Below, piece after piece: positions 1-51,490 of a stretch of 51,490 nt of DNA (positions are counted from its first letter, which is position 1; each line of letters starts with the position of its first letter). Both the position numbers and the translations under genes were made by a program. The notes beneath the pieces were generated by a model. That model searched no databases, was not told the DNA's origin, and saw only the letters and a list, made by a program, of their open reading frames with translations. The stretch is from the NCBI GenBank assembly GCA_041672425.1, contig JBAYZR010000001.1, positions 1 to 51,490 on the forward strand, read 5' to 3'. Origin of the DNA: Pedobacter sp. (GTDB lineage Bacteria > Desulfobacterota > Desulfuromonadia > Geobacterales > Pseudopelobacteraceae).

Positions 1-143
1 CCATACTGGTAGATGGACATAGTGTGGGTACCGCATACTTCCATGAATCTGACCGGTGCGGACAGTCGTTCCGACATGCGGCGGATGTTGTCGGCCATGA
101 TTTTCGCCAATTCACGGTCTCGGAACTCCTCTTGAAATTTCAT
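1..143 (-). CDS. hypD: HypD hydrogenase maturation protein, N-terminal fragment (gene runs off the window)
   Basis: The reverse complement translates to MKFQEEFRDRELAKIMADNIRRMSERLSAPVRFMEVCGTHTMSIYQYG. MEVCGTHT is the HypD N-terminal signature. The ATG at 143-141 overlaps the hypC stop (ATGA). Confidence 0.85.
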   Translation of the reverse strand, partial: MKFQEEFRDRELAKIMADNIRRMSERLSAPVRFMEVCGTHTMSIYQY

Positions 144-370
144 TGCATATCCACAGGTGAAAAAATCTCTCTCATCAATCGCAAGGTTTCCTGGGCGTAT
201 TCTTCATCCAGTCGCGAGATGGCAAAACCGGCGTGTACGATAATGTAGTCGCCAACGTTGACCTCTTCAGCCAGCAGCATGACACTGGCTTCCATCTGCA
301 CGCCGTCAACCTCGGCCAGTACCGTATCGCCGTCTCTGCTGAGAATCTTCATGGGTACACCAAGACACAT
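140..370 (-). CDS. hypC: HypC/HupF hydrogenase assembly chaperone
   Basis: 76 aa starting MCLGVPMKI, the canonical HypC N-terminus with Cys2. It sits between hypF and hypD. Confidence 0.9.
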   Translation of the reverse strand: MCLGVPMKILSRDGDTVLAEVDGVQMEASVMLLAEEVNVGDYIIVHAGFAISRLDEEYAQETLRLMREIFSPVDMQ

Positions 371-371
371 A

Positions 372-2666
372 TCAGTTTATTCTGACTCCCTTATTTGAAA
401 TTGGAGTTGATTGTCGTGCAGCAATGGCCACCTGTCCCAACGCAATACCGCCGTCGTTAACCGGCGACAGACTATGGGTAAATATCTGTAAGCCCAGTGT
501 GGTCAGGCCAGTATATATCATTTCGCTCAGAAGGCGATTCTGAAAAACACCACCGGAGAGGACAACGCGCTTCAGACCTGTTTCTTTGGCAATGCGGACG
601 CAAGCTTGTATGGCTGCCACTGCAACTGTCAGATGAAAGCGACGGGCAATGATGGCTGCCGGGACAGAGGCTGTGATATCGTCCAGAATCGCAGGGAACA
701 GGGGCGCGAAGTCGAGCGTGTCCGTGCTGAGTTGAAACGGATATATTACGGTATCACCCACCGTTGTCTCGGCCAATGCCTCCAGTTCAATGGCAGCTTG
801 CCCGTCATACGACACAGCATGTCGTATATTAAGAAGTGCTGCAACGGCATCGAACAGTCGGCCGCAGCTGGAGGTGAGGGGAGCATTGAGGCCCTTTTCA
901 AGCATGGTTGCGAAGATCTGTTGCTCTGCAGCAGTCAGGTAGCCTGCAACCGGATGATCAATCGAGAAGGCCTTGTTACCGATGGATTGATGAAGATAAG
1001 CCAGAGCCATGCGCCAGGGTTCACGCACAGCTGCATCGCCGCCGGGGAGCCGGACGGTGCGGAAATGGCAGTGCCTCTGGAAGCCGTCATAGCCACCGAC
1101 GAGAAATTCTCCGCCCCAGACGGTACCGTCGCTACCATAGCCTGCGCCGTCTAGGATGATGCCGATCAGTTTGCCGTCCAGACCGTTCTCTGCCATACAG
1201 GACGCCATATGGGCGTGGTGATGTTGAACCTTGATAACGGGCAGACCGGATTCCGCTGCATGGATTGACGAGAGGTAGTCGGGATGCAGATCGCAGGCAA
1301 CAACCCGCGGGCTGATCTCCAGTATGCTTGTCAGATGATTGATTGTATGACGGAATGCGTCGCATATGGCACTATTCTGTAGGTCTCCGATATGTTGGCT
1401 GAGGAAGGCCCGATCCACCTTAGCAAGACATACAGCACCCTTCAGTTCTGCACCGACTGCCAGGATAGGCGCTACCTCGAAGGGAAGTTTTACAGCCCGC
1501 GGCGCATAACCACGGGCTCGACGATAGAAGAGCGGCTTGTGCTGGAATACGCGCATGACCGAGTCGTCGCTACGAATATGGATGGGGCGGTTGTGGACGA
1601 GAAAGAAATCGGCGATACCTCCGAGACGCTTAAGCGCATCATCGTCCTCGAAGGCGACCGGTTCATCGGAAACATTGGCACTGGTCATGACCAATGCCAT
1701 AAAATTACCCTGTATCAGCAGGTGATGAAGCGGTGTGTATGGAAGCATCAGGCCGAGCCAGCCGTTATTGGGCGCAACCAGCGGTGAAACAGGGCAATCA
1801 GGGCTTTTGCGCGCGATGATAATCGGGCTCTCCGGCGCAACCAGCAGCCGTTCCTCTGTTTCATCCAGAAGGGTCAGCAGCCGGGCCGTTGCCAGACTGG
1901 CCGCCATGACGGCGAATGGTTTTTCGTCCCGTTTCTTACGCTCCCGCAGTCGCTCTACTGTCTCATGGTTGCAGGCATCCACTGCCAGATGATAACCGCC
2001 AATCCCCTTGACTGCCAGGATATGACCGGTTTTGAGAACCTCAACAGCCCTTAACAGCGCCTCATCCTTTTCAGCCAGCAAACCTCCGCCTGCTGCCAGC
2101 AGTTGCGCCTGTGGACCGCATTGCTGGCAGGCAATGGGCTGGGCATGGAAGCGCCGATTGTCTGGGGCGTGGTATTCCTCCAGGCAATCGGGGCACATTT
2201 GGAAACCGGCCATAGTGGTCTTGGAACGGTCATATGGTATGCCGGTGATGATGCTGTAGCGCGGACCGCAGTTGGCGCAGGTGATAAAAGGGTAGCGGTA
2301 GCGCCGGTTGGACGGATCAAAAAGCTCCTGAAGACAATCCGCGCACAGGGCGGAGTCAGGTGCAATCCGGATGTCTGGTTCTCCGCAAGCGCTGGGAAGT
2401 ATACTGAACGAGCGGTCATCGGATGTAGTAATGTCTTCAAACATAATCGAGCTGATGGAGGCCATAGGCGGCGCATTGCCGGAGATTAGCTGGCCAAAAA
2501 CCGCCAGTTTTTCATCTGTTCCCTGAACTTCGATCTCCACCCCTGCCGGTGAATTTCTTACCCAGCCGCTCAGCCCGTTCTCATGGGCCAGACGGTAGAC
2601 AAAGGGGCGGAAGCCGACCCCCTGGACGATGCCGTTAATATTATAGCGTTGTCTGATAAGAGACAT
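372..2666 (-). CDS. hypF: HypF carbamoyltransferase (hydrogenase maturation)
   Basis: 764 aa. It has an N-terminal acylphosphatase-like segment (GIVQGVGFRPFVYRLA), two CxxC zinc-finger pairs (CADC...CANCGPRYS, CPDC...CQQCGP), a YrdC-like region and a Kae1-like C-terminal region. Confidence 0.92.
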   Translation of the reverse strand: MSLIRQRYNINGIVQGVGFRPFVYRLAHENGLSGWVRNSPAGVEIEVQGTDEKLAVFGQLISGNAPPMASISSIMFEDITTSDDRSFSILPSACGEPDIRIAPDSALCADCLQELFDPSNRRYRYPFITCANCGPRYSIITGIPYDRSKTTMAGFQMCPDCLEEYHAPDNRRFHAQPIACQQCGPQAQLLAAGGGLLAEKDEALLRAVEVLKTGHILAVKGIGGYHLAVDACNHETVERLRERKKRDEKPFAVMAASLATARLLTLLDETEERLLVAPESPIIIARKSPDCPVSPLVAPNNGWLGLMLPYTPLHHLLIQGNFMALVMTSANVSDEPVAFEDDDALKRLGGIADFFLVHNRPIHIRSDDSVMRVFQHKPLFYRRARGYAPRAVKLPFEVAPILAVGAELKGAVCLAKVDRAFLSQHIGDLQNSAICDAFRHTINHLTSILEISPRVVACDLHPDYLSSIHAAESGLPVIKVQHHHAHMASCMAENGLDGKLIGIILDGAGYGSDGTVWGGEFLVGGYDGFQRHCHFRTVRLPGGDAAVREPWRMALAYLHQSIGNKAFSIDHPVAGYLTAAEQQIFATMLEKGLNAPLTSSCGRLFDAVAALLNIRHAVSYDGQAAIELEALAETTVGDTVIYPFQLSTDTLDFAPLFPAILDDITASVPAAIIARRFHLTVAVAAIQACVRIAKETGLKRVVLSGGVFQNRLLSEMIYTGLTTLGLQIFTHSLSPVNDGGIALGQVAIAARQSTPISNKGVRIN

Positions 2667-2894
2667 GGTCGTGGCAGTACCTGCAATCTCGTAGTTCTGC
2701 TCGCAAGGGGACGGCCTCGCCAGTTTGCGGTTATGTGACAGAACATGCGATGTTCAATCTTGTTCCATTCAGTGGCGCATGGCGGGATATGTACCATATG
2801 GGCTCATTCTGGTCAAACACACAAGCCTCTTGCATCTGACAATGAATTGAAAGTATCATCCCCACATTATGAAACTGCTTCGGGAGAACATTTT

Positions 2895-4274
2895 ATGAAG
2901 ACTCGTATATATGACCTGTTAAAGAGCGGAACAACAGGGCAGGAGAGCTGTATATCCGGATGGGTGCGTTCGGTTCGTCTCTCCAAGGGGATCACCTTTA
3001 TCGTTTTGAACGATGGTTCAAACCTGAACGGCATTCAGGTTGTGGCAGAACAGGGGCTCGCAAACTTCGATGAGATCTGCCACCTTGGCACTGGCAGCGC
3101 TCTGCAGGTGGAGGGAATTTTGGTACAGTCTCCAACGAGCGGCCAGGAAAGAGAGATACAGTCCAAATCTGTCAATATTGTCGGCCTGGCCGATGAAACC
3201 TATGCCTTGCAAAAGAAACGTCACAGTTTTGAATACTTGCGTACCATTGCCCACCTGCGGCCTCGCAGTAACACCTTTGGCGCGGTCTTCCGCCTGCGTT
3301 CGCGTCTGGCACAGGCCATTCACCGCTTTTTCTCCGAGAAAAACTTCCTGTATGTGCATACACCCATCATCACTGCCAGCGACTGCGAGGGCGCCGGAGA
3401 ATTGTTCCGCGTCAGCACTCTGGATGCAGCTGCTCCTCCCATGCTGGACGGCCAGCCCGATTTCAACCAGGATTTCTTCGGTCAAAAGACCGGCCTGACC
3501 GTCAGTGGCCAGCTGGAAGGGGAGCTGTTTGCCATGGCATTTTCAGACATCTACACCTTTGGCCCCACCTTCCGGGCTGAGAATTCCAACACCGCACGCC
3601 ATGCTTCGGAGTTTTGGATGATCGAACCGGAGATGGCCTTTGCCGATCTGGCCGACGATGCGGCACTGGCAGAAGAATTCATACGCTACCTTTGCCGTTT
3701 TGCCCTTGAGGAATGTAGTGAGGATATGGCTTTCTTTGACAAGCATATCGAGAACGGGCTGCAGGAACGCATCCGGCGAGTTGCCGAGGCCGACTTTGCT
3801 CGCATGGATTATGCCGATGCAATTGACCGCCTGCAACGCTCAGGCGTAACATTCTCCTACCCGGTGGAATGGGGACTGGATCTACAGACCGAACACGAAC
3901 GCTACATCACCGAACAGATCGTAGGCGGTCCGGTCTTTATCCTGAACTATCCGCGAGACATCAAGGCATTTTACATGCGCCAGAACGATGATGGCCGCAC
4001 CGTGGCGGCCCTGGACCTGCTGGTACCGAAGGTGGGGGAGATCGTAGGTGGCAGCCAGCGCGAGGAACGCCTCGATCTGCTGGAAGGACGCATGACGGAG
4101 ATGGGTATTGCAAAAGAGCCGCTCTGGTGGTATCTGGACAGCCGCCGCTGGGGCAGCTGCCCGCACGCCGGTTTTGGTCTGGGATTCGAACGCCTGGTCA
4201 TGTACCTGTCCGGGATGGAGAACATCCGTGATGTGATACCCTTCCCGCGAACACCACGGCATTGTGAGTTTTAG
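2895..4274 (+). CDS. asnS: Asparaginyl-tRNA synthetase (class IIb)
   Basis: The ORF track gives 2745-4274. I prefer the ATG at 2895 (MKTRIYDLLK), which follows a GGGAGA RBS. Class II motifs present include FRAENSNTARHASEFWMIEPE and GFGLGFERL. Confidence 0.9.
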   Translation: MKTRIYDLLKSGTTGQESCISGWVRSVRLSKGITFIVLNDGSNLNGIQVVAEQGLANFDEICHLGTGSALQVEGILVQSPTSGQEREIQSKSVNIVGLADETYALQKKRHSFEYLRTIAHLRPRSNTFGAVFRLRSRLAQAIHRFFSEKNFLYVHTPIITASDCEGAGELFRVSTLDAAAPPMLDGQPDFNQDFFGQKTGLTVSGQLEGELFAMAFSDIYTFGPTFRAENSNTARHASEFWMIEPEMAFADLADDAALAEEFIRYLCRFALEECSEDMAFFDKHIENGLQERIRRVAEADFARMDYADAIDRLQRSGVTFSYPVEWGLDLQTEHERYITEQIVGGPVFILNYPRDIKAFYMRQNDDGRTVAALDLLVPKVGEIVGGSQREERLDLLEGRMTEMGIAKEPLWWYLDSRRWGSCPHAGFGLGFERLVMYLSGMENIRDVIPFPRTPRHCEF

Positions 4275-4280
4275 ATCGCC

Positions 4281-5195
4281 ATGCAACTTAACCTGTTCGA
4301 AGACAACCGGCCTGGCATTCTGCTCAACATAGCAAATGAATTTATCCTTGCAAGGGATCTTGTTCAAGCTGTTTCCGTGTATGAGCAGTTGCTGGTTGAC
4401 TACCCTGGCGACAAGCATTGCACTGCCCTGCTGAAGCTTGTGAGTGAATGGCGTGATGAGTTATCCGGTATCGATATGAACCCCGGTAACCTGGAAAATC
4501 TCCAGGCCATCTGGCTGCGACTTGACGCCATATCCCATCCTGCGCTCCGCACGACCGTTCTGGCTATACTGATAGATACAATGCGTTCTTTGCCGAATCC
4601 GGAGCAAATCTATATCCCTCCTCGCTTTCACCTTGGGCATATCCTGTTGGAAGCCGGACAATACGCCGAAGCTGCGGATTGGTTTCTGGCTGCGCTCCAG
4701 GAAAAACGCCTCGAACGTGGAAGATTCCTGGCCTGGCGCGGTGATGCCCTGACACTGGCGGGAAACAATGATGCCGCACTGAAGAGTTATTTATCAGCGT
4801 TTCTCGATGACCCCTCCAGTATCGATATGCTCTCCATCAAAAACGACAAAATCAATAATCTTTACACCTCCCTGCACTTCGAGGCAACGGATGAAATCGA
4901 GGAGGATGAAGAACCGGCCTGGCTCCCAGTCTGGGGATGGCTGCACGGGGTATTCCTGCTAGCGCTGCAACCTGTCCAAGAGCAGGATACGCTTGATGCG
5001 CACGCGTTTGAAGCCCTTATTGCAGAAGAGAATTGTTCTATTCCACGAATCTGGTTTGATATGCTGATCCATGCCGAAAGGCTGCGCGTCATGGTTCGGG
5101 ATGACCGGGAACTGGCGGCGGTGCGCCGGTTGATGAAAAAGACGAATGGGTTCATGTTTGGCTGTTATCTGGAAAAGATTGGTCGGAGGAGATAA
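4281..5195 (+). CDS. Hypothetical helical or TPR-like repeat protein
   Basis: 304-aa ORF 7 nt downstream of asnS. The composition is helical-repeat-like and I recognise no catalytic motif. Confidence 0.5.
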   Translation: MQLNLFEDNRPGILLNIANEFILARDLVQAVSVYEQLLVDYPGDKHCTALLKLVSEWRDELSGIDMNPGNLENLQAIWLRLDAISHPALRTTVLAILIDTMRSLPNPEQIYIPPRFHLGHILLEAGQYAEAADWFLAALQEKRLERGRFLAWRGDALTLAGNNDAALKSYLSAFLDDPSSIDMLSIKNDKINNLYTSLHFEATDEIEEDEEPAWLPVWGWLHGVFLLALQPVQEQDTLDAHAFEALIAEENCSIPRIWFDMLIHAERLRVMVRDDRELAAVRRLMKKTNGFMFGCYLEKIGRRR

Positions 5196-5463
5196 AGGTG
5201 AGGTTATTGCAAAACTTTATTAACGGTCATTCCCGAAGCGTTTCTGATCGGGAATCCAGATTCAAACGGACTGAAAAGATTGGATCCCCGATAAAAACAT
5301 TCGGGGATGACAGGCATTTTGCAAAAGGCTCAGGTATGTCGCATGAAAGGGCTGTTTAGACATCAGGATAGACATCTTGCCTGTCCGATAAATCTCGGTG
5401 CTTGCGGAACACGATATATGTTGCTATATTTGATGCCAAATAATTCGTTACTGGAGGCACGAC

Positions 5464-5751
5464 ATGCTGCAAATGAGTCCCTCGGAAGACATACGCTCCG
5501 TTACTGATCTGAAGCGCAGCACCCGCGACATCCTCGACCATATCCACTCCACGGGACGACCGGTCATCCTGACGGTAAACGGCAGGGCAGATTCCGTGTT
5601 GATGGATGTCCGCGTGTATGAAAAGCACCTTCAGGCCGCTAACCTGGCCAAACTGCTAGCCCCGGCCGAACGAGACGTCGAGATCGGCAATACCCGTCCG
5701 GCCAGCGTTTTTATGAAAGAGTTCAAGCGTGTCCGCAAAATTCAGGGTTGA
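5464..5751 (+). CDS. Phd/YefM-family antitoxin
   Basis: 95 aa with a GGAGG RBS upstream. The N-terminus (SVTDLKRSTRDILDHIHSTGRPVILTVNGR) is typical of Phd/YefM. It overlaps the downstream toxin gene. Confidence 0.8.
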   Translation: MLQMSPSEDIRSVTDLKRSTRDILDHIHSTGRPVILTVNGRADSVLMDVRVYEKHLQAANLAKLLAPAERDVEIGNTRPASVFMKEFKRVRKIQG

Positions 5752-6037
5752 CATCACCCCCGCCGCCGAGGCGGATATCGCCGAGATTTGGGATTACATC
5801 GCCCAGGACAATCCCGCCACAGCGACATCTTTTATCCTGCGCCTGGAAAAGCAGATAGGGGCACTTGAACGTTTTCCAGAGCGCTGCCCTTCCATTCCTG
5901 AAAACGAACTGCTTGGCACGGCCTACCGCCATCTACTGCACGGAAATTATCGGGCCGTCTTTAAGATTGTAGGAACCAGGGTGATAATCATGCGGGTGCT
6001 GCATGGGGCGCGGTTGCTGGAACTCGCCGGGGAATGA
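5729..6037 (+). CDS. parE: ParE/RelE-superfamily toxin
   Basis: 102 aa. ITPAAEADIAEIWDYIAQDNP...RAVFKIVGTRVIIMRVLHGAR is the ParE plasmid-stabilisation pattern. GTG start overlapping the antitoxin gene. Confidence 0.8.
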   Translation: MSAKFRVDITPAAEADIAEIWDYIAQDNPATATSFILRLEKQIGALERFPERCPSIPENELLGTAYRHLLHGNYRAVFKIVGTRVIIMRVLHGARLLELAGE

Positions 6038-6119
6038 TTTTCCGGCTATAAGCATTTTGCCGCTACTCGGCGAATCATGGATGTTCCGGTTTCGTCCCAT
6101 AGGGACAGAATGCATGTAG

Positions 6120-6146
6120 CCCGGCGATTCATCGCCGGGATTTTTG
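6120..6146 (+). terminator. Rho-independent terminator candidate
   Basis: CCCGGCGA-TTCA-TCGCCGGG forms an 8-bp stem, followed by ATTTTT. Confidence 0.55.
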
Positions 6147-6404
6147 GTAGAAATTATGCTTAATGAGCAAATAAAGAAAGAGTGTCCCTATTCATTAGAT
6201 ACCGGTAAAACCAATAACACACAGACTCTCATTGACGCTTCAAAAGTCACGGCAGCCAACCTCTTTGGGCTGAATCAGGAATACTACGAAGACAAACTGA
6301 TGTACCGTATCAATCCTTCATTTGTTGATGCTGATCTGGAAAATCTGCCGCACTACTTCAAGGCAGTAACAGGACTGGAGGCGCCCAATGGCAATGAAAG
6401 ATAA
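6144..6404 (+). CDS. Hypothetical small protein
   Basis: 86-aa ORF overlapping the start of the MNT gene. No motif recognised. Confidence 0.3.
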   Translation: MVEIMLNEQIKKECPYSLDTGKTNNTQTLIDASKVTAANLFGLNQEYYEDKLMYRINPSFVDADLENLPHYFKAVTGLEAPNGNER

Positions 6405-6714
6405 TGACCTGCTGCTGGCCAGAAAACTTAAGGAACGGGTTGCAATGATTGCCCCGCTGGTTGACTTTCGGGTGTTCGGTTCGCGAGCTCGGGGAGATGC
6501 AACGTGGGATTCCGATATGGATGTGTTCATCGAATTTGAGACCGTAACCAAAGCGGTTGAGGAACAGGTTTCCGAGGCTGCCTGGGAGATTGGCTTTTAT
6601 AACGACTGTATCGTCATCTGCCCACTGGTTTTCAGCCGCTATGAGATAGAAGAATCGCCGCATAGGATATCATCAATAGTCAAAGTGATTCTTGAAGAGG
6701 GGGTGCAGGTATGA
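6388..6714 (+). CDS. Minimal nucleotidyltransferase (MNT-type antitoxin of HEPN/MNT modules)
   Basis: 108 aa with the RVFGSRARGDATWDSDMDVFIEF nucleotidyltransferase signature (GS-x9-13-D-x-D). Confidence 0.8.
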   Translation: MAMKDNDLLLARKLKERVAMIAPLVDFRVFGSRARGDATWDSDMDVFIEFETVTKAVEEQVSEAAWEIGFYNDCIVICPLVFSRYEIEESPHRISSIVKVILEEGVQV

Positions 6715-6845
6715 CAGACAAGGAAACCCTCTTTAACTATCGATTGCTACAAGCCGATGAGACCCTTCAAGACATTGATAACCTTTTGGCAGGAAAAGCC
6801 CGCGAGTTTGTCGCCGCCATCAAGGAACTGATAGCTGCTCCATGA
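6711..6845 (+). pseudogene. HEPN-toxin remnant (44 codons, internal deletion, no Rx4-6H motif)
   Basis: The ATG at 6711 overlaps the MNT stop. It translates to MTDKETLFNYRLLQADETLQDIDNLLAGKAREFVAAIKELIAAP*. This resembles HEPN N- and C-terminal helices joined together with the catalytic core missing. Confidence 0.5.
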
Positions 6846-6860
6846 AAACCGTCCGGCTCT

Positions 6861-6965
6861 TTGAATTTTCAGGTAAAACCGGATATTGTGGTGGACAGCC
6901 TCGACCGCAGGTTGATCCTGGATACAAAATGGAAATGCCTTATAAACAGCGTTGAGGATAAAATG
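6861..6965 (+). pseudogene. McrC-like PD-(D/E)xK nuclease fragment
   Basis: KPDIVVDSLDRRLILDTKWK resembles the McrC catalytic D...D-x-K segment. There is no N-terminal part, and the ORF then reads into the MITE-like repeat. Confidence 0.4.
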
Positions 6966-7008
6966 AGCTGTGATCTGCGAAAAGAACGATTAAATTTTCT
7001 CCAACAAC

Positions 7009-7195
7009 TTAGGGAGCCGGAAAAAACAAATATACCGTTTTACATCCCGTCTTCAGGCCGCCTTTGCCGCCCCTTCAATCGCAAAATCCTCAACGTAGCC
7101 CTGCTACGCCTGCGGTTTTGCTCAATCAGGGACGACAAATTCGACCTGAATCCGTGCGTAAAACTTGGTACATCAGTTTATTCCGACTCCCTTAA
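7009..7195. repeat. MITE-like repeat, copy A (~190 bp with terminal inverted repeats)
   Basis: Alignable along its length with 13320-13507. The shared core is TCAATCGCAAAATCCTCAACGTAGC(C/A)CTGCTACG(C/T)CTGCGGTTTTGCTCAATCAG. The ends resemble TAAGGGAG...CTCCCTTA. Confidence 0.75.
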
Positions 7196-7231
7196 ACAGG
7201 TGCTCTCCACGGACACCAACACGGTAATCCA

Positions 7232-10200
7232 ATGACCCAACCCACCACCCCGGCCACTCTACCCCCGCTTCTTAAAAGGTTCCACACCTACCAACCAAAC
7301 GACATTTATGCCGCTGCGGCAAAAGTCCATTTAATGGCAGGTTTTGAAGAATGCAAAAGCAATAAGCTTACCAATGCCATCTGGAATGAGGACAAGACCT
7401 CGCTGATTGTCAGCTTTACCGATGGCTTCCAGACAACCTTGCTGTTGGAAGGATATCGTCTGCTGACAAAATGCGATTGCCATCAATGGCAACCGGCACG
7501 AAACTGCCCTCATGTTGTAGTTGTCTGGGCAACACTGAAACGCATGGTTTCGCCGGAAACATTGTCGTATATCCAATTCAACCGGCAGCTGCTGCTGGAC
7601 ATGAAGCGATTCACGGACAAGGAACCTGGTTGCGAAAATGATGCTGTGGCAGATTCAGAGGCTAACGAAAAAATTCGGCAAAAGGGTCTGTTGGAAGAAC
7701 GTCGTCTGCTCAACAAGGAGCTTAACAGAAAAAAAGCGCGCTCACAATTCTGTCTGGTGATAGAAGCAGGACAACATGGCAGCAGCATTATCGGTCGGAT
7801 TAAACGGGGAAACGATGTTATACTTGGCTGGAACGTCATAGGAATTCCTACTGATCTGGCCCGTTTTTTGTCAACACATTATTACTATGAGTCTACATCC
7901 CGCTACTTTGAGGCATTCCTCAAGATGACCAAGGGAGCGTACCCGATTGTTTTTCTCAATGCCGAAGCAGATGAAACATCACTTGTCTATTGCAACGACG
8001 AACCCCGCATCGCCAGCATTACATTTGACATTCGTGGAGATGAGATTCACATCTCGCGATCCCTTGACAACGGCATGCTGATTCCGGCTGGCGCTGTGCT
8101 GCACGGACAGCTTTTATTCAACCCCGAAACCGGGACTATTCATCCCATTTCCAATCGCACTGCCTGGAAAACCTGGGAGGCAGTGATCAAGGAACTGGAC
8201 CCAGTAACTGCCTTATATGAATTCGATGAATTTGAGAGCGAGGATGATTACTATTTTGACAGAAACGAGCCTGTACTTCACCCTCCGGAACTCAAGCGTC
8301 TGCCGCATACCGTAGTGGCGCCGATTTCGCTTTTCAATGCTGCGTCTATCAGACTTATTCCAGAAATGATTAATGATGCCGACGGACATTGCTATTTCCT
8401 GCGGGACGGCCTCAACATGGGCACTCCAGGCAGCGGCGCTCTCTCGTATCTTCTGGATATCCCGCACGGCATGACAACCCACAAAGTTTCCCTGACACCG
8501 GTTGGTGTGTATGACGATCAAACCTTCGCTTTTTCCAATGATGCTTTCTGGCTGCTGAACCCGTTCCAGCGTTCTCGTCTCTCTGTGCCGATGAAGGCAA
8601 AAAAACGGGTAAAAGCAATTCTGGAGACCGCTTTTGTACTTCTTGATGAGACAAAACCGACGGCCCGCAATACAATCATTCGATCACTCACCAATTCGCC
8701 GGATTTCTTGAAACTGGAGATCAAGCGAAATGCAAAGCAGCTTTTAAATCATTTATCCGAAGAGTGGAACCGGAAGATGTCTCTCCTCATGGTTGGTTCT
8801 GACGGCTGGCATTGTGTGGAGGATAACCGCCGGAGTCAGGCTCGTCTGATACGAATTCTATTCGAGATATTCGGCATGGATGCCTTTTGTGGAGGTTTAA
8901 CACCCTGTGAACTTGAACTGCCTACAGCACACCTGCTCAAGAAATTGCCGCAGCTCATGGAACGCTTGCAGCAAGAAGGATTTTCGCTACGGGTCGGAAG
9001 GGCGCCGATGGCAATGGCATCATGGGAATTCTCGCTTGACGCCACTAAAAGCAGCATAGACTGGTTCGAGCTCAGGCCGGAGATTCGCTGCAACGGAGAA
9101 CTATTGAGCGACGAGGAGATGAGCGGACTTTTTAACGGAACCGGCATGCTGCGTCGCGACGGCAAACTGATGCTGCTTGATGAGATCTCTGCCCAGGTGC
9201 TGGCAATGTTCACCGGGGCAATGCCCTCCAAGAAACGTAAACGGAAAGGCGAGCAGGAGCCGGTGCGCGTACCGCGTCTCCAGATACTGGACTGGCTCCA
9301 ATTGCGAAACCACGGTGTGACAGTCAAGCTCAACCAGGATGACGCCCGAGTGCTGGAGAGCCTGCTCAATTTCGATCACATACCGGAACGCCCGGTTCCG
9401 GCCAGTCTTAATGCTACCCTGCGACACTACCAGGCCGATGCCTGGCGCTGGCTGGCCTTCCTGTACGAACACCGTTTCGGCGCCTGCCTGGCAGACGACA
9501 TGGGTCTGGGCAAGACACTCCAGGGTATCACCCTCCTGGCCGGCATCATGCTGGGCGAGATTGCATCCTGCGCCCCAAAAGGCGCTCCGCATCTGGTTGT
9601 CGTGCCCCCCTCGCTGTTGTTCAACTGGGAGGGCGAAATCGCCCGTTTTTTACCCACGGCACGGGTGCTGCTGTACACCGGCAGCGGACGATCAAGCGAG
9701 GCCTTCGGGGATCACGACATCGTCATCACCAGCTACGGCATCGTGCAGCGCGACATCGAACAACTGGAAAAGCTGCGCTTCGACGTGATCATATTCGACG
9801 AGACACAGGTGGTCAAAAACCTCCAGGCCTCTACCAGCAACGCCGTGCGCAAACTGAAAGGGTCCTTTGCCATGGCCTTGACCGGCACGCCGGTGGAAAA
9901 CCACCTGGGTGAATATTACGCCATTATGGATCTCTGCCTGCCTGGCCTGCTGGGAAGCCGGGAGGAGTTCACCCGACAGACCGGACAGGTAAACCAGGCT
10001 GGAATCGAGCGGCTGATCCGGCGCACCCGCCCTTTTATCCTGCGCCGCAGCAAACAGATGATCGCCGCCGAGTTGCCACCCAAGATCGAAACCGACATCC
10101 AGCTGGAACTGTCTCCAAAACAGAAAGCCTTATACCAGCGAACCGTGGAAGAGGTGCGCGGACAAGTCAGCGAGGCATTTGCCCGTCATGCCTCCGGCCA

Positions 10201-10816
10201 AGCCCGCATCATCGCCCTGACCGCCATCCTCAGGCTGCGACAGATCTGTCTGGCGCCGGCACTGGCCTCTCCCGGCGCATCCGACTCCTCACCCAAGCTG
10301 GATTTTCTGGCTGAACAGTTGTTGGAGTTGCGGGACGAGGGGCACAGCGTCCTGGTCTTTTCCCAGTTCACCGGCTATCTGGACATCATCGAACAAGGTT
10401 TGAAGCATCACGGCCTTGGCGCCCTGAGGTTGGACGGCTCCACGCCGGTTCCTCAACGCAGGAAACTGGTGCAAGCCTTCCAGAACTCTGAAGGCCCGGC
10501 CATATTCCTGGTCAGCCTCAAGGCCGGCGGAAAGGGGCTCAACCTGACCCGCGCAACCTACGTCTACCACATGGATCCGTGGTGGAATCCGGCTGTGGAA
10601 AATCAGGCCTCGGACCGCGCCCACCGCATAGGCCAGACCGAGCAGGTCACCATCACCCGCCTGATAATGCGTCACACCATCGAGGAGAAGATGATGACGC
10701 TCAAAGAGCAGAAGCTCAAGCTTTACAAGGCCATTTTGGAGGAAGGCACAAGCGGAGGAGGCGCGGGGTTATCGCGAGATGACTTCGAGTTTTTGCTGGG
10801 AGGGACATTGCCATAG
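7232..10816 (+). CDS. SNF2-family helicase with N-terminal SWIM zinc finger
   Basis: 1194 aa. SWIM motif CDCHQWQPARNCPH. SNF2 motifs LADDMGLGKT, DETQVVKN, LTGTPVEN and DPWWNPAVENQASDRAHRIGQ. Confidence 0.9.
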   Translation: MTQPTTPATLPPLLKRFHTYQPNDIYAAAAKVHLMAGFEECKSNKLTNAIWNEDKTSLIVSFTDGFQTTLLLEGYRLLTKCDCHQWQPARNCPHVVVVWATLKRMVSPETLSYIQFNRQLLLDMKRFTDKEPGCENDAVADSEANEKIRQKGLLEERRLLNKELNRKKARSQFCLVIEAGQHGSSIIGRIKRGNDVILGWNVIGIPTDLARFLSTHYYYESTSRYFEAFLKMTKGAYPIVFLNAEADETSLVYCNDEPRIASITFDIRGDEIHISRSLDNGMLIPAGAVLHGQLLFNPETGTIHPISNRTAWKTWEAVIKELDPVTALYEFDEFESEDDYYFDRNEPVLHPPELKRLPHTVVAPISLFNAASIRLIPEMINDADGHCYFLRDGLNMGTPGSGALSYLLDIPHGMTTHKVSLTPVGVYDDQTFAFSNDAFWLLNPFQRSRLSVPMKAKKRVKAILETAFVLLDETKPTARNTIIRSLTNSPDFLKLEIKRNAKQLLNHLSEEWNRKMSLLMVGSDGWHCVEDNRRSQARLIRILFEIFGMDAFCGGLTPCELELPTAHLLKKLPQLMERLQQEGFSLRVGRAPMAMASWEFSLDATKSSIDWFELRPEIRCNGELLSDEEMSGLFNGTGMLRRDGKLMLLDEISAQVLAMFTGAMPSKKRKRKGEQEPVRVPRLQILDWLQLRNHGVTVKLNQDDARVLESLLNFDHIPERPVPASLNATLRHYQADAWRWLAFLYEHRFGACLADDMGLGKTLQGITLLAGIMLGEIASCAPKGAPHLVVVPPSLLFNWEGEIARFLPTARVLLYTGSGRSSEAFGDHDIVITSYGIVQRDIEQLEKLRFDVIIFDETQVVKNLQASTSNAVRKLKGSFAMALTGTPVENHLGEYYAIMDLCLPGLLGSREEFTRQTGQVNQAGIERLIRRTRPFILRRSKQMIAAELPPKIETDIQLELSPKQKALYQRTVEEVRGQVSEAFARHASGQARIIALTAILRLRQICLAPALASPGASDSSPKLDFLAEQLLELRDEGHSVLVFSQFTGYLDIIEQGLKHHGLGALRLDGSTPVPQRRKLVQAFQNSEGPAIFLVSLKAGGKGLNLTRATYVYHMDPWWNPAVENQASDRAHRIGQTEQVTITRLIMRHTIEEKMMTLKEQKLKLYKAILEEGTSGGGAGLSRDDFEFLLGGTLP

Positions 10817-10885
10817 CCGGAGTTGCTGCAACTATCTTACTCATCCAGTTATGGGTATATTGTCAATTGGATAAAACGAATATGG

Positions 10886-11941
10886 CTACCCCTGATTGGT
10901 CAATGCCGCCAGCTTCTCCACCTGTTGCAGCGCCCGACCGGAATCAATGGCCTTGGCGGCCAGGGTCATGCCCTCAGCCGGTGTAGCTGCCTTCTCGGCG
11001 GCCACCAGGGCAAATGCGGCGTTAAGGAGGACAATATCCCTTCGCGGCCCCTGCTCGCCAGCCAGAACGGCCTTGACTATCCTGGCGTTGGCGATCGCAT
11101 CGCCACCCTTGAGCGCTGCCATGTCACAACGTGTCAGGTCAAGCTGTTCCGGGGTTACGGTTGTCAGTTTTACACCTGCGGGAGTGACCTCGGCCAGCAG
11201 GGTTTCTCCGGTGAGGGATATCTCGTCCATGCCGTCCGAGCCATGTACCACGAAACCATGCCTGCAACCCAGCTTGTGCAGCACTCCAGCCAGTTTTCCC
11301 ACCAGATCGGCGCGATAGACCCCCATCACCTGGCAGTCCGCCCCGGCCGGATTGGTCAGGGGGCCAAGGATGTTGAAAATGGTACGGATGCCGATTTCGC
11401 GGCGAGGGCCAATGGCGTGCTTCATGGCGCCGTGCAGGGCCGGGGCAAAGAGAAACCCTATGCCGATCTGGTCAATGCAATGTTCCACTGTTTCGGGGGT
11501 TACATCAAGGTTGATGCCCAGCTTCTCCAGCACGTCGGCGCTGCCGCAGGCCGACGATACAGCGCGGTTGCCGTGCTTGGCCACCTTGACCCCGCAGGCC
11601 GAAACCACGAAGGATACGGTGGTGGAGATGTTAAAGGTGTTGGTGCCGTCGCCGCCGGTGCCGACTACGTCCAGGATGGTCTCCCGGTCAATGTTGATGT
11701 CATCCCGGTCAATATCCAGCACCCCTCTGCCAACCCGAATCGGGGTGGCTCGTTCGCGCATGACCCGGGCCGCTCCGGTAATCTCCTCGACGGTTTCCCC
11801 TTTCATCCGCAGGGCGGTGATGAAGGCGCCGATCTGGGCTGGTGTGCATTCACCGGACATGATCTGGTTCATGACCTCAATCATTTCCCCTTCAGTCAGA
11901 TTTTCCAGTTCGACTATCCTTGCAATGGCTTTTCTGATCAT
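10886..11941 (-). CDS. trpD: Anthranilate phosphoribosyltransferase
   Basis: 351 aa. The N-terminal [36 protein letters not shown] together with [16 protein letters not shown] is the TrpD signature. Confidence 0.92.
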
Positions 11942-11983
11942 GGCTGTACCTCATGCATGGCTTTGGATTATATCGTTGTGAAT

Positions 11984-12014
11984 AATAAAAATGGGGATGT
12001 GCGAACATCCCCAT
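11984..12014 (-). terminator. Rho-independent terminator downstream of the response-regulator gene
   Basis: On the minus strand, ATGGGGATGT-TCGC-ACATCCCCAT is followed by TTTTATT. Confidence 0.6.
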
Positions 12015-12048
12015 TGGCTTGTTTGTTGGCTTAGGAGCTGCGTTCCGT

Positions 12049-13194
12049 TTACATGCCTTCCCTGATTTTACGAATAGCCTCTTTGATGAGTGATTCTGCC
12101 AGGTCGGGTACTACTTCCCAGACGATGCGTTGGATAACTTCCTGAGAAACACCAGCAATAGCAGCCTTAAGTTGTTCTTCAGTCAAGGTTGCAGCGATTG
12201 ATGTTTCAGCTGGATGCGCAATGGTGGCAGCCGCTGGCTCGACGGAACCGGAGACAGGAGCAACAAATGCAGGAACAGCAGTCTCGGTGAACGCTGGAAT
12301 AATCGTATCCGCGAATACAGGAGCAGCCTCGGTGAATACTGGCGCTTCAAGTGGAGTGGATATGCCTTGTGCTGCTGCTTTTAGCGGCTCTTCTTCCAAG
12401 GAAATATCACCAAAAGCAACCTCCGTTATTGGAGGTAGTTGATCAGAGAAAACGGTTGCCGGTAATTCGGCAACCGCCTCTTCCGTATACTCAAATGTGT
12501 GTTCCTCTACCGGAACCCACTGCGAGCCGGTGTGCGTTACGGGTGCTGTTGGCGCTACCGGTGGCTGTGCAATCCGCACCTCTGGTTCTTCACTGATGAT
12601 AGCAAACACATCGGGTTCAAATGCTGATTCAGTTATGTCCAATGAAGGTGGCGCGACAGGGGCGGGTTCTTCGGCAACGGTAAAGGCGCCCCATATATCC
12701 TCTGCTTGTTCCTCCATGAATTGCCCGGAAATGACAGGTGTTTCTTGCAGGATCACCGGCGGGACGACTATGGTCGGTAACGCGGGGATTGGCATGGTCA
12801 GCGGCTGTGCGGCCGTACGGGAAACACCCAGCTCGTAAAGCTCTTTGACCTTGTTAACAATCTGCTGGGATTCAAACGGCTTGGCGAGAAAATCATCGGC
12901 GCCGCAACTTTTGGCCTTTGCTTCATCAAAGGGTTCAAAGGAACCGGTCAGGATCAGAATTGGCTTTGTAGCCAGAGCCGGAGTTGCCCGGACAACCTCA
13001 CAAACCTCGTAACCGGACATGCCTGGCATAATGGCATCAATGAGCAGGACATCGGGAGATAGCTCACGCGCCTTGTCGATGGCGGTTTTACCATTATCCA
13101 CCACGGTGAGGGTGTAGTCGTCACCCCCAAAAATGATGCTGATCACCTTTTGTATGGTGATGCTGTCATCGGCAAGGAGAATTTTGATGCTCAT
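12049..13194 (-). CDS. CheY-like response regulator with a long Pro/Ala/Glu-rich C-terminal extension
   Basis: 381 aa. The receiver domain shows ILLADDSITIQKV...LLIDAIMPGMSGYEV...LAKPF. The C-terminal ~250 aa are low-complexity. Confidence 0.85.
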   Translation of the reverse strand: MSIKILLADDSITIQKVISIIFGGDDYTLTVVDNGKTAIDKARELSPDVLLIDAIMPGMSGYEVCEVVRATPALATKPILILTGSFEPFDEAKAKSCGADDFLAKPFESQQIVNKVKELYELGVSRTAAQPLTMPIPALPTIVVPPVILQETPVISGQFMEEQAEDIWGAFTVAEEPAPVAPPSLDITESAFEPDVFAIISEEPEVRIAQPPVAPTAPVTHTGSQWVPVEEHTFEYTEEAVAELPATVFSDQLPPITEVAFGDISLEEEPLKAAAQGISTPLEAPVFTEAAPVFADTIIPAFTETAVPAFVAPVSGSVEPAAATIAHPAETSIAATLTEEQLKAAIAGVSQEVIQRIVWEVVPDLAESLIKEAIRKIREGM

Positions 13195-13319
13195 CGGTCC
13201 CTCCCCTGATTGGCGGGTGCGGTTTAAGTAGATGGAAAAATACGCAAAAAAGCTAGCATACAGACTCTAACCTGTCAAGTTTTAAGCGGTTCACCGGTTC
13301 GGTGGCTTAGGCCAAGTAT

Positions 13320-13507
13320 CTAAGGGACTGTCAAAGAATAACTATAACATTATGCATCCCGTTTTCAGGCTGTCTTTGGCCGAACTTCAATCGCAAAATC
13401 CTCAACGTAGCACTGCTACGTCTGCGGTTTTGCTCAATCAGTTCGACCAAATCCAACCTAAATCCGGGCTCCTAATTGTAACAGTTATTCTTTGACAGCC
13501 CCTAAGG
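13320..13507. repeat. MITE-like repeat, copy B
   Basis: Terminal inverted repeats are TAAGGGACTGTCAAAGAATAACTAT and ACAGTTATTCTTTGACAGCCCCTAAGG. The internal sequence matches copy A at 7009-7195. Confidence 0.75.
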
Positions 13508-13540
13508 AGGCTTCTGGCAAGTTCTTTGTTTTGTTATTTA

Positions 13541-14722
13541 TCAGGTTCGATAGTCGGCATTGATGCTGACGTACTCATGGGAAAGATCTGATGTATAGAC
13601 AGTTGCAGAGCCGTTGCCAAGGCCAAGGTCAACGGTTACGGTGAATTCGTTTTTCCGGAGTACCACGGTACCACGCGCCTCGGCGTCTCCTCCGGCAAAG
13701 ACCCCGTTATGGGCCATGCATACGTCGTTAAATCGCAGTGAAAGCCGCGATGGATCCACCTCGATACCAGAGTAGCCAACCGCGGCAAAGATGCGGCCCC
13801 AGTTGGCGTCCTGTCCAAAGAAAGCGGTTTTTACGAGGCTGGAATTGGCAATAGCCAGGGCCGCGCGTTTGGCGTCGCCATCACTTCTCGCCCCTGTGAG
13901 GCGCACCTCGACAAACTTTGTAGCGCCTTCGCCGTCCTTTACGATTTGCTTTGCCAGCGAGAGCAGCACGTCATGCAGCAGGATCTCGAATTCTTGAGCC
14001 TCTGGAGATCCTGCTGAAATGGCAGGGTTTTCGGCCATGCCGTTGGCCATGATCAGGCATGTGTCGTTGGTTGAGGTGTCGCCGTCCACGGTGATGGCGT
14101 TGAACGACGTATCGACCGCACTACGAAAGGCTTTTTCAAGTACCGTCGGGTCAACTCTGGCGTCGGTGATAATGAATGAAAGCATGGTGGCCATGTTGGG
14201 CATAATCATTCCCGCCCCTTTGGCGATGCCAGCCACGGTGTAGCTGACCCCGCCTGCCTGACAGCTGCGGGCCTCCATCTTGGGGAAAGTGTCGGTGGTC
14301 ATGATGGCCTCGGCCACGTCGTCCAGGGCGCCTGACGAAAGCCCTTCTATCAGGCCGGGAATTGCAACCCGAATCCGTTCCATCGGCATCTGTACGCCGA
14401 TTACGCCTGTTGAGGAAACCTGCACTGCGTTATCCGGGATTCCAAGGTTCTCGGCCACCAGGCGGGCTGTGTCGCGCGCCACCACCATACCCTGTTCGCC
14501 GGTACAGGCATTGGCATTCCCGCTGTTGACGACCAGAGCCTGAGCCATGCCGCTTGTGATGTGTTCCGCGGAAAGCAGCACCGGGGCTGCCTTGACAGCA
14601 TTGGTGGTAAAGACGGCACAGGCCGTGGCCGGCGCCTCGGAGAAGATCATGGCCAGGTCCTTGCGACCAGGTTTATTGATGGCCGCTTCAACAGCGGAAA
14701 ATTGAAAACCTTTTATGTCCAT
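13541..14722 (-). CDS. argJ: Bifunctional ornithine acetyltransferase / N-acetylglutamate synthase
   Basis: The ORF track extends to 14782. I prefer the ATG at 14722 (MDIKGFQF), which follows a GGGAG RBS and avoids overlap with secA. The ArgJ autoprocessing region ATMLSFIITDA is present. Confidence 0.9.
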   Translation of the reverse strand: MDIKGFQFSAVEAAINKPGRKDLAMIFSEAPATACAVFTTNAVKAAPVLLSAEHITSGMAQALVVNSGNANACTGEQGMVVARDTARLVAENLGIPDNAVQVSSTGVIGVQMPMERIRVAIPGLIEGLSSGALDDVAEAIMTTDTFPKMEARSCQAGGVSYTVAGIAKGAGMIMPNMATMLSFIITDARVDPTVLEKAFRSAVDTSFNAITVDGDTSTNDTCLIMANGMAENPAISAGSPEAQEFEILLHDVLLSLAKQIVKDGEGATKFVEVRLTGARSDGDAKRAALAIANSSLVKTAFFGQDANWGRIFAAVGYSGIEVDPSRLSLRFNDVCMAHNGVFAGGDAEARGTVVLRKNEFTVTVDLGLGNGSATVYTSDLSHEYVSINADYRT

Positions 14723-14733
14723 ATGTTTACTCC

Positions 14734-17424
14734 CTATTTCCCGTGGCACTTCTTGTATTTTTTGCCGCTTCCGCAGGGGCAAGGATCGTTTCTTCCGGCT
14801 ACCTTCTGGCTTTTGGCCGGCTCATGTGCCCGCTTATCATCACCGGAGAGATTGAAAATCAGTTTCTGGCTGCGTTGCTCTTCCTCCAGTTCCTCAACCT
14901 CGTCCGGATTTTCTACCTGCACCCAGTAGATACGCTCTACTACCTCTTCGCGGATGCGTATTATCATCTCCATAAAGAGGTTGAAAGCCTCTTTCTTGTA
15001 CTCCTGCTTCGGATCCTTTTGGCCATAGCCGCGCAGGCCTATACCTTCCTTAAGGTGGTCGACATTGAGCAGATGATCCTTCCAGTGGGTGTCAATGGCC
15101 TGGAGCATGATCACTTTTATCAGGTGGTCGATCAGTTCGTCCCCCATCTCGGTTACCTTGGCCAGGAAGATGGCATGGGCCTGCTCTTTAAGGATGTCGC
15201 GGAAGTTGGTGGGGTTCAGACGTGACAACATATCCTGGGGCATGTCCAGATGCAGATTGAAGCATTTGTAGACGATTTCACTTATGCCTTGCCAGTCCCA
15301 CTCATGAGCTGGAACTTTGTCAATGCAATAGGTTGCGACGATCTCTTCGATAGTCTCGGCAAACATTTCAAGGAAGCTTTCCCGAATATCCTGACCGGCC
15401 AGGATTTCCCGGCGCTGGGTGTAGATCACCTCGCGTTGTTTGTTCATTACATCATCATACTCGATCAAGTGTTTACGGATGTCAAAGTTGTGAGCCTCCA
15501 CCTTTTTCTGGGCATTTTCTATGGATTTGTTGATCATGGTGTGGGTAATGGCCTCTCCCTCCTCGATCTTTAGGAAATCCATAATCTTTGCCACACGCTC
15601 GGAACCAAAGATGCGTAGCAGGTCATCCTGTAGCGACAGGTAGAAACGGGACGAACCAGGATCGCCCTGACGTCCGGAGCGACCGCGTAACTGGTTATCG
15701 ATACGGCGGGATTCGTGACGCTCCGTACCAATTATGTGCAGACCACCCAGCTTTACCACCTCGTCATGTTCGGCTGCGCATTCAGCCTTATACTTGGCAA
15801 TTACGGCCTGGTACTCCTCATCGGTGGACTCGGGGTTGGCCCGGAGCCATTGCTTGGCCAGGGCATCCGGATTGCCGCCCAACAGGATGTCGGTTCCACG
15901 ACCGGCCATGTTGGTGGCGATGGTGATGGCCTTCAGGCGACCAGCCTGGGACACAATTTCGGCCTCGCGCTCGTGCTGCTTGGCGTTGAGCACATTGTGG
16001 GGGATCCCCTGCCGTTTCAGCAACTCGGCCAGCACCTCGGACTTTTCTATGGAGATGGTGCCTACCAGACATGGTTGTCCGACGACATAGTGCTCCTTTA
16101 TGTCCTCAATAACGGCGTTAAACTTCTCCATCTCGGTTTTGTAGATTACGTCCGGAAAGTCAGGGCGCAGGAGTGGTTGGTTGGTAGGGATAACCATCAC
16201 ATCCAGTTTGTAGATTTTGTGAAACTCTTCCGCCTCGGTATCGGCCGTACCGGTCATGCCGGAGAGTTTCTTGTACATGCGGAAATAGTTCTGGAAGGTG
16301 ATCGTGGCCAAGGTCTGATTCTCGTTCTCGATGTTGACCCCTTCCTTGGCTTCAATGGCCTGATGCAAGCCGTCTGACCAGCGCCGACCAGGCATGAGAC
16401 GACCAGTGAATTCGTCAACAATCATGACCTCGCCGTCTTTTACCACATAGTCCACGTCACGTTTGTACATGGCATGGGCCCGCAGGGCTTGCTGCGTATG
16501 GTGCAGGAGTTCGATATTGCGAGGATCGTACAGGTTGTCCACCTTGAGCAGCTTCTCGACCGTCAGGACTCCCTGTTCGGTCAGGTTGGCGCTCTTGGCC
16601 TTTTCGTCGATGGTGAAGTCGCCGGAGTAGGCCTTGCGCTTGCCCGAAAGGGTATTGGCCTCAACATCCATCACCTCGCCCTTTTTCAGCAGCGGGATAA
16701 TGCGGTCAATTATGTAGTATTTGTCGGTAGACTCCTCGGTGGGACCGGAGATGATCAAGGGGGTACGGGCCTCGTCTATCAGGATGGAGTCAACCTCGTC
16801 CACAATGGCATGGTTGAAGCCGCGTTGCACATAGTCTTCCAGGGAAAATTTCATGTTGTCACGCAGATAATCAAAACCGAATTCATTGTTGGTGCCGTAG
16901 GTAATGTCAGCGGCATAGTTTTCGCGGCGCTGCTCGTCCTCAACTCCATGCACGATCACACCAACGGTCAGCCCCAGGAAGTTGTAGAGCTGGCCCATCC
17001 ATTCCGAGTCGCGCCTGGCCAGGTAGTCATTGACCGTGATGACGTGCACTCCCTTGCCGGAAATGCCGTTGAGGTAAGCCGGCAGGGTTGCCACAAGGGT
17101 TTTGCCCTCACCGGTTTTCATCTCGGCAATCTTGCCGGAATGCAGCGCCATGCCGCCGATCAGCTGCACATCGAAGTGGCGCATGCTCAACACCCGCTTG
17201 CTTGCCTCGCGGCAGACGGAAAAGGCCTCGGGTAGCATTGCATCCAAAGTCTCACCTCGCAAATAGCGCTCCTTGAAATCAAAGGTCTTATCTTTCAGCT
17301 GCTCGTCAGAAAGCTTTGCAATCGAAGTTTCCATGCCGTTTATTTTATGGACGAGCGGCCACAGCTTCTTCAACTCGCGCTCGTTTTTACTGCCGATGAT
17401 ATTTTTGATAAGGGAACCGAACAT
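14734..17424 (-). CDS. secA: Preprotein translocase ATPase SecA
   Basis: 896 aa. The N-terminus reads [20 protein letters not shown]. The MKTGEGKTL Walker A motif and the C-terminal zinc motif [14 protein letters not shown] are present. Confidence 0.95.
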
Positions 17425-17557
17425 GTATGTCTCCCGCCTGATTTGAGTAATAAAAATAGTTTATAAAATTATCACAACTCTGGAGTGTACTCAACATAAA
17501 AGGGCCAGGGTGAATTTGTTCTCAATAAATTTACCCTGACCCCCCTGAAAAAATATA

Positions 17558-17586
17558 TTGACTCCCACATTTCCTTCAGGTATATA
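17558..17586 (+). promoter_or_regulatory. Sigma70-like promoter candidate for tRNA-Glu
   Basis: TTGACT, a 17-nt spacer, then TATATA. It lies ~70 nt upstream of the tRNA. Confidence 0.45.
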
Positions 17587-17655
17587 TTGACGTCTATTGT
17601 GCTTGCAATGGGGCTCAGAACCGCTACAGCGGACCAAGCGCGATATGTTATAAAC

Positions 17656-17733
<78 letters not shown>

Positions 17734-17766
17734 ATCATATGTCCGGCACAGTCCGGCTTGATACAG

Positions 17767-17793
17767 AAAGCCCTGAGAAATTAGGGCTTTTTT
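17767..17793 (+). terminator. Rho-independent terminator after tRNA-Glu
   Basis: AAAGCCCT-GAGAAATT-AGGGCTTTTTT. Confidence 0.7.
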
Positions 17794-17910
17794 GTTTTTG
17801 CTTGTCCAGCACAATCCGCCTTGATATGATGGAATCCAGTTAGTTTAAGGGTGTTTCTGGGGGTGTTTCAAAAAACCCTCAAAACGGACACCCTCAAAAA
17901 GGGGGATGCC

Positions 17911-19173
17911 ATGCCTAAACGGATTCTGTCACTTACTGATCTTCAGGTCAAAACTGCAAAGCCGAAAGCGAAAGAATACAAGCTGACTGATGGCGGCGGA
18001 TTATATCTGCTGATTACACCCAGCGGCGGGAAGCTCTGGCGCTTCAATTACCGTTTTGATGAAAAATACAAAACCCTCTTTTTCAAATCCTACCCCGAAA
18101 TAACCCTTTCAGATGCAAGAAAAGCCCGCGATGATGCACGAAAACTTCTAGCAAATGGCGTAGATCCTGGCGCTATCATCAAAGCTCAGAAAGAGCAGAC
18201 ACAGATCCAGTCGGAAATTTCTGCCAACACGTTCAAGAAAGTTGCCCGTGATTGGTTGCAGAAAAATTCCCCCGCCTGGAGCGAGAGTCATGTCAAAACC
18301 ATTACCAGTCGTCTTGATCGTGATGTTTACCCGGCTTTTGGTGATAGAGCTGTCACCAGCATCACCCGCAAAGATGTAAAGACCCTTATGGAAAAGGTTG
18401 AAGCCCGGGGAACGATTGAAACAGCTGACAGGATCAAGCTTTATTGCCGGCAGATTCTGCGTTATGCCCTCAATAACGGTTTGATAGAAGCAAATCCCGT
18501 CGATGATATGAAGGATATACTGTCGAAACGTAAGCCAGGCCATCACGCCGCATTGACAGATCCGAAAGAGGTTGCATCACTCCTTCGGGCCATCGATGGT
18601 TTTGAAGGTTCATTTATCGTCAAATGCGCCCTGAAACTGGCCCCGCTACTTTTCGTTCGTCCAGGAGAATTGCGGCAGATGGAGTGGAACGAGATTGATT
18701 TCGAATCACTTGATGGAGGCTCGCCGGAATGGAATATACCTGCTCATAAAATGAAAATGAAAGAGCCTCACGTTGTGCCGCTTTGCAAACAAGCTGTTGC
18801 GATACTGAGGGAGCTACAGCCAATAACCGGGAACGGAATATATGTGTTCCCCAACGGGCGCACTACAGAGCGCCCCATGAGTGAGGTCGCATTGTTGGCA
18901 GCTCTCCGCCGGATGGGATGCTCCAAAGAGGAGATGACACCGCATGGTTTTCGTGCTATGGCCAGGACAATTCTTGACGAAGTTCTGCAATTCAGGCCTG
19001 ACTTCATTGAGCACCAACTTGCACATGCTGTAAAAGATCCGAATGGCAGGGCATACAACCGAACTGCGCACCTTGTAGAACGCAAGAAGATGATGCAGAC
19101 ATGGGCTGACTATCTTGATAATCTGAAAACTGGGGCAAAAGTCATACACCTATCTGACCGGTCTGCAGGCTGA
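17911..19173 (+). CDS. P4-type tyrosine integrase (DUF4102 N-terminal arm-binding domain)
   Basis: I prefer the ATG at 17911 (MPKRILSLTDLQVKTAKPK), which follows an AAGGGGGA RBS. LTDGGGLYLLITPSGGKLWRFNYRF is the P4-integrase N-terminus. The C-terminal residues HGFRAMARTIL...HQLAH...AYNR are catalytic. It lies immediately 3' of a tRNA. Confidence 0.9.
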   Translation: MPKRILSLTDLQVKTAKPKAKEYKLTDGGGLYLLITPSGGKLWRFNYRFDEKYKTLFFKSYPEITLSDARKARDDARKLLANGVDPGAIIKAQKEQTQIQSEISANTFKKVARDWLQKNSPAWSESHVKTITSRLDRDVYPAFGDRAVTSITRKDVKTLMEKVEARGTIETADRIKLYCRQILRYALNNGLIEANPVDDMKDILSKRKPGHHAALTDPKEVASLLRAIDGFEGSFIVKCALKLAPLLFVRPGELRQMEWNEIDFESLDGGSPEWNIPAHKMKMKEPHVVPLCKQAVAILRELQPITGNGIYVFPNGRTTERPMSEVALLAALRRMGCSKEEMTPHGFRAMARTILDEVLQFRPDFIEHQLAHAVKDPNGRAYNRTAHLVERKKMMQTWADYLDNLKTGAKVIHLSDRSAG

Positions 19174-19282
19174 CTTGTTTCTGATCGTTGCTATCCGATT
19201 CTAAGCGTAACATACTGTTAAATATAAATATTATGTAAAATAATCTCTTGACGCGACTGTCTAAAGGAGTATTATACGATCT

Positions 19283-19436
19283 CAAATTGATTATTCCGGT
19301 CCGACACGAACGGGCCACGGTCACGGCATGAGACTCGGCAGCAAACGGCATTTCCTATTGCCACACTAAGCTGAACAGAGTCTCCGCACAACATGCAAAG
19401 GCCATTACCTCCAACGGGGTAGTGGCCTTTTTTTGT
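19283..19436 (+). ncRNA. Candidate small transcript between int and alpA (promoter 19248-19275, terminator 19399-19436)
   Basis: TTGACG, a 16-nt spacer, TATTAT, then ~120 nt, then the hairpin AGGCCATTACC...GGTAGTGGCCT followed by T7. The only ORF inside is 13 codons. Confidence 0.3.
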
Positions 19437-19595
19437 TTAAGCACAGAATTTTGACTATCGCATAAAGAGAACAGCGATCGCTATGGCAGAAGAACAGGGG
19501 GGACCTTCCCCCCTGCTAGATATTACAAGTAGGACAGTATGCTCAGAACAAGTCCGGACGTGTCCGATGATCTCAAACTGAATCATGGAGGTTTT

Positions 19596-19853
19596 ATGCA
19601 CAGTACTTCTCTCCCCGAAACCGGCTTTGTCCGGCTGCCCAACATCATCGGCGACGCCAAGGCCGATCCGCCCATTCCCCCGATCATTCCGGTATCCAAA
19701 AGCACCTGGTGGGCCGGGGTAAAATCTGGCCGTTACCCTCAATGCGTAAAATTAGGCCCCAGAATTACAGCCTGGCGCGTAGAAAGCATCAGGGAACTCA
19801 TCCGAGAAAGCTCGATGTCCCGAAACGACCAGATAATGGTCAACATTGAATGA
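19596..19853 (+). CDS. alpA: AlpA-family excisionase / transcriptional regulator
   Basis: ATG at 19596 after a GGAGG RBS. FVRLPNIIG...IPVSKSTWWAGVKSGRYPQCVKLGPRITAWRVESIRELI is the AlpA/MerR-like HTH pattern. Confidence 0.8.
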   Translation: MHSTSLPETGFVRLPNIIGDAKADPPIPPIIPVSKSTWWAGVKSGRYPQCVKLGPRITAWRVESIRELIRESSMSRNDQIMVNIE

Positions 19854-19865
19854 CAGGGAGCACCG

Positions 19866-20423
19866 ATGGACTGGGTAAAAGTTATGTGCAACATCCTTGA
19901 TCATCGCAAGATCAAGATGATCCGCAAGGGACCGGAAGGAAACACCCTGGTGCTGCTCTGGCTGCTGATGCTGGCCGAAGCGGGAAAATGCAATCGGGGC
20001 GGCTACCTGATGGTATCCGACAGCCTGCCATACACAGCGGAGACCTTGAGCATGGTCACCGATATTCCGCTCCCGACCGTCCAACTTGGACTCGCAACTT
20101 TTGCCGGTCTGGACATGATCGACCGGCAGGACGGCGCAATCTTCATCAAGAACTGGGGGAAGTACCAGAGTGAGGACAAGCTTGAGGCCAGGCGCGAAAA
20201 GGAGCGGCAGCGGCAACAGCGGCATCGTCAGAATGAGCGGAACAAAATACTTGCTCTGCCAGCACCGGACCAGGAGTCACGTGACGGTCACGTTTATATG
20301 TCACGTGACGTCACGCAAGAGAACAGAGAAAACAAGAAGAGAGGAGAAAAGATAACAACAGACCATGTTCAGTTGTTGTTGTTCGGAACTCCCTTGTCAA
20401 GAATCTCCGACCAAGAACTGTAG
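19866..20423 (+). CDS. Phage-type replisome organizer (N-terminal domain) protein
   Basis: MDWVKVMCNILDHRKIKMIRKGPEGNTLVLLWLLMLAEAGKCNRGGYLM matches the replisome-organizer N-terminal pattern as I remember it. An iteron cluster lies inside the gene. Confidence 0.65.
   Translation: MDWVKVMCNILDHRKIKMIRKGPEGNTLVLLWLLMLAEAGKCNRGGYLMVSDSLPYTAETLSMVTDIPLPTVQLGLATFAGLDMIDRQDGAIFIKNWGKYQSEDKLEARREKERQRQQRHRQNERNKILALPAPDQESRDGHVYMSRDVTQENRENKKRGEKITTDHVQLLLFGTPLSRISDQEL
20276..20315. repeat. Iteron cluster (GTCACG x4 plus two inverted CGTGAC copies around an AT-rich core)
   Basis: GTCACG starts at 20276, 20287, 20300 and 20310, giving spacings of 11, 13 and 10 nt. TTTATAT lies in the middle. TCACGTGA palindromes occur twice. 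Confidence 0.6.
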
Positions 20424-20426
20424 GGC

Positions 20427-20840
20427 TTGGCAAAACGGCACGGCTTTGACCGGCTATTACAGGCCTCGGACGTGGCAGCCGAGACTTGGCGACGCAACCG
20501 GGAAGAAAGGCATAACCCCGGCGGCTATCTCCAATCCTTGTGCGCTTCATTAATAGTGCCGGACTGGTATGTTCCCTACGAAGAACGAAAGGAGACGGTT
20601 GAGGCGGCACAGCGGCAAAAGTCAGAGGCCTGTAAGGCACAGGCTGCGGAGAAGGAGCGGGATGAAGCGCAGATCATGGCTCGTAATGAGTTGTGGGAAT
20701 CTTTGTCGGAGGAACAGCGAGAGGAATATCAATCCCAGGCTCTTGCGGATTTGCCGCCCTGGATTGCACCACCCATGGCGGTAACGGCGATGGCCAAACT
20801 TCTTGCCTGGGAAGTTGAGCACTTGATCGCGGCTGGATAA
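20427..20840 (+). CDS. Hypothetical island protein
   Basis: 137-aa ORF with a TTG start, tightly packed after the organizer gene. No motif recognised. Confidence 0.4.
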   Translation: MAKRHGFDRLLQASDVAAETWRRNREERHNPGGYLQSLCASLIVPDWYVPYEERKETVEAAQRQKSEACKAQAAEKERDEAQIMARNELWESLSEEQREEYQSQALADLPPWIAPPMAVTAMAKLLAWEVEHLIAAG

Positions 20841-20843
20841 AGA

Positions 20844-22214
20844 GTGACAAGCCCAAACCTGGCACGGGGCCGGGAACTGTACCTATCTCAAATCAGACAC
20901 ACCTGGCAGGATGATATGAAAAACAATCCACCGCCGGTCTCCCCAAGGACAGAGCCAATGATAGCTGAACTACAGGAACCACCGATATTTTGCAACCCGG
21001 ACATTGAGGGCTTCTACCTCAAATACGTTTACAACAACTATTCGATAAAACAACCAGAATGGGCGGTTATCTGTCGCATACTGGAACTCCTTGACAAGTC
21101 CGGAGGTTGTCCTTCGGTCGTCTGCGCTCCGGATACAGGTGGATCGGGTTATGACTATGACAATCTTGAACCCGACGGCATTGATCTCCTGGCGCACATT
21201 CCGCTTTGGAAGCATTCTCTTGCCGTTGCCGAGAAGATGCTGGAAACCGTTAAATATGAAGTCTTCTTCGGCCCCTACCTGATTATAGCTTTGGCCCATG
21301 ATGTTGGCAAAATTCCGGAATTCTCCATCGGCGGCTATTCAACTGGTGACTATCCAATCATCTCGATGCACTTTTTGCGAGGGATTCCGGAGTTTAACCT
21401 GGTGAAGAACAGCGTCGAGCGGATCAATGCCGTGAGGAGTCATCATTACTATCATGCCAAGGATCATACCTTGGCTGCCGCATTGAAATGGGCCGATCAG
21501 GAAGTGCGTAAGAATGAATTAGCCCGGCAAGTGCAGGTGCTAATTGCCACGAAACAGATCGCTGAACAGGAGGCATGTTTGACAAAATGTGATCTGCCCG
21601 AAACAAAAGAATCTGCTCAGCGCGATCCTAATTGTTCGCATTTCAAAATGCATGGCTACAGCAAACCGCTTCTTGTGGACATCTCCGGCTGGTTTAAAGC
21701 CGAAAAATTGATTGCCATCATCAAGGAAAACGTCAATCGGGTTTCCGATGGCTGGTGGAATGTTGTCTCGACACCGAATGGATATCTTTATTGCAGCGCC
21801 AAAGGTCTTTACAAGCTGCTTCGCCGGGCATTCCCTCTGCAACCGGATCTACTTGCCGCGCATGCCAATATCATTGCCCAACATGACATTCTGTTTACCG
21901 TGGTCATGACCCTGGCGCGCGAACTCGATGCCGTCGCCACCGAACTTCTTGGCAACAGGGAGTACCTCTGCCCGATGAGCATTACTTCCAGCACAGGCAA
22001 AGCCAAACGTGAATCTTATATGCTGGTTCCTCTCAAGGCGAAGGCATTGGGACTTTCCGGAACACTACTCGAAGCGGAAAAATCGCAGACAATCCTGCGA
22101 ATGGTAAAGACCATTGTTCCGCTGCAACAGGCACCGGAGACGAAGGAATCGGACCAGCTGCATGCCGAAAACACCCCTGAACAGGCTCCGAATGACCTTC
22201 CCGAACAGGGGTAG
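20844..22214 (+). CDS. HD-domain phosphohydrolase-like protein
   Basis: 456 aa with LWKHSLAVAE...IALAHDVGK...AVRSHHY, which supply the H...HD...H ligands. The exact start is uncertain (GTG at 20844). Confidence 0.55.
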   Translation: MTSPNLARGRELYLSQIRHTWQDDMKNNPPPVSPRTEPMIAELQEPPIFCNPDIEGFYLKYVYNNYSIKQPEWAVICRILELLDKSGGCPSVVCAPDTGGSGYDYDNLEPDGIDLLAHIPLWKHSLAVAEKMLETVKYEVFFGPYLIIALAHDVGKIPEFSIGGYSTGDYPIISMHFLRGIPEFNLVKNSVERINAVRSHHYYHAKDHTLAAALKWADQEVRKNELARQVQVLIATKQIAEQEACLTKCDLPETKESAQRDPNCSHFKMHGYSKPLLVDISGWFKAEKLIAIIKENVNRVSDGWWNVVSTPNGYLYCSAKGLYKLLRRAFPLQPDLLAAHANIIAQHDILFTVVMTLARELDAVATELLGNREYLCPMSITSSTGKAKRESYMLVPLKAKALGLSGTLLEAEKSQTILRMVKTIVPLQQAPETKESDQLHAENTPEQAPNDLPEQG

Positions 22215-22263
22215 AATTTCTCTATATTACTTTTACAAAGTAAAAGTGATCTATTACTGAAAA

Positions 22264-22908
22264 TTGCAGGAGAACACCTTGCCGTCGAAAGCCGCAGTCA
22301 TCGCCTACCGTTACCATGTCCTTTCAGGACACCCGGCCCTGTTCGAGCAAGTCGAGAGCCGACTCTGTACAGCACACCAGAAGGGATTCTCCGTCGTGGA
22401 AATCACCCGGATCATCGGTTCGCGCAAGGCCGATTACTCCCACGCAGTCCTGGTGAAACGGGGTGTGATCATGCCGGGGAAACGGGGTCGGCCGGCCAAA
22501 GGTTCCGTACCCGCAAGCATCAACCTGTACTTGCGCAAGCGGTTTCTCTCCTTTGCCAAATGGTGCGCTGGATGGGGGTTCGACCTCGTCGAGGCCGCCG
22601 GCGCCATCACGACGGTCAGCGACGGTGAGGTGCTGGAGGCAGTGCGTCGTGACTTTCCGGGGTGCTACCGCAAGATCAAGGGGCTTGAAAAGCACGCGTC
22701 GTATGTCCGACCGCCGGACTGCCCGTCTCCAAAGCTTGAGGCTAACATCACCTGGGATGAGCGGGAATTCTGCTATCGCGCCGAGAAGATGGAGGATCGT
22801 CAGGTACGCGGGTACGGATTCAGCATGGAAGCAGCCCTGAAAAATCTCAAGGTGAGTCATAATTACAGGCTGATGCTAGTTCGACTGGCTACGGGATGCG
22901 AGGTGTGA
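22264..22908 (+). CDS. Hypothetical island protein
   Basis: 214-aa ORF with an uncertain TTG start. No motif recognised. Confidence 0.35.
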   Translation: MQENTLPSKAAVIAYRYHVLSGHPALFEQVESRLCTAHQKGFSVVEITRIIGSRKADYSHAVLVKRGVIMPGKRGRPAKGSVPASINLYLRKRFLSFAKWCAGWGFDLVEAAGAITTVSDGEVLEAVRRDFPGCYRKIKGLEKHASYVRPPDCPSPKLEANITWDEREFCYRAEKMEDRQVRGYGFSMEAALKNLKVSHNYRLMLVRLATGCEV

Positions 22909-23114
22909 ATTTTGACAGCCACGCTAGAAATCAAAAAGATTCTATTATAAGCACAGCTCCATTTTAGGTTACTATTATGGTGTCGTAATCGGATTGTTTC
23001 CGGCAAGTCCCAATAACTCGCCCAATTAATCATCCATTTTCTGGGTTGTTTATGGCATCTACCTCGTGTTGCAGGCTTGAGTGTGGATGCACTGTAACAT
23101 TTTATGGAGAGAGT

Positions 23115-23907
23115 ATGTTAGTCCGCCCGTTTTCCGATATCCACGCCGAATTCTGGCAGCCCAACAAAATCCCGCGTATTCTGGACATGGTGGTTCCTCC
23201 GCTGCCGACTGATCAGGAAACCGTTGCTCTGGTTGCCGGCGACATCGGGTTGGCTCACCGCCAGGAGACCTGGCTCAAGGTTGTCAGCCTCTTGGCCAAG
23301 CGTTTCCTAGCCGTCATCTATGTCGAAGGGAATCACTTTTTCTATCATAACGATTTCTTCGGACGCATACAGGAGCTAAAAGCCAAGCTGTCGTTTCCCA
23401 AGAACGTTCACTTTCTTGAAAATGAATCAATTGAGATTAACGGTGTGCTGTTTGTCGGTGCAACCCTCTGGACGGATTTTCTCGGTAAGGACTTCTTCAA
23501 GATGCAGTATGCCCGGAAGAACATGAACGACTTTGCCGTAATTAAAAAGGCAGACGGGACGCGGCTCATGCCGGAGGAGACGGTTGATCTGTTCCAGGAA
23601 TCGAAACGCTATATCTTCGAGGCACTGGCAACAGCCGGCGAAAAGAAGACTGTCGTGGTAACACACCATGGCGTATCACCCCCTGTCTATTCATGAGCGG
23701 TTCCGGGGAGACAGCCTCAACTGCGCCTTCATGACCGACATTTCCAATGAAATCATCGAACATGGCCCGGATCTCTGGGTTCATGGCCATACTCACAACT
23801 CGTTCGACTACAACCTCGGCAGGACCCGGGTGGTTGTGAATCCCTATGGCTATAAGGATGTGGAGGTTAATCCGCACTACGACTACAAACTCGTCATTGA
23901 ACTCTGA
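23115..23907 (+). pseudogene. Calcineurin-like metallophosphoesterase, split by a +1 frameshift at a C5 run (~23678-23682)
   Basis: Frame A carries FSDIHAEF, VAGDIG, VEGNHF and VVVTHHG. Frame B carries WVHGHTHNSF. Removing one C from CACCCCCTG restores THHGVSPLSIHERF. Confidence 0.7.
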
Positions 23908-24067
23908 AGAACAGATCAAACCCACGGCAGACCGGATTCAGCTATCATTTGTTGACTGTACTGAATAATGAAGATCAATGGTAGCAATGTTACAAAATCA
24001 AGGTACATGTTTATAACAACCGACATTTCGGAATAGCAGTAGCTCTCATCATTGAATTAACAACCAA

Positions 24068-25090
24068 TCAGTAATGCCAAGTGCCATCCTGAGAGTGACC
24101 CTGATTCCTTTCCTCCGGAGTCTTCCACGCCGCAAGCCATCTCAGGGCATCCGTGGTATCGACCATCTTACGTGCCAGCGCCAGCCGCTCTAGGACGGCA
24201 GTTTTCTCATCTTCCTCCAGATTGGCTACTCGACGCTCAACGTCTGTAAAGAAATCCTCGATTCGTTTTGCTTTCGCCCAGGCCTTGATGATTTCAGACA
24301 GCTCTTCCCGGCTATCCATGATCGCCTTGACCCGCCGACGTTCTTCCTCCTCCCGGCGCCATATTACCTGCTTGGCCTCCCATTCCTTGCGCTCAATTTC
24401 AGCCTTGCGTTCCCCTTCTTCAACAAGCTGGACAATGGTAGCAGCTTCTCGTTTCAGCTCTTTTACGATTGCCGATAACTTTTCGGGTAAATCACCAGCT
24501 TTTGATTCCCGCCACTGCCGCACCCAATTCGCCCTATGATATGGCGAGTATGCCTGAATACATAATCTTCCGCTGGGAAGATCATGCATGCTTGTCCATG
24601 AATAGCTTTCATACCGTCTCTGTTTCCTGACGGGTAGATCTGATACACGAACGTATTTCCCGTCCTGGTACTTCGCCTCGACATTCTCGCTCATTTCAAA
24701 GATCGTCAATCCGATCAGGACCGTGCCGATAGTGACGATAGTATCTCGAGAAGGACTCCAGAGTTCGGAATAATTACGATCCCGTCCACCTTTTTCACGC
24801 TCATCGACAGAGTACCGTCGCAGGGACAAGCCGTGCCTCTCGAATGCGACCGTATGGCCGCGCTCTTCAAAGAGTAGAAACAATTCGTTTGCCACGTCTA
24901 GGGCTCGGCTGCACGTCTGCTTGGATGCGATAACATCGACCATAAGCCGCTTGCTGGGCCTCAGGTAGCCGTTGCTGGTCTCACGAGCTTCGTCAAAATA
25001 TTGCTGAACTCCCTGGAGCAGTGGGTGACGCTCTGGTAATTCACTTCGATCACGACGTTTTGATATATTTTTCCGAGGCGGTTTCGGCAA
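24068..25090 (-). CDS. Hypothetical protein with a charged coiled-coil C-terminal half
   Basis: 340-aa ORF with an uncertain TTG start. The ERKAEIERKEWEAKQVIWRREEEERRR segment is coiled-coil-like. No catalytic motif recognised. Confidence 0.45.
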   Translation of the reverse strand: MPKPPRKNISKRRDRSELPERHPLLQGVQQYFDEARETSNGYLRPSKRLMVDVIASKQTCSRALDVANELFLLFEERGHTVAFERHGLSLRRYSVDEREKGGRDRNYSELWSPSRDTIVTIGTVLIGLTIFEMSENVEAKYQDGKYVRVSDLPVRKQRRYESYSWTSMHDLPSGRLCIQAYSPYHRANWVRQWRESKAGDLPEKLSAIVKELKREAATIVQLVEEGERKAEIERKEWEAKQVIWRREEEERRRVKAIMDSREELSEIIKAWAKAKRIEDFFTDVERRVANLEEDEKTAVLERLALARKMVDTTDALRWLAAWKTPEERNQGHSQDGTWHY

Positions 25091-25451
25091 CGGGAGTTTT
25101 GCACGCCGTGTCTGCTCCAGGATGTTTGAAATCGTAATAATGGAAATTAGCGGAAAATGTTCTCATGGACATTACAAACGAAGCCGATTTGAGAACAAAA
25201 TCAAAATAATATCAATCGCTGGCGGATGACTGAAGAGGATAATTATGGGAAAACCCGATTTCCCCTGATTATTTTTGTCGTAAAAAAAGTTTTTGCGACA
25301 AAAAAGCCAGTTTTTTTGTCCGATAAAATTCCCCGACTCTTTCAAGGGCCAGTGAGATACCTGATTAATACAAATTCACATTGATTATTTGCAAATATAA
25401 GCAGCGCATGCTATTTTATGCGCCAAATTCAAACATGTTAGAGATCAGTGT

Positions 25452-26231
25452 ATGTATCTTGAGCTAGTCGACAGTTTAGCTGCAGAAGGCCGCTCATGTT
25501 TCAGTTACCAGGAATTTCTGAAGCTGTCCGGTTCTTCTGAGATTGCGGTCAAATCGGCGTTGCATCGCCTGCAGAAAAAAGGCGAGATAGCAATGCCGTA
25601 CCGTGGCTTTTACGTCATTCTGTTGCCAATGCACCGGATAATTGGTTGCGTACCCCCAGCCCAGTTTATCCCGCATCTCATGGCACATTTGGGAGAGGTC
25701 TATTATACGGGACTCCTGAGTGCAGCGGAATATCATGGAGCTGCTCACCAGAGGCCGCAGGTCTTTCAAGTCATGGTGGCAAAGGTCCGCAGACCGATCA
25801 CCTGCGGCAATGTCAGGGTCGAGTTTGTCTTTCGGAAGAATGCTGCAGAAATACCAACTGAGTTGCGAAATACATCAGCCGGGACCATTAAAGTGGCAAC
25901 ACCTGAGGCAACTGCCCTTGATGTGGTCGGCTACGTCAATCATTCTGTAGGCCTGGATAATGTTGCAACTATCTTGATTGAATTAGCGGAACGAATCGAT
26001 CCCAAGCGACTTGTCGAGGTCGCCGAACTGTCTCCTGTTTCATATGCACAGAGGCTCGGCTATTTGTTGGAACTGATTGGTGAAAAGGAACTGGCAGCAC
26101 CTCTTGTTGACTATGTTCGTTCGAAACGGCCAATCCCGACAGCTTTAACACCAAGGATAAGTACCAAGGGAGCCAAGAGGGATCGCCGGTGGCAGGTTTA
26201 TGTAAATACTGAGGTTGATCCGGATCTTTAA
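25452..26231 (+). CDS. AbiEi-family (type IV TA) antitoxin / transcriptional regulator
   Basis: 259 aa. The N-terminal wHTH-like FSYQEFLKLSGSSEIAVKSALHRLQKKGEIAMPYRGFYVI is the AbiEi pattern. No AbiEii nucleotidyltransferase gene follows. Confidence 0.6.
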   Translation: MYLELVDSLAAEGRSCFSYQEFLKLSGSSEIAVKSALHRLQKKGEIAMPYRGFYVILLPMHRIIGCVPPAQFIPHLMAHLGEVYYTGLLSAAEYHGAAHQRPQVFQVMVAKVRRPITCGNVRVEFVFRKNAAEIPTELRNTSAGTIKVATPEATALDVVGYVNHSVGLDNVATILIELAERIDPKRLVEVAELSPVSYAQRLGYLLELIGEKELAAPLVDYVRSKRPIPTALTPRISTKGAKRDRRWQVYVNTEVDPDL

Positions 26232-26291
26232 TGTAAAACGAACTCTTTGTGAAACTCAATGTCTGCATTAGTAATCAAAAAGGCAAATTAG

Positions 26292-28667
26292 ATGAGTAAC
26301 GAAGCCGATACCTGTCGAAAGTTTGTGCTGCCGAAGCTGGTTGATGCCGGTTGGGACAACGAACCTCACCGTATCAACGAGCAGATTACCTTTACCGATG
26401 GCCGTATTGTTCTCGCGGGCAACAAGGTCAAGCGTCGTCCCCAGAAACGGGCCGACTACCTGCTTCGTTATACCCGAGATTATCTAATTGCCGTTGTCGA
26501 GGCCAAGCCCGATTACCAGTCAGCCGGGGATGGTTTGCAGCAGGCCAAGGAATACGCCGAGATTCTGGGTATCAAGTTTGCCTATGCCACCAACGGCATC
26601 GAGATTATTGAGTTTGATTATATGACCGGCCAGGAACAAGTATTGACTGCGTTCCCGCCACCTGAGGAACTTTGGCAGCGACTGCAAAGCTCTCAGGCAT
26701 TCTCCCCCGAATCCGCGCAACGCATTCTCTCACCTTACTATCATCACAGCGGCAAGAGCCCCCGCTACTATCAGGAAATCGCCATCAATCGGGTCGTACA
26801 GTCGGTTTTGCAGGACAAGAAAAGAATCCTGCTGACTATGGCCACCGGCACCGGCAAAACCGTGGTTGCCTTCCAGATCTGTTGGAAACTCTGGAGCGCC
26901 CGCTGGAACGCCACCGGCGAGCACCGTCGCCCCAAGATTCTGTACCTTGCCGACCGCAATATCCTGGTTGATGACCCCAAGGACAAGATTTTTGCGCCTT
27001 TCGCCGATGCCCGCTGGAAGATCGAGAACGGCGAGGCCAACAAAAGCCGTGAGATGTACTTCGCCATCTACCAGTCGCTGGCCAAGGATGAACGGCGACC
27101 GGGGCTCTACAAGGAGTACAGGCCTGACTTCTTCGACCTGATCATCGTAGATGAATGTCACCGGGGAAGTTCACGCGACAACAGCAACTGGCGGGAGATC
27201 CTGGAGTATTTCACCCCGGCATTTCAGTTGGGGATGACCGCCACACCGTTGCGCGAAGACAACCGGGATACCTACCTCTACTTTGGCAATCCTATTTACC
27301 AGTACAGCTTGCGACAGGGCATCGACGACGGCTTTCTGGCTCCCTATCGAGTCCATCGCATTATTACTGACTTCGATGCTGCAGGTTGGCGTCCGAGCAA
27401 GGGAGAACTGGATCGCTATGGCCGGGAGATACCAGACGAGGAATACCAGACCAAGGACTTCGAGCGGGTTGTCGCCCTAAAGGCCCGTACGGAAGCTATA
27501 GCCTGCCACCTTAATGACTTTCTGAGAAAGACTGATCGCTTTGCCAAGACTATCGTCTTCTGTGTTGACCAGGATCATGCGGACGAGATGCGGCGGGCAC
27601 TCACCAACCTTAACCAGGACCTGGTAAGTCAGTACCCGGATTACGTCTGTCGGGTGACATCGAATGAGGGCGACATAGGTCGTGGGCATCTCGGCAGGTT
27701 TCAGGAACTGGAGACCGACACCCCGGCCATCCTCACCACCTCGCAGATGCTGACCACCGGCGTCGATGCTCCTACCTGCAAAAATGTCGTCCTGGCCCGC
27801 GTGGTCGGTTCCATGTCGGAGTTCAAACAGATTATTGGCCGTGGCACCCGTGTCAGGGACGATTACGGAAAGCTCTGGTTCAGCATCCTTGATTATACTG
27901 GCAGCGCTACAAGGCTCTTTGCCGATAGTGATTTTGACGGAGACCCTGCTCTGGTCAGCGAAGAGAAGATCGATAAGGCCGGCGCTACCTACGAGACGAC
28001 CATCATAGAGGAAACTCCTGTTGTGGAAGATGGCGGCGTTCAGGATGACTACGGCCCGGCGGGAGTGGTCATTGATGACGGCGCAAAAGAACCCCGCAAG
28101 TACTTTGTCGATGGCGGACAGGTAGCAATTGCCGCCCATCTGGTCTATGAGCTGGACCCGGACGGCAAACAGCTGCGGGTCGTCAAGTACAGCGACTATG
28201 CCGCCGACAAGATACGCACTCTTTTTCCCGGCGCAATAAGGATGCGCGAACAGTGGGCCAACCCCAGGGAACGGGCTGAAGTTATCAGTCAGCTTGAGGA
28301 GCGTGGGATCAGCTTCAACGAACTTGCCGAATCAGTCGGCCAACCGGAAGCCGACCCCTTTGATCTCCTCTGTCATCTTGCCTTTAACGCACCGCTACGG
28401 ACCCGCCGCGAGCGGGCCGAACGGTTGAAGCATGACCGGAAGGATTTCTTCGATCACTACAGCCCCGAGGCCAGGGGCATCCTAGAAGAACTGCTGGAGA
28501 AATACGCCCAGCATGGAACGGCGCAATTCGTCGTGCCTGATATTTTGAAAGTGCCGCCAATATCTGAGCGTGGGAATGTGATTGAGATTGCCGGGTACTT
28601 CGGCGGGGCGGAAAAACTTCGGGAAGCGGTGAATGAACTGCAAACGCTTCTCTATTCGGGATTCTAA
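26292..28667 (+). CDS. hsdR: Type I restriction enzyme R subunit (EcoEI-type C-terminal domain)
   Basis: 791 aa. The N-terminal nuclease region reads MSNEADTCRKFVLPKLVDAGW...ADYLL...VVEAK. Helicase motifs MATGTGKT and IVDECHR are present. The C-terminus is DLLCHLAF...AEKLREAVNELQTLLY. Confidence 0.92.
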   Translation: MSNEADTCRKFVLPKLVDAGWDNEPHRINEQITFTDGRIVLAGNKVKRRPQKRADYLLRYTRDYLIAVVEAKPDYQSAGDGLQQAKEYAEILGIKFAYATNGIEIIEFDYMTGQEQVLTAFPPPEELWQRLQSSQAFSPESAQRILSPYYHHSGKSPRYYQEIAINRVVQSVLQDKKRILLTMATGTGKTVVAFQICWKLWSARWNATGEHRRPKILYLADRNILVDDPKDKIFAPFADARWKIENGEANKSREMYFAIYQSLAKDERRPGLYKEYRPDFFDLIIVDECHRGSSRDNSNWREILEYFTPAFQLGMTATPLREDNRDTYLYFGNPIYQYSLRQGIDDGFLAPYRVHRIITDFDAAGWRPSKGELDRYGREIPDEEYQTKDFERVVALKARTEAIACHLNDFLRKTDRFAKTIVFCVDQDHADEMRRALTNLNQDLVSQYPDYVCRVTSNEGDIGRGHLGRFQELETDTPAILTTSQMLTTGVDAPTCKNVVLARVVGSMSEFKQIIGRGTRVRDDYGKLWFSILDYTGSATRLFADSDFDGDPALVSEEKIDKAGATYETTIIEETPVVEDGGVQDDYGPAGVVIDDGAKEPRKYFVDGGQVAIAAHLVYELDPDGKQLRVVKYSDYAADKIRTLFPGAIRMREQWANPRERAEVISQLEERGISFNELAESVGQPEADPFDLLCHLAFNAPLRTRRERAERLKHDRKDFFDHYSPEARGILEELLEKYAQHGTAQFVVPDILKVPPISERGNVIEIAGYFGGAEKLREAVNELQTLLYSGF

Positions 28668-28714
28668 TTCTGGGATATTGATTTATACTGCAAACGGTAA
28701 AAAATGAGGTTTTT

Positions 28715-28789
28715 GTAGGGGCGATACCTCGTGTTCGCCCGCCTTTGGGTGGTGGTGCCCCCGGGGCGAACACAAGGTATCGCCCCTAC
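28715..28789. repeat. Large palindromic element (26-nt arms, 23-nt spacer)
   Basis: GTAGGGGCGATACCTCGTGTTCGCCC ... GGGCGAACACAAGGTATCGCCCCTAC. The arms differ at one position. Confidence 0.8.
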
Positions 28790-28962
28790 GAAACAACATC
28801 AACATGTCTTTGAAATACGCAAAACCAGGCGGTCAAAAGGAATATTACTCGGTTTCCCGAGCAATTTCGTTTTCAGCTTACACGACTGGAAACCGATCAA
28901 CTGGTCACAAATTGTGACCGGTTCAGCAATCTGAAACATTCCAGCTCGTTGCCATATACGTT

Positions 28963-29020
28963 TTCTTATTATCGATGATGACATTTATCACATTGGTGCA
29001 TCGCTGAAAGACTTGGGGAA
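28963..29020 (+). repeat. 58-bp direct repeat, left copy (3' gene fragment ...IIDDDIYHIGASLKDLG)
   Basis: 57/58 identical to 30324-30381. Confidence 0.85.
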
Positions 29021-29123
29021 TATCAGGTGGTGGCATGCGGTGCTTTTGTCCAACCATTTTCTGAAATGATATGTATTATGGTAAATAATTGACTAAAATG
29101 TATCTGAAGCGTATGGTCAGCCC

Positions 29124-30314
29124 ATGGATATTTCAACAATTCTCCAACTGAATGAAATTGCCCTGGCGCAAGGAAAGTCGCACCAGCGTAAACGATATGT
29201 GTTTCAGAAGATTTTCGACGACACCGGCAAGCACCAGATTGGCCTTGTCGGACCTCGTGGTTCGGGGAAAACCGTAATTCTGAAACAGCTTCTGGCTCAT
29301 TTTGAGGATACCGCCTGCTACATCTCGCTGGATGCTGTTGAGACTGGTGGCCTGTTCCAAGCCATTCAGACCCTCCATGAAAAATACAAATTCTCTCTTT
29401 TCCTCATTGATGAAATACATCATGAAAAACAGTATGCACGGGAGCTGAAAAAAGCGTACGACTTCATGGAAGTGCGCATCGTTTTTTCCAGTTCCGTCGC
29501 CCTGTCGCTCCATGAAACCGCCTACGATCTATCCAGAAGGGTAAATCTGGTCGCCATCAATCCCTTCAGTTTTCGGGAATTCCTCTATTTCACCAAGGAA
29601 CTCGAACTGCCCTCACTGTCTGTCATGCAACTCTTGGAGAAGCAATGGGACGCAGCTCATATTCGCCAGGAAATCCATTTCGAAAGCTTTCTGAAAGGCG
29701 GGCTGTTCCCCTTTGCTCTCGAAGAGCCAAACATACTACCGCTCCTGGGAAACATCCTTGACAAAATCATTACCGGCGACATTCCGCTGATCGGCAGGCT
29801 GCTGACAGACGAAATTCCCATTTTGCACAGGATGGTGCGCTTTATTGGCTCTTCGCCCCCGGACGGAATCAATTATTCATCACTCTCGAACAACCTGAAA
29901 ATCACCAAATATAAGGCTGAGCAGTATGTGCATCTTCTTGAACAGGCATTTGTGTTGAAATGCGTCATGCCTGTCGGGACAAATGTCATGAAAGAGCCGA
30001 AAATACTGCTGCGCCTGCCGTATCGGCTGTTGTTTCAACCGTTTGAGAATGCAATCGGCGCCATCAGGGAAGAATTTTTTGCGGAAATGATGATCTGTAA
30101 AGGAATCTCCTTCAACTATCTGAAATCGACAAGAGGGGCCAAGACCCCTGATTACCTGGTGCAATCCGATACGGAATCGTATGTTATCGAAATAGGAGGC
30201 CCCGGCAAGGGTCGTGAACAATTCAAAGGATTTGACGGAAAGAAGAATCTGATTCTTGCCCACGGCAACGAAACCACCGGAATAAAACGCCCCCTATTCC
30301 TGATAGGGTTTTAA
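29124..30314 (+). CDS. AAA+ ATPase of the AAA_14/DUF4143 (COG1373-like) family
   Basis: 396 aa with Walker A GLVGPRGSGKTVIL and Walker B LFLIDEIH. AINPFSFREFL is the typical PLSF-x-EF segment. Confidence 0.75.
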   Translation: MDISTILQLNEIALAQGKSHQRKRYVFQKIFDDTGKHQIGLVGPRGSGKTVILKQLLAHFEDTACYISLDAVETGGLFQAIQTLHEKYKFSLFLIDEIHHEKQYARELKKAYDFMEVRIVFSSSVALSLHETAYDLSRRVNLVAINPFSFREFLYFTKELELPSLSVMQLLEKQWDAAHIRQEIHFESFLKGGLFPFALEEPNILPLLGNILDKIITGDIPLIGRLLTDEIPILHRMVRFIGSSPPDGINYSSLSNNLKITKYKAEQYVHLLEQAFVLKCVMPVGTNVMKEPKILLRLPYRLLFQPFENAIGAIREEFFAEMMICKGISFNYLKSTRGAKTPDYLVQSDTESYVIEIGGPGKGREQFKGFDGKKNLILAHGNETTGIKRPLFLIGF

Positions 30315-30323
30315 ACTGCTATC

Positions 30324-30448
30324 TTCTCATTATCGATGATGACATTTATCACATTGGTGCATCGCTGAAAGACTTGGGGAAGAGATGGTTCGCCTTTTCG
30401 AAGATGGATGTAAGCGCAATTGAAATGTTGCAACGGGTGAAGATATGA
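30324..30448 (+). pseudogene. 3' end of an unidentified gene (right copy of the 58-bp repeat plus its natural tail)
   Basis: Reads ...IIDDDIYHIGASLKDLGKRWFAFSKMDVSAIEMLQRVKI*. The left copy at 28963 diverges after KDLG, so the ATPase segment sits inside this remnant. Confidence 0.5.
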
Positions 30449-30481
30449 ATGGGTGGGTGAGTTTGAGATTTGAAGGATAAT

Positions 30482-31015
30482 ATGGGATTTTCCATAAATG
30501 GTTCCTCAAATATCCGAAACTCTAACCTGACCCCAGAGGTTTTCCCATTCGGATTTCTAGAAGAAATTTTAGGGAAAGCGATCTTTGCGTTTACAGCAAC
30601 GCGATCATTTGAAGAGGCCGAGATTGCTGAGGCCTACGACGAGTGGCTTCCCAAGCTTGAGCGTGCTCTTATAGATCCTCTGGGAAATCTGATTGATGCT
30701 TACGGAAATGCGGTGCGAGACAATTCGGGCGCTGTAATAGAGAATTTTGATGAGATCCTTGGCGATCTACGAAAAGCTTCACAAATGCGGAACATTCTGT
30801 GTCACGGATCATGGAGATTGCCGGACACGAGCGGAGCTTCGATTCCCTTCTTCGTGAATCGTAAAAAGGAGATTGTTGACAGCGCAATGGATTGTCAGTT
30901 CCTTGATCAGGCGCAGAAACACACGGCCGATCTGGCATGTGTGGTTATTAACACCGTTACCCAAATGGGTTTGCAGTTTCCTGGGTCGGCTGGTCCAGGC
31001 AAGACAATTTGGTAA
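30482..31015 (+). CDS. HEPN-like protein (putative RNase)
   Basis: ATG at 30482 after an AAGGA RBS. LRKASQMRNILCHGSW contains an R-N-x3-H motif, the HEPN Rx4-6H consensus, in a helical context. Confidence 0.45.
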   Translation: MGFSINGSSNIRNSNLTPEVFPFGFLEEILGKAIFAFTATRSFEEAEIAEAYDEWLPKLERALIDPLGNLIDAYGNAVRDNSGAVIENFDEILGDLRKASQMRNILCHGSWRLPDTSGASIPFFVNRKKEIVDSAMDCQFLDQAQKHTADLACVVINTVTQMGLQFPGSAGPGKTIW

Positions 31016-31058
31016 TCCATTATCATAAATCCGAGAACCGTAAGAAAATGGAGGAAGT

Positions 31059-31592
31059 ATGGCTGTTCTGGTTGAGGGTATTTCCGTGATAATACGAGCA
31101 AGTGCAATTCATCAGAAATTTCCCGGAGGCTGGGACGCATTCAAACATATTGTTCCCAATCAAACATTGTGTGCCGACAATGAGATTGTTCGTATAGGTT
31201 TCATGAATCCAAATGACATTGAATCTTTCATAAAGAACCTTGAAAAAGAAGGGCTTGAATTTTTGAAAGCTGGAGAGGCTATTGATATTGCAGTTGCTGA
31301 CCAGATGAGAGGATTAACTTCAAAGTGTAGCTGGGCAGAATTCGGCCGTATCAATTTAGGTTCTAAACGAAATCAGGAGGTTGGAGCCTGCCGATTAGTT
31401 GGCAGCCAAGTCATGCAAGTTGTAACTCCACCTGACTGGAAATTTGATGGTTCATTGAGTCAAACATATGGTTTCGTTCCATCTGGACAAAATCAAACTG
31501 GCTTAAAATTCCTCAGGCATGAAAACGATCTTGATGTCTACTACGATTCACTTTCAGAGAAAGAGGTTTACGTGGGGCGAACCGGAGAGTGA
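31059..31592 (+). CDS. Hypothetical 177-aa protein
   Basis: ORF 43 nt downstream of the HEPN-like gene on the same strand. No motif recognised. Confidence 0.45.
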   Translation: MAVLVEGISVIIRASAIHQKFPGGWDAFKHIVPNQTLCADNEIVRIGFMNPNDIESFIKNLEKEGLEFLKAGEAIDIAVADQMRGLTSKCSWAEFGRINLGSKRNQEVGACRLVGSQVMQVVTPPDWKFDGSLSQTYGFVPSGQNQTGLKFLRHENDLDVYYDSLSEKEVYVGRTGE

Positions 31593-31707
31593 GTCCAAAC
31601 CACTCGGCGGCAGACGGTCTTCGCTTACGCTACGCCGCTGCGCCTCGACCACGTTGTGCCCCAAGAGACAATAAAAATCTTCAAATTTCTGGTTTCCCGA
31701 GGCCCAC

Positions 31708-34700
31708 ATGCCGATAGATCTACAAGACACAGGCTATGTAGATAATGGAATAGAAGAAAATGGCTATGATGATACCGTATTTATTCCCGCACCTACTAAT
31801 GACCTCTTCAATGGTCAAGTGCCAATAGAGCAAGCGATACAAAGGCTCCGCACAAAACTACTTGATATTTCATCAAAAAACCGTCTTATCAGCTACAGAT
31901 ACCCAAAAGGCAAATCAATTCAATTTGTCAATTCCCCGAACCTAAATCTCATATTCAATCGCCTTACCGAAAGCAAGCCTATTGGCATCAGCTTCGTTCA
32001 AGACCCTCCTGTAGGTAGCTATACACAGAAAAAGCCCGATGTAAAAGTCATTGCGGAATCTCTTGGGATAGATGTCGATATAGATTTCCCTCCCGAATCA
32101 TGCGCTCCCAGTACCCATAGGCGCTTGTCTAACTTACAGGCCCTTTTTTACCCCCAAGATCTTGATAAAATATGCCGCAAAATTGCAAGCGAGGCTCGTA
32201 CAGTAATCGAGGAAACCGGCACAAATATGCTGTTCCTTATTTTCGGATTCCTTGAATTCTATGATTCCGACGATTCAGAGAAACCGATTTATGCACCATT
32301 ACTCGCTGTTCCTGTCACCCTAAATCGTGGGTCAATTGACCCAATAACCAGAACCTATTTGTATTCGATAAATTATTCAGGTGAGGATGTTCATTCAAAT
32401 CAGACTTTGAATGAAAAGATGAAGCAGGATTTCACTCTTAATTTGCCTGAATATAACGATGAAGAAGAAATTGGTGAATACTTTACTGCAATCTCCCAGG
32501 CTGTCAAAAACAAGAATCGGTGGAGAGTCAGATATCAGCTGACTTTGGGGTTCTTATCTTTTGGCAAGTTGGCTATTTGGGCAGACCTCGACCCTAAAAA
32601 GTGTTCTGGGCTTCTGACTCACCCATTATTGAATGAAATATTTTCTGGCGGCAATGGGGGTGGTGTCGGACAATCCGCAGAAGATTACGAGATTGATAAC
32701 CATTATCAGGGCGAACTCCCGCTAATCTATGATGCCGATTCATCACAGCATAGCGCAATAATAGATGTTATGGACGGGAAGAATATTGTAATCAATGGAC
32801 CTCCCGGAACCGGAAAATCGCAGACAATTACGAACATTATTGCATCAGGGTTGAACGCTGGTAAAACTGTTCTGTTTGTATCAGAAAAGCTTGCGGCCCT
32901 TGAAGTTGTACGGCATCGACTGAATCACGCAAATCTTGGTCATTTTTGTTTAGAACTGCACAGTCACAAAACTCAGAAGAAAAAGCTGTTGAGTGACCTT
33001 CAAGACCGTATCGATGCCTATTTTGTTCCCCCTCAACAATTGCAAAACCGGATAACAACGCTCAACCGCCACAAGAAAGACCTCAATCGGTATGTTGAAT
33101 TAATTTCTAGTCGAATTGGTAACGAACTTGGCCTAACTGTCCATGAAATCTTCTGGAAAACAGAACGATTTCGACAAATGAACTGTGAGATGGTCAATAC
33201 CCTCACATCGTTGAACTACCAAAAGGCTGAAAACTTAACTTTAGATGAAATTGCCGATTTACGTGCAAAGGTTGAAGTTCTAGGGCAATTATATTCGACA
33301 GTCAAAACCTACGATTCCAATCATCCATGGTGGGGGTTTTTCCCAAAGCCCCTTGCTCCAGGCGATGATTCAGCAATAAGTCTTGTAATAAACGAGGCCA
33401 AGACTCTTGCTGAAGCACTTTATATTTTGACAATTGAGTTCCAAGAACGGGTTTCATTTTTGCAGGAACCATCACTTGATACGCTATTGTCTTTCAATCG
33501 TCTTGTTCAAGAACTATCGACTCCACCAGATAACCTGAGAAGTGAAATATTTCCCCGCGTATTTAATGCTGAAGACCCGCTTGGTAAGCATAACAGGGGT
33601 CTTTTGAATGGCGTAATTAGCACAGTGAAAAACGCACGGGAGCTTAAGGAACAAGCAGAGAAAAATATAGTTCCTAATTGCGAATTGAGCTATGAAACCG
33701 CAGGACCTATTCTGGAGAGTTGCAAGAGTCAACTATCAAAAACCGCTTTTAGCACACCACTTCATATTGTTGCTGAATTCGTATCAGATGCCGAAAATGC
33801 CCTATCTCAATTCAAGAACGTTATCTCAGAATACAATTACATTTATCAGTCTATACCCGGTTCAAACACTGAAAAGCTGGAAAAGTTTGATTCAAGGTTT
33901 AATGCAACATTGCCACTCACCCTTGAAGAACAGCCGGAATGTCTTATCAGAGAAGGTTCGAGATTTCTTTCAGAAGAAATAGAAAGCCTGAAACAATCTT
34001 TTGAGCGAGTATCTGCAATTGCACATCACAGGGAATTGAAATTTGATGGGACTCCAACAGAAGTTGAGAATTTGGGACGTGGAGAAGGTATCGCAGAAAT
34101 TCTTCCTGGAGTCAGAATAGACGAATCGATACTTGAAAAAACAAGACAGGCCGCAAAATACTATCTATCAGACTTGCCTATCGGTGAGACAGATAGACGG
34201 CAACAGGGACTACATGACCTGAATGACCGGGTTAACCGTTTACTCTACGAAATCGGTGGATATGCCCAAAACCTGTATTTGACGTTTGACGGTACTCAGA
34301 AATCACTCGAATACCTTGCGACAATAAGCAAGATATCATCAGCTGCACCTACAGACCTCCTAGATTACCGTCACGCACCTCTTGCACATCCAATGTCGTT
34401 AGAGCTGATACCAAAGGCTGAAGAGGCGTTACAGTCCGAATTATTACAACGACAGGCACTTACTAACGCGTTCCATCTTGATGCTTTACCTGAATTGAGC
34501 ACGTTGAAGAGTACCATGCTGACGTTTAGACGTGGTGATAGCCTTTTCAATATATTCAACAGTGACTGGAGAGCTGCAAAGAAGCTCTTTAATAACCTGT
34601 CCAAGAATAAGACAAAGCATAAGGCATCTGAATATGAAGAGAAAATATCAAAAATAATCAGCTGGCTTGAGTACAGAACGGCACTTACTTCCAACGAAGA

Positions 34701-35034
34701 CTTCAAAAGGTCGTTTGGCCCATTGTTCAGAGGTCTTGATACAGACATCTCCAAAATTAAACGGTTGCACAACTGGTATATGGAGAGCATGGCAGAGTTG
34801 CTTAAGCATCCAGGGCTTATAGATAATGTCGATTTATCTACTATGAGTTCACAGACCATTAACCAGGTGGGGGCATTATCCGCAAGGATACAGGTAATTG
34901 TAGATGAACTTAATACCAGTTTGACCGAATGCAGGGATTTTCTTGGAGAAATCGCAGTACAGATGGACTCCGTTTTAGGCAGTCTGGATGGAATGAATAT
35001 AGCAAGAAAATCAGCGAGATTGCTGATGCTTTGA
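31708..35034 (+). CDS. DUF4011 / Upf1-like SF1 helicase giant protein, N-terminal part (frameshifted)
   Basis: LRTKLLDISSKNRLISYRYPKGKSIQF and MLFLIFGFLEFYDSDD fit the DUF4011 pattern. Walker A is INGPPGTGKSQTITN. The frame switches near 34960-34990 into the ORF starting at 34929. Confidence 0.75.
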   Translation: MPIDLQDTGYVDNGIEENGYDDTVFIPAPTNDLFNGQVPIEQAIQRLRTKLLDISSKNRLISYRYPKGKSIQFVNSPNLNLIFNRLTESKPIGISFVQDPPVGSYTQKKPDVKVIAESLGIDVDIDFPPESCAPSTHRRLSNLQALFYPQDLDKICRKIASEARTVIEETGTNMLFLIFGFLEFYDSDDSEKPIYAPLLAVPVTLNRGSIDPITRTYLYSINYSGEDVHSNQTLNEKMKQDFTLNLPEYNDEEEIGEYFTAISQAVKNKNRWRVRYQLTLGFLSFGKLAIWADLDPKKCSGLLTHPLLNEIFSGGNGGGVGQSAEDYEIDNHYQGELPLIYDADSSQHSAIIDVMDGKNIVINGPPGTGKSQTITNIIASGLNAGKTVLFVSEKLAALEVVRHRLNHANLGHFCLELHSHKTQKKKLLSDLQDRIDAYFVPPQQLQNRITTLNRHKKDLNRYVELISSRIGNELGLTVHEIFWKTERFRQMNCEMVNTLTSLNYQKAENLTLDEIADLRAKVEVLGQLYSTVKTYDSNHPWWGFFPKPLAPGDDSAISLVINEAKTLAEALYILTIEFQERVSFLQEPSLDTLLSFNRLVQELSTPPDNLRSEIFPRVFNAEDPLGKHNRGLLNGVISTVKNARELKEQAEKNIVPNCELSYETAGPILESCKSQLSKTAFSTPLHIVAEFVSDAENALSQFKNVISEYNYIYQSIPGSNTEKLEKFDSRFNATLPLTLEEQPECLIREGSRFLSEEIESLKQSFERVSAIAHHRELKFDGTPTEVENLGRGEGIAEILPGVRIDESILEKTRQAAKYYLSDLPIGETDRRQQGLHDLNDRVNRLLYEIGGYAQNLYLTFDGTQKSLEYLATISKISSAAPTDLLDYRHAPLAHPMSLELIPKAEEALQSELLQRQALTNAFHLDALPELSTLKSTMLTFRRGDSLFNIFNSDWRAAKKLFNNLSKNKTKHKASEYEEKISKIISWLEYRTALTSNEDFKRSFGPLFRGLDTDISKIKRLHNWYMESMAELLKHPGLIDNVDLSTMSSQTINQVGALSARIQVIVDELNTSLTECRDFLGEIAVQMDSVLGSLDGMNIARKSARLLML

Positions 35035-38024
35035 GAGAAATTACCTCTTTCCTTAAAAACTACATAAAGCCAGATGTTTCCCCGGTTCGAGCAGTTGATG
35101 TATTGAATGCGAAATTAGAATTATCATCTGCCGTTGTTGATTTTGAAGCCCTGAATAATGGCATCAGGTTAATTCATGACAAGTATGAGCATTATCTTCC
35201 CGGAATATCCAAAATCCCTTGCAACAACTGGCGCGAGTATCTTTCTCAGCTTTCAAAACTGGCCAGCACAACCGCTTGTTTAGCCAGCTCAATACTTGAG
35301 TATGCAGACAGCAAGTGTGATTATTCAAAAGTAAGGGCATTCCTGGTTGCAAAGCTTGAGCTTGATAACGTGTTGTCAAGATTTGCCCCGTGCCCTGACA
35401 AAACAGAAACCGCAAGCTGGAAGGAATACCATTCTATAGCGGCTTCCCGAATTGCCACAGCTTCAGAGCTGGTCAATATGCTATTGCCTGTTGGAGTTGT
35501 AGGCAAGACGGCCAAAGAGATGGTAGACGGCCTGATTTCGAAGAAAAGATCCATCGATACTATTCAGGAAATCCATAACAACAAAGCAGTTATGGTCATG
35601 TTGCAAGACCTCTTTGACGGTATGGATACTGATTTAGAGGCTCTTTCAGCAACACTGGGGTGGGGCGAAGAGATTTCAAGAAAACGTAGCATACAGGGAA
35701 CGCCACTTCTTTCATATTTGTTGAGCCAAAATGCCGTAGAGAACCTAGAAGATGCAAAAATACAACTACGAAAAATAGTGGAAACGCGCCAAAGGGTTCT
35801 GGCTAAACTCACTGAATTAAAGGAATTTGGAGAGTTTGACGCAAAAGAATGGAATTGTTCAGAAGACGATTATGCTCATTTGTTTCTCAAGCGAATAGAG
35901 TGTGCTGCAACCAACTTGGATGCTGTCTTAACCTGGTCAAGATACATTCATCAACGCTCAGTCTGTCATGATAACGGCCTGAAGACTTTTGTAAATCACG
36001 TTGAGAACAAAGTAGTACCTGTTGATAATATTGGCGACATCTTTGAATACATCGTTTACCGCTCAATCGGCAGGAAAATATACCGGCAATACCCGGAACT
36101 TGAGGGCTTTAGTGGTGAAAAACATGACAAAATACGAGCAGAATTTGTTGCACTTGATAAGGAAATCATCAATCTAACCGGCAAAAGCTTTGCCTATGAT
36201 ATCGACAAGTCAAAGTGTGTTCCTGATGGGGTTTCCAGCTATAAGGTTTCTGAATTGACGGATATGCACTTATTAAGGAAAGAAATTAATAAAAAGACCA
36301 AACATATTTCAATCCGACAGCTGATACGACGCGCAGGGGATGCAATTCAGGCACTGAAACCTTGTTTCATGATGGGGCCGCTATCCGTTGCACAGTACAT
36401 ACAGCAAGGCGCAATTTCTTTCGATATGATAGTGATGGACGAAGCTTCACAACTCAGACCGGAAGAATCGTTAGGTGCTATTGCGAGAGGTTCACAGTTA
36501 ATCGTTGTTGGAGACCCCAAACAGCTCCCGCCTACCAATTTCTTTGACCGCCTGGCTGATGATAGCGAGGACGATGATGAAAGTGAAGCTGCATCAGTTT
36601 TTGCAGGCACAGAGAGTATCCTTGATATCTGCCAGCAACTGTTTCATCCGGTTCGAACGCTTAAATGGCATTACCGGTCTCAGCATGAATCCTTGATAGC
36701 ATTCTCGAACCACAATTTCTACAATGGAAAGCTGATTGTATTCCCCTCACCATTTGCCAAAAACAACCGGCTGGGACTCCGCTACCGTTACATTAAGAAC
36801 GGGGTTTACAAAGACCGTCAGAACATGGTTGAAGCACAACGGGTGGTGGATGCTGCAATTGAGCACATGATGAAATTCCCTGAAGAGTCACTGGGAATAG
36901 TGACGCTCAACCAGACACAGCGCGACCTTATCGAAGACTTAATGGACAAAAAAGTACGTAATATCGATGAAGCCCAGTCATTTATTTCGAATTGGGAAGA
37001 GGAAGGATGGCCGTTTTTCGTCAAAAACCTCGAAAATGTACAGGGTGACGAACGGGATATCATCTTCATCTCCACAACTTTCGGAAAGCCAGTAGGAGCT
37101 GATAAGGTTCGTCAGAACTTTGGCCCTATAAGCCGACCGGATGGCTGGAGGCGGCTTAACGTTCTATTTACTCGTGCCCGTAGAAAAATAGAGCTTTTCA
37201 CATCAATGTTGCCAGAGGATATAATCATTGCGGCAGGTACACCAGCAGGGACAAGAGCCTTAAGGGATTACCTGGATTTTGCCAAGCGTGGGGTACTCGC
37301 TTCGACAGAGGTAACGGGACGTGAGGAAGACAGCGATTTTGAGATTTCTGTAGGCGATATGTTACGGAATCGAGGATACGAAGTTGTGCCTCAAGTTGGA
37401 GTCGCGGGCTTTTTTATTGACCTGGCTGTACGAAATCCCGACCGCCCTGGTGAATTCCTGGCAGCTGTTGAGTGCGATGGTGCCAGCTACCATTCCAGTG
37501 CTTCAGCCAGAGACCGCGACCGAATCAGGCAGAGTATCCTTGAGTCTCTTGGCTGGAGGGGCCGCATTTGGCGTATCTGGTCAACTGATTGGTTCTACAA
37601 TCCAAGAAGGGAATCAGAAAAACTAATAAACTTCCTTGAAGAACGAAGGGAAATTTCCAAAACAGAGCAAATTGACTATGAGATCGAAGAGGTATTTGAA
37701 GAGGATGATACCGTAATTATTCAGCCAGCGCCAGAAGAAGCAGCTGATACTTTAGAACCATCTCTGCCCGTTGCAAATGAGGAACTTTATGTTGAAGTCG
37801 GAGATTTAGTCACCTATTGCCATGTAGATAACCCAGAAGAACGCAAAACAGCGACGATTGTTGAAACCGAAAGCAATATACAAAAACACTTTGTCAACGA
37901 AAACACCCCGCTTGCTAAAGCCATGCTGGATTCTGCCGTAGGCGATACTGTAGGAATTGTCGTAGCCGGTGGTCATCCTAAAGTAATCAAAATTCTGAAA
38001 ATTCAGCGGCAGGGGGAGGGCTGA
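34929..38024 (+). CDS. Same giant protein, C-terminal part: helicase motifs II-VI, DUF559/Vsr-like endonuclease fold, DUF3320-like tail
   Basis: Helicase motifs IVMDEASQ, VVGDPKQLPPT, WHYRSQHESLIAFSNHNFYNGKL and NVLFTRARRKIELFTS. These are followed by FFIDLAVRNP...AVECDGASYHSSASARDRDRIRQSILESLGW...IWSTDWF. Confidence 0.75.
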   Translation: MQGFSWRNRSTDGLRFRQSGWNEYSKKISEIADALREITSFLKNYIKPDVSPVRAVDVLNAKLELSSAVVDFEALNNGIRLIHDKYEHYLPGISKIPCNNWREYLSQLSKLASTTACLASSILEYADSKCDYSKVRAFLVAKLELDNVLSRFAPCPDKTETASWKEYHSIAASRIATASELVNMLLPVGVVGKTAKEMVDGLISKKRSIDTIQEIHNNKAVMVMLQDLFDGMDTDLEALSATLGWGEEISRKRSIQGTPLLSYLLSQNAVENLEDAKIQLRKIVETRQRVLAKLTELKEFGEFDAKEWNCSEDDYAHLFLKRIECAATNLDAVLTWSRYIHQRSVCHDNGLKTFVNHVENKVVPVDNIGDIFEYIVYRSIGRKIYRQYPELEGFSGEKHDKIRAEFVALDKEIINLTGKSFAYDIDKSKCVPDGVSSYKVSELTDMHLLRKEINKKTKHISIRQLIRRAGDAIQALKPCFMMGPLSVAQYIQQGAISFDMIVMDEASQLRPEESLGAIARGSQLIVVGDPKQLPPTNFFDRLADDSEDDDESEAASVFAGTESILDICQQLFHPVRTLKWHYRSQHESLIAFSNHNFYNGKLIVFPSPFAKNNRLGLRYRYIKNGVYKDRQNMVEAQRVVDAAIEHMMKFPEESLGIVTLNQTQRDLIEDLMDKKVRNIDEAQSFISNWEEEGWPFFVKNLENVQGDERDIIFISTTFGKPVGADKVRQNFGPISRPDGWRRLNVLFTRARRKIELFTSMLPEDIIIAAGTPAGTRALRDYLDFAKRGVLASTEVTGREEDSDFEISVGDMLRNRGYEVVPQVGVAGFFIDLAVRNPDRPGEFLAAVECDGASYHSSASARDRDRIRQSILESLGWRGRIWRIWSTDWFYNPRRESEKLINFLEERREISKTEQIDYEIEEVFEEDDTVIIQPAPEEAADTLEPSLPVANEELYVEVGDLVTYCHVDNPEERKTATIVETESNIQKHFVNENTPLAKAMLDSAVGDTVGIVVAGGHPKVIKILKIQRQGEG

Positions 38025-38101
38025 GGGACGTACTTGAAAAGTTGATTTGAGAGGGCAAAAGGGTCAGTTGGGAAAGTTTTCAAGAGTGTCGCCTTACGGG
38101 A

Positions 38102-38232
38102 CCGGATATCTTGAAAGGCCGCATATCTCGGAACGGGGCAACTTCATTGAAATAGCCAACTATTTCGGCGGCGCGGAAAAGCTTCGGGAAGCGGCAAATG
38201 AGCTGCAAACGCTGCTCTATGCGGGATTCTAA
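38102..38232 (+). pseudogene. hsdR 3'-end remnant no. 2
   Basis: Encodes ...ISERGNFIEIANYFGGAEKLREAANELQTLLYAGF*, homologous to the last residues of the intact HsdR at 28667. Confidence 0.85.
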
Positions 38233-38553
38233 GTTTGCGATATTGATATTGATGAATAAGTGGTTCCATAGGTTGATTCGGGAAAATCAACCGTTGTCAT
38301 ATCTGCATATATTATGAAGTTTCAGTGCTACTGGATCGAGATAAATGGGTGTTGAACAATGCGAAATACTTTATGAACACAGAGTAAATATTCCGTTTGG
38401 ACAGATGACCTGTTTTTGCGCGCGCGTGAACTGCTCAACAATGAGTTGAACAAACCCGATAACAGATCAAATTCAAACCAAGAAACCGAGCGTCCTTGAA
38501 GGCCGCTGAACAAAGCATACTAGAATATCAATTCAAACTAAAATGTGGAGGAG

Positions 38554-40773
38554 ATGATGAGTGTTTGGAGCGTAGATGCTGATGATATTAAAACCGAACA
38601 AGATTTTGAAGAGGTTTTACTTTACAAAACACCATGGATTGATAATTTTCTGGACATGGAAAGAGGAAGTAAATTTATTGTAATAGCAACAAAAGGATTT
38701 GGTAAAACATTTCTACTCAAAGCAAAAAGAATAATGTTTCAAAAAGAGCGAAAAGATATTCAGTGTATTCCTGAAAATAGTTTACTTGACAAACCTGCGG
38801 GTGAGACCATTTTCAGTGCTGAAATGTGTGATTTTTATAGTGGCACATCTAACCACTGGGTAACTATTTGGACGGCATCTATTGTAATAACGGTACTCAA
38901 ACAGTTGGGTAAATTATCCGACGATGATTTAAGCAAGAAATTATCAGTACTAAAGAATAACAACTTAAAAACTGTTACAGACCATTTAGTAAACATTTTG
39001 AAAATGGGGCGTGAAAATTACTTCGAATTAGTTGACAACTATAATGAAAATCTAATTCCTAAGTCAAAGAACATTCATTCACCGATTGCAATATTTATAG
39101 ATAATGTTGATGAATATTTTAAAAAACATATTAATCCAGAGATAATGCGCCCAAGCGATGTTGGTGAAGTATCGCCAACTATCTGGTATTATTCGCAGAT
39201 TGGTTTAATTGAAGCAATATATCAATTACAAAGGTCAAATCACCATTTAAAGGTATTTGCTTCAATTAGAAAAGAAGCAGTTTTAAAACTTAAAGAATTT
39301 GACCCAATGATTCAGCAGTACCTTGGAAGCAGTGTAGATGTTGTTTATTCTCGGCAAGACATCATGGAGATTTTTATAAAAAATATTAAGAAAGATAAAA
39401 ATCTCATTGATGCTTCAATAAAAGAAAATAATCCTATCCAAGCGTTTTTAGGGCTATTGCAAGTAACACATTCATTGTCTCGAGAAAAAGAAAACATCTT
39501 TGATTACATTTACCGCCACACGTTACAAAGACCACGCGATTTCATGGTTATTGGCGCAAGAATATCAGACACGAGACCATTAGATAGAACAGAAGATAAT
39601 TTAAAGATAATAATCAACAAAGCTGCTTCCGATATAGCTACGCAATATATTAATGAAACATTACCGCATATCGATGGCCTTGATTATGACAAACTATTCG
39701 AGCTTATTGACAAAAACATATTAACAAAAAAAGATGTTAATAAAATATGCAGTAAATATAATAGTAATAGTTGCTATGATTCTGACTGTAAATTGTGTGA
39801 TCTTAACCATGTATTTTGTAATTTGTACAAAGCAGGGCTATTAGGTTACATAAGAAAAGATCTTGTCTATGCGTCAAAAATACAAAAATTTGCCTTGCCT
39901 GGCGAATACACGTTTGATCCGAACGGAATATTACCGACATCTCCTTATTATTTTCTTCACCCAATATTAGAGGAAAAAATTCGGTCACTAAATCCAAAAT
40001 TCGAGAAAAACATCGCCAAAATAATAATAGGTTATGATCATCCATGGAACGGGTTGAAGCAAACCACACCCTCGATTTTACCAGACCAATTAAGAGATGG
40101 CACAACAAAAAAAATAGTACTTGTTGCCTGTCATCCAGACGACGAAGTATTATCATCAGGAGCATTGCTTTTGAAGGCAGCGCGCCAGGGTTTTCAAATA
40201 TTCTTGGTTTTGGTTACTCAGGGAGAAAGTAGTGGTAGTTTAAATGCAAAAAATCGAAAAGATGAAGCAAATGAAATTGCACTCAAACTTAACGCCACCA
40301 TTACATTTTTAAACTATTCCAATAATGACCTACTTTGTGACGGCAAAATTGATCTTTCTGAAACAACAAAGGAAGTAGAAAAATTAATTAAAGATATTTC
40401 TCCTGATATTATTGTTTGGCCACACGGAGAATCACCTGACCAACATCAAGATCATGTAACACTCCACAAGGCGATTACAAATATCCAGAAACGTTATAAA
40501 TCTGATCAATGTTGCTGGATTGCAGCACAACCACCTGTTTTCGGTGACAGCGGTTTCAAACCAACGAACTATTTAAAAATTGATGCCGAACTTTTAAAAC
40601 AAAAGTATAGATTGATGAGACTGTATAAATCTGAAAAATTAAAAAAATTCGCGTCATATCAATTCATCAAAACAAAAGCCCTACATTGGGCAAGTGAAGG
40701 TAATTGTAGTTTTGATTATGCTGAACCATTTCAGCTTCATAAAGGCTTTCTACCACTTGAGCTTTTTGTGTGA
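38554..40773 (+). CDS. P-loop NTPase fused to a PIG-L/LmbE-family metal-dependent deacetylase
   Basis: GGAGGA RBS, then ATG at 38554 or 38557. Walker A IATKGFGKTFLL, Walker B IAIFIDNVDE. The C-terminal ~220 aa carry VLVACHPDDEVLSSGA and ESPDQHQDH, the PIG-L zinc-ligand motifs HPDD and HxDH. Confidence 0.7.
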   Translation: MMSVWSVDADDIKTEQDFEEVLLYKTPWIDNFLDMERGSKFIVIATKGFGKTFLLKAKRIMFQKERKDIQCIPENSLLDKPAGETIFSAEMCDFYSGTSNHWVTIWTASIVITVLKQLGKLSDDDLSKKLSVLKNNNLKTVTDHLVNILKMGRENYFELVDNYNENLIPKSKNIHSPIAIFIDNVDEYFKKHINPEIMRPSDVGEVSPTIWYYSQIGLIEAIYQLQRSNHHLKVFASIRKEAVLKLKEFDPMIQQYLGSSVDVVYSRQDIMEIFIKNIKKDKNLIDASIKENNPIQAFLGLLQVTHSLSREKENIFDYIYRHTLQRPRDFMVIGARISDTRPLDRTEDNLKIIINKAASDIATQYINETLPHIDGLDYDKLFELIDKNILTKKDVNKICSKYNSNSCYDSDCKLCDLNHVFCNLYKAGLLGYIRKDLVYASKIQKFALPGEYTFDPNGILPTSPYYFLHPILEEKIRSLNPKFEKNIAKIIIGYDHPWNGLKQTTPSILPDQLRDGTTKKIVLVACHPDDEVLSSGALLLKAARQGFQIFLVLVTQGESSGSLNAKNRKDEANEIALKLNATITFLNYSNNDLLCDGKIDLSETTKEVEKLIKDISPDIIVWPHGESPDQHQDHVTLHKAITNIQKRYKSDQCCWIAAQPPVFGDSGFKPTNYLKIDAELLKQKYRLMRLYKSEKLKKFASYQFIKTKALHWASEGNCSFDYAEPFQLHKGFLPLELFV

Positions 40774-40794
40774 TTTAACAAAGGTGAAAAAACG

Positions 40795-41616
40795 ATGAAA
40801 CCCGTTGAAAACGTATACGAAGTTGCCTTTATACTTCTCAGCTCGGTTGGCGGAGCGGCTGTGATTATTTGGAGCCTTTCATCCTGGCTCGGAAAGGTTT
40901 GGGCTAATCGGATTTTGGAATCTGAAAAAGCCAAATATACTAAAGAACTTGACTCCATCAGACATCAATTTCAGGTCGAACTGAATCGTGTGTCTATCAT
41001 TCATGAAAACCAAAAAATCAGCTTTCGAAACGTAATAATAGCATTAAGTAAAGCAATAAAGGCTTTAGAGCAGGCTTATGACGAAGAATGGTGTCCCATA
41101 AGTGATCGTAAATATGATGAATTGAGGAATATTGTGATCGAAGAATCTCTGTTTCTTGGGAAAGATGGAGAAAATGCATTGGATGTATTTTTGAAGTTTT
41201 TCGGAAAATCAACATATTTTCCAGAAATAGAAATTCAACCAGATCGGATGCTTAGGAACGTTTATGAATACTTGACTTACATCGATGGCAGAATTCGGGA
41301 GTACTTTAGAAAACGAATTGGACTGTCAGACGAAGAAAATCCGCTTTTTGAGGTTTACTTGCTAGACGTTTGTTTAATTCTCAATGACTACCATCCGAAG
41401 GGGAACCGGTTCACCTATGATGAAATCTTTAATTTTGATTTTGACTCTCCTCCATTGGTATTGATTGAAAAATATATATCTAATTTAGATGCACTTAAAG
41501 CAAATATGAAAAAATACATTGAAATAGTTGAGATAGACGACAAAAATAGGAAATTTTACTTTGAAGATCTTTCTAGGATAAGAATGTATTTGAAGCTTAT
41601 ATGTTCCAAGGGATAA
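40795..41616 (+). CDS. Single-pass membrane protein with a helical cytoplasmic domain
   Basis: 273 aa, 21 nt after the previous stop, with an AAAGGTGA RBS. The N-terminal hydrophobic helix is VAFILLSSVGGAAVIIWSLSSWLG. Confidence 0.6.
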   Translation: MKPVENVYEVAFILLSSVGGAAVIIWSLSSWLGKVWANRILESEKAKYTKELDSIRHQFQVELNRVSIIHENQKISFRNVIIALSKAIKALEQAYDEEWCPISDRKYDELRNIVIEESLFLGKDGENALDVFLKFFGKSTYFPEIEIQPDRMLRNVYEYLTYIDGRIREYFRKRIGLSDEENPLFEVYLLDVCLILNDYHPKGNRFTYDEIFNFDFDSPPLVLIEKYISNLDALKANMKKYIEIVEIDDKNRKFYFEDLSRIRMYLKLICSKG

Positions 41617-41747
41617 CGAACGTGTTTGAAAGTAACCGGTCGCCAAACACAGCCCGTTGAACTAATCCGCTTCGCGGAAAGTGCAAATCAAGCAAGTTAC
41701 AAGTGAAAAAACTCACCAACCACTCAACAATCATTGGGGATCGGTAT

Positions 41748-42458
41748 ATGCACCCATTAACATATTTTGTTGACGAATCGATCAAGGTCTTTGATGGAGA
41801 TGAAATTTGTGCGCTAATTGCAATTAAGACAATAGATTCTTCCAAGCTGAATTCACTTATCAGAGATTCAATAGCTAGAATTATTTCTGACCCAGTATTA
41901 AGTCAGCATAGCGGAATAAACGGCACATGGATTCCGCACTACTGTAATGACCACCCAATTGAAGTGCACCCGCAATTCTTGCGAGACATCTCCCAAATGC
42001 CATTTGAGGCATATATTGTATTTGGTCAAAAAAATAAGTTTCCGCAACTAGATGAGTACGACTGGTATGATAATCTGATAAAAATCCTATTTACGTTCAG
42101 GTTGTCTGCTGACAAGGGGCGCATTGATAGAGTCGTGTACGAGCAGCATGATTCCAAACTGGGCAAGAGGGAAATCCACCTACAGAAGTTATTTCAGTCA
42201 ATGACTCAGAAGGATGCACAAAGACGAAGAACCGAGACAACCAGCATACTGGTTAAGTCTGCTGGCAAAGATGTACTGCCTCTATGTTTGTCAGACTACA
42301 TCGGTGGAAGCTTTATGTCGTATCTGTGCGAGACTGACAAGTCAAAGCTGGGGCCAAAACGAAGAGGATTTGAATTAGTAGCAAAAAAGATACGCTGGAT
42401 CAAGAATGCCGACAGTAGCGAAATATATACATCAAAACATCCATTTTATAAGGATTGA
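41748..42458 (+). CDS. DUF3800-like protein
   Basis: ATG at 41748 after GGGGA. The track ORF starts at a GTG at 41703. The N-terminal YFVDES and C-terminal PLCLSDYIGG resemble the DUF3800 DESG and LQ-x-AD motifs, recalled from memory. Confidence 0.45.
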   Translation: MHPLTYFVDESIKVFDGDEICALIAIKTIDSSKLNSLIRDSIARIISDPVLSQHSGINGTWIPHYCNDHPIEVHPQFLRDISQMPFEAYIVFGQKNKFPQLDEYDWYDNLIKILFTFRLSADKGRIDRVVYEQHDSKLGKREIHLQKLFQSMTQKDAQRRRTETTSILVKSAGKDVLPLCLSDYIGGSFMSYLCETDKSKLGPKRRGFELVAKKIRWIKNADSSEIYTSKHPFYKD

Positions 42459-42483
42459 CAGGCATGCTCCAAACTGCGAATAT
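42455..42483 (+). promoter_or_regulatory. Sigma70-like promoter candidate overlapping the DUF3800-like gene stop
   Basis: TTGACA (42455-42460), a 17-nt spacer, then GAATAT (42478-42483). The predicted start near 42490 coincides with the 5' arm of the RNA stem. Confidence 0.4.
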
Positions 42484-42488
42484 GCAAC

Positions 42489-42574
42489 TGCTGGAGGGCG
42501 TGGGTAAATCGCCTCGGGCGCGAGTCGCGCTCGATTTTCTTCGACACTTTCAATCTTACCTACGTCCTCTGGCA
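42489..42574 (+). ncRNA. Structured RNA candidate (19-bp stem with 4 G-U pairs enclosing a GC hairpin); possible retron ncRNA part or RT leader
   Basis: GCTGGAGGGCGTGGGTAA (42490-42507) pairs with TTACCTACGTCCTCTGGC (42556-42573) through 14 Watson-Crick and 4 G-U pairs, plus one further flanking T-A pair. These four positions would be A-C mismatches on the opposite strand. The inner hairpin is GGGCGCG-AGT-CGCGCTC. Confidence 0.4.
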
Positions 42575-42576
42575 AT

Positions 42577-43506
42577 ATGATTAAATACGAACTCATAAAA
42601 AACATTGATGGTCTAAGCCTAAATCTTGGGGTCACACGTGCATATCTGACTCAAGCCATTGAGTCGCCCATTCTTCAGTACAATGTTGCAAAGATCCCCA
42701 AACGAGGCGGTAAGGGGCGGCGCACTTTGTATCTCGCCAACGACATTCTAAAAGGCATACAAAAAATTATCCGTGATGACTTGACTGACAGAACTAAATG
42801 GCCGGATTGCGTTCATGGTTTTGTAAAAGACCGGTCAATTGCAACCAACGCAAAGTTACATCTATCGAAGCGTGTTATTTTAAATTTAGACATCAAATCC
42901 TATTTTGAATCTATAGACAAGGCTAAAGTCGCGCAGGTTTTTTGCACACTCGGAGCAACTGAAAAAATTGGCGATCTGTTGGCTGCAATATGCACATGCG
43001 ATGACTACTTGGTGCCTGGGACTGTTTGTGCCCCTATTATTTCAAATATGGTGTTTTCCAATTGCGACAAAGACCTTCTTGAAATCGCAGCAAAATTTCA
43101 ATGCACATACTCAAGATATGTTGATGACATTACATTTTCCGGAGAAAACACCCCTCCGATTAAAGAGATAGACAACGTACTTAAATACCATGGGTTTTTT
43201 AGAAATACAGAGAAAACATTTCGGCAGACCCGTGGTCGAAGGCAATACGTCACTGGATTAACCGTGTTCGACCGAACCATTCCAAGAATTCCAAAATGGA
43301 AAAAAAACGAATTCAGAAAAAAAATTCATTTTATGGAGAAATATGGAATAGATGGCCATTTATCCAGAATTGGAAGCAGAGAATCAGTCGTAGATTTTGT
43401 AATAAGGTTTGATGGGCTGATTAGCTTCTATCTATCGATCGAGCCACACTTTATATCTAAATACATGGGAAATTGGCAAAAAGCTAAGAATTCTTGGGGA
43501 TATTAG
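42577..43506 (+). CDS. Retron-type reverse transcriptase
   Basis: 309 aa with IPKRGGKGRRTLY, HGFVKDRSIATNAKLH, LNLDIKSYFESI, YSRYVDDITFSG (YxDD box) and RRQYVTGLTVF (retron VTG motif). Confidence 0.85.
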   Translation: MIKYELIKNIDGLSLNLGVTRAYLTQAIESPILQYNVAKIPKRGGKGRRTLYLANDILKGIQKIIRDDLTDRTKWPDCVHGFVKDRSIATNAKLHLSKRVILNLDIKSYFESIDKAKVAQVFCTLGATEKIGDLLAAICTCDDYLVPGTVCAPIISNMVFSNCDKDLLEIAAKFQCTYSRYVDDITFSGENTPPIKEIDNVLKYHGFFRNTEKTFRQTRGRRQYVTGLTVFDRTIPRIPKWKKNEFRKKIHFMEKYGIDGHLSRIGSRESVVDFVIRFDGLISFYLSIEPHFISKYMGNWQKAKNSWGY

Positions 43507-43558
43507 CGGGCTCTCAATGCATTTCCCTCTGGAAGGGTCAACCACATATGAACCAACT

Positions 43559-43606
43559 AAAACGCCGTTAAGCCCTTTATTCTCCAAGGCGTAACGGCGT
43601 TTTTTA
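43559..43606 (+). terminator. Rho-independent terminator after the RT gene
   Basis: AAAACGCCGTTA ... TAACGGCGTTTTTT. Confidence 0.65.
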
Positions 43607-43667
43607 GGAAGGTTGAGGGGGCGTACTTGAAAAGTTGAGTTGAGAGGGCAGTCCCCTTTCTGGACCC

Positions 43668-43877
43668 TTTAGCCTCGAAGCTAGGGCTATTCTCGAAGAA
43701 CTACTGGAAAAATACGCCCAGCATGGCACCGCCCAATTTATTGTGCCGGATATCCTCAAAGTACCCCCTATTTCGGAACGGGGCAATGTCATTGAAATAG
43801 CCAACTATTTCGGCGGCGCGGAAAAGCTTCGGGAAGCGGTAAATGAGCTGCAAACGCTGCTCTATGCGGGATTCTAA
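43668..43877 (+). pseudogene. hsdR 3'-end remnant no. 3
   Basis: Encodes SLEARAILEELLEKYAQHGTAQFIVPDILKVPPISERGNVIEIANYFGGAEKLREAVNELQTLLYAGF*. An in-frame TGA lies just upstream and there is no start codon. Confidence 0.9.
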
Positions 43878-43967
43878 TGCAGAAAGACTGATATTATTAC
43901 CACGTATTCGTTGATATCACTGGAATAATTAAAGCAATTATTAAGTACTCTGCTATGGAGGAATGAC

Positions 43968-46900
43968 ATGATTGATATCCCACTTGGGCTTAGAAACACG
44001 CTTGAATCAGGGAATTGTGTCCTATTCATTGGGGCGGGTGTCGGTGGGCACTTAACTGATCCAGTCGGACGAAGTGCTCCTGATGGTGGTACTTTGGCTA
44101 GGGAGTTGGGGGACCACTTCGGAATTGACGTTGGAGATGCTCCGGATTTGATGAAAATCTCCAAGTTGGTTGAAATTCGTAAGGGGAGACAGGCCCTAGA
44201 GCTGTTTTTAAAAAAGAGACTAGCGAATCTTGAGCCTGACGAAAAGCTAAGGACTTTATTGACTCGAAGATGGAGAGCAATATTTACTACTAATTATGAT
44301 AATAGCATAAAGCGTGGGTTCGAGTTGTCTGAATCACCACAACAAAATCCAATTATTATTACTTCAACATCTGAAATAGTTGACTATGATGCAAGGTTTC
44401 AGGTGCCGATATACTATCTCCATGGCGCATTGTTTGGAGAAGAGATAACTAATATTGTAATTACTGACGATGACTACTCTACATTCAGAGAAAGTAGGAA
44501 GATGTTATTTGAACTTCTTAAAAAGGAGTTTATTACCTGTCCCATTCTTTATGTTGGATATAGCAATAGAGACCCAAACTGGAAAATTGTACTTTCAGAG
44601 ATTACTTCTGAATTTTATCCTTCGCCGTTACCTAAATCTTTCAGGATTGACCCTTATGCTGATGGCCACGACATAGAAATTATGTCTGCTAAGAACATTG
44701 ATACTGTAAATGCTACCATTGCTGACTTCTCGGATACCATTGCAGCAGAACTTCCTATAGATGCTGGAATATCAGATCGTCTTGCTAAACTTAAGGTCAA
44801 TATATCAGCAGATTTTTTAGATGCATTTGAACAAAACCCGGCCCCAGTAGTGCGCCTACTTTCATCATGGGAATACGTTAACGATGCCAATTTTGCGGGT
44901 GCACCTAATGTTCATAACTTTTTGCGAGGTGACCGACCAAACTGGGGTTTGATTGGAAAAAATGATGTCTTTGTAAGAGATATTGAAGAAGACGTATATA
45001 ATGATGTCATTGACTTTGCAACAATGGAAAACGTTCGGCCTTTTCAATCAGTTATTCTTGGGTCAGCAGGCTATGGTGTTACTACATTATTGATGACTAT
45101 TGCTGCAAGTATAATAAAAGAAAAAGCTGGAGCTGTTCTTTTCTTAAAGCCTGGTCGTCAACTGCTAGAGGGAGATGTAGATTTTGCCCTCTCAGTGATT
45201 AAAGGTAATGTTTATTTTATAATAGATAATGCTGCTGACAATCATCATAATCTGGCAGTAATGATCCAAAAACTTCGCGACGAAAAGAAAACCTGCTACT
45301 TCCTGGTTGGTGACAGAATAAACGAGTGGAGGCAGGTACAAGGGAAGGTTTCATTCAAGGAATTCGTGTTTGAACCTCTAACCGATCCTGAAATATATCG
45401 TTTGCTTGACTACCTTGCAAAACATAATGAGCTTAACACCTTAGAAGGCCTAACAAAGGAATTGCAATTTACCGCGATCAAGAATGTTCATGGCAAAGAA
45501 TTATTGATTGCTATGAGGGAGGCAACTGAAAATAAAAGCTTCGATGCGATTTTGGAAGATGAATTTTGGGGTATTGGTGATGCCTTTTCAAGAACAATGT
45601 ATCTTTATGTCTGTTTCTTTTATCAACATGGTGCATTTGTTAGGGCTTCTCTGCTTGCTGATCTCTTGGGTGTAGATGAGTCTGAGCTGTATGCTAGGAC
45701 AAAAAGTTCGACAGAAGGGGTTGTCCTTTTCGACTGCCTGAACGAGAGCACAGGCATGTATGGTGCAAGAACCCGTCATCGTACAATTGCTAATATTGTT
45801 TGGGACAGGTGTGGTGATGCTACAGAAAAAGAAGGCATAATCTATAAGGCTCTGGACGCAATCAATCTGACCTACAAAGCAGATAAAGACGCTTTTGAGT
45901 ACTTCACGAAGTCAGATTATATTGTTGACAGCATCAGGACCCTTGAGGGCAAAACAAAATTCTTTGAGGTTGCATGTCGTAAAGATCCTGTCAACCCATA
46001 TGTTCGCCAACATTATTCTCGTATGCTAGTACGCGAAAACAGGCATGAACTTGCGCTGTCACAAATTGACGAAGCATTAAAACTTAACCAACGACTTAGG
46101 GCGCTTTATCACACTAGGGGCATAGTTTTAATGCACATGGCACATTTTGCGGAGAGTTCTGATATTGGACGACGAAGGATGGCACAAAGTGAGTCCATGT
46201 TTAGAAAGTGCCTGTCCATGTATCCCAGGGACGACTATAGCTATCAAGGATTGGCTCAACTTTACATTGGATGGGCAAAAAAGAGACCTGAAACACCAGA
46301 AGAGGTAGCTGAATATGTTGGTAAGGCGGAGGGGGTAATAAATGAAGGTCTTCGTGTTGTTCGGGTACGAGATGCCTTATACATTGAGTCTTCAAATATC
46401 CAACAGCTGATTGGAGACGAACCATCTTATCTTCGTGCTCTCGAAAACGCCGTTAGGGTGAATGATGCAAGCGTTATAGCACGGTATTTGCTCGGTCGCG
46501 CCTACCGAAAGGCTGGCCGTTATAATGACGCCACTACTGTATTAGAATATATTATCAAAAACTTTATAGATGAGTTTAGATGCTTTATCGAATATGGCTT
46601 GTGTCTAATTTACAAGAAACAGTCATACACCAGTGCGATAGCTGTAATGAGCCTCAGTACTCTTTATGGTTTTAGTGATCCAAGATACCTTGCAACACTG
46701 GGAGGTATGTACTTCCTGAACCAGCAATTCGAGGAAGCTACTAGAATATTCAGTGAGACTGGTAGGCGGAATTTCACTGCAAATGAATTGAACGCCATCC
46801 AGTTTATTCCACCTGACCCCACGGACATCTCACAGGAATTACGTTTTACCGGCTCTTGCATTAAAACAAAGCCAGGATACTCTCTCGTAGAGACACCCGG

Positions 46901-47027
46901 GTATCCGCCATTCTTGCTCCCTGGTTCAAAGTATGACGGGATGGTGATTCACGAAGGGGTTAAAATGTCCTTTGTTCCAGCATTTACTGCGCGAGGAAAT
47001 ATCGCTCATCGTCCGTTACCAACTTGA
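43968..47027 (+). CDS. SIR2-STAND-TPR protein (Avs5-like / SIR2-STAND antiviral ATPase architecture)
   Basis: 1019 aa with a GGAGGA RBS. SIR2_2-type motifs CVLFIGAGVG, IFTTNYDN and YYLHGAL. The central P-loop-like region is VILGSAGYGVTTLLM with YFIIDNAADN. The C-terminus holds TPR-like repeats (YQGLAQLYIGWA, RYLLGRAYRKAGRYNDA). Confidence 0.75.
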   Translation: MIDIPLGLRNTLESGNCVLFIGAGVGGHLTDPVGRSAPDGGTLARELGDHFGIDVGDAPDLMKISKLVEIRKGRQALELFLKKRLANLEPDEKLRTLLTRRWRAIFTTNYDNSIKRGFELSESPQQNPIIITSTSEIVDYDARFQVPIYYLHGALFGEEITNIVITDDDYSTFRESRKMLFELLKKEFITCPILYVGYSNRDPNWKIVLSEITSEFYPSPLPKSFRIDPYADGHDIEIMSAKNIDTVNATIADFSDTIAAELPIDAGISDRLAKLKVNISADFLDAFEQNPAPVVRLLSSWEYVNDANFAGAPNVHNFLRGDRPNWGLIGKNDVFVRDIEEDVYNDVIDFATMENVRPFQSVILGSAGYGVTTLLMTIAASIIKEKAGAVLFLKPGRQLLEGDVDFALSVIKGNVYFIIDNAADNHHNLAVMIQKLRDEKKTCYFLVGDRINEWRQVQGKVSFKEFVFEPLTDPEIYRLLDYLAKHNELNTLEGLTKELQFTAIKNVHGKELLIAMREATENKSFDAILEDEFWGIGDAFSRTMYLYVCFFYQHGAFVRASLLADLLGVDESELYARTKSSTEGVVLFDCLNESTGMYGARTRHRTIANIVWDRCGDATEKEGIIYKALDAINLTYKADKDAFEYFTKSDYIVDSIRTLEGKTKFFEVACRKDPVNPYVRQHYSRMLVRENRHELALSQIDEALKLNQRLRALYHTRGIVLMHMAHFAESSDIGRRRMAQSESMFRKCLSMYPRDDYSYQGLAQLYIGWAKKRPETPEEVAEYVGKAEGVINEGLRVVRVRDALYIESSNIQQLIGDEPSYLRALENAVRVNDASVIARYLLGRAYRKAGRYNDATTVLEYIIKNFIDEFRCFIEYGLCLIYKKQSYTSAIAVMSLSTLYGFSDPRYLATLGGMYFLNQQFEEATRIFSETGRRNFTANELNAIQFIPPDPTDISQELRFTGSCIKTKPGYSLVETPGYPPFLLPGSKYDGMVIHEGVKMSFVPAFTARGNIAHRPLPT

Positions 47028-47097
47028 AACACTGCTCGAACTTTCCCTATTTCCGATCTTGAAATTAGAATATTTGCTTAATCCTAAAAGGAAACCA

Positions 47098-48531
47098 ATG
47101 GCCCGCATCAAAAAAACCACTCAACCGCAAACCACAACCCAGCAATTGGGTTCTATCGTCAAATCCTCCCGCGACATCATGCGTAAGGACAAGGGGCTTT
47201 CCGGCGACATCGACCGGCTCCCCGTACTTACCTGGATCATGTTCCTCAAATTCCTCGATGACATGGAGCGAATACGGGAGGAAGAAGCGATTCTTTCCGG
47301 TGAGAAGTTCCGGCCGGCAATTGAGACACCTTATCGCTGGCGCGACTGGGCCGCCCGGGAAGATGGCATCACCGGCGATGAGCTGATAGCTTTCGTCAAC
47401 AACGATGAAGCGGTTCGTCCGGATGGCACCAGGGGCGCCGGGTTGTTCGCCTATCTGCGCGGGCTCCAGGGAATCAATGGCGGCGACCGGCGAGATGTCA
47501 TCGCCACCGTATTCAAAGGCACCATCAACCGGATGATCAACGGCTACCTCCTTCGAGACGTGATAAACAAGGTCAACGGCATTCACTTCACTTCGTCCGA
47601 CGAAATTCACACCCTGAGCCACCTCTACGAATCCATGCTCAAGGAGATGCGCGATGCAGCCGGCGACGCGGGAGAATTCTATACCCCTCGCCCGGTTGTC
47701 CGCTTCATGGTCGATGTCCTCAATCCCATGTTGGGTGAAACCATCCTTGATCCGGCCTGCGGCACCGGCGGTTTTCTGGTGGAGGCCTACAACCATCTGG
47801 AGAAGCAGTGCAGTACCGTCGAAGAGCGAAATATTCTCCAGGGAAGCAGCATTTATGGCGGCGAAGCCAAGCCGCTCCCCTATCTGCTGGTGCAGATGAA
47901 CCTTCTGCTGCACGGGCTGGAATTCCCCAGAATCGACCCGGATAACAGCCTCCGCTTTCCGCTCAATGAAATCGGCGACCGGGATCGGGTGGATGTCATT
48001 CTCACCAATCCCCCTTTTGGCGGTGAGGAAGAGAAAGGAATTCTCAACAACTTCCCCGCCGAGATGCAGACCTCGGAGACGACGCTTCTCTTCCTCCAGA
48101 TGATCATGCGCAAGCTCAAACGTCAGCCAAAGCCCGGTCGGGCCGGGGTGGTCGTCCCCAATGGCATGCTCTTCGGCGACGGCATCTGCGGGCGAATCAA
48201 GGAACGGCTGATCAAGGACTTTAACCTGCATACCATAGTGCGTCTGCCCAACGGCGTTTTTGCACCGTATACCGGTATCCCCACCAACCTCCTTTTCTTC
48301 GACCGCTCCGGGCCGACAAAAGAGGTCTGGTACTATGAACAGCCGTTGCCGGAAGGGCGGAAGAACTACACCAAAACCCAGCCGGTCCAGTTCGAGGAAT
48401 TTGCCGATTGCCTGTCATGGTGGAAAAACAGGGAGGAGAACGAGCACGCCTGGCGCGTGCCGGTAGAGCGGATCATCGAGAACGGCTACAACCTGGACAT
48501 CAAGAATCCCACCGGCAAAGATGACTTCTAA
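47098..48531 (+). CDS. hsdM: Type I R-M DNA methyltransferase M subunit (C-terminally truncated by an in-frame TAA)
   Basis: ATG at 47098 after an AAAAGGA RBS. The HsdM N-terminal pattern DRLPVLTWIMFLKFLDD is present. AdoMet motif DPACGTGGFL and catalytic motif LTNPPFGG. Confidence 0.9.
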   Translation: MARIKKTTQPQTTTQQLGSIVKSSRDIMRKDKGLSGDIDRLPVLTWIMFLKFLDDMERIREEEAILSGEKFRPAIETPYRWRDWAAREDGITGDELIAFVNNDEAVRPDGTRGAGLFAYLRGLQGINGGDRRDVIATVFKGTINRMINGYLLRDVINKVNGIHFTSSDEIHTLSHLYESMLKEMRDAAGDAGEFYTPRPVVRFMVDVLNPMLGETILDPACGTGGFLVEAYNHLEKQCSTVEERNILQGSSIYGGEAKPLPYLLVQMNLLLHGLEFPRIDPDNSLRFPLNEIGDRDRVDVILTNPPFGGEEEKGILNNFPAEMQTSETTLLFLQMIMRKLKRQPKPGRAGVVVPNGMLFGDGICGRIKERLIKDFNLHTIVRLPNGVFAPYTGIPTNLLFFDRSGPTKEVWYYEQPLPEGRKNYTKTQPVQFEEFADCLSWWKNREENEHAWRVPVERIIENGYNLDIKNPTGKDDF

Positions 48532-48636
48532 CATCTGCCGCCGGAGCAGTTGGTGGAGGATATTGTTCGGAAGGAGCAGCGGATTTTGGAGATCATGGGT
48601 GAGATTAGGCAGGTTCTGGCGGGGAGTGGACTATGA
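48532..48636 (+). pseudogene. Severed in-frame tail of hsdM (34 codons)
   Basis: After the TAA at 48529-48531 the same frame continues HLPPEQLVEDIVRKEQRILEIMGEIRQVLAGSGL*. It ends in an ATGA overlap with the next gene. Confidence 0.6.
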
Positions 48637-49670
48637 AACCGGTTGTCGCTCTGGATCAAGTTTATGGAAGAATCAGAGAAGTTCTCGCGGAAGCCCGTTC
48701 TCAGGCCTACCGGGCAGTCAACTTCTCCATGGTGCAAGCATACTGGAATATTGGCCGGGTAATTGTGGAGGAGGAACAGCAGGGAAAAAATCGGGCCGAA
48801 TACGGCAAAAGCTTGATCAAGGGTCTCGCTGTGCGGCTCACTGCGGAATACGGCAAAGGGTTTGATCACTCGAACATCTGGAACATGCGGGCCTTTTATC
48901 TTGCTTTCACAAAAATCGACGCACTGCGTCGAGAATTGACCTGGACCCATTACCGCTTGCTGCTGCGGGTTGAAAAGGAAACCGCCAGGGATTTTTACCT
49001 TGATGAGTGTATCACCGCCAACTGGAGCACCCGCCAGCTTGAACGGCAGATCAATTCGTTGTACTACGAGCGTCTGCTGGCAAGCCGCGACCGCGAGCCG
49101 GTGCGGGCTGAGATTCAGGAGCTGGAACCCGGCCCCTCTCCGCAGGATGTCATCAAAGATCCGTATGTATTGGAATTTCTCGGTCTCGGAGATAATCCGA
49201 GCTTCCGGGAAAAAGTGCTGGAAGGAGCATTGATCGCCAAACTTCAGGAGTTTCTGCTGGAGCTTGGCCGGGGGTTCTCCTTCGTCGCCCGCCAGAAACG
49301 GTTCACCTTCGATGGTCAGCACTTTTTTATTGATCTGGTATTTTACAACTACGTCCTCAAATGCTTTGTTCTTATTGATCTGAAAGTCGGCACGCTGACC
49401 CATCAGGACATGGGCCAGATGCAGATGTACGTCAACTACTACACCCGCGAAATGATGAACGAGGGGGATAATGTTCCGATCGGCATTGTACTCTGTGCCG
49501 ACAAGAGTGATACCCTGGTTCGCTACACTCTGCCGGAGGGGAACAATCAAATCTTCGCCTCTCGTTACAAACTCTATCTGCCGACTGAAGAGGAGTTGGC
49601 GGCCGAACTGAAGCGGGAGAAACAGGCCATTGAATTGGAACGGCGGCTGACAGGGGTGGCGGATGAGTAG
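48633..49670 (+). CDS. YhcG/DUF1016-family PDDEXK nuclease-like protein
   Basis: 345 aa with LTWTHYRLLLRV, WSTRQLERQINSLYYERL, DPYVLEFLGL and FFIDLVFYNYVLKCFVLIDLKVG. Confidence 0.8.
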   Translation: MKPVVALDQVYGRIREVLAEARSQAYRAVNFSMVQAYWNIGRVIVEEEQQGKNRAEYGKSLIKGLAVRLTAEYGKGFDHSNIWNMRAFYLAFTKIDALRRELTWTHYRLLLRVEKETARDFYLDECITANWSTRQLERQINSLYYERLLASRDREPVRAEIQELEPGPSPQDVIKDPYVLEFLGLGDNPSFREKVLEGALIAKLQEFLLELGRGFSFVARQKRFTFDGQHFFIDLVFYNYVLKCFVLIDLKVGTLTHQDMGQMQMYVNYYTREMMNEGDNVPIGIVLCADKSDTLVRYTLPEGNNQIFASRYKLYLPTEEELAAELKREKQAIELERRLTGVADE

Positions 49671-50808
49671 CGCGTGGCCGCTGGTGGCTCTGGGGGAGAT
49701 GTTGACCCACCGTAAAGAGTTTATCCAGATCAACGATTTGGATAAATACAAGCGGTGCCGTGTGAAGCTTCATGCCCAGGGCATTGTACTTCGTGATGCG
49801 GTTACTGGCGCGGAAATCAAGACCAAGAAGCAGCAAGTATGCAAGGCAGGGGAATTTCTGGTTGCTGAAATTGATGCCAAAGTGGGCGGTTTCGGAATTG
49901 TGCCAGATGAATTGAACGGCTCCATTGTGAGCAGCCATTATTTCCTGTTTGGGATAAATGAATCGAAACTGGACAGGCGTTTTCTGGATTTCTACAGCCG
50001 AACTTCGGTATTCCGTGATCAGGTGGCGGCGCAAGGTTCGACAAATTATGCTGCAATCCGACCTAATGATGTTTTCGGATATACTATCCCACTCCCGCCG
50101 CTGGCCGAGCAACGGCGCATCGTGTCGCGTATTGAGGAACTGGCAGTTAAAATTGATGAGGCAAGTGGTCTCAGGCGGCAGGCACTGGAGGAAGCGGAGT
50201 TTTTGTGCCGATCTCTTGTTTTCGGTGACAAAAATTCAGTTCTTACACCGATGCATGAACTGGTTCGACCACGAGGCCATACCGTAAACGTGAAAGCTGA
50301 TGAAACATACCATTTTGCGGGTGTTTATTGTTTTGGAAGGGGTGTTTTTAGAGGTCAGAAAAAATCAGGAATGGACTTCGCATATAAGCAGCTCGGCCAG
50401 TTGAAGGCTGGAAATTTTGTCTATCCAAAACTTATGGCATGGGAAGGGGCACTTGGCGTAGTTCCGCAAGAATGTGACGGCCTTTATGTATCACCCGAAT
50501 TCCCGATTTTTGAGGTCATGGAAGATCGCGTATTGCCAGAGACCCTTGATGTATATTTTCGGACTCCTTCTGTCTGGCCACAGGTTGCGGGTGAAAGTAC
50601 CGGTACGAACGTCCGACGACGGCGGCTCAATCCTAAAGATTTTCTTTCCTACAGTATCCCGTTGCCATCCATGCAGAATCAGCTTCGGCTTCGAAAGGTA
50701 ACGCAACATGTTGATGCTCTCAAACCTATCCAAGTTGAGACTAAAGCTGAGCTGGACGCTATGTTGCCGTCGATTCTGGACAAAGCGTTTAAGGGTGGTT
50801 TTCAATAA
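49663..50808 (+). CDS. hsdS: Type I R-M specificity subunit
   Basis: 381 aa. There are two variable target-recognition regions. They are separated by the conserved helix PLPPLAEQRRIVSRIEELAVKIDEA and followed by IPLPSMQNQLRLRKV...LDAMLPSILDKAF. Confidence 0.85.
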   Translation: MSSAWPLVALGEMLTHRKEFIQINDLDKYKRCRVKLHAQGIVLRDAVTGAEIKTKKQQVCKAGEFLVAEIDAKVGGFGIVPDELNGSIVSSHYFLFGINESKLDRRFLDFYSRTSVFRDQVAAQGSTNYAAIRPNDVFGYTIPLPPLAEQRRIVSRIEELAVKIDEASGLRRQALEEAEFLCRSLVFGDKNSVLTPMHELVRPRGHTVNVKADETYHFAGVYCFGRGVFRGQKKSGMDFAYKQLGQLKAGNFVYPKLMAWEGALGVVPQECDGLYVSPEFPIFEVMEDRVLPETLDVYFRTPSVWPQVAGESTGTNVRRRRLNPKDFLSYSIPLPSMQNQLRLRKVTQHVDALKPIQVETKAELDAMLPSILDKAFKGGFQ

Positions 50809-50840
50809 ATATCAGTTAGATTAATGAATAGGATTTATTT

Positions 50841-51116
50841 ATGGTTGAACCCATATCTTTTACGTCGTTAGCTCAGGCAATTGGGGGCTGGACATTCAAA
50901 TACCTATCTACCAAAGTGCTTGATGAATTTAAGGATAGGTGGCTGAAGCCCTTCCTTAAAAGGCAAGACGTTGAAAAGAGCTTTTCCAGTGCAGTGGCAA
51001 ATGCGTTAGCTGAATTTCAACAAAAATATCCTGAAATATACCAATCCTTGTTTGATGAAACTTTCGTCGAACAACATGCCGTACCTGAGTTATGGAATAC
51101 AAAATACCTTGTTTGA
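50841..51116 (+). CDS. Hypothetical 91-aa ORF, possibly the N-terminal stub of a larger decayed gene
   Basis: ORF only. The downstream sequence to the window end has only broken short ORFs. Confidence 0.25.
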   Translation: MVEPISFTSLAQAIGGWTFKYLSTKVLDEFKDRWLKPFLKRQDVEKSFSSAVANALAEFQQKYPEIYQSLFDETFVEQHAVPELWNTKYLV

Positions 51117-51490
51117 ACTCGATAGGAGGCCGTCGCGAGACGGTGTGCCGGTGAGGCAAAGGCGACGGAGAAAGAAATCATGATCCTCATGAAGCGGTGA
51201 AGTACGGTTTCATCAGTGGTGGCGGAGGGAGATGGTACAACCAGACGCTTTTCCAGCTTTCACCGGGAGACCGGGGGAACCATGAGGGGTCAGGCACTCA
51301 CAATTCACCAGCATCCCTTTTGAAGAGAAAACGGTGGTGCGCAATGGTCACGAGGTTCTTAAGGGTAAGCTATTTAAACCTTCTAAGTAACTTATTGGTA
51401 ACCACTTGATTTATATAAAAACTGGATCTGGTGTTTGAGATTGTTTTTCAACCAAATCAAACCCCAGTTCCTGGGCTTTCCTTCTTAAAT

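What the first reader, a model, noticed from the sequence alone, without database searches (positions are those of the whole stretch)
28668..47097. Type I R-M operon split by three cassettes, with duplicated hsdR 3' ends marking the cassette junctions
The intact hsdR ends at 28667 (...PDILKVPPISERGNVIEIAGYFGGAEKLREAVNELQTLLYSGF*). The same C-terminal coding sequence recurs outside any complete gene at ~38102-38232 and ~43668-43877. Remnants 2 and 3 are almost identical to each other over their last ~90 nt. They differ from the resident hsdR at many synonymous positions. They therefore derive from other hsdR alleles and were probably imported together with the cassettes. A short GATATTGAT or GATATTATT motif follows all three stop codons. 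hsdM, yhcG and hsdS resume at 47098. This is the footprint expected from repeated homologous (Campbell-type) capture of foreign DNA at the hsdR-hsdM junction. Abortive-infection genes embedded within Type I loci are known, for example PrrC within the EcoprrI locus. A three-deep stack with preserved scars is unusual, and it defines the cassette boundaries at 28668-38101, 38233-43667 and 43878-47097.
Basis: partly seen in the sequence, partly recalled or inferred. Interest (0 to 1): 0.8.

Follow-up and report, generated by a model that had tools for sequence, protein, structure and literature searches.

The report
Defence-gene stack inside a restriction operon
A Geobacter-type Type I restriction-modification operon has 18 kb of anti-phage genes between hsdR and hsdM, with the modules separated by leftover hsdR 3' ends and a newly noticed ~92-nt repeat, which points to defence genes being gained and shuffled here by recombination on conserved linker DNA.

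Summary
The last 208 nt and 131-147 nt of hsdR recur at 43671-43877 and 38102-38232 (E 2e-52 and 6e-33). Against the intact copy, remnant 3 shows 30 synonymous-only and 5 non-synonymous codon differences. The two remnants match at 100 of 104 positions over their 3' parts.

- The hsdR-hsdM junction is empty (<150 nt) in 16 of 37 related loci.
- In the Geobacteraceae clade it holds 0.5 to over 10 kb of varied defence systems, including CBASS, Lamassu, McrBC and Tmn; in this window they are an Hhe-like helicase-nuclease, a type VII retron and SIR2-STAND.
- hsdR 3' remnants recur in at least 10 other loci, with different breakpoints.
- One remnant (L037) arose in place, by deletion between two short matching motifs inside hsdR.
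- Remnant 2 is a three-part mosaic, which indicates ongoing homologous recombination or gene conversion.

A second cassette (an AAA_14 ATPase) has the same repeat-flanked architecture inside a decayed ORF6N gene.

Best model: recombination-driven cassette exchange anchored on conserved linkers. Strict Campbell-type capture is possible but not shown. This is a new variant of the known embedding of defence genes in Type I R-M loci.

The parts
26292..28667 (+). Intact hsdR (791 aa; ResIII, Helicase_C and EcoEI_R_C domains). Its last ~208 nt is the repeated segment.
   Evidence: Pfam. 88-98% aa identity to Geobacteraceae relatives L001-L011. ~90-95% nt identity to the closest alleles along the whole gene, with no break at the 3' end.
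28668..28690 (+). Conserved spacer after the hsdR stop codon (TAA..TGGGATATTGATTT). This is the left edge of the insertion slot.
   Evidence: Shared with L004, L037, L052, L058 and with remnant 2.
28711..28793 (.). Palindromic filler (30-nt arms, 93% complementary) that replaces the 5' part of a decayed ORF6N-family gene.
   Evidence: the repeat finder I1. Comparison with the intact gene in L004.
28823..29020 (+). Fragments of a decayed ORF6N-family gene. 28823-28962 matches L004 3074-3213. 28959-29020 is copy 1 of the 58-nt repeat (D3), joined to the first fragment at a CGTTT microhomology.
   Evidence: BLASTN against L004, 98% identity. Pfam ORF6N match.
29021..30323 (+). AAA_14/DUF4143 ATPase cassette (gene 29124-30314; PADLOC PDC-S01), inserted in the 3' region of the ORF6N gene.
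   Evidence: The same gene is 98-99% identical in L037 and L057. The right junction is shared with L037.
30324..30448 (+). Copy 2 of the 58-nt repeat D3 (98% identical to copy 1), followed by the true 3' end of the ORF6N gene.
30470..31592 (+). Two small ORFs (181 aa and 177 aa) with no family match.
   Evidence: Both are called as genes on the ENA contig.
31708..38024 (+). Hhe/PDC-S37-like helicase-nuclease encoded as two genes: 31708-35034 (DUF4011) and 35031-38024 (AAA_11/12, MTES_1575 nuclease, GreA/B C-terminal domain). The gene calls on the ENA contig put the second start 4 nt before the first stop.
   Evidence: Pfam and PADLOC. Gene calls. The stop codon of the second gene lies inside E.
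38012..38105 (+). E repeat, full copy.
   Evidence: nhmmer E 1.5e-27. The same Hhe-E junction occurs in L062. The same junction between E and the remnant occurs in L005.
38102..38250 (+). hsdR 3' remnant 2 (codons ~750-791, stop at 38230-38232) plus the conserved spacer after the stop. It is a three-part mosaic.
38251..38470 (+). Leader of cassette 2. It ends in a GC-rich hairpin followed by motif G, GCTCAACAATGAGTTGAAC (38433-38451).
   Evidence: The same leader design follows hsdR 3' ends in L001, L002, L005, L009, L049 and L058, and follows E in L062.
38545..41616 (+). A 742-aa protein with a PIG-L deacetylase domain and a 273-aa protein. Neither matches a known defence family.
41703..43506 (+). 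Type VII-A2-like retron: DUF3800 protein (41703-42458) and reverse transcriptase (42577-43506).
   Evidence: PADLOC DUF3800_VII 4.8e-18 and RT_VII-A2 1e-72.
43605..43667 (+). E repeat, second copy, with a ~30-nt internal deletion. It follows a hairpin and T-run at about 43560-43605.
   Evidence: nhmmer E 1e-7. Alignment.
43671..43895 (+). hsdR 3' remnant 3 (codons ~723-791, stop at 43875-43877) plus the spacer after the stop.
43968..47027 (+). Single-gene SIR2-nSTAND5-TPR defence protein (1019 aa).
   Evidence: Relatives are at most 57% identical and lie in unrelated defence islands.
47063..47097 (+). Conserved spacer and ribosome-binding site before hsdM. This is the right edge of the insertion slot.
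   Evidence: Alignment of the regions upstream of hsdM.
47098..50808 (+). hsdM (47098-48531), embedded yhcG nuclease gene (48633-49670) and hsdS (49663-50808).

Best explanation
In this Geobacteraceae family of Type I R-M operons, which ride on mobile elements, the ~20-nt hsdR-hsdM spacer acts as a slot that collects anti-phage cassettes in the direction of transcription.

Cassettes are gained, lost and reshuffled by the host's general recombination, not by a dedicated recombinase. Exchange is anchored on short conserved linker sequences that recur between cassettes:
- the hsdR 3' end with its spacer after the stop codon and the F/G leader;
- the ~92-nt E repeat;
- the start of hsdM.

The first copy of each linker junction is made by an illegitimate, microhomology-mediated event: an internal deletion, a tandem duplication, or the joining that forms a circle. 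Once a cassette lies between two copies of a linker it can be moved by homologous recombination in two ways. It can loop out as a circle and re-enter by a single crossover. It can also be copied into a related operon by a double crossover, with one exchange in the hsdR body and the other in the remnant.

On this model the remnants are non-coding scars. They persist because they are short and diverged, and they are partly homogenised by gene conversion.

Shown here: the repeats, their recurrence and varied breakpoints, the mosaicism, the empty junctions, and the variable cargo. Inferred: the recombination pathway, its dependence on RecA, and any role of E beyond providing homology.
For: (1) The remnants are real and derive from a functional allele.
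(2) The slot is variable: 16 of 37 loci are empty (<150 nt), and all seven close relatives carry 0.45-18.4 kb. Cargo differs in each: Hhe-like, retron VII and SIR2-STAND in the window; Lamassu in L005; McrBC in L002; CBASS in L058; Tmn in L006; a patatin effector in L009; SMEK-STAND in L001.
(3) Both sides of each linker vary independently. The same junction between E and the remnant lies between Hhe and the PIG-L cassette in the window, but after Lamassu and before a different sequence in L005. Hhe-E is followed by the remnant in the window but directly by motif G in L062. The same hsdR-3'/F/G leader follows an intact hsdR in L002, L005 and L009 and follows remnants in L049 and L058.
(4) Mosaicism and concerted evolution. 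The first 31 nt of remnant 2 match the L005 remnant at 29/31 (23/31 to remnant 3). Its next 104 nt match remnant 3 at 100/104 (81/104 to L005). The intact and remnant copies in L005 are identical over their last ~67 nt.
(5) Junctions lie at microhomologies. L037 is fused at FVLP/FVVP. The ORF6N gene has an internal deletion at CGTTT and another junction at an 11-nt GACTTGGGGAA repeat.
(6) A second, independent example: the AAA_14 cassette was flanked by a repeat of at least ~205 nt of the ORF6N 3' end plus downstream DNA.
(7) No recombinase gene lies within or next to the arrays examined in the window, L005, L049 or L052. The only integrase in the window is a P4-type enzyme beside tRNA-Glu, 7 kb upstream of hsdR.
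(8) The loci sit on mobile elements (integrase island; F-type TrbC/TraG genes), which bring diverged alleles into the same cell.
Against: No recombination intermediate, excised circle or pair of strains differing by a single cassette was observed, so the pathway is inferred from end products. Six apparently independent remnant breakpoints fall within about 12 codons (740-752), tighter than random illegitimate joining predicts. Loss of long repeats over time and local GTGCCG/CCGG microhomology may explain this, but neither was tested. E has sharp ends on both sides, a nearly invariant 33-nt core and a fixed orientation in all 17 copies. That is more than a passive homology patch needs, and it hints at a sequence-specific function. 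E was found only in a small set of contigs, so its distribution across whole genomes is unknown.
Confidence: 0.6

Rival explanations
1. Strict Campbell-type capture. Each cassette arrived as a circular molecule carrying a piece of an hsdR 3' end and entered by one homologous crossover at the resident hsdR 3' end. This happened three times, and each event left one extra hsdR 3' copy.
For: Each inserted block is bracketed by direct repeats of the upstream gene's 3' end. The junction between E and the remnant reads like the closure point of a circle, with the cassette's right end joined to the start of the homology segment. The AAA_14 cassette shows the predicted product: ORF6N, cassette, then a repeat of the ORF6N 3' end.
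Against: There is no evidence for circles. Remnants can arise in place by deletion (L037 and L030). The 3' end of the intact hsdR belongs to the same allele group as the rest of the gene, with no visible crossover point. Remnant 2 is a mosaic, so the scars have been rewritten. E also separates cassettes where no hsdR remnant is present, which this model does not predict. Tandem duplication followed by cassette replacement gives the same end product.
Confidence: 0.2
2. An integron-like, site-specific system. E, and possibly the hsdR 3' end, would be attachment sites for a recombinase encoded elsewhere, which inserts and excises cassettes.
For: E is about 92 nt long with sharp ends and an imperfect 17-bp inverted repeat. 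All 17 copies have the same orientation, and all lie between defence cassettes of this operon family. E is present in L057 and absent in the window and L037 at the same AAA_14 junction. Single-gene cassettes bracketed by two E copies occur in L005, L059 and L064.
Against: No recombinase gene was found in or beside the arrays in the ORFs examined. E lacks the integron attC end motifs (RYYYAAC/GTTRRRY; my reading of the alignment, compared with the published consensus from memory). Its centre is conserved and its arms vary, the opposite of attC. There are no target-site duplications. Junctions with hsdR lie at different positions: codon ~722 for remnant 3 and ~750 for remnant 2.
Confidence: 0.08
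3. The linkers are kept because they work in gene expression. The hsdR 3' end, the F/G leader and E would be portable promoters, operators, insulators or RNA-processing sites that give each embedded cassette its own expression control. This does not exclude the recombination model.
For: Orientation is fixed. E or motif G sits 10-100 nt upstream of cassette start codons. E has a nearly invariant core. Motif G is a 7+7 palindrome preceded by a GC-rich hairpin. Every hsdR deletion derivative keeps at least the last ~30 codons next to the downstream genes.
Against: The consensus scan found no sigma-70-like promoter or intrinsic terminator in the remnants or in E. The consensus fold of E is weak (-5.7 kcal/mol) with almost no covariation (2 of 18 predicted pairs, covariation term +0.06), and single copies fold no better than shuffled sequence. 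There is no Rfam match. The remnants have no conserved start codon.
Confidence: 0.15
4. Assembly artefact. The stack would be a chimera of several strains, each with a single cassette, joined through the shared repeats.
For: Remnants 2 and 3 share about 105 nt at 96-99% identity. The independent ENA contig begins inside the hsdR 3' repeat, at about window position 28475, which suggests a break in the assembly graph there.
Against: A separate contig carries the hsdR 3' end, all three blocks, both remnants and hsdM-hsdS in the same gene order; over the 18.9 kb compared directly it differs by one mismatch. The junctions between E and each remnant are unique sequences that cannot arise by mis-joining intact hsdR ends. 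The same architecture appears in unrelated assemblies (L005, L058, L039).
Confidence: 0.03

Closest known systems
Defence genes embedded in Type I R-M operons: PrrC in EcoprrI, TgvAB in Vibrio cholerae VPI-2, and the 'guilt-by-embedding' survey of Payne et al. 2024 (bioRxiv 10.1101/2024.01.29.577857; PMC11411939; PMC12707154)
   Same: Unrelated defence systems sit between the hsd genes, in the same orientation. The cargo includes known embedded families such as AAA_14/PDC-S01, YhcG and ORF6N-type genes.
   Different: Published cases have one or two embedded genes. A term search of the Payne et al. text found no mention of recombination, remnants or hsdR, and three wider literature searches turned up no description of such scars. 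Here 18.4 kb holds at least five modules, with hsdR 3' remnants and a dedicated repeat between them.
Defence hotspots bounded by conserved genes and exchanged by flanking homology, such as the E. coli immigration control region and hotspots 36/37 (PMC12707154)
   Same: A fixed slot between conserved anchors, an 'empty site' in some relatives, and a high turnover of defence cargo.
   Different: Here the anchors are two genes of one operon only ~20 nt apart. Copies of one anchor's 3' end are repeated inside the island and serve as extra internal anchors.
Integrative islands that target the 3' end of a tRNA or protein gene and carry a replacement 3' end, accreting in tandem
   Same: Direct repeats of a gene's 3' end flank each inserted block. 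The target gene stays intact and several blocks accumulate in tandem.
   Different: The blocks carry no integrase. The intact copy and the remnants are only ~80% identical and have no common identical core. Remnant 5' ends differ (codons 722, 750 and, in relatives, 740-761).
Integron cassette arrays with attC sites, and Acinetobacter pdif modules
   Same: An ordered, co-oriented array of cassettes separated by a structured repeat of about 60-140 nt.
   Different: No IntI or Xer-type recombinase was found. E lacks attC or dif features. The conservation pattern is reversed: core conserved, arms variable.
   Same: Short conserved sequences between functional modules would serve as crossover points for homologous recombination between diverged genomes.
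   Different: Here the idea applies to defence cassettes inside a bacterial operon, and one of the linkers is a gene fragment.

Membership tests
Type I restriction-modification system (HsdR with EcoEI_R_C C-terminal domain) | HsdR with helicase/ResIII motor and family-specific C-terminal domain | tested here: met
   ResIII 4e-38, Helicase_C 1e-5 and EcoEI_R_C 3e-27 in 26292-28667.
Type I restriction-modification system (HsdR with EcoEI_R_C C-terminal domain) | HsdM N6-adenine methylase and HsdS specificity subunit in the same operon | tested here: met
   N6_Mtase 2e-66 and HsdM_N in 47098-48531; Methylase_S in 49663-50808. All three ORFs are intact. Enzyme activity was not tested.
Defence systems embedded in a Type I R-M operon | Non-hsd genes lying between hsd genes on the same strand | tested here: met
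   Every large ORF from 29124 to 47027 is on the + strand between hsdR and hsdM, and yhcG lies between hsdM and hsdS.
Defence systems embedded in a Type I R-M operon | Embedded genes match known or candidate defence families | tested here: met
   PADLOC hits: PDC-S01, Hhe/PDC-S37, retron RT_VII-A2 with DUF3800_VII, and a SIR2 (ThsA-like) domain with a STAND NTPase. The PIG-L protein, the 273-aa protein and the two small ORFs have no hit.
Campbell-type (single-crossover) insertion | Insert flanked by direct repeats of the homology segment | tested here: met
   hsdR 3' copies lie ahead of each block. The 58-nt D3 repeat flanks the AAA_14 cassette.
Campbell-type (single-crossover) insertion | A circular intermediate, or reciprocal hybrid repeats that can be traced to donor and recipient alleles | tested here: inconclusive
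   No donor or recipient pair is available. The repeats are mosaics rewritten by later exchange. The intact hsdR shows no allele switch at its 3' end.
Integron | IntI-type tyrosine recombinase next to the array | tested here: not met
   The only integrase in the window is a P4-type enzyme (Arm-DNA-bind_3, Phage_int_M) beside tRNA-Glu at 17851-19173. No integrase was found in the ORFs examined in the window, L005, L049 or L052.
Integron | attC sites with conserved ends (RYYYAAC ... GTTRRRY) and a variable centre | tested here: not met
   In the alignment of 15 E copies the centre is nearly invariant, the arms vary, and I see no such end motifs. The attC consensus is from memory.
Small non-autonomous mobile repeat (MITE/REP-like), considered for E | Terminal inverted repeats with target-site duplications; copies dispersed in both orientations | tested here: not met
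   The inverted repeat is imperfect and internal. No target-site duplication is visible. All 17 copies share the operon's orientation, and all lie in this operon's island. Whole-genome distribution could not be checked.
Gene-3'-end-targeting integrative island | Element-encoded integrase and an identical core repeat at both ends | tested here: not met
   The blocks carry no integrase. The intact copy and the remnants are ~80% identical, with variable 5' ends.
Retron type VII-A2 (one of the cassettes) | Retron-type RT with a separate DUF3800 effector | tested here: met
   RT_VII-A2 1e-72 and DUF3800_VII 5e-18.
Retron type VII-A2 (one of the cassettes) | Associated msr-msd non-coding RNA | not tested
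   Only a GC-rich hairpin at 42514-42534, between the two genes, was noticed. There is no Rfam hit.

The most novel reading that the evidence does not exclude
The hsdR 3' end, the F/G leader and the E repeat together would form a dedicated cassette-capture platform, a functional analogue of an integron built into a Type I R-M operon. E would be a sequence-specific site for a factor acting in trans (a recombinase, or a protein that directs breaks or template switching). Together with the hsdR 3' end it would define mobile units, letting mobile elements swap whole anti-phage systems in and out of a single co-transcribed array.
Probability: 0.12. Interest if true: 0.85.

Novelty: new variant of a known kind. 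Interest (0 to 1): 0.55.

Why it matters
Embedding of defence genes in R-M, BREX and related operons is already used to find new immune systems ('guilt by embedding'), but how the genes get there is not explained. This locus family offers a readable record: an empty slot in distant relatives, a wide choice of cargo in close ones, and molecular scars and linker repeats at the junctions.

If conserved linkers do drive cassette exchange, three things follow:
- It would explain how operon-embedded defence arrays grow without dedicated mobility genes.
- Cassette boundaries, and so new defence genes, could be found from sequence alone. Candidates here are the PIG-L protein with its 273-aa partner and the small ORFs bracketed by E.
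- It gives a system that can be tested in a genetically tractable genus (Geobacter).

The practical caveat is that the scars are rewritten by gene conversion, so they cannot be read as a simple history of insertions.

Tried and rejected
- Known RNA families. Rfam found only tRNA-Glu at gathering thresholds and nothing credible at permissive thresholds on the linker regions.
- A conserved RNA or DNA structure for E. Single copies fold no better than shuffled sequence. The consensus fold of 15 copies is -5.7 kcal/mol with a covariation term of +0.06.
- Promoters or terminators in the remnants and E. The consensus scan flagged none. Hand inspection of the last 130 nt of hsdR found only weak -10/-35 candidates.
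- E as a phage-borne sequence. There were no matches in viral contigs.
- E as an integron attC, a dif-like site or a MITE. All three were rejected on end motifs, conservation pattern, lack of target-site duplications and fixed orientation.
- Resemblance of E's arms to the acceptor stem of the nearby tRNA-Glu (AGGGGACG / CGTCCCCT). This is an 8-9 nt match that I judge compatible with chance. No copy of the tRNA 3' end (attR) lies in the window.
- RptR-type regulation. Its TAGCTA operator (PMC12255303) does not resemble motif G or E.
- A mini-HsdR peptide expressed from the remnants. No conserved start codon or reading frame lies upstream.
- Exact look-up of the window's HsdR. It is not on record.
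- Relatives of the SIR2-STAND gene next to other hsdR genes. The two examined lie in unrelated defence islands.
- Literature searches for hsdR remnants or for a mechanism of embedding. None described one.

Full report

Yes. BLASTN of the hsdR 3' end against the window gives two further copies. One is 43671-43878 (208 nt, 80.8% identity, E 1.8e-52). The other is 38102-38247 (147 nt, 80.3%, E 6e-33). Everything else has E of 0.19 or worse, and the repeat finder reports the same families.

Neither extra copy is part of a long ORF. Over 69 codons, the intact copy and remnant 3 differ at 30 synonymous-only and 5 non-synonymous codons. Remnant 3 therefore diverged while it belonged to a working hsdR allele. 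Remnants 2 and 3 match at 100 of 104 positions over their 3' parts. The 5' end of remnant 2 has a 1-nt deletion and several replacements.

The short 'GATATTGAT' motif is the start of a ~20-nt spacer after the stop codon, and the same spacer is conserved in relatives.

A separate 23-kb ENA contig carries the hsdR 3' end, all inserted genes and hsdM-hsdS in the same order. Over the 18.9 kb compared directly it differs by one mismatch. Mis-assembly is therefore unlikely.

**2. What lies between hsdR and hsdM?**

All large ORFs are on the + strand. GC content is 32-47%, against ~52-56% for the hsd genes.

Block 1 is composite:
- fragments of a decayed ORF6N-family gene, which is intact and 306 aa long in L004;
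- an AAA_14/DUF4143 ATPase cassette (PADLOC PDC-S01) inserted in the 3' region of that gene;
- two small ORFs of unknown function;
- a two-gene Hhe/PDC-S37-like helicase-nuclease. The gene calls on the ENA contig put its second gene 4 nt ahead of the first gene's stop, so this looks like two coupled genes rather than a frameshift.

Block 2 has a 742-aa PIG-L-domain protein and a 273-aa protein, neither with a defence annotation. It also has a type VII-A2-like retron: a DUF3800 protein and a reverse transcriptase.

Block 3 is one SIR2-nSTAND5-TPR gene. Its relatives are at most 57% identical and lie in unrelated defence islands.

Downstream come hsdM (the start is the ATG at 47098), yhcG and hsdS.

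The whole locus sits on an integrative element. It starts with tRNA-Glu (17656-17733), followed by a P4-type integrase, an AlpA-like gene and a phage replisome-organiser gene.

**3. Relatives**

A scan of one genome per species with the remnant-3 peptide returned 56 loci. HsdR of L001-L011 is 88-98% identical to the window's, and all are Geobacteraceae or Desulfuromonadaceae.

Of 37 loci with both genes on one contig:
- 16 have an essentially empty junction (-17 to 103 nt);
- 15 have 150-2000 nt;
- 6 have 2 kb or more.

All seven close relatives are occupied (0.45-18.4 kb), and the window is the largest. L030, a Geobacter genome bin, has a decayed hsdR directly abutting hsdM with a 20-nt spacer.

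The cargo differs from genome to genome:

| Locus | Cargo |
|---|---|
| L005 | Lamassu and a PDC-M36A-like gene |
| L002 | McrBC |
| L058 | CBASS |
| L006 | Tmn/YobI |
| L009 | patatin effector |
| L001 | SMEK-STAND |

The junction is a genuine, highly variable defence slot.

**4. Remnants elsewhere**

hsdR 3' fragments recur in several settings:
- downstream of an intact hsdR in L005 (9.7 kb away), L058 and L039, the last from Verrucomicrobiota;
- as orphans in L030, L037, L049, L052, L053, L055 and L056.

Their 5' ends and the sequences upstream of them differ, so several independent events are involved. The breakpoints are at about codons 720, 722, 740, 743, 745, 749, 750, 752 and 761.

L037 is informative. 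Its remnant reads MSNEADTCRKFV|LPDILKVPP..., which is hsdR codons 1-12 fused in frame to 745-791. The fusion lies at the similar FVLP and FVVP motifs, and the native upstream region is retained. This is an in-place deletion, not an import.

**5.

The 33 nt shared upstream of both remnants (repeat finder D9) belongs to a ~92-nt element that I call E. Its consensus is:

GGAAGGCTGAGGGGACGTACTTAAAAAGTTGATTTGAGAGGGCAAAAGGGTCAGTTGGGAAAGTTTTCAAGAACGTCCCCTTCCGGGACC

It contains an imperfect 17-bp inverted repeat. A profile search finds it at these places:
- 38012-38105 in the window (full copy);
- 43605-43667 in the window (with a ~30-nt internal deletion);
- four times in L005 and once in L002;
- on eight of nine metagenome contigs that share its core; the hit on the ninth, L061, is weak.

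It has no exact-core match in viral contigs.

All 17 copies point the same way as the operon, and both ends are sharp. E lies between cassettes. Examples:
- three unknown genes | E | PDC-M36A-like gene | partial E | 167-aa ORF | E | Lamassu | E + remnant, in L005;
- McrBC | E | two genes | hsdM, in L002;
- CBASS | E | one gene | remnant | three genes | hsdM, in L058;
- E | 126-aa ORF | E, in L059 and L064.

E is present at the AAA_14 junction in L057 but absent at the same junction in the window and L037.

E has no Rfam match, no thermodynamic or covariation support for a conserved fold, and no promoter or terminator consensus. Its central 33 nt are almost invariant.

A further recurring leader follows hsdR 3' ends. 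It is about 200 nt long (F) and ends in a GC-rich hairpin plus the palindromic motif G, GCTCAACAATGAGTTGAAC. The same leader follows both intact and remnant hsdR 3' ends, and motif G directly follows E in L062.

**6. Evidence for recombination on the linkers**

(a) Both sides of each linker vary independently. The identical junction between E and the remnant (…CCTTACGGGACC|GGATATCTTGAAAG…) lies between Hhe and the PIG-L block in the window. In L005 it lies after Lamassu and before a different sequence. A 99.5%-identical Hhe-E is followed by motif G and other genes in L062.

(b) Remnant 2 is a three-part mosaic.

| Segment of remnant 2 | Match to L005 remnant | Match to remnant 3 |
|---|---|---|
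| First 31 nt | 29/31 | 23/31 |
| Next 104 nt | 81/104 | 100/104 |

Its spacer after the stop codon is closest to that of the window's intact copy.

(c) Within L005, the intact and remnant copies are identical over their last ~67 nt but differ upstream. Copies within one genome resembling each other most is the signature of gene conversion or recent exchange.

(d) Junctions sit at microhomologies: FVLP/FVVP in L037, CGTTT inside the ORF6N gene, and an 11-nt GACTTGGGGAA repeat at the left AAA_14 junction.

(e) The AAA_14 cassette is a second, independent example of the same architecture. The window and L037 share its right junction (L004 coordinate ~3709). L037 also keeps a second copy of the segment downstream of ORF6N on the left. 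The common precursor was therefore ORF6N, downstream segment, AAA_14, then a repeat of at least ~205 nt of the ORF6N 3' end plus downstream segment.

**7. Mechanism**

The most economical reading has two steps. First, an illegitimate, microhomology-mediated event creates a cassette bracketed by two copies of a linker. The event could be a deletion, a tandem duplication, or the closure of a circle. After that, ordinary homologous recombination can loop the cassette out, re-insert it by a single crossover, or copy it into a related operon by a double crossover. In the double crossover, one exchange lies in the hsdR body and the other in the remnant or in E.

The loci ride on mobile elements: an integrase island here, and F-type TrbC/TraG genes in L005. 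Mobile elements bring diverged alleles into the same cell.

Long, similar repeats would be unstable. This may explain why mostly short (31-82 codon), diverged remnants survive. That point is inference, not a result.

It cannot be separated here from duplication followed by replacement, or from double crossovers. It also explains neither the E copies without remnants nor the in-place deletion in L037.

A site-specific, integron-like system is not excluded. In its favour are E's sharp ends, fixed orientation and invariant core. Against it, no recombinase was found in or beside the arrays examined, and E lacks attC-like features.

A role for the linkers in expression is possible and compatible with the recombination model, but the scans available here do not support it.

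**8. Comparison with what is known**

Defence genes embedded in Type I loci are well documented. Examples are PrrC, TgvAB (PMC11411939) and the large survey of embedded genes by Payne et al. 2024 (bioRxiv 10.1101/2024.01.29.577857). Conserved-anchor hotspots such as the E. coli immigration control region are also known (PMC12707154). A term search of the Payne et al. text found no mention of recombination, remnants or hsdR, and three wider searches found no description of hsdR 3' scars, linker repeats or a mechanism for embedding.

The finding is therefore a new variant of a known kind. The embedding itself is ordinary. The deep stack, the recurrent gene-end scars and the E linker are new details, and they make the mechanism testable.

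**9. Caveats**

- All mechanistic steps are inferred from end products.
- Six apparently independent breakpoints cluster within codons 740-752. Microhomology at GTGCCG/CCGG and survivorship explain this only loosely.
- Most comparison loci are metagenome-assembled.

**10. Verdict**

Interest is 0.55. Confidence in the recombination-on-linkers model is 0.6.

Noticed in passing
window 38012-38105 and 43605-43667; L005 13754-13848, 15363-15413, 16035-16132, 19820-19916; L002 10349-10446; L057-L060 and L062-L065: A ~92-nt repeat (E) with a nearly invariant 33-nt core and a fixed orientation. It is found only between defence cassettes of this operon family. It has no Rfam match and no match in viral contigs.
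   Followed up: yes
window 38400-38451; L001 10313, L005 10406, L049 3426, L062 383-401: A recurring leader that ends in a GC-rich hairpin (GTTTCACGCGC...GCGCGTGAAAC) plus the palindromic motif GCTCAACAATGAGTTGAAC, just upstream of the first gene of several cassettes. It may be an operator or an attenuator.
   Followed up: partly
window 28963-29020 and 30324-30381: A 58-nt direct repeat (98% identical) flanks the AAA_14 ATPase cassette. It is a piece of a decayed ORF6N-family gene that is intact in L004 (2915-3835). This is the same repeat-flanked insertion architecture as the hsdR remnants.
   Followed up: yes
window 28711-28793: A palindrome with 30-nt arms (93% complementary, 23-nt loop) replaces the 5' part of the ORF6N gene. 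Its origin is unknown.
   Followed up: no
window 31708-35034 and 35031-38024: The Hhe/PDC-S37-like helicase-nuclease, a single protein in the PADLOC models, is split here into two genes. The ENA gene calls put the second start 4 nt before the first stop, so it is probably a genuine two-gene variant and not a frameshift. Its stop codon lies inside E.
   Followed up: partly
window 38545-41616: A 742-aa protein with a PIG-L deacetylase domain and a 273-aa protein have no match to any defence family but sit inside the array. They are candidate new defence genes by position.
   Followed up: no
window 17656-20423: tRNA-Glu is followed by a P4-type integrase, an AlpA-like gene and a phage replisome-organiser gene, so the R-M locus sits on an integrative element. 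No second copy of the tRNA 3' end lies in the window. In L005 the same R-M family lies next to F-type conjugation genes (TrbC, TraG).
   Followed up: partly
window 25452-26231 (also L006 6995-7771; L049 1432-2046): An AbiEi-type regulator or antitoxin gene lies directly upstream of hsdR with no recognisable AbiEii partner. It may regulate the operon.
   Followed up: no
window 48633-49670: A yhcG (DUF1016/PDDEXK) gene lies between hsdM and hsdS, which makes a second insertion slot. Some relatives have hsdM directly followed by hsdS (L003, L006), and others carry different genes there (L009). E precedes yhcG-like genes in L059 and L063.
   Followed up: partly
L012, L014, L015, L020, L024, L050, L051: Distant relatives from several phyla share an insert of very similar size (1497-1583 nt) at the hsdR-hsdM junction. 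This suggests one widespread single-gene passenger.
   Followed up: no
L059 3255-3886 and L064 14-662: A 126-aa ORF bracketed by two E copies occurs on two different metagenome contigs. It is the clearest example of a single-gene cassette bounded by E.
   Followed up: no
window 42514-42534: A GC-rich hairpin followed by a T-rich tail lies between the retron DUF3800 and RT genes. It may be part of the retron non-coding RNA.
   Followed up: no
window 5729-10816: A ParE toxin gene, a short fragment with a weak McrBC-like match and a 1194-aa SNF2-family helicase lie upstream of the core genes secA and argJ. This could be a second defence-related patch.
   Followed up: no
L039 3189-3341: In a Verrucomicrobiota genome bin, an hsdR 3' remnant (codons ~740-788) lies 55 nt after an intact hsdR, with 3.7 kb before hsdM. 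The same kind of scar therefore occurs in a distant phylum.
   Followed up: partly

Follow-up and report, generated by a model that had tools for sequence, protein, structure and literature searches.

Do three co-directional genes inserted in a type I restriction-modification locus work together as a defence system, or do they merely lie side by side? The question is raised by an interval of the window (by which we mean the whole 51,490-nt stretch of DNA analysed) that lies inside such a locus, with hsdR on one side and hsdM on the other. A preliminary description had placed here a HEPN-like gene, a gene for a 177-aa protein and a giant gene for a DUF4011 helicase with an endonuclease domain, and had proposed that they form a defence module. 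ORF calls bore out the positions and shared direction of the three genes: + strand ORFs occupy 30482-31015, 31059-31592 and 31708-38024, separated by gaps of 43 nt and then 115 nt, with the third broken into 31708-35034 and 34929-38024. Our reading, to which we give a probability of roughly 80%, is that these are three independently acquired genes standing next to one another, the giant one a stand-alone helicase-nuclease of the Hhe/PDC-S37/ProA kind and the two small ones unrelated solitary orphans. The features on which the argument draws are as follows.

30482-31015, + strand: 5'-truncated copy of a gene of the ~195-aa "HEPN-like" orphan family, with family homology only over 30546-31015
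31059-31592, + strand: intact 177-aa orphan gene; the DNA homology unit shared with its closest relatives is 31035-31598
31708-38024, + strand: Hhe-like / PDC-S37-like DUF4011 helicase-nuclease gene, ~2106 aa once repaired
31855-32421, + strand: DUF4011 domain (PF13195), ORF1 residues 50-238 (Pfam E 4e-33)
32737-32928, + strand: N-terminal lobe of the SF1 helicase, with Walker A GPPGTGKS (Pfam and motif comparison with the family)
34663-35500, + strand: helical central region with the W-x-E-Y segments SWLEY, GWNEY, NWREY and SWKEY
34973-34977, + strand: frameshift site, one base lost between 34976 and 34977, directly behind TTTT (T4 run 34973-34976)
36405-37190, + strand: C-terminal part of the SF1 helicase, comprising the end of AAA_11 and AAA_12, with motifs DEAS, VGDPKQLPP and QGDERD
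37338-37637, + strand: MTES_1575 (PF18741) restriction-endonuclease-like nuclease of the Vsr/DUF559 type (Pfam E 2e-35)
37791-38006, + strand: GreA/GreB C-terminal-like domain at the very end of the protein (PF01272, E 4e-9)

The interval between hsdR and hsdM is a variable insertion site for defence genes, and its content is a decaying patchwork of separately acquired genes. A copy of the hsdR 3' end marks the boundary of each cassette of the site, PADLOC and NCBIfam scans found other defence genes close by in the window, and the cassette that holds the helicase also holds decayed genes, namely ORF6N/RhuM fragments and the shortened HEPN-like gene. The locus therefore illustrates both the build-up and the decay of defence genes between hsdR and hsdM. 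A promoter and terminator scan gave counts no higher than chance, and a tRNA was the sole match in an Rfam scan.

The shared direction, the short gaps and the setting in a defence island are what speak for a new defence system in which the three gene products cooperate. Against this, the three do not occur together elsewhere. Across 75 helicase loci (1.43 Mb), homologues of the HEPN-like protein were absent and the 177-aa protein had one weak match only; the 98 HEPN-like loci contained neither a 177-aa homologue nor a helicase, and the 17 loci of the 177-aa family contained neither a HEPN-like homologue nor a helicase. Nor is any other gene family a conserved neighbour of the helicase, the most frequent one being present in at most 8 of ~60 loci. 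Its closest relative, on contig L008 (89% nucleotide and 91% amino acid identity), shares DNA homology over exactly 31696-38012, which is the helicase ORF only, and the flanking genes differ. The homology units of the two small genes are likewise distinct (30546-31070 versus 31035-31598), so that the three segments differ both in their nearest relatives and in their homology boundaries, and the HEPN-like member of the supposed system is truncated. The preliminary description had itself named a lack of conserved adjacency among the findings that would refute its module; the neighbourhood check it proposed was run and, since neither small gene shows conserved adjacency to DUF4011 helicases, the three-gene module fails. 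We give cooperation among the three almost no credence. A false lead is thereby averted: the combination of DUF4011 helicase, HEPN-like gene and 177-aa gene is a chance adjacency and not a new multigene system.

With independent acquisition as the preferred reading, the giant gene can be considered by itself. Pfam recovered most of the architecture described earlier, that is, DUF4011, AAA_11/AAA_12 and a nuclease of the Vsr/DUF559 type; the tail is not DUF3320-like as had been suggested, and instead matches the GreA_GreB C-terminal domain PF01272. The repeated WxEY segments are real, with SWLEY as a fourth copy beside the GWNEY, NWREY and SWKEY already noted. Segments near residues 1095 and 1175 resemble each other (z=8.6 versus shuffles), and the three tryptophans named in the preliminary description are invariant or nearly so across the helicase family. 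All catalytic motifs of the helicase-nuclease agree with the family consensus. The family is large, with more than 7,700 relatives, and nearly all of the 120 matches listed are single ORFs of ~2,030-2,340 aa.

Strong matches to PADLOC models (PDC-S37, 482 and 802 bits for the two halves of the broken gene; Hhe, 385 and 620 bits) and NCBIfam models (Hhe, 593 and 863 bits; ProA, 415 and 745 bits) agree with the earlier view of the protein as a defence-type Upf1-like helicase-nuclease. Hhe (NF042953, PADLOC PDLC02194) we take to be a single-gene anti-phage system that joins a DUF4011 helicase to a Vsr-type endonuclease; it is said to have been first reported by Gao et al. in Science in 2020. Like Hhe, the window protein is one large polypeptide without a conserved partner, and it shares the DUF4011 N-terminus, the split SF1 Upf1-like helicase and the MTES_1575/Vsr-type nuclease, with an alignment spanning profile positions 2-745 and 915-1697 of 1797. 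It differs in being ~300 aa longer, in a GreA/GreB-like tail that does not align to the end of the Hhe model and in the 1-nt deletion that leaves it without an intact reading frame. The top PADLOC model is PDC-S37 (PDLC05009), of whose 1550-position profile ~84% is covered and against which intact relatives score 1266-1280 bits. To our knowledge PDC-S37 is a candidate predicted by bioinformatics for which no mechanism has been published, and a literature search on the name "PDC-S37" returned no match. With NF058533, presumably an anti-phage family since its database label is "anti-phage protein ProA", the window protein shares the helicase-nuclease core, and the alignment goes further C-terminally than that to Hhe (profile positions 805-1809 align to ORF2 residues 19-1010); however, it begins at profile position 357, so that nothing in the window protein corresponds to the first ~350 positions of ProA. 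The preliminary comparison with Mokosh holds only distantly. The Upf1-like SF1 helicase core is shared (PADLOC, MkoA 68.7 bits and MkoC 48.2 bits), but the matches are limited to helicase motifs; because architecture and nuclease type differ, the window gene is not a member of Mokosh. For Nhi, the other system named in the preliminary description, the PADLOC scan yielded no reportable match, from a library that may lack an Nhi model.

Taken by these profile matches, the giant gene probably belongs to the Hhe-like anti-phage kind, which is already known, and would have an anti-phage role. Alternatively, the protein could be a housekeeping helicase of DNA repair or transcription-coupled function, since GreA-like tails and Vsr-type nucleases also occur in repair and transcription factors. 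We consider this very unlikely: the family is patchily distributed over phyla and its contexts vary (hsdR-hsdM here, and TIR, methyltransferase and restriction genes beside the L008 relative), the nearest models are anti-phage families, and the gene is dispensable enough to bear a frameshift here. A more speculative proposal is that the ~2100-aa clade, with its extra helical WxEY repeats, is a separate, as yet uncharacterised single-gene defence family whose GreA-like tail docks on RNA polymerase, and that the small orphans represent new autonomous mobile functions. The possible separateness of the clade follows from its scores, which stay below the NCBIfam equivalog cut-offs: the two halves sum to ~1456 bits for Hhe against a cut-off of 2000 (intact relatives, 1430-1458 bits) and to ~1160 bits for ProA against a cut-off of 1500 (intact relatives, ~1150 bits). 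We regard the proposal as a whole as doubtful. Whatever its rank, a well-populated Hhe-like clade of ~2100-aa proteins with a GreA-like tail suggests a link between defence helicase-nucleases and RNA polymerase.

The domains suggest a working mechanism for the stand-alone helicase-nuclease. Sensing or regulation could fall to the DUF4011 region at the N-terminus together with the helical WxEY repeats, the Upf1-like SF1 motor would move along the invading nucleic acid, and the Vsr-type PD-(D/E)xK nuclease would cleave it. A tether to RNA polymerase may be provided by the GreA-C-terminal-like tail, and if it does dock there, attack could be coupled to transcription of the invading DNA. These roles, the order of events and the tethering are predictions made from the protein sequence.

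As sequenced, the helicase gene is split by the 1-nt deletion and counts as a pseudogene of very recent origin, provided that the missing base does not reflect a sequencing error. The missing base, a G or A in relatives, is absent relative to both L008 and a second relative, L019, and the 34976/34977 deletion is the sole frame-disrupting lesion over 6.3 kb. A programmed -1 frameshift was considered and rejected: the site lacks a slippery heptamer, and almost all of the relatives listed are single ORFs. The other possibility is that an assembly or sequencing error has broken a gene that is intact and active in the organism, a concern because the frameshift call rests on one assembled sequence. 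The solitary nature of the lesion, its position next to a T4 run and the agreement of every catalytic motif with the family consensus are all consistent with an error, as is the dN/dS relative to L008, which is as low downstream of the lesion (0.089) as upstream (0.109). On the other hand, T4 is a short homopolymer and the base lost after it is a G or A rather than a T, the neighbours in the cassette are plainly decayed, and a recent genuine mutation would be expected to leave the same dN/dS. We therefore treat an error as a serious possibility, albeit the less probable one.

The HEPN-like ORF has evidently lost its 5' end and is the remnant of a ~195-aa gene that occurs alone and has been widely transferred. 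Homology to the family begins at 30546 in the DNA and at residue ~20-23 in the protein, the start codon at 30482 (or a TTG at 30470) is fortuitous, and the conserved first ~31-36 codons of the family are absent from the entire window. The RNxxxH motif pointed out in the preliminary description (RNILCH, residues 103-108) is indeed conserved: the residues R, N, C and H show little or no variation in 51 close homologues and 65 representatives, and among the latter, chosen at <=50% identity, R is invariant and N, C and H are each at least 90% conserved. The conserved R-N-x-x-C-H fits the Rx4-6H pattern of the HEPN superfamily, and the predicted secondary structure is mainly helical; the window copy differs from HEPN RNases in lacking the N-terminal helix region. 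Searches with the family against Pfam HEPN models and PDB entries gave no significant match, and the sole match to any HEPN model was sub-threshold (HEPN_Swt1, E 0.012), from a distant homologue, P0508. An AF2 model of a full-length homologue reached a pLDDT of only 50.6, and is thus too poor for its fold search (best Foldseek E 0.42) to be meaningful. The full-length gene plausibly encodes a HEPN-type RNase, and RNase activity of the family would follow from the conserved motif. Its homologues are solitary and lie in unrelated contexts, with no conserved neighbour and no partner antitoxin.

The 177-aa gene, by comparison with its relatives, is evidently an intact, highly conserved, solitary and widely transferred orphan. 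Its structure model was good (pLDDT 80.4), and a fold search with it found no match in PDB or in the viral structures of BFVD. Both small families were also compared with PDB sequences and with PHROGs, Pfam, NCBIfam and PADLOC profiles, where nothing was significant. Could the two small genes nonetheless be a two-gene unit, such as a toxin-antitoxin or effector-immunity pair, whose members move jointly in this lineage and separately from the helicase? One contig, L083, has 97% nucleotide identity to the HEPN-like segment of the window; 3' of its HEPN-like gene it retains the window's intergenic sequence, followed by the initial 14 nt of the 177-aa gene. This shared junction indicates that the small genes already stood side by side in an ancestor that the L083 and window sequences recently had in common, and the 36 nt that the two homology blocks have in common (31035-31070) also fit a pairing. 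However, a complete adjacent pair was found in none of the 98 HEPN-like and 17 177-aa-family loci, L083 having the 14-nt stub only; the other HEPN-like loci lack a 177-aa homologue and all 17 loci of the 177-aa family lack a HEPN-like one. In addition, the gene that precedes a 94%-identical 177-aa homologue is HicB-like rather than HEPN-like, and of the two genes in the window only the 177-aa one is intact, its HEPN-like neighbour being truncated. A two-gene unit is therefore improbable, and the small genes are better regarded as members of two strongly conserved orphan families that move singly across phyla. Integron cassettes were also considered for the small genes, since some of their homologues adjoin SAM_4-type integrases, and set aside, as an attC site would not fit into the 43-nt spacer between them in the window.

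The giant gene at 31708-38024 is a new, probably inactivated, representative of an already known kind of helicase-nuclease. Its interval was initially proposed to hold three co-directional genes forming one candidate defence module, and the ORF listing of the window agrees on the direction of the genes, the third being split in two:

30482-31015 (alternative TTG start at 30470), +, HEPN-like ORF
31059-31592, +, 177-aa ORF
31708-35034, +, giant gene, first half, 1108 aa
34929-38024, +, giant gene, second half, 1031 aa

Pfam found the DUF4011, AAA_11/AAA_12 helicase and DUF559/Vsr-like nuclease parts that had been read from the giant gene, and every helicase and nuclease motif agrees with the family consensus. 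No DUF3320 was found in the giant gene by the Pfam search; the tail previously likened to it is a GreA-C-terminal-like domain instead.

Pfam domains of the giant gene
First half, residues 50-238: DUF4011, E 4e-33
First half, residues 344-407: SF1 helicase part with Walker-A, E 2.9e-5
Second half, residues 493-536: AAA_11 end, E 2e-8
Second half, residues 563-754: AAA_12, E 1.8e-15
Second half, residues 804-903: MTES_1575 nuclease (Vsr/DUF559 type), E 2e-35
Second half, residues 955-1026: GreA_GreB C-terminal domain, E 4e-9

The repeated W(N/R/K)EY segments noticed earlier are real and are a property of the whole helicase family. W-x-E-Y occurs four times (SWLEY 986, GWNEY 1095, NWREY 1175, and SWKEY 1238). 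The segments around 1095 and 1175, which do not overlap, align to each other at z=8.6 vs shuffles, and the tryptophans of GWNEY, NWREY, and SWKEY are invariant or nearly so in a family alignment of 10 sequences.

Model scores (bits) of the window halves, of intact relatives, and the curated model cut-off
PADLOC PDC-S37: halves 482 + 802; relatives 1266-1280; cut-off none shown
PADLOC Hhe: halves 385 + 620; relatives 1001-1016; cut-off none shown
NCBIfam Hhe equivalog: halves 593 + 863; relatives 1430-1458; cut-off 2000
NCBIfam ProA: halves 415 + 745; relatives ~1150; cut-off 1500

A sequence search with the repaired protein returned more than 7,700 relatives, the best being P0241 (91% identity, 2101 aa); among the 120 listed, almost every one is a single ORF of ~2,030-2,340 aa with an identical Pfam set. 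Together with the PADLOC and NCBIfam scores, these long single-ORF relatives place the giant gene in a large clade that is sister to Hhe and ProA. The same matches support the defence-type nature first suggested for the protein; models of Mokosh match its helicase core only. Proteins of the clade exceed in length a variant of 1808 aa, which lacks the GreA-like tail. The tail of the clade is a modest lead.

Homology to L008, the closest helicase locus, begins 12 nt 5' of the giant-gene start codon and ends 12 nt short of the stop (window 31696-38012, 89% nt), and the genes flanking the helicase there are unrelated to those in the window. A helicase-alignment scan of one genome per species gave 337 relatives, from which 72 loci were kept and 3 added (75 loci, 1.43 Mb). 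In this set, tblastn found no homologue of the HEPN-like protein (best E 1.9) and a single weak match to the 177-aa protein (36% over 69 aa, E 3e-7), on the strand opposite to the helicase and ~5 kb away. Since homologues within both small families share 60-95% identity, true copies would not have been missed. When all ORFs up to 4 kb from the helicase were clustered, no conserved neighbour emerged, the commonest family occurring in at most 8 of ~60 loci. Conversely, 98 HEPN-like loci, of which a metagenome scan supplied 80 (466 kb), contain neither the 177-aa gene nor the helicase, and 17 loci of the 177-aa family contain neither the HEPN-like gene nor the helicase. That weak match aside, the three genes co-occur in none of the three sets. 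The initial observation is thus confirmed in part, but its reading as a novel three-gene module is not supported, and the small genes are not partners of the helicase. The giant helicase gene stands alone, in line with an Hhe-like single-gene system; Hhe itself was reportedly described as such by Gao et al. in 2020.

For the small genes there is one exception. L083, a contig 97% identical to window 30546-31070, carries 3' of its HEPN-like gene an identical spacer and then 14 nt from the start of the 177-aa gene before diverging. This shared stub implies that the two genes already lay side by side in the recent common ancestor of L083 and the window sequence; their adjacency is common history, not conserved pairing. 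Of note, a sub-clade of shorter (~1800-aa) DUF4011 helicases (L050, L052, L054, L078, and relatives) has conserved co-directional neighbours in 5-7 loci, an ORF of ~240-300 aa 30-71 nt upstream and one of ~572-586 aa ~60 nt downstream, and may represent a multi-gene variant.

The sole frame-disrupting difference of the giant gene from L008 and L019, another helicase locus, is one base absent between 34976 and 34977 in the alignment, directly 3' of TTTT; L008 has G at this place and L019 has A. With the base restored, the protein reads QMDSVL(R)QSGWNEY. Programmed frameshifting was ruled out, because the site has no slippery heptamer and the relatives are single ORFs. The dN/dS of the repaired gene vs L008 is 0.109 upstream of the lesion and 0.089 downstream. 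The second half was under purifying selection until very recently. The lesion thus arose very recently, if it is a mutation, or else stems from the assembly.

The giant gene combines its domain order and intact catalytic motifs with a lack of partners, a defence-island context, and a frameshift. By analogy, the intact protein would most likely act alone, as Hhe-like enzymes are thought to. Its ATP-driven SF1 motor would load on invading nucleic acid, which the Vsr-type PD-(D/E)xK nuclease would cut; the N-terminal DUF4011 and helical repeats could serve as sensor or regulator, and the GreA-like tail may recruit RNA polymerase.

Neither small protein was matched in Pfam, NCBIfam, PADLOC, or PHROGs. 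Members of the HEPN-like family have ~195 aa and share a conserved N-terminus (FPTHxHExxFWESLGRAVATFGF), and the window copy matches it only from FGFLEE on (residue ~20-23, DNA from 30546). A search across the window did not find the absent first ~31-36 codons, and the gene is a remnant truncated at its 5' end, its present start codon being fortuitous. The family can plausibly be regarded as putative HEPN members. The RNxxxH motif on which that assignment was originally based is indeed conserved: among 65 representatives of ≤50% identity, R-N-x-x-C-H has an invariant R and at least 90% conserved N, C, and H, fitting the HEPN Rx4-6H signature. No significant HEPN model or structure match was obtained for the family. 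For a full-length homologue, AF2 gave a poor model (pLDDT 50.6), so a fold search from it carries no meaning. The only hint is a sub-threshold HEPN_Swt1 match (E 0.012) of one distant homologue. In P0369, a 448-aa representative, the HEPN-like domain is joined to a DarT1-associated NADAR antitoxin domain (E 1.5e-88), either as a genuine fusion or as an artefact of gene calling.

HEPN-like neighbourhoods have no conserved neighbour. Homologues occur alone adjoining a nucleotidyltransferase gene (Geobacter), near DndB (Leptolyngbya), on two conjugative plasmids, beside an Imm40-like gene, and on nine viral or prophage contigs. On the conjugative Sinorhizobium fredii plasmid pSF83666d (L091, 1401-5564), a homologue of about 56-60% identity lies directly 3' of an AAA-family ATPase and ATP-dependent helicase gene pair, which could be a different local association.

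The 177-aa protein is full length (closest homologue P0121, 94% identity), and its model (pLDDT 80.4) matched nothing in PDB or BFVD. Homologues lie 3' of a HicB-like gene between core genes, in an array of small ORFs beside an integrase (Smithellaceae), beside an IS110 transposase (Methylomonas), and alone beside ilv genes. Both small genes have homologues that at times lie in integron-like runs of small co-directional ORFs by Phage_int_SAM_4 integrases (L086, L088-L090 with the gene at 6001-6534, L098). Both orphan families are modest leads.

Within a type I R-M locus, the interval falls between hsdR (26292-28667) and hsdM (46972-48531); the locus belongs to an island adjoining tRNA-Glu and an integrase. 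At 17656-19173, tRNA-Glu followed by this tyrosine integrase, which has an Arm-binding domain, marks an island boundary, and an AbiEi antitoxin-type gene (25452-26231) stands just upstream of hsdR, with no adjacent AbiEii recognised. Across the cassettes (29000-47000), GC is 0.32-0.47 vs 0.49-0.59 in most flanking sequence, consistent with foreign origin. The hsdR 3' end occurs three times (28461-28685, 38119-38250, 43671-43895; 132-222 nt), each copy stopping at the stop codon, and these delimit three defence-gene cassettes. Copies 2 and 3 are 89% alike, vs 79% to the resident end, and share a 33-nt repeat just upstream (38025-38057, 43618-43650), which suggests serial cassette gain via recombination at the hsdR 3' end. 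Directly 3' of the hsdR stop is an inverted repeat (28711-28793; 30-nt arms, 93% complementary, 23-nt spacer), a candidate terminator, REP-like element, or recombination site.

Decay is evident in cassette 1. Its AAA_14/DUF4143 ATPase gene (29124-30314, PADLOC PDC-S01-like) is flanked on both sides by a 98% identical 58-nt direct repeat (within 28790-29020 and 30324-30430) encoding an ORF6N/RhuM-type C-terminus, with frameshifted ORF6N-like fragments upstream. It therefore seems that an ORF6N/RhuM gene was destroyed when the ATPase gene inserted into it. The truncated HEPN-like gene, orphan 177-aa gene, and frameshifted helicase follow in that order. Further defence-type genes lie in cassettes 2 and 3. 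Cassette 2 (38545-43506) holds four genes, encoding a 742-aa fusion of an Sll1717-type P-loop ATPase with a PIG-L deacetylase domain, a product of 273 aa without matches, a DUF3800 protein, and a reverse transcriptase of retron type (best PADLOC match RT_VII-A2); Rfam found no retron ncRNA there. Cassette 3 (43968-47027) encodes a 1019-aa protein with N-terminal SIR2 (ThsA/Dsr2-like) and C-terminal TPR repeats, and the end of its gene overlaps the hsdM start at 46972.

What the first reader, a model, noticed from the sequence alone, without database searches (positions are those of the whole stretch)
38545..43506. AT-rich four-gene cassette: NTPase-PIG-L deacetylase, 1-TM protein, DUF3800-like protein and retron-type RT (candidate undescribed defence system)
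Four co-directional ORFs lie exactly between hsdR scars 2 and 3. Their base composition is visibly more AT-rich than the flanks, judged by eye and not computed. A single terminator closes the block at 43559-43606. Gene A is a P-loop NTPase fused to an LmbE/PIG-L deacetylase. Gene B is a single-pass membrane protein. Gene C is DUF3800-like. Gene D is a clear retron-type RT with YVDD and VTG motifs. From memory of the Mestre et al. retron classification, RT plus DUF3800 is the gene pair of type VII retrons. I know of no retron or other defence system that includes a PIG-L deacetylase-NTPase fusion or this membrane protein. The scar-defined boundaries argue that the four genes travelled as one unit. 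The location, inside an R-M locus on an integrase island and next to a SIR2-STAND gene, argues for an antiviral role. It may be one extended retron system or two adjacent two-gene systems (A+B and C+D).
Basis: partly seen in the sequence, partly recalled or inferred. Interest (0 to 1): 0.9.

Follow-up and report, generated by a model that had tools for sequence, protein, structure and literature searches.

The report
Three stacked defence modules, not one
The four genes are real, but they are three unrelated modules that happen to sit side by side in a bacterial anti-virus gene island: a known kind of retron with a previously unreported candidate RNA, a rare ATPase fused to a sugar deacetylase that may be a new single-protein defence, and an orphan membrane protein.

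Summary
Four co-directional ORFs with the claimed domains lie between two duplicated hsdR 3' ends, and a terminator-like hairpin closes the block.

The one-system reading does not hold. In every related locus I could fetch, A, B and C+D occur apart.
- The two full-length A homologues (78% and 47% identity) have no B, C or D in the DNA available; both contigs are under 5 kb.
- B homologues (54-78%) have no A, C or D.
- RT homologues (44-79%) always have the DUF3800 gene directly upstream and never A or B.

C+D is a type VII-A2 retron, which is a known class. New here is an ~86-nt structured element in the C-D gap. It is conserved in all six distinct VII-A2 loci examined. It is the best candidate for the msr-msd RNA, which a 2026 preprint still lists as unidentified for this type.

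Gene A is an Sll1717-family, AAA+/STAND-like ATPase with a C-terminal PIG-L zinc deacetylase. Relatives carry DUF4062/NIR, bSEFIR or a PD-T4-6-like kinase at the same position, so PIG-L sits in an immune-effector slot. I saw this fusion in only three proteins. Gene B is an orphan single-pass membrane protein.

Verdict: partly supported, moderate interest.

The parts
38025..38250 (+). hsdR 3'-end remnant ('scar 2'). It includes a 33-nt junction motif at 38025-38057 that is shared with scar 3.
   Evidence: Direct-repeat families D1 and D4; three-way alignment with the real hsdR end at 28461-28685.
38557..40773 (+). Gene A (738 aa). An Sll1717-family, AAA+/STAND-like P-loop ATPase (residues ~1-500) is fused to a C-terminal PIG-L/LmbE zinc deacetylase. 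The deacetylase spans roughly residues 515-734, about nt 40096-40746.
   Evidence: The RBS and homologue N-termini support the start at 38557.
40795..41616 (+). Gene B (273 aa). Single-pass membrane protein: an N-terminal TM helix with the invariant motif SSWLGKVWANRILE, a long stalk helix and a C-terminal helical bundle. No known family.
41748..42458 (+). Gene C (236 aa from ATG 41748; the longer ORF starts at GTG 41703). DUF3800-type effector of a type VII-A2 retron, with the N-terminal D-E motif (YFVDES).
   Evidence: PADLOC DUF3800_VII 4.8e-18 and RT-DUF3800_VII-A1 1.3e-17. The exhaustive search found only 45 relatives, including ~580-aa proteins that match over their C-terminal ~230 residues, the length and position expected of RT-DUF3800 fusions. 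A homologue lies directly upstream of every related RT.
42455..42483 (+). Promoter-like hexamers: TTGACA (overlapping the stop codon of C), 17 nt, then GAATAT.
   Evidence: Read from the sequence. TTGACA is invariant in four loci. The -10 is weak, and the consensus scan did not list this site.
42489..42574 (+). Candidate retron ncRNA (msr-msd). A long-range helix pairs 42489-42507 with 42556-42574. It encloses an invariant 9-bp hairpin (42514-42534) and a ~21-nt variable single-stranded stretch (42535-42555).
   Evidence: MFE -49.5 kcal/mol, z -4.4. Conserved in six distinct VII-A2 loci. 92.7% of cells paired against 38-51% when the partners are slid; 6 pairs changed on both sides, reached by 0/500 shuffles. 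The gap stays 73-76% identical while coding DNA drops to 54-58%. The covariance model hits only VII-A2 loci in 925 kb.
42577..43506 (+). Gene D (309 aa). Retron reverse transcriptase, best match RT_VII-A2.
43559..43604 (+). Intrinsic-terminator-like hairpin followed by U6.
   Evidence: Fold; sequence.
43618..43895 (+). hsdR 3'-end remnant ('scar 3').

Best explanation
The 5.4-kb block is a stack of three modules that are inherited independently. They sit in a defence island between hsdR and hsdM of a type I R-M operon.

(1) C, the ncRNA and D form a type VII-A2 retron. The RT gene is preceded by its own promoter-like site and an ~86-nt structured RNA.
- Inferred by analogy with characterised retrons: the RT recognises the invariant hairpin and uses the RNA as primer and template to make a short msDNA. 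The RT-msDNA complex keeps the RNase-H-like DUF3800 protein inactive. When a phage disturbs the msDNA, the effector is released, attacks nucleic acid and aborts the infection.

(2) Gene A is a self-contained protein. An AAA+/STAND-like ATPase acts as sensor and switch for a C-terminal PIG-L zinc deacetylase. That domain occupies the position where relatives carry NADase or kinase immune effectors.
- Inferred: a phage cue triggers nucleotide-dependent assembly, which activates deacetylation of a GlcNAc-bearing metabolite such as UDP-GlcNAc or a cell-wall precursor. Growth stops.

(3) Gene B is an unrelated single-pass membrane protein of unknown role that recurs in other defence islands.

Shown here: the gene and domain identities, the lack of linkage between modules, and the conservation of the RNA element.
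Inferred: all mechanisms and all anti-phage activity.
For: Linkage (tblastn of A, B, C and D against all fetched loci).
- The A homologues L001 (78%) and L002 (47%) have other neighbours: PDC-S19 and Imm50 in L001, a PIN toxin-antitoxin pair in L002.
- The B homologues in L003-L010 (54-78%) have no A, C or D. Their neighbours are unrelated to each other.
- The RT homologues in L013-L017 and L033-L035 (44-79%) always have C directly upstream and never A or B.
- None of 80 retron RT loci from viral contigs has A, B or C.

Retron identity; the family definition is from PMC7736814.

ncRNA.

Gene A family.
- The Sll1717 ATPase model NF047389 hits A at 73.3 bits, P0003 at 75.2, P0004 at 76, P0064 at 82 and L036 at 130.
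- The C-terminal domain is swapped at the same position: DUF4062 at 519-595 in P0004, a kinase at 479-750 in P0005 (PADLOC mad6 and PD-T4-6), bSEFIR at 561-716 in L036, and PIG-L at ~520-640 in A.
- DUF4062/NIR is described as a validated NADase immune effector in two 2026 preprints.
- Foldseek on the ATPase part gives the NLR NRC3 (probability 0.99, E 2.9e-3), then ORC/Cdc6, DnaA and TnsC.
- The catalytic and zinc motifs are intact.
Against: - The sample is small. There are only two other full-length A homologues, both on contigs under 5 kb. L001 ends 600 bp after A.
- A and B are 21 nt apart, have similar low GC and have no terminator between them, so they are probably co-transcribed here.
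- B always follows a co-directional gene, so a partner that varies from locus to locus cannot be excluded.
- No experiment shows defence for any type VII retron that I could find, nor for A or B.
- The candidate ncRNA is far shorter than classical msr-msd RNAs, and no conserved unpaired branching G follows the 5' arm.
- Only six distinct sequences support the structure.
- The commonest relatives of A (~690 aa) are not obviously in defence islands. L011 is not; L012 lies beside TIR genes.
Confidence: 0.6

Rival explanations
1. Two adjacent two-gene systems. A (ATPase-deacetylase sensor/enzyme) works with B (membrane effector) as a pair, next to an independent C+D retron.
For: - The gap between A and B is 21 nt, with the same strand and no terminator.
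- A and B share an unusually low GC (0.335 and 0.355 against 0.39-0.41 for C and D).
- Single-pass membrane proteins are common abortive-infection effectors (general knowledge).
- In all four contexts seen, B follows a co-directional gene at 21-149 nt.
Against: - Both other full-length A proteins lack B downstream; Imm50 and a toxin-antitoxin pair follow instead.
- All eight B loci lack any A-like ATPase.
- The genes upstream of B elsewhere share no similarity with A or with each other.
- ATPase-family relatives are single genes.
Confidence: 0.15
2. One extended four-gene retron system in which A and B are extra accessory proteins of the VII-A2 retron.
For: - The four genes sit between the same two hsdR scars, on one strand, with a single strong terminator at the end.
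- Retron types with two accessory genes exist (PMC7736814).
Against: - None of six distinct VII-A2 loci has A or B. The genes upstream of C differ each time: TIR plus HNH, Ros/MucR, hsdS, and a phosphoketolase.
- The retron has its own promoter-like site.
- A and C/D differ in GC3, 0.27 against 0.38-0.42.
Confidence: 0.04
3. Only the retron is a defence system. A is a signalling or metabolic ATPase-deacetylase and B an ordinary membrane protein, both carried as passenger cargo in the island.
For: - Neither A nor B hits any PADLOC model.
- The most common relatives of A (~690 aa; JGI names them 'class 3 adenylate cyclase') look like signalling proteins, and one sits among housekeeping genes.
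- All characterised PIG-L enzymes are metabolic.
Against: - A sits in defence or mobile contexts in all three cases seen: between an Hhe/ProA-like gene and the retron in the window, next to PDC-S19 in L001, and next to a toxin-antitoxin pair in L002.
- In relatives the effector slot holds bSEFIR, DUF4062/NIR or a PD-T4-6-like kinase, all immune domains.
- B homologues lie beside AbiTii, toxin-antitoxin pairs and TIR-caspase genes.
Confidence: 0.2

Closest known systems
Retron type VII-A2 (Mestre et al. 2020, PMC7736814): clade-4 retron RT plus a separate DUF3800 protein
   Same: - The best PADLOC models are RT_VII-A2 and DUF3800_VII.
- The gene order is DUF3800 then RT.
- The N-terminal D-E motif is present.
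- Among the relatives are ~580-aa proteins that match over their C-terminal part, the length and position expected of VII-A1 RT-DUF3800 fusions (their RT domain was not scanned).
   Different: - Nothing defining differs.
- Added here: a conserved structured RNA and promoter-like site between the two genes. The literature lists the ncRNA of this type as not determined or not identified.
- The element (~86 nt) is much shorter than classical msr-msd RNAs.
Single-protein NTPase-effector immune proteins (Avs/STAND proteins, including NIR-Avs2; the bSEFIR system)
   Same: - One polypeptide combines an AAA+/STAND-like P-loop module with a swappable enzymatic effector domain.
- Relatives of A carry bSEFIR, DUF4062/NIR or PD-T4-6-like kinase domains.
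- It is located in a defence island.
   Different: - The ATPase belongs to the Sll1717 family (NF047389), not to an Avs, NACHT or NB-ARC family recognised by PADLOC.
- The effector is C-terminal, not N-terminal.
- There is no TPR, WD40 or LRR sensor array.
- The effector is a PIG-L deacetylase. I found no described defence system that uses one as an effector.
PIG-L/LmbE zinc deacetylases (BshB1, MshB, diacetylchitobiose deacetylase)
   Same: - The Pfam PIG-L hit is well above its cut-off.
- The HPDD(E) and HxDH zinc and catalytic motifs are present.
- Foldseek matches Dac and BshB structures.
   Different: - Scores are far below every equivalog cut-off (44.9 against 182.5 for BshB1), so this is not one of the known thiol-pathway or chitobiose enzymes.
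- It is fused to a 500-aa ATPase.
- The substrate is unknown.
Defence genes embedded between the subunit genes of type I R-M operons
   Same: The cassettes lie between hsdR (26292-28667) and hsdM/hsdS (46972-50808). L033 shows another VII-A2 retron directly after an hsdS gene.
   Different: Here each accretion step left a copy of the hsdR 3' end, so the history of stacking can be read from the sequence.

Membership tests
Retron type VII-A2 | Retron-clade RT with the NAxxH, YxDD and VTG motifs that matches the VII-A2 RT profile best | tested here: met
   PADLOC RT_VII-A2 9.9e-73 is the top hit. NAKLH is at residue 91, YVDD at 181 and VTG at 225.
Retron type VII-A2 | Adjacent separate DUF3800-family protein with an N-terminal D-E motif | tested here: met
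   PADLOC DUF3800_VII 4.8e-18. YFVDES lies at residues 6-11. Pfam PF12686 itself gives no hit for C but gives weak hits for the L034 and L035 orthologues.
Retron type VII-A2 | Contiguous ncRNA (msr-msd) with flanking inverted repeats | tested here: inconclusive
   A conserved 16-19-bp long-range helix, a hairpin and a variable stretch lie directly upstream of the RT. There is no Rfam match and no assignable branching G, and the element is unusually short.
Retron type VII-A2 | Production of msDNA and anti-phage activity | not testable with these tools
   This needs expression, nucleic-acid gels or sequencing, and phage challenge.
Sll1717-family P-loop ATPase (NCBIfam NF047389) | Whole-protein score at or above the curated cut-off of 75 bits | tested here: inconclusive
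   A scores 73.3 bits, just under the cut-off. The homologues pass: P0003 75.2, P0004 76, P0064 82 and L036 130 bits.
PIG-L/LmbE deacetylase superfamily (PF02585) | Domain score above the gathering threshold, with intact HPDD and HxDH metal and catalytic motifs | tested here: met
   73.7 bits against 28.2. CHPDDE and HQDH align with AHADD and HPDH of 2ixd.
Avs-type STAND defence proteins | N-terminal effector, central STAND NTPase and C-terminal repeat sensor, recognised by Avs profiles | tested here: not met
   No PADLOC hit at E<0.1. The effector is C-terminal and no repeat array is present. Only the fold is similar (NRC3, ORC, DnaA).
Any system in PADLOC-DB v2 (genes A and B) | A profile hit to a known or candidate defence protein | tested here: not met
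   Zero families for A and for B at E<0.1. DefenseFinder was not available.
   No co-occurrence in 2 full-length A loci, 8 B loci, 9 VII-A2 loci (6 distinct) or 80 other retron loci.

The most novel reading that the evidence does not exclude
Two readings are not excluded.

(1) Gene A is a self-contained anti-phage protein. An Sll1717-type, STAND-like ATPase switches on a PIG-L zinc deacetylase. This would be a new immune effector chemistry: deacetylation of a GlcNAc-bearing metabolite instead of NAD+ or nucleic-acid destruction.

(2) The ~86-nt element between C and D is the long-missing msr-msd of type VII retrons, and it templates an unusually short msDNA.
Probability: 0.3. Interest if true: 0.7.

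Novelty: new variant of a known kind. Interest (0 to 1): 0.5.

Why it matters
- The result corrects an attractive but wrong reading. Lying between the same scars on one strand does not make one system.
- It gives type VII-A2 retrons a concrete, testable ncRNA candidate with coordinates. A 2026 preprint still lists the msr-msd of this type as unidentified. Knowing it is a prerequisite for studying the mechanism or using these RTs as tools.
- By the domain-swap argument, it nominates PIG-L deacetylase as a possible new immune effector attached to an ATPase family that also carries NADase and kinase effectors.
- The repeated hsdR 3' ends record stepwise cassette stacking inside a type I R-M operon.

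Tried and rejected
- Rfam (E up to 5) found no RNA family in 37900-44100; there were only chance-level hits.
- Megablast of 38000-44000 against E. coli genomes and plasmids found nothing.
- Back-translated RT patterns in genome contigs found no relative.
- The ncRNA pattern GTGGGTAAN{3,6}CTCGGGCGCGAG returned 15 loci from metagenome and genome contigs. Only one (L018, the same contig as L017) encodes C/D. I treat the others as chance GC-rich matches.
- A looser ncRNA pattern in viral contigs gave no match.
- tblastn of C against plasmids gave no match.
- Foldseek of the B model against the PDB gave nothing below E 0.5. No fold assignment was made.
- The 'class 3 adenylate cyclase' name that JGI gives to the common ~690-aa relatives could not be confirmed by Pfam or by a profile search of PDB sequences. 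I do not rely on it.
- I rejected reading the 9-bp hairpin plus T-run at 42514-42540 as a terminator for gene C. The T-run is not conserved in the other loci, whereas the enclosing helix is.
- An R-x4-H motif in B (RVSIIH) might suggest a HEPN domain. The Arg is not conserved in the family alignment, so I dropped the idea.
- The plasmid contexts of distant A and B relatives were uninformative.

Full report
**1. Observation**

The four co-directional ORFs exist. Homologue alignments and ribosome-binding sites move two start codons. Gene A starts at ATG 38557 (738 aa). Gene C starts at ATG 41748 (236 aa).

The claimed domains are recovered.
- A: PIG-L scores 73.7 bits against a gathering score of 28.2. 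An N-terminal ~450-residue match to NCBIfam NF047389, 'P-loop ATPase, Sll1717 family', scores 73.3 bits against a cut-off of 75.
- B: no family matches. It has one hydrophobic segment at residues 6-30.
- C: PADLOC DUF3800_VII, E 4.8e-18.
- D: PADLOC RT_VII-A2, E 9.9e-73, is the best of 69 RT profiles. The motifs NAKLH, YVDD and VTG are present.

The 'scars' are real. The resident hsdR gene (26292-28667, ResIII plus EcoEI_R_C domains) has its 3' end duplicated at 38025-38250 and at 43618-43895.

A terminator-like hairpin with a U6 tail closes the block at 43559-43604.

The AT-richness claim is only partly right. A (GC 0.335, GC3 0.27) and B (0.355) stand out. C and D (0.39-0.41) resemble the rest of the 29-47 kb island. 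The host hsdR and hsdM genes are at 0.55.

**2. Are the four genes one system?**

- Only two other full-length A proteins appeared among the best 120 hits in 5.8 billion protein clusters.
  - In L001 (78% identity), A lies between a PDC-S19 candidate defence gene and an Imm50 gene.
  - In L002 (47% identity), A is followed by a small antitoxin-like gene and a DUF3368 PIN gene.
  - Both contigs are under 5 kb.
- B homologues (54-78%) sit in three different contexts, L003, L004-L006 and L007-L010, beside AbiTii, toxin-antitoxin pairs and TIR-caspase genes. The genes flanking B there are unrelated to each other and to A.
- RT homologues (79, 67, 64, 50 and 44% identity) all have a C homologue immediately upstream (74, 72, 60, 43 and 33% identity). 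The genes upstream of C differ every time: TIR plus HNH, Ros/MucR, hsdS, and a phosphoketolase.
- tblastn of A, B, C and D against every fetched locus found no case of A or B with C/D, or of A with B. The set included 80 retron RT loci from viral contigs.

I conclude that only C+D is a conserved unit. A and B are separate passengers. The scars show that the DNA between them was accreted as one piece in this lineage. They say nothing about function.

**3. The retron**

RT plus a separate DUF3800 protein with an N-terminal D-E motif is the definition of type VII-A2 (PMC7736814).

An exhaustive HMMER search with C found only 45 relatives in 1.84 billion representatives. Several are ~580-aa proteins that match over their C-terminal ~230 residues, the length and position expected of VII-A1 RT-DUF3800 fusions; I did not scan them for an RT domain.

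That paper lists the ncRNA of type VII as 'nd'. A 2026 preprint states that the msr-msd of types VII-A1 and VII-A2 has not been identified.

The 118-nt C-D gap is the only conserved non-coding DNA of the locus.
- Regions upstream of C and downstream of D align at chance level, with 53% and 44% mean column identity.
- The gap stays 73-76% identical even where the coding DNA has fallen to 54-58%.

The gap contains the following, in order:
- a perfect TTGACA that overlaps the stop codon of C, then a weak -10 (GAATAT) 17 nt later;
- a 16-19-bp long-range helix pairing 42489-42507 with 42556-42574;
- inside that helix, a sequence-invariant 9-bp hairpin (42514-42534);
- a ~21-nt stretch that varies between loci.

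The evidence for the structure is as follows.
- The MFE is -49.5 kcal/mol, z = -4.4, with 0 of 200 shuffles folding as well.
- Across six distinct loci, 92.7% of pair cells are standard pairs, against 38-51% when the partners are slid.
- Six pairs change on both sides, a count reached by 0 of 500 shuffles.
- The cyanobacterial locus L034 (RT 44% identical) keeps the hairpin core CGCGAGUCG and has a different outer-helix sequence.
- A covariance model hits only VII-A2 loci in 925 kb of fetched DNA, but those are the sequences it was built from.

This layout matches the classical a1/a2 repeats flanking msr-msd: a promoter, an inverted-repeat-bounded RNA, then the RT.

Three caveats apply.
- The element is much shorter than known retron RNAs.
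- No unpaired conserved G follows the 5' arm, so the priming site cannot be assigned.
- Only six sequences were available.

The 3' arm ends 3 nt before the RT start codon, so the helix would occlude the RT ribosome-binding region.

**4. Gene A**

The ATPase part (residues 1-500) is 44-46% identical to hundreds of ~690-aa proteins. It models with good confidence. Its nearest folds are the NLR NRC3 (probability 0.99, E 2.9e-3), ORC/Cdc6, DnaA and TnsC, so it is an AAA+/STAND-like module with a helical or winged-helix extension.

The C-terminal domain is swapped within the family at one position:
- PIG-L in A, P0002 and P0003;
- DUF4062 in P0004;
- a protein kinase in P0005 that matches the PADLOC mad6 and PD-T4-6 models;
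- bSEFIR in a more distant member on a Butyrivibrio plasmid.

DUF4062 (NIR) and SEFIR are reported as NADase immune effectors.

The PIG-L domain therefore sits in an immune-effector slot. Its HPDD(E) and HxDH motifs are intact. Its scores are far below every curated BshB, MshB and Mca cut-off, so it is not one of the known pathway enzymes.

I found no paper describing a defence system with a PIG-L effector.

The proposed mechanism is cue-triggered, nucleotide-dependent activation of a deacetylase that acts on a GlcNAc-bearing metabolite. This is inference only.

**5. Gene B**

The AlphaFold model (mean pLDDT 83.6) shows an 88-residue N-terminal helix, made of the TM segment and a stalk, followed by a helical bundle. 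No PDB fold match falls below E 0.5.

The motif SSWLGKVWANRILE is invariant across a wider family whose C-terminal parts differ. Its role is unknown. Its contexts suggest, but do not prove, a defence-island gene.

**6. Context**

In order along the window:
- AbiEi (25452-26231);
- hsdR;
- an AAA_14/DUF4143 gene;
- an Hhe/ProA-like helicase split into two overlapping ORFs;
- scar 2;
- A, B and the retron;
- scar 3;
- a SIR2-TPR protein with a ThsA-like SIR2 domain;
- hsdM and hsdS.

**7. Verdict**

- The retron is a new member of a known kind, with a new and testable ncRNA candidate.
- A is a rare new variant of the NTPase-effector theme.
- B is an orphan.
- The claim of a four-gene 'undescribed system' is not supported.

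Interest is 0.5.

Noticed in passing
window 28461-28685, 38025-38250, 43618-43895: Three copies of the hsdR 3' end lie between hsdR and hsdM: the real one and two remnants. The two remnants resemble each other more (89-95%) than they resemble the resident gene (79%). Each begins with a shared 33-nt motif, GGGRCGTACTTGAAAAGTTGAKTTGAGAGGGCA. This looks like stepwise cassette accretion in which each incoming piece brought its own hsdR end.
   Followed up: partly
window 31708-35034 and 34929-38024: An Hhe/ProA-like DUF4011 helicase is split into two overlapping ORFs in different frames (PADLOC PDC-S37 and Hhe; NCBIfam Hhe_antiphage and antiphage_ProA). This is a frameshifted pseudogene or an assembly error. 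The C-terminus also gives weak GreA-like hits.
   Followed up: no
window 28963-29020 and 30324-30381: A 58-nt direct repeat (98% identical) flanks the AAA_14/DUF4143 ATPase gene (29124-30314). The gene may have been inserted into, or duplicated part of, another coding sequence.
   Followed up: no
L033 3-2039, 2036-2776, 2922-3923: A second VII-A2 retron sits directly after a type I R-M hsdS gene. The DUF3800 gene start overlaps the hsdS stop by 4 nt. This retron type may recur inside type I R-M operons.
   Followed up: no
window 42556-42579: The 3' arm of the candidate ncRNA helix ends 3 nt before the RT start codon, and no obvious Shine-Dalgarno sequence lies outside the helix. Translation of the RT may depend on the state of this RNA structure.
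   Followed up: no
window 40795-40920 (B residues 1-42); proteins P0149-P0185: The TM segment plus the SSWLGKVWANRILE motif is invariant in about 30 aligned proteins whose C-terminal domains are unrelated. They include Vibrio and Alteromonas proteins. It looks like a shared membrane-anchor module of unknown function.
   Followed up: partly
L003 8942-9874; L007 8999-9598: In two contexts the gene after the B homologue also encodes an N-terminal TM helix followed by a long helical region. It has no sequence similarity to B. Tandem membrane-anchored helical proteins may be a recurring arrangement.
   Followed up: no
window 40096-40746; L120 5019-5657 (Stenotrophomonas phage DLP_5): The PIG-L domain of A matches phage family phrog_11796 over its full length (E 1.1e-20). 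In phage DLP_5, a distant PIG-L gene (25% identical) sits in a cluster annotated WcaG, WecE, methyltransferase and N-acetyl-alpha-D-glucosaminyl L-malate synthase, which looks like a nucleotide-sugar pathway.
   Followed up: partly
window 43968-47027 and 46972-48531: The SIR2 (ThsA-like)-TPR ORF overlaps the longest hsdM ORF by 56 nt. The third cassette therefore abuts hsdM directly, and the true hsdM start is probably further downstream.
   Followed up: no
window 25452-26231: An AbiEi antitoxin gene lies just upstream of hsdR. No AbiEii partner was recognised; the neighbouring 340-aa ORF on the minus strand has no Pfam hit.
   Followed up: no

Follow-up and report, generated by a model that had tools for sequence, protein, structure and literature searches.

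A putative single-gene conflict protein joining an Sll1717-like ATPase to a LmbE/PIG-L deacetylase domain

Introduction

The stretch of DNA analysed here (the window, 51,490 nucleotides) carries a gene in which a P-loop ATPase is joined to a domain of the LmbE/PIG-L deacetylase family. The question that this locus raises is what a putative sugar deacetylase is doing on the end of an ATPase, within a defence island. The known anti-phage effectors cut nucleic acids, deplete NAD+ or ATP, form membrane pores, or phosphorylate or proteolyse proteins, and to our knowledge these do not include any described zinc deacetylase/amidase with the LmbE fold. A first-pass annotation, made from the sequence alone, proposed that the domain is a defence effector. 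On balance, we favour the reading that the gene encodes a putative self-contained conflict protein, most likely anti-phage, composed of a sensor/switch and an effector. The evidence for and against this reading is described below, and the features on which it is based are collected in Table 1.

Identification of the gene and its start

A single open reading frame runs on the + strand through 40773, with alternative in-frame starts at ATG 38554 and GTG 38545. The likely start is the ATG at 38557, because the spacing of a GGAGG Shine-Dalgarno sequence (38547-38551, 5 nt before this ATG), the length of database entry P0001 and the N-termini of the homologues (M-x-x-W-x-VDADDI) all agree on it. 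Residue numbers throughout are those of the 739-aa translation from 38554, and one should be subtracted for the 738-aa product.

By our own arithmetic, the chance of a 739-codon open frame at 33.5% GC is roughly 1e-24. Comparison with the homologue P0002 gives dN/dS values of approximately 0.04 for the ATPase, 0.07 for the PIG-L domain and 0.35 for the linker, ratios that are only rough because dS is saturated. Both domains are on this comparison under purifying selection. A pseudogene or chance ORF was considered and is ruled out by these values together with the full-length homologues, which are 78% and 47% identical. A scan for promoters and terminators around the gene did no better than on shuffled sequence, an Rfam scan gave a tRNA as its sole match, and a megablast comparison found nothing similar to the gene in 5,426 complete E. 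coli genomes.

Table 1. Positions of the fusion gene and of its predicted domains and motifs in the window.
Feature	Position	Strand	Basis
ATPase-PIG-L fusion gene	38557..40773	+	738 aa + stop; matches 738-aa database entry P0001
Motif W-S-V-D-A-D-D-I, aa 5-12	38566..38589	+	W5, D8, A9, D10, D11, I12 nearly invariant in alignment A1
Walker A, ATKGFGKT, aa 45-52	38686..38709	+	G48, G50, K51, T52 nearly invariant in A1
Walker B, IAIFIDNVDE, aa 178-187	39085..39114	+	D186 invariant; D183, E187 nearly so
VFASIRKEA, strand + Arg, aa 234-242	39253..39279	+	R239, K240, E241, A242 nearly invariant
RHTLQRPRD, helical lid, aa 321-329	39514..39540	+	R321 to D329 nearly invariant
Winged-helix-like domain, aa 376-498	39679..40047	+	AF2 helices + beta-hairpin E430-436/E441-446, pLDDT about 85-93
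Cys cluster CX8CX4CX2C inside winged-helix-like domain, aa 399-415	39748-39798	+	motif
Variable linker, about 20 residues, aa 499-519	40048..40110	+	identity drop, dN/dS 0.35, pLDDT below 50
LmbE/PIG-L domain, predicted metal-dependent deacetylase/amidase, aa 520-739	40111..40770	+	PF02585, AF2, Foldseek
H527-P-D529-D530 (HXDD)	40132..40143	+	aligned to BcZBP/BshB H12, D14, D15
R568, predicted substrate binding	40255..40257	+	= BshB Arg53, MshB Arg68; R53 invariant in alignment A2
H631-Q-D633-H634	40444..40455	+	aligned to BcZBP H110, D112, H113

The N-terminal ATPase module

Motifs and the topology of the AF2 model identify residues 1-498 as an AAA+ P-loop ATPase of ORC/Cdc6-STAND-like type, with a helical lid and a winged helix. 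The first-pass annotation had described the N-terminal 500 or so residues as a STAND- or ORC-like P-loop NTPase, which is borne out by the motifs, by the lid and winged helix of the model and by Foldseek matches to Orc/Cdc6. All of the motifs that it quoted are present, these being ATKGFGKT, IAIFIDNVDE, VFASIRKEA and, in the C-terminal domain, VACHPDDE (524-531) and HQDH. The VFASIRKEA segment is modelled as a strand (E232-239) and may be the sensor-1 region of a STAND/ORC-like ATPase, going by the STAND pattern hhhh[ST]xR. The W-S-V-D-A-D-D-I motif is nearly invariant throughout the ATPase family, and the most conserved signature of the family is RHTLQRPRD, a putative sensor-2/Arg motif from which the search pattern for the family, HTLxRPRD, was taken. 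The homologue set used for the ATPase comprised the best 120 of 587 matches. The cysteine cluster was found only in sequences of the subclade that carries PIG-L, NIR or kinase domains, and the winged-helix-like domain is closed by IIGYDHPW (aa 491-498), which is the last conserved stretch before the junction at which the family varies.

The NCBIfam profile for the Sll1717 family (NF047389) matches the window protein with 73.3 bits and covers profile positions 6-430 of 454. This score is just under the cutoff of 75 bits, and the ATPase is therefore best described as a divergent Sll1717 branch. The relatives score 75.2 (P0003), 76.0 (P0004), 80.9 (P0008) and 69.3 (P0002), with 130.4 for a SEFIR-fused plasmid protein described below. 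A literature search found no publication on the Sll1717 family. In a Foldseek search with the ATPase model the best PDB matches were Orc/Cdc6 and BrxC (E >= 2.5e-3, TM 0.44-0.47 on the target), and no PDB match was found for the module at the sequence level. The module is best placed in the STAND / ORC-Cdc6 assemblage, the weak Foldseek E-values being such that they do not split STAND from ORC/Cdc6. Pfam and NCBIfam profiles found no nuclease or other killing domain in this part of the protein.

Structure and catalytic residues of the PIG-L domain

The C-terminal domain of about 220 residues was assigned to LmbE/PIG-L in the first-pass annotation, and sequence profile, predicted structure and structural matches all agree with this. 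Pfam PF02585 matches residues 523-643 (E=2.6e-20; score 73.7 bits, cutoff 28.2), and also matches P0002 and P0003. The AF2 model of the domain alone, made from an 81-sequence alignment, has a pLDDT of 93. The PIG-L part of the full-length model has a pLDDT below 50 and is unusable because that alignment contained just 5 PIG-L sequences. In the Foldseek search of the PDB with the domain, ranks 1-42 all belong to the LmbE superfamily (TM 0.60-0.76, E 3e-13 to 1e-8).

The metal-binding motif HXD1D2, in which D1 is the general base, and a further His after a spacer of 97-148 residues define the superfamily, and substrate-binding roles have been assigned to Arg68, Asp95 and His144 of MshB (PMC4101496). 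Alignment to BcZBP/BshB recovers the His/Asp/His triad that was expected, with H527 and D530 as metal ligands, D529 as general base and H634 as the third metal ligand, while H631 and D633 correspond to His144 and Asp146 of MshB; of the conserved substrate residues, the Arg (R568) and the His (H631) are both kept. HQDH lies downstream of VACHPDDE as claimed, at a distance of 107 residues and not the "about 115" originally given, and the spacer between D530 and H634 is 103 residues, inside the range of the superfamily. The counterpart of MshB Asp95 is either D589 or D596, this being ambiguous because of a 6-residue insertion. Across the PIG-L clade to which the domain belongs, H527, D529 and D530 are invariant, as are Q, D and the last H of HQDH, and its first H is nearly so. 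The domain is thus predicted from its residues to be catalytically complete, the full predicted metal site and the general base having been kept.

Scores against the NCBIfam equivalog profiles (BshB1 44.9/182.5, MshB 25.2/224, Mca 21.9/277, each given as score/cutoff) are so far under the cutoffs that the domain is not a BshB1, MshB or Mca orthologue. Every characterised LmbE enzyme acts on small molecules that contain GlcNAc or N-acyl-GlcN, and not on nucleic acids, and the known enzymes are all biosynthetic or detoxifying (PMC4101496).

The PIG-L clade is sharply set apart, its members scoring at least 98 bits, after which there is a drop to 74 bits. Q632, R647, S693, E694 and K697 are additional residues that are invariant within it. 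Most members are fusions with Gp49/HigB-like domains that have an XRE-HTH gene downstream, and one member adjoins a CHAT protease. The domains closest to that in the window protein (43-50% identity) are found in such Gp49/HigB-like fusions (P0270, P0140, P0121-P0128). Another member, P0136 (35% identity), lies in a cluster with glycosyltransferase and radical-SAM sugar genes, and looks biosynthetic because of this glycosyltransferase setting. Scans of metagenomes and viral contigs with the clade alignment gave, among the matches listed, generic PIG-L genes of at most 31% identity and no new clade members or fusions; the pattern HPDDE derived for these scans is generic.

The junction and the exchangeable C-terminal slot

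Identity collapses at the linker in the alignments of the window protein with P0004, P0005 and P0008. To judge from these alignments, the linker is the point at which the ATPase family swaps its C-terminal domains. P0004 and P0005, its closest sister proteins, share 56% identity with the window protein over the ATPase chassis, and at the same junction P0004 has a DUF4062 (NIR) domain and P0005 a kinase resembling PD-T4-6/MAD6. DUF4062 (= NIR) has been shown by experiment to be a NADase defence effector, and is the effector of PsAvs2. For NIR, 20% are reported to lie no more than 10 genes from known defence systems, the background being roughly 4%. A more distant member of the Sll1717 family, WP_013283038 from the Butyrivibrio plasmid pCY186 (approximately 27% identical to the window protein), has a bSEFIR-like domain in the same slot. 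In PADLOC-DB v2.0.0 the kinase domain of P0005 matches PD-T4-6/mad6 and the plasmid protein matches bSEFIR through its SEFIR domain, while at an E of 0.01 or better no family in this database matches the window protein, P0003, P0004, P0008, P0270 or P0122.

In the main branch of the family, found in 213 species genomes, the output domain resembles a class III cyclase. The nearest neighbours of this branch are monooxygenases, dehydrogenases, amidohydrolases and transporters, and they carry no defence signal. Cyclases and kinases are classic signalling outputs of STAND proteins.

Among the matches listed from a search of approximately 15 billion proteins, only three fusions of PIG-L to an Sll1717-like ATPase were found. 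Two of the three are on contigs of under 5 kb. P0002 adjoins an Imm50 gene, and P0003 adjoins a DUF3368 TA-like pair.

Genomic context

The fusion gene is flanked by a Hhe/ProA-like gene on one side, and by a type VII retron and a SIR2-nSTAND5-TPR gene on the other. This island of Hhe-like, retron VII and SIR2-STAND genes is nested in a type I R-M locus, between hsdR and hsdM. The GC content of the fusion gene is 0.335, compared with 0.55 for the host genes, and from this foreign composition the gene appears to be horizontally acquired. No glycan or thiol pathway genes lie beside it.

The neighbours of the three PIG-L fusions are unrelated to one another, and no conserved neighbour was found across 80 genome loci of the ATPase family, so that the fusion gene is best regarded as a single-gene unit. 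The largest cluster of neighbours, at 12 of the 80 loci, looks like spurious ORFs of high GC content. ORF273 (40795-41616), which begins 21 nt downstream and has a similarly low GC content, was considered as a partner and rejected, being absent from P0002, P0003 and all of the fetched loci. It has no HTH, the window protein has no Gp49 domain (PF05973), and the pair does not have the make-up of a type II TA system.

Proposed function

The PIG-L domain is read as the output effector because the corresponding slot in the sister proteins holds immune effectors and because its relatives are found in TA-like cassettes. In the mechanism that we propose, the ATPase module would sense infection through a phage protein or nucleic acid, for which the winged helix together with the Cys cluster is a candidate sensing surface. 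Binding of ATP would then lead the module to oligomerise, which would bring the PIG-L domains together and switch them on. Activity of BshB depends on oligomerisation, and LmbE enzymes that occur free, BshB for instance, are obligate strand-swapped dimers or hexamers (PMC4101496), for which reason induced proximity would be a natural on-switch. Once active, the domain would hydrolyse a GlcNAc-type substrate at its N-acetyl (or N-acyl) group. The first-pass annotation suggested UDP-GlcNAc, cell-wall precursors or acetylated DNA modifications as substrates, and called this speculation, which it is. If the domain is indeed a defence effector, our tentative suggestion is a cytoplasmic envelope precursor, namely UDP-GlcNAc or an undecaprenyl-PP-linked GlcNAc/lipid II-type intermediate. 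Its deacetylation would starve or poison the synthesis of peptidoglycan and LPS, and infection would be aborted by growth arrest or lysis.

Of the original claim of a defence effector, the architecture stands; the effector role we infer from the slot and from the TA-like cassettes, with the metabolic neighbours of the cyclase branch speaking against it. Indeed, the defence reading is weakened because this dominant branch of the ATPase family sits among metabolic genes. The principal rival is that the protein is not immune at all, and is instead a signal-transduction ATPase that regulates a housekeeping-type deacetylation of sugars, for instance in the metabolism of an envelope glycan, thiol or polysaccharide. 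This has the cyclase branch in its favour, and also the kinase variant, which could likewise signal, the setting of P0136, the biosynthetic or detoxifying nature of the known LmbE enzymes, and a parallel with STAND proteins that have cyclase, kinase or DNA-binding outputs. We consider it unlikely, given that the gene is part of a densely packed defence island with no adjacent glycan or thiol pathway gene, has a GC content about 20 points under that of its host and belongs to an extremely rare and patchy fusion, that the BshB, MshB and Mca scores are far under their cutoffs, that sister proteins carry NADase-type killer domains, and that the PIG-L domains most closely related to this one occur in TA-like cassettes. 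The same cassettes could be taken to mean that the protein is an addiction or inter-element conflict module, with a PIG-L toxin restrained by the fused ATPase, which stabilises the island or fights mobile elements and does not sense phage. The order of genes around the closest PIG-L domains (a fusion to a Gp49/HigB-like toxin, then a HigA-like XRE gene) is that of a classic toxin-antitoxin pair, and the neighbours of P0002 and P0003 (Imm50 and the DUF3368 TA pair) fit with this. The window gene, however, has neither a Gp49 domain nor an adjacent HTH antitoxin gene, and AAA+ switches that depend on ATP and have a winged helix are typically found in sensors, not in antitoxins, which makes an addiction module very unlikely; TA-like and anti-phage roles can in any case coexist.

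Two further alternatives concern what the PIG-L domain does. It could act, still in defence, on a molecule specific to the phage, for example by taking an acetyl or amide group off a hypermodified base in phage DNA or off a phage-made glycoconjugate; this would leave the phage open to the adjacent restriction systems, and immunity would then be direct and not abortive. The position of the gene within a type I R-M locus, in the company of nuclease-based systems, is consistent with this, as is the occurrence of LmbE-like proteins in phages (PHROG 11796 and a Stenotrophomonas phage PIG-L). The best viral structural match is moreover an LmbE-like protein of Campylobacter virus IBB35, and an LmbE gene is found in a queuosine/glycosyltransferase cassette that resembles those for DNA modification (PMC8632793). 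We nevertheless regard such a target as distinctly improbable, both in its substrate and in its direct mode of immunity, in view of the preference of characterised LmbE enzymes for small GlcNAc-/N-acyl-GlcN molecules over nucleic acids (PMC4101496), the retention of the sugar-binding Arg and His, and the host-directed, abortive action of the sister effectors NIR and SEFIR. Finally, the PIG-L domain might be a sensing or regulatory domain for a GlcNAc-containing signal, leaving the working function, on DNA for instance, to the ATPase and winged helix. ORC/Cdc6-like ATPases, BrxC among them, do serve as DNA-bound scaffolds, and in the PIG-L-Gp49 fusions it is Gp49 that is the recognised toxin, with PIG-L possibly accessory. 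However, the catalytic residues are all invariant in the clade and the domain is under strong purifying selection, which argues for an enzyme rather than a mere binding module; in addition, the slot in the relatives holds NADase, SEFIR and kinase enzymes, and the ATPase part has no nuclease or other killing domain. A sensing role for PIG-L is accordingly the least credible of these alternatives, and we give it very little weight.

A wider reading, which we put forward as a possibility and no more firmly than that, is that LmbE/PIG-L constitutes an unrecognised class of immune effector, switched on by an ATP-dependent sensor, which would kill or arrest the infected cell through deacetylation of an essential envelope precursor bearing GlcNAc, or else would act on an acetyl/amide group of a phage-specific molecule, and that the Sll1717-like ATPase is a new modular immune chassis. 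Such a chassis would accommodate, besides the cyclase, four or more killer or output domains (PIG-L, NIR NADase, SEFIR and Ser/Thr kinase). If the PIG-L domain is a warhead, it would represent new chemistry for bacterial immunity, and its likely target would lie in envelope-precursor or amino-sugar metabolism, a pathway on which several antibiotics act. It would also follow that new effectors can be uncovered by reading the unknown domains that occupy a known effector slot, here on the unstudied chassis of the Sll1717 family. The PIG-L-HigB-like/XRE cassettes would offer an independent second system for judging whether the PIG-L clade is toxic.

Comparison with known systems

Literature searches for LmbE/PIG-L together with anti-phage, defence or conflict gave unrelated mentions only, and a survey of BREX and ORC-Cdc6 contains no LmbE. 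Together with the PADLOC result, this agrees with the earlier statement that no defence effector of this fold has been characterised. The closest parallel is with the Avs/AVAST and NLR-like STAND systems, which likewise consist of one polypeptide with a STAND/AAA+ switch and an exchangeable effector, and lie in defence islands. The sister chassis P0004 carries the same kind of effector, DUF4062/NIR, as PsAvs2. In Avs, however, the effector is N-terminal and is followed by C-terminal sensor repeats, whereas the window protein has the opposite order, with no repeats found by Pfam. Its ATPase is Sll1717-like and does not fall in the Avs clades, with no PADLOC match to Avs, and an LmbE/PIG-L effector is known in no Avs. 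Within the Sll1717 family itself (NF047389), WP_013283038 shares the domain order of the window protein and has an effector-type domain at its C-terminus. The ORC/Cdc6 ATPases (1w5t, 2qby, 1fnn, and 9zll for BrxC of BREX) resemble the window module in P-loop core, lid and winged helix, although the matches are weak, and the window protein has neither a replication role nor the multi-gene context of BREX.

For the PIG-L domain, the same fold is found in BshB/BcZBP (2ixd), diacetylchitobiose deacetylase (3wl3 and 8bgo), TT1542 (1uan) and MshB (1q74), with TM 0.6-0.76. These enzymes have in common with it the HXDD...H site, the general base and the Arg and His that bind substrate. They differ in that identity is only 18-21%, and in that the window domain is fused to a 500-aa ATPase, falls in a separate clade and has a defence-island and not a biosynthetic setting. 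The PIG-L-Gp49 fusions, which are uncharacterised metagenomic cassettes, are its nearest relatives, and have the same invariant residues and a conflict-type setting. In them, by contrast, PIG-L is N-terminal, and is partnered by a RelE/HigB-fold domain and a separate antitoxin-like gene, with no ATPase.

Several observations were counted against the defence reading, namely that the fusions number three, that PADLOC gives no match, that the NF047389 score is 73.3 against 75 bits, that the Foldseek matches of the ATPase are weak, and that P0136 has the setting that it does. It may be added that a scan of viral contigs with the ATPase alignment returned one distant member of the cyclase type, adjoining a relaxase-like gene, and this looks like part of a mobilisable element rather than a phage.

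The target gene

The target gene is a single ORF on the + strand, from 38545/38554 to 40773. A GGAGG at 38547-38551 lies 5 nt upstream of the ATG at 38557, the protein is 738 aa long in its database entry, and every homologue starts with M-x-x-W-x-VDADDI; on these grounds the start is taken as 38557. Residue numbers follow the 739-aa translation beginning at 38554. This is a real gene. By our own arithmetic, an open frame of 739 codons would arise by chance, with GC at 33.5%, at a probability of ~1e-24, and the other two ATPase-PIG-L fusions, P0002 and P0003, are full-length homologues with 78% and 47% identity. When its codons are aligned with those of P0002, dN/dS (rough, dS being saturated) is ~0.04 in the ATPase, ~0.07 in PIG-L and ~0.35 in the linker, and both domains are under selection.

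Structure predictions for the two domains

Pfam PF02585 matches residues 523-643 with E=2.6e-20, well over the gathering score, and phmmer against PDB sequences identifies BcZBP/BshB (2ixd), diacetylchitobiose deacetylases, TT1542 and MshB. AlphaFold2 was used to model residues 505-739 from an 81-sequence alignment (mean pLDDT 93). The top 42 Foldseek matches in the PDB all belong to the LmbE superfamily (TM 0.60-0.76, E down to 3e-13), in agreement with the first-pass annotation, which had read this domain as PIG-L. All five motifs that it quoted are present, two of them here (VACHPDDE, 524-531; HQDH, 631-634) and three in the ATPase (ATKGFGKT, 45-52; IAIFIDNVDE, 178-187; VFASIRKEA, 234-242).

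Active-site residues were mapped from the 2ixd alignment. H527, D530 and H634 fall on the metal ligands H12, D15 and H113 of BcZBP/BshB, as expected of the zinc triad; D529 corresponds to the general base D14, R568 and H631 to the substrate-binding R53 and H110, and D633 to D112, which orients H110. The equivalent of Asp95 is D589 or D596, ambiguous owing to a 6-residue insertion. The superfamily signature is HXD1D2+H plus a conserved Arg and His, with a spacer of 97-148 residues (PMC4101496); the window protein has exactly this signature, Arg and His included, with a spacer of 103 residues. Judged by fold and active-site residues, the C-terminal domain is predicted to be a complete LmbE/PIG-L enzyme. 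It is not a thiol-pathway orthologue, since it falls far short of the cutoffs of the BshB, MshB and Mca equivalog models.

The N-terminal part matches along the whole of the NCBIfam profile 'P-loop ATPase, Sll1717 family' (positions 6-430 of 454) with 73.3 bits, the cutoff being 75, and relatives score 64 to 130 bits. The full-length AlphaFold2 model of this part (pLDDT about 85-93) has a P-loop core, a helical lid and a winged-helix-like domain. An earlier likening to STAND or ORC-like NTPases is borne out by this AAA+ arrangement, the best PDB matches, archaeal Orc2/Cdc6 and BrxC, being weak (E at least 2.5e-3, TM 0.44-0.47 on target). The N-terminal 498 residues are thus modelled as a putative AAA+ switch. 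Across 37 family members, K51/T52 of Walker A, D183/D186/E187 of Walker B, R239 after strand 4 and the lid motif RHTLxRPRD are invariant or nearly so, and a CX8CX4CX2C cluster is found in the winged-helix region of the window protein's subclade. It is worth adding that WxVDADDI, which precedes the P-loop (window 38566-38589, residues 5-12), is nearly invariant across the family and lacks an evident equivalent in ORC/Cdc6 or STAND proteins.

Exchange of C-terminal domains

Among 5.8 billion proteins there are 587 relatives, all with the ~500-aa ATPase module and with varying C-terminal domains. In the best 120 of these, PIG-L is found only in the window protein, P0002 and P0003; P0004 has DUF4062, P0005 a Ser/Thr kinase, and the large majority a class III cyclase-like domain, assigned from JGI naming, motifs and weak profile matches to 1ybt and 3et6. 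In all of them the common homology ends directly past (I/V)(I/V)GY(D/G)RPW (residues 491-498), where a short variable linker begins, so that C-terminal domains are exchanged in modular fashion at one junction. Chassis identity to the window protein is 56% for P0004 and P0005, 53% for P0003 and 44-46% for the cyclase types, and a neighbour-joining tree places the PIG-L, NIR and kinase variants in one subclade.

Experiments have shown DUF4062, now called NIR, to be a defence effector that degrades NAD+, and it is enriched in the vicinity of defence genes. For the kinase of P0005, the matches are the defence kinases PD-T4-6 and MAD6. The Butyrivibrio plasmid pCY186 encodes a distant but genuine member of the Sll1717 family whose C-terminal domain matches PADLOC bSEFIR (E=2e-27). 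PIG-L therefore sits in a slot that holds recognised immune warheads in relatives.

The PIG-L clade

When the PIG-L domain alone is run exhaustively with HMMER against 1.84 billion representatives, a sharply bounded clade emerges, with about 20 representatives at 218-98 bits followed by generic PIG-L at 74 bits; a profile search gives the same gap (257, then 101 bits). Besides the catalytic residues, Q632, R647, S693, E694 and K697 are invariant in the clade. Most members, at about 330 aa, have a Gp49/HigB-like domain (PF05973) after PIG-L. For two of these, P0270 (three contigs, L012-L014) and P0140 (two contigs, including L011), the next gene is an XRE-type HTH. Toxin followed by XRE is the canonical HigB-HigA order, and the cassette has the look of a toxin-antitoxin or defence module that includes a deacetylase domain. 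This two-gene arrangement recurs in metagenomes and is uncharacterised. In P0122 (L004) the next genes encode a 182-aa protein and then a 1133-aa CHAT protease. P0136, a more distant member (35% identity), appears biosynthetic because it lies within a glycosyltransferase and radical-SAM cluster.

Two further members, P0123 (782 aa) and P0129 (606 aa), are extended at the C-terminus by long stretches of 540 and 380 aa that carry no annotation and in which Pfam finds nothing significant; that of P0129 includes a Nudix-box-like stretch, judged by eye.

Genomic context

The target gene lies in a mobile and defence context. A low-GC island of ~18 kb (GC 0.33-0.47) separates hsdR from hsdM/hsdS of a type I R-M system (GC 0.55), and the target gene, at 0.335, has the lowest GC in it.

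Features of the window surrounding the target gene
Feature	Position	Strand	Remarks
Snf2-family helicase, 1194 aa	7232-12034 region	+	partial similarity to ZorD/DrmD-type defence helicases
ORF, 403 aa	7232-12034 region		next after the Snf2-family helicase; no family match
tRNA-Glu(UUC) and P4-type integrase	17656-19173		integrase immediately after the tRNA
AbiEi antitoxin-type regulator	25452-26231	+	just upstream of hsdR
Type I R-M, first part	26292-28667		flanks island
AAA_14/DUF4143 ATPase	29124-30314	+	left edge of island
Two unannotated ORFs, 177-181 aa	30470-31592
Hhe/ProA-like helicase-nuclease, first ORF	31708-35034	+	DUF4011 and N-terminal half of helicase
Hhe/ProA-like helicase-nuclease, second ORF	34929-38024	+	AAA_12, MTES_1575 REase, GreA/B-like C-terminal domain; Hhe profile positions 915-1697 of 1797
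ORF273	40795-41616	+	starts 21 nt past target stop
Type VII-like retron, DUF3800	41703-42458	+	island
GC-rich terminator-like hairpin	42514-42534		in 119-nt gap of retron pair
Type VII-like retron, RT	42577-43506	+	island
SIR2-nSTAND5-TPR protein, 1019 aa	43968-47027	+	directly downstream of retron
Type I R-M, second part	46972-50808		flanks island
YhcG/DUF1016-like gene	48633-49670		between hsdM and hsdS

Along with the target gene, the island contains the AAA_14/DUF4143 ATPase, the Hhe/ProA-like anti-phage helicase-nuclease, the retron pair and the SIR2-nSTAND5-TPR protein. The Hhe/ProA-like gene is divided between two ORFs that overlap; it has either been frameshifted into a pseudogene or exists naturally in two parts. 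The hairpin could be part of an msr/msd RNA; Rfam finds nothing in the retron gap around it. The SIR2-nSTAND5-TPR gene is a predicted Avs-like NADase-type defence gene. The tRNA and integrase suggest a larger integrative island that takes in the region from about 17.8 kb on; the window contains no direct repeat of the 3' end of the tRNA.

The neighbours of the three PIG-L fusions are unrelated to one another: P0002 lies by DUF3644 and Imm50, P0003 by a DUF3368 TA-like pair and the window protein by ORF273. None of the loci retrieved contains a counterpart of ORF273, and an all-against-all neighbour comparison in 80 genome loci finds no recurrent neighbour gene. The target gene is without a conserved partner and has a single-gene organisation. 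ORF273 itself has similarly low GC (0.355) and a transmembrane helix near its N-terminus (aa 10-28), and it matches nothing in Pfam, NCBIfam, PADLOC or PHROGs. It could be an orphan defence gene in its own right or an accessory particular to this locus.

Possible function

The domain architecture is clear, with ATPase and hydrolase sites both intact as read from their motifs. Of the first-pass proposal of a putative effector, the NTPase-PIG-L fusion with intact sites stands, and the effector role is drawn from slot, clade and context; we lean slightly towards PIG-L being an immune effector. The ATPase/winged-helix module would sense an infection cue and then oligomerise with ATP, which would activate the PIG-L domains by proximity. 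Such activation is plausible because BshB is a hexamer of strand-swapped dimers and is inactive on deletion of the swapped strand (PMC4101496). The substrate would most likely be a cytoplasmic GlcNAc-bearing metabolite, for example UDP-GlcNAc or a lipid-linked envelope precursor, given that characterised LmbE enzymes all hydrolyse an N-acetyl- or N-acyl-glucosamine core (PMC4101496) and that the sugar-binding Arg and His are kept. Removal of its acetyl group would stop envelope synthesis and abort the infection.

Other readings have to be set beside an effector acting on a GlcNAc-bearing metabolite. PIG-L could act on a phage-specific substrate, or could be the sensor. The gene could be an addiction module. 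It could also encode a regulated deacetylase with no immune role, and here the wider ATPase family provides the main caveat. The module is found in 213 of 185,579 species-representative genomes; most are MAGs from soil and sediment, spread over many phyla (Binatia, Methylomirabilota, Burkholderiales), and one belongs to a Nitrosotalea archaeon. The best 80 of these (L015-L094) are all cyclase-type, at about 680 aa. In 25 of these loci the two nearest genes per side are mostly monooxygenases, amidohydrolases, dehydrogenases and transporters, and show no defence signature. Among cyclase members, one does lie beside TIR proteins and another adjoins a relaxase-like gene. Given these metabolic neighbours, the ATPase family as a whole cannot be called immune. 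We infer defence for the low-GC PIG-L/NIR/kinase subclade, from one good genomic context, the effector slot and the PIG-L clade.

The cyclase-type proteins, P0006-P0120 included, are a widespread single gene with an Sll1717-like ATPase and a class III cyclase-like C-terminus, and they too are without a conserved partner.

An NTPase switch with a swappable effector is already well known from Avs/NLR-like systems and the logic here is the same, so the window protein is not categorically new; compared with those systems, it has a new chassis (the ATPase) and a new candidate effector fold (PIG-L). No PADLOC v2 model matches the window protein, and the literature searched holds no link of LmbE or PIG-L to a defence effector and no mention of the Sll1717 family, which agrees with the earlier statement that no defence effector of this fold is known to have been characterised. 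The only nearby mention is of an LmbE gene in a queuosine/glycosyltransferase cassette beside G2L reverse transcriptases (PMC8632793).
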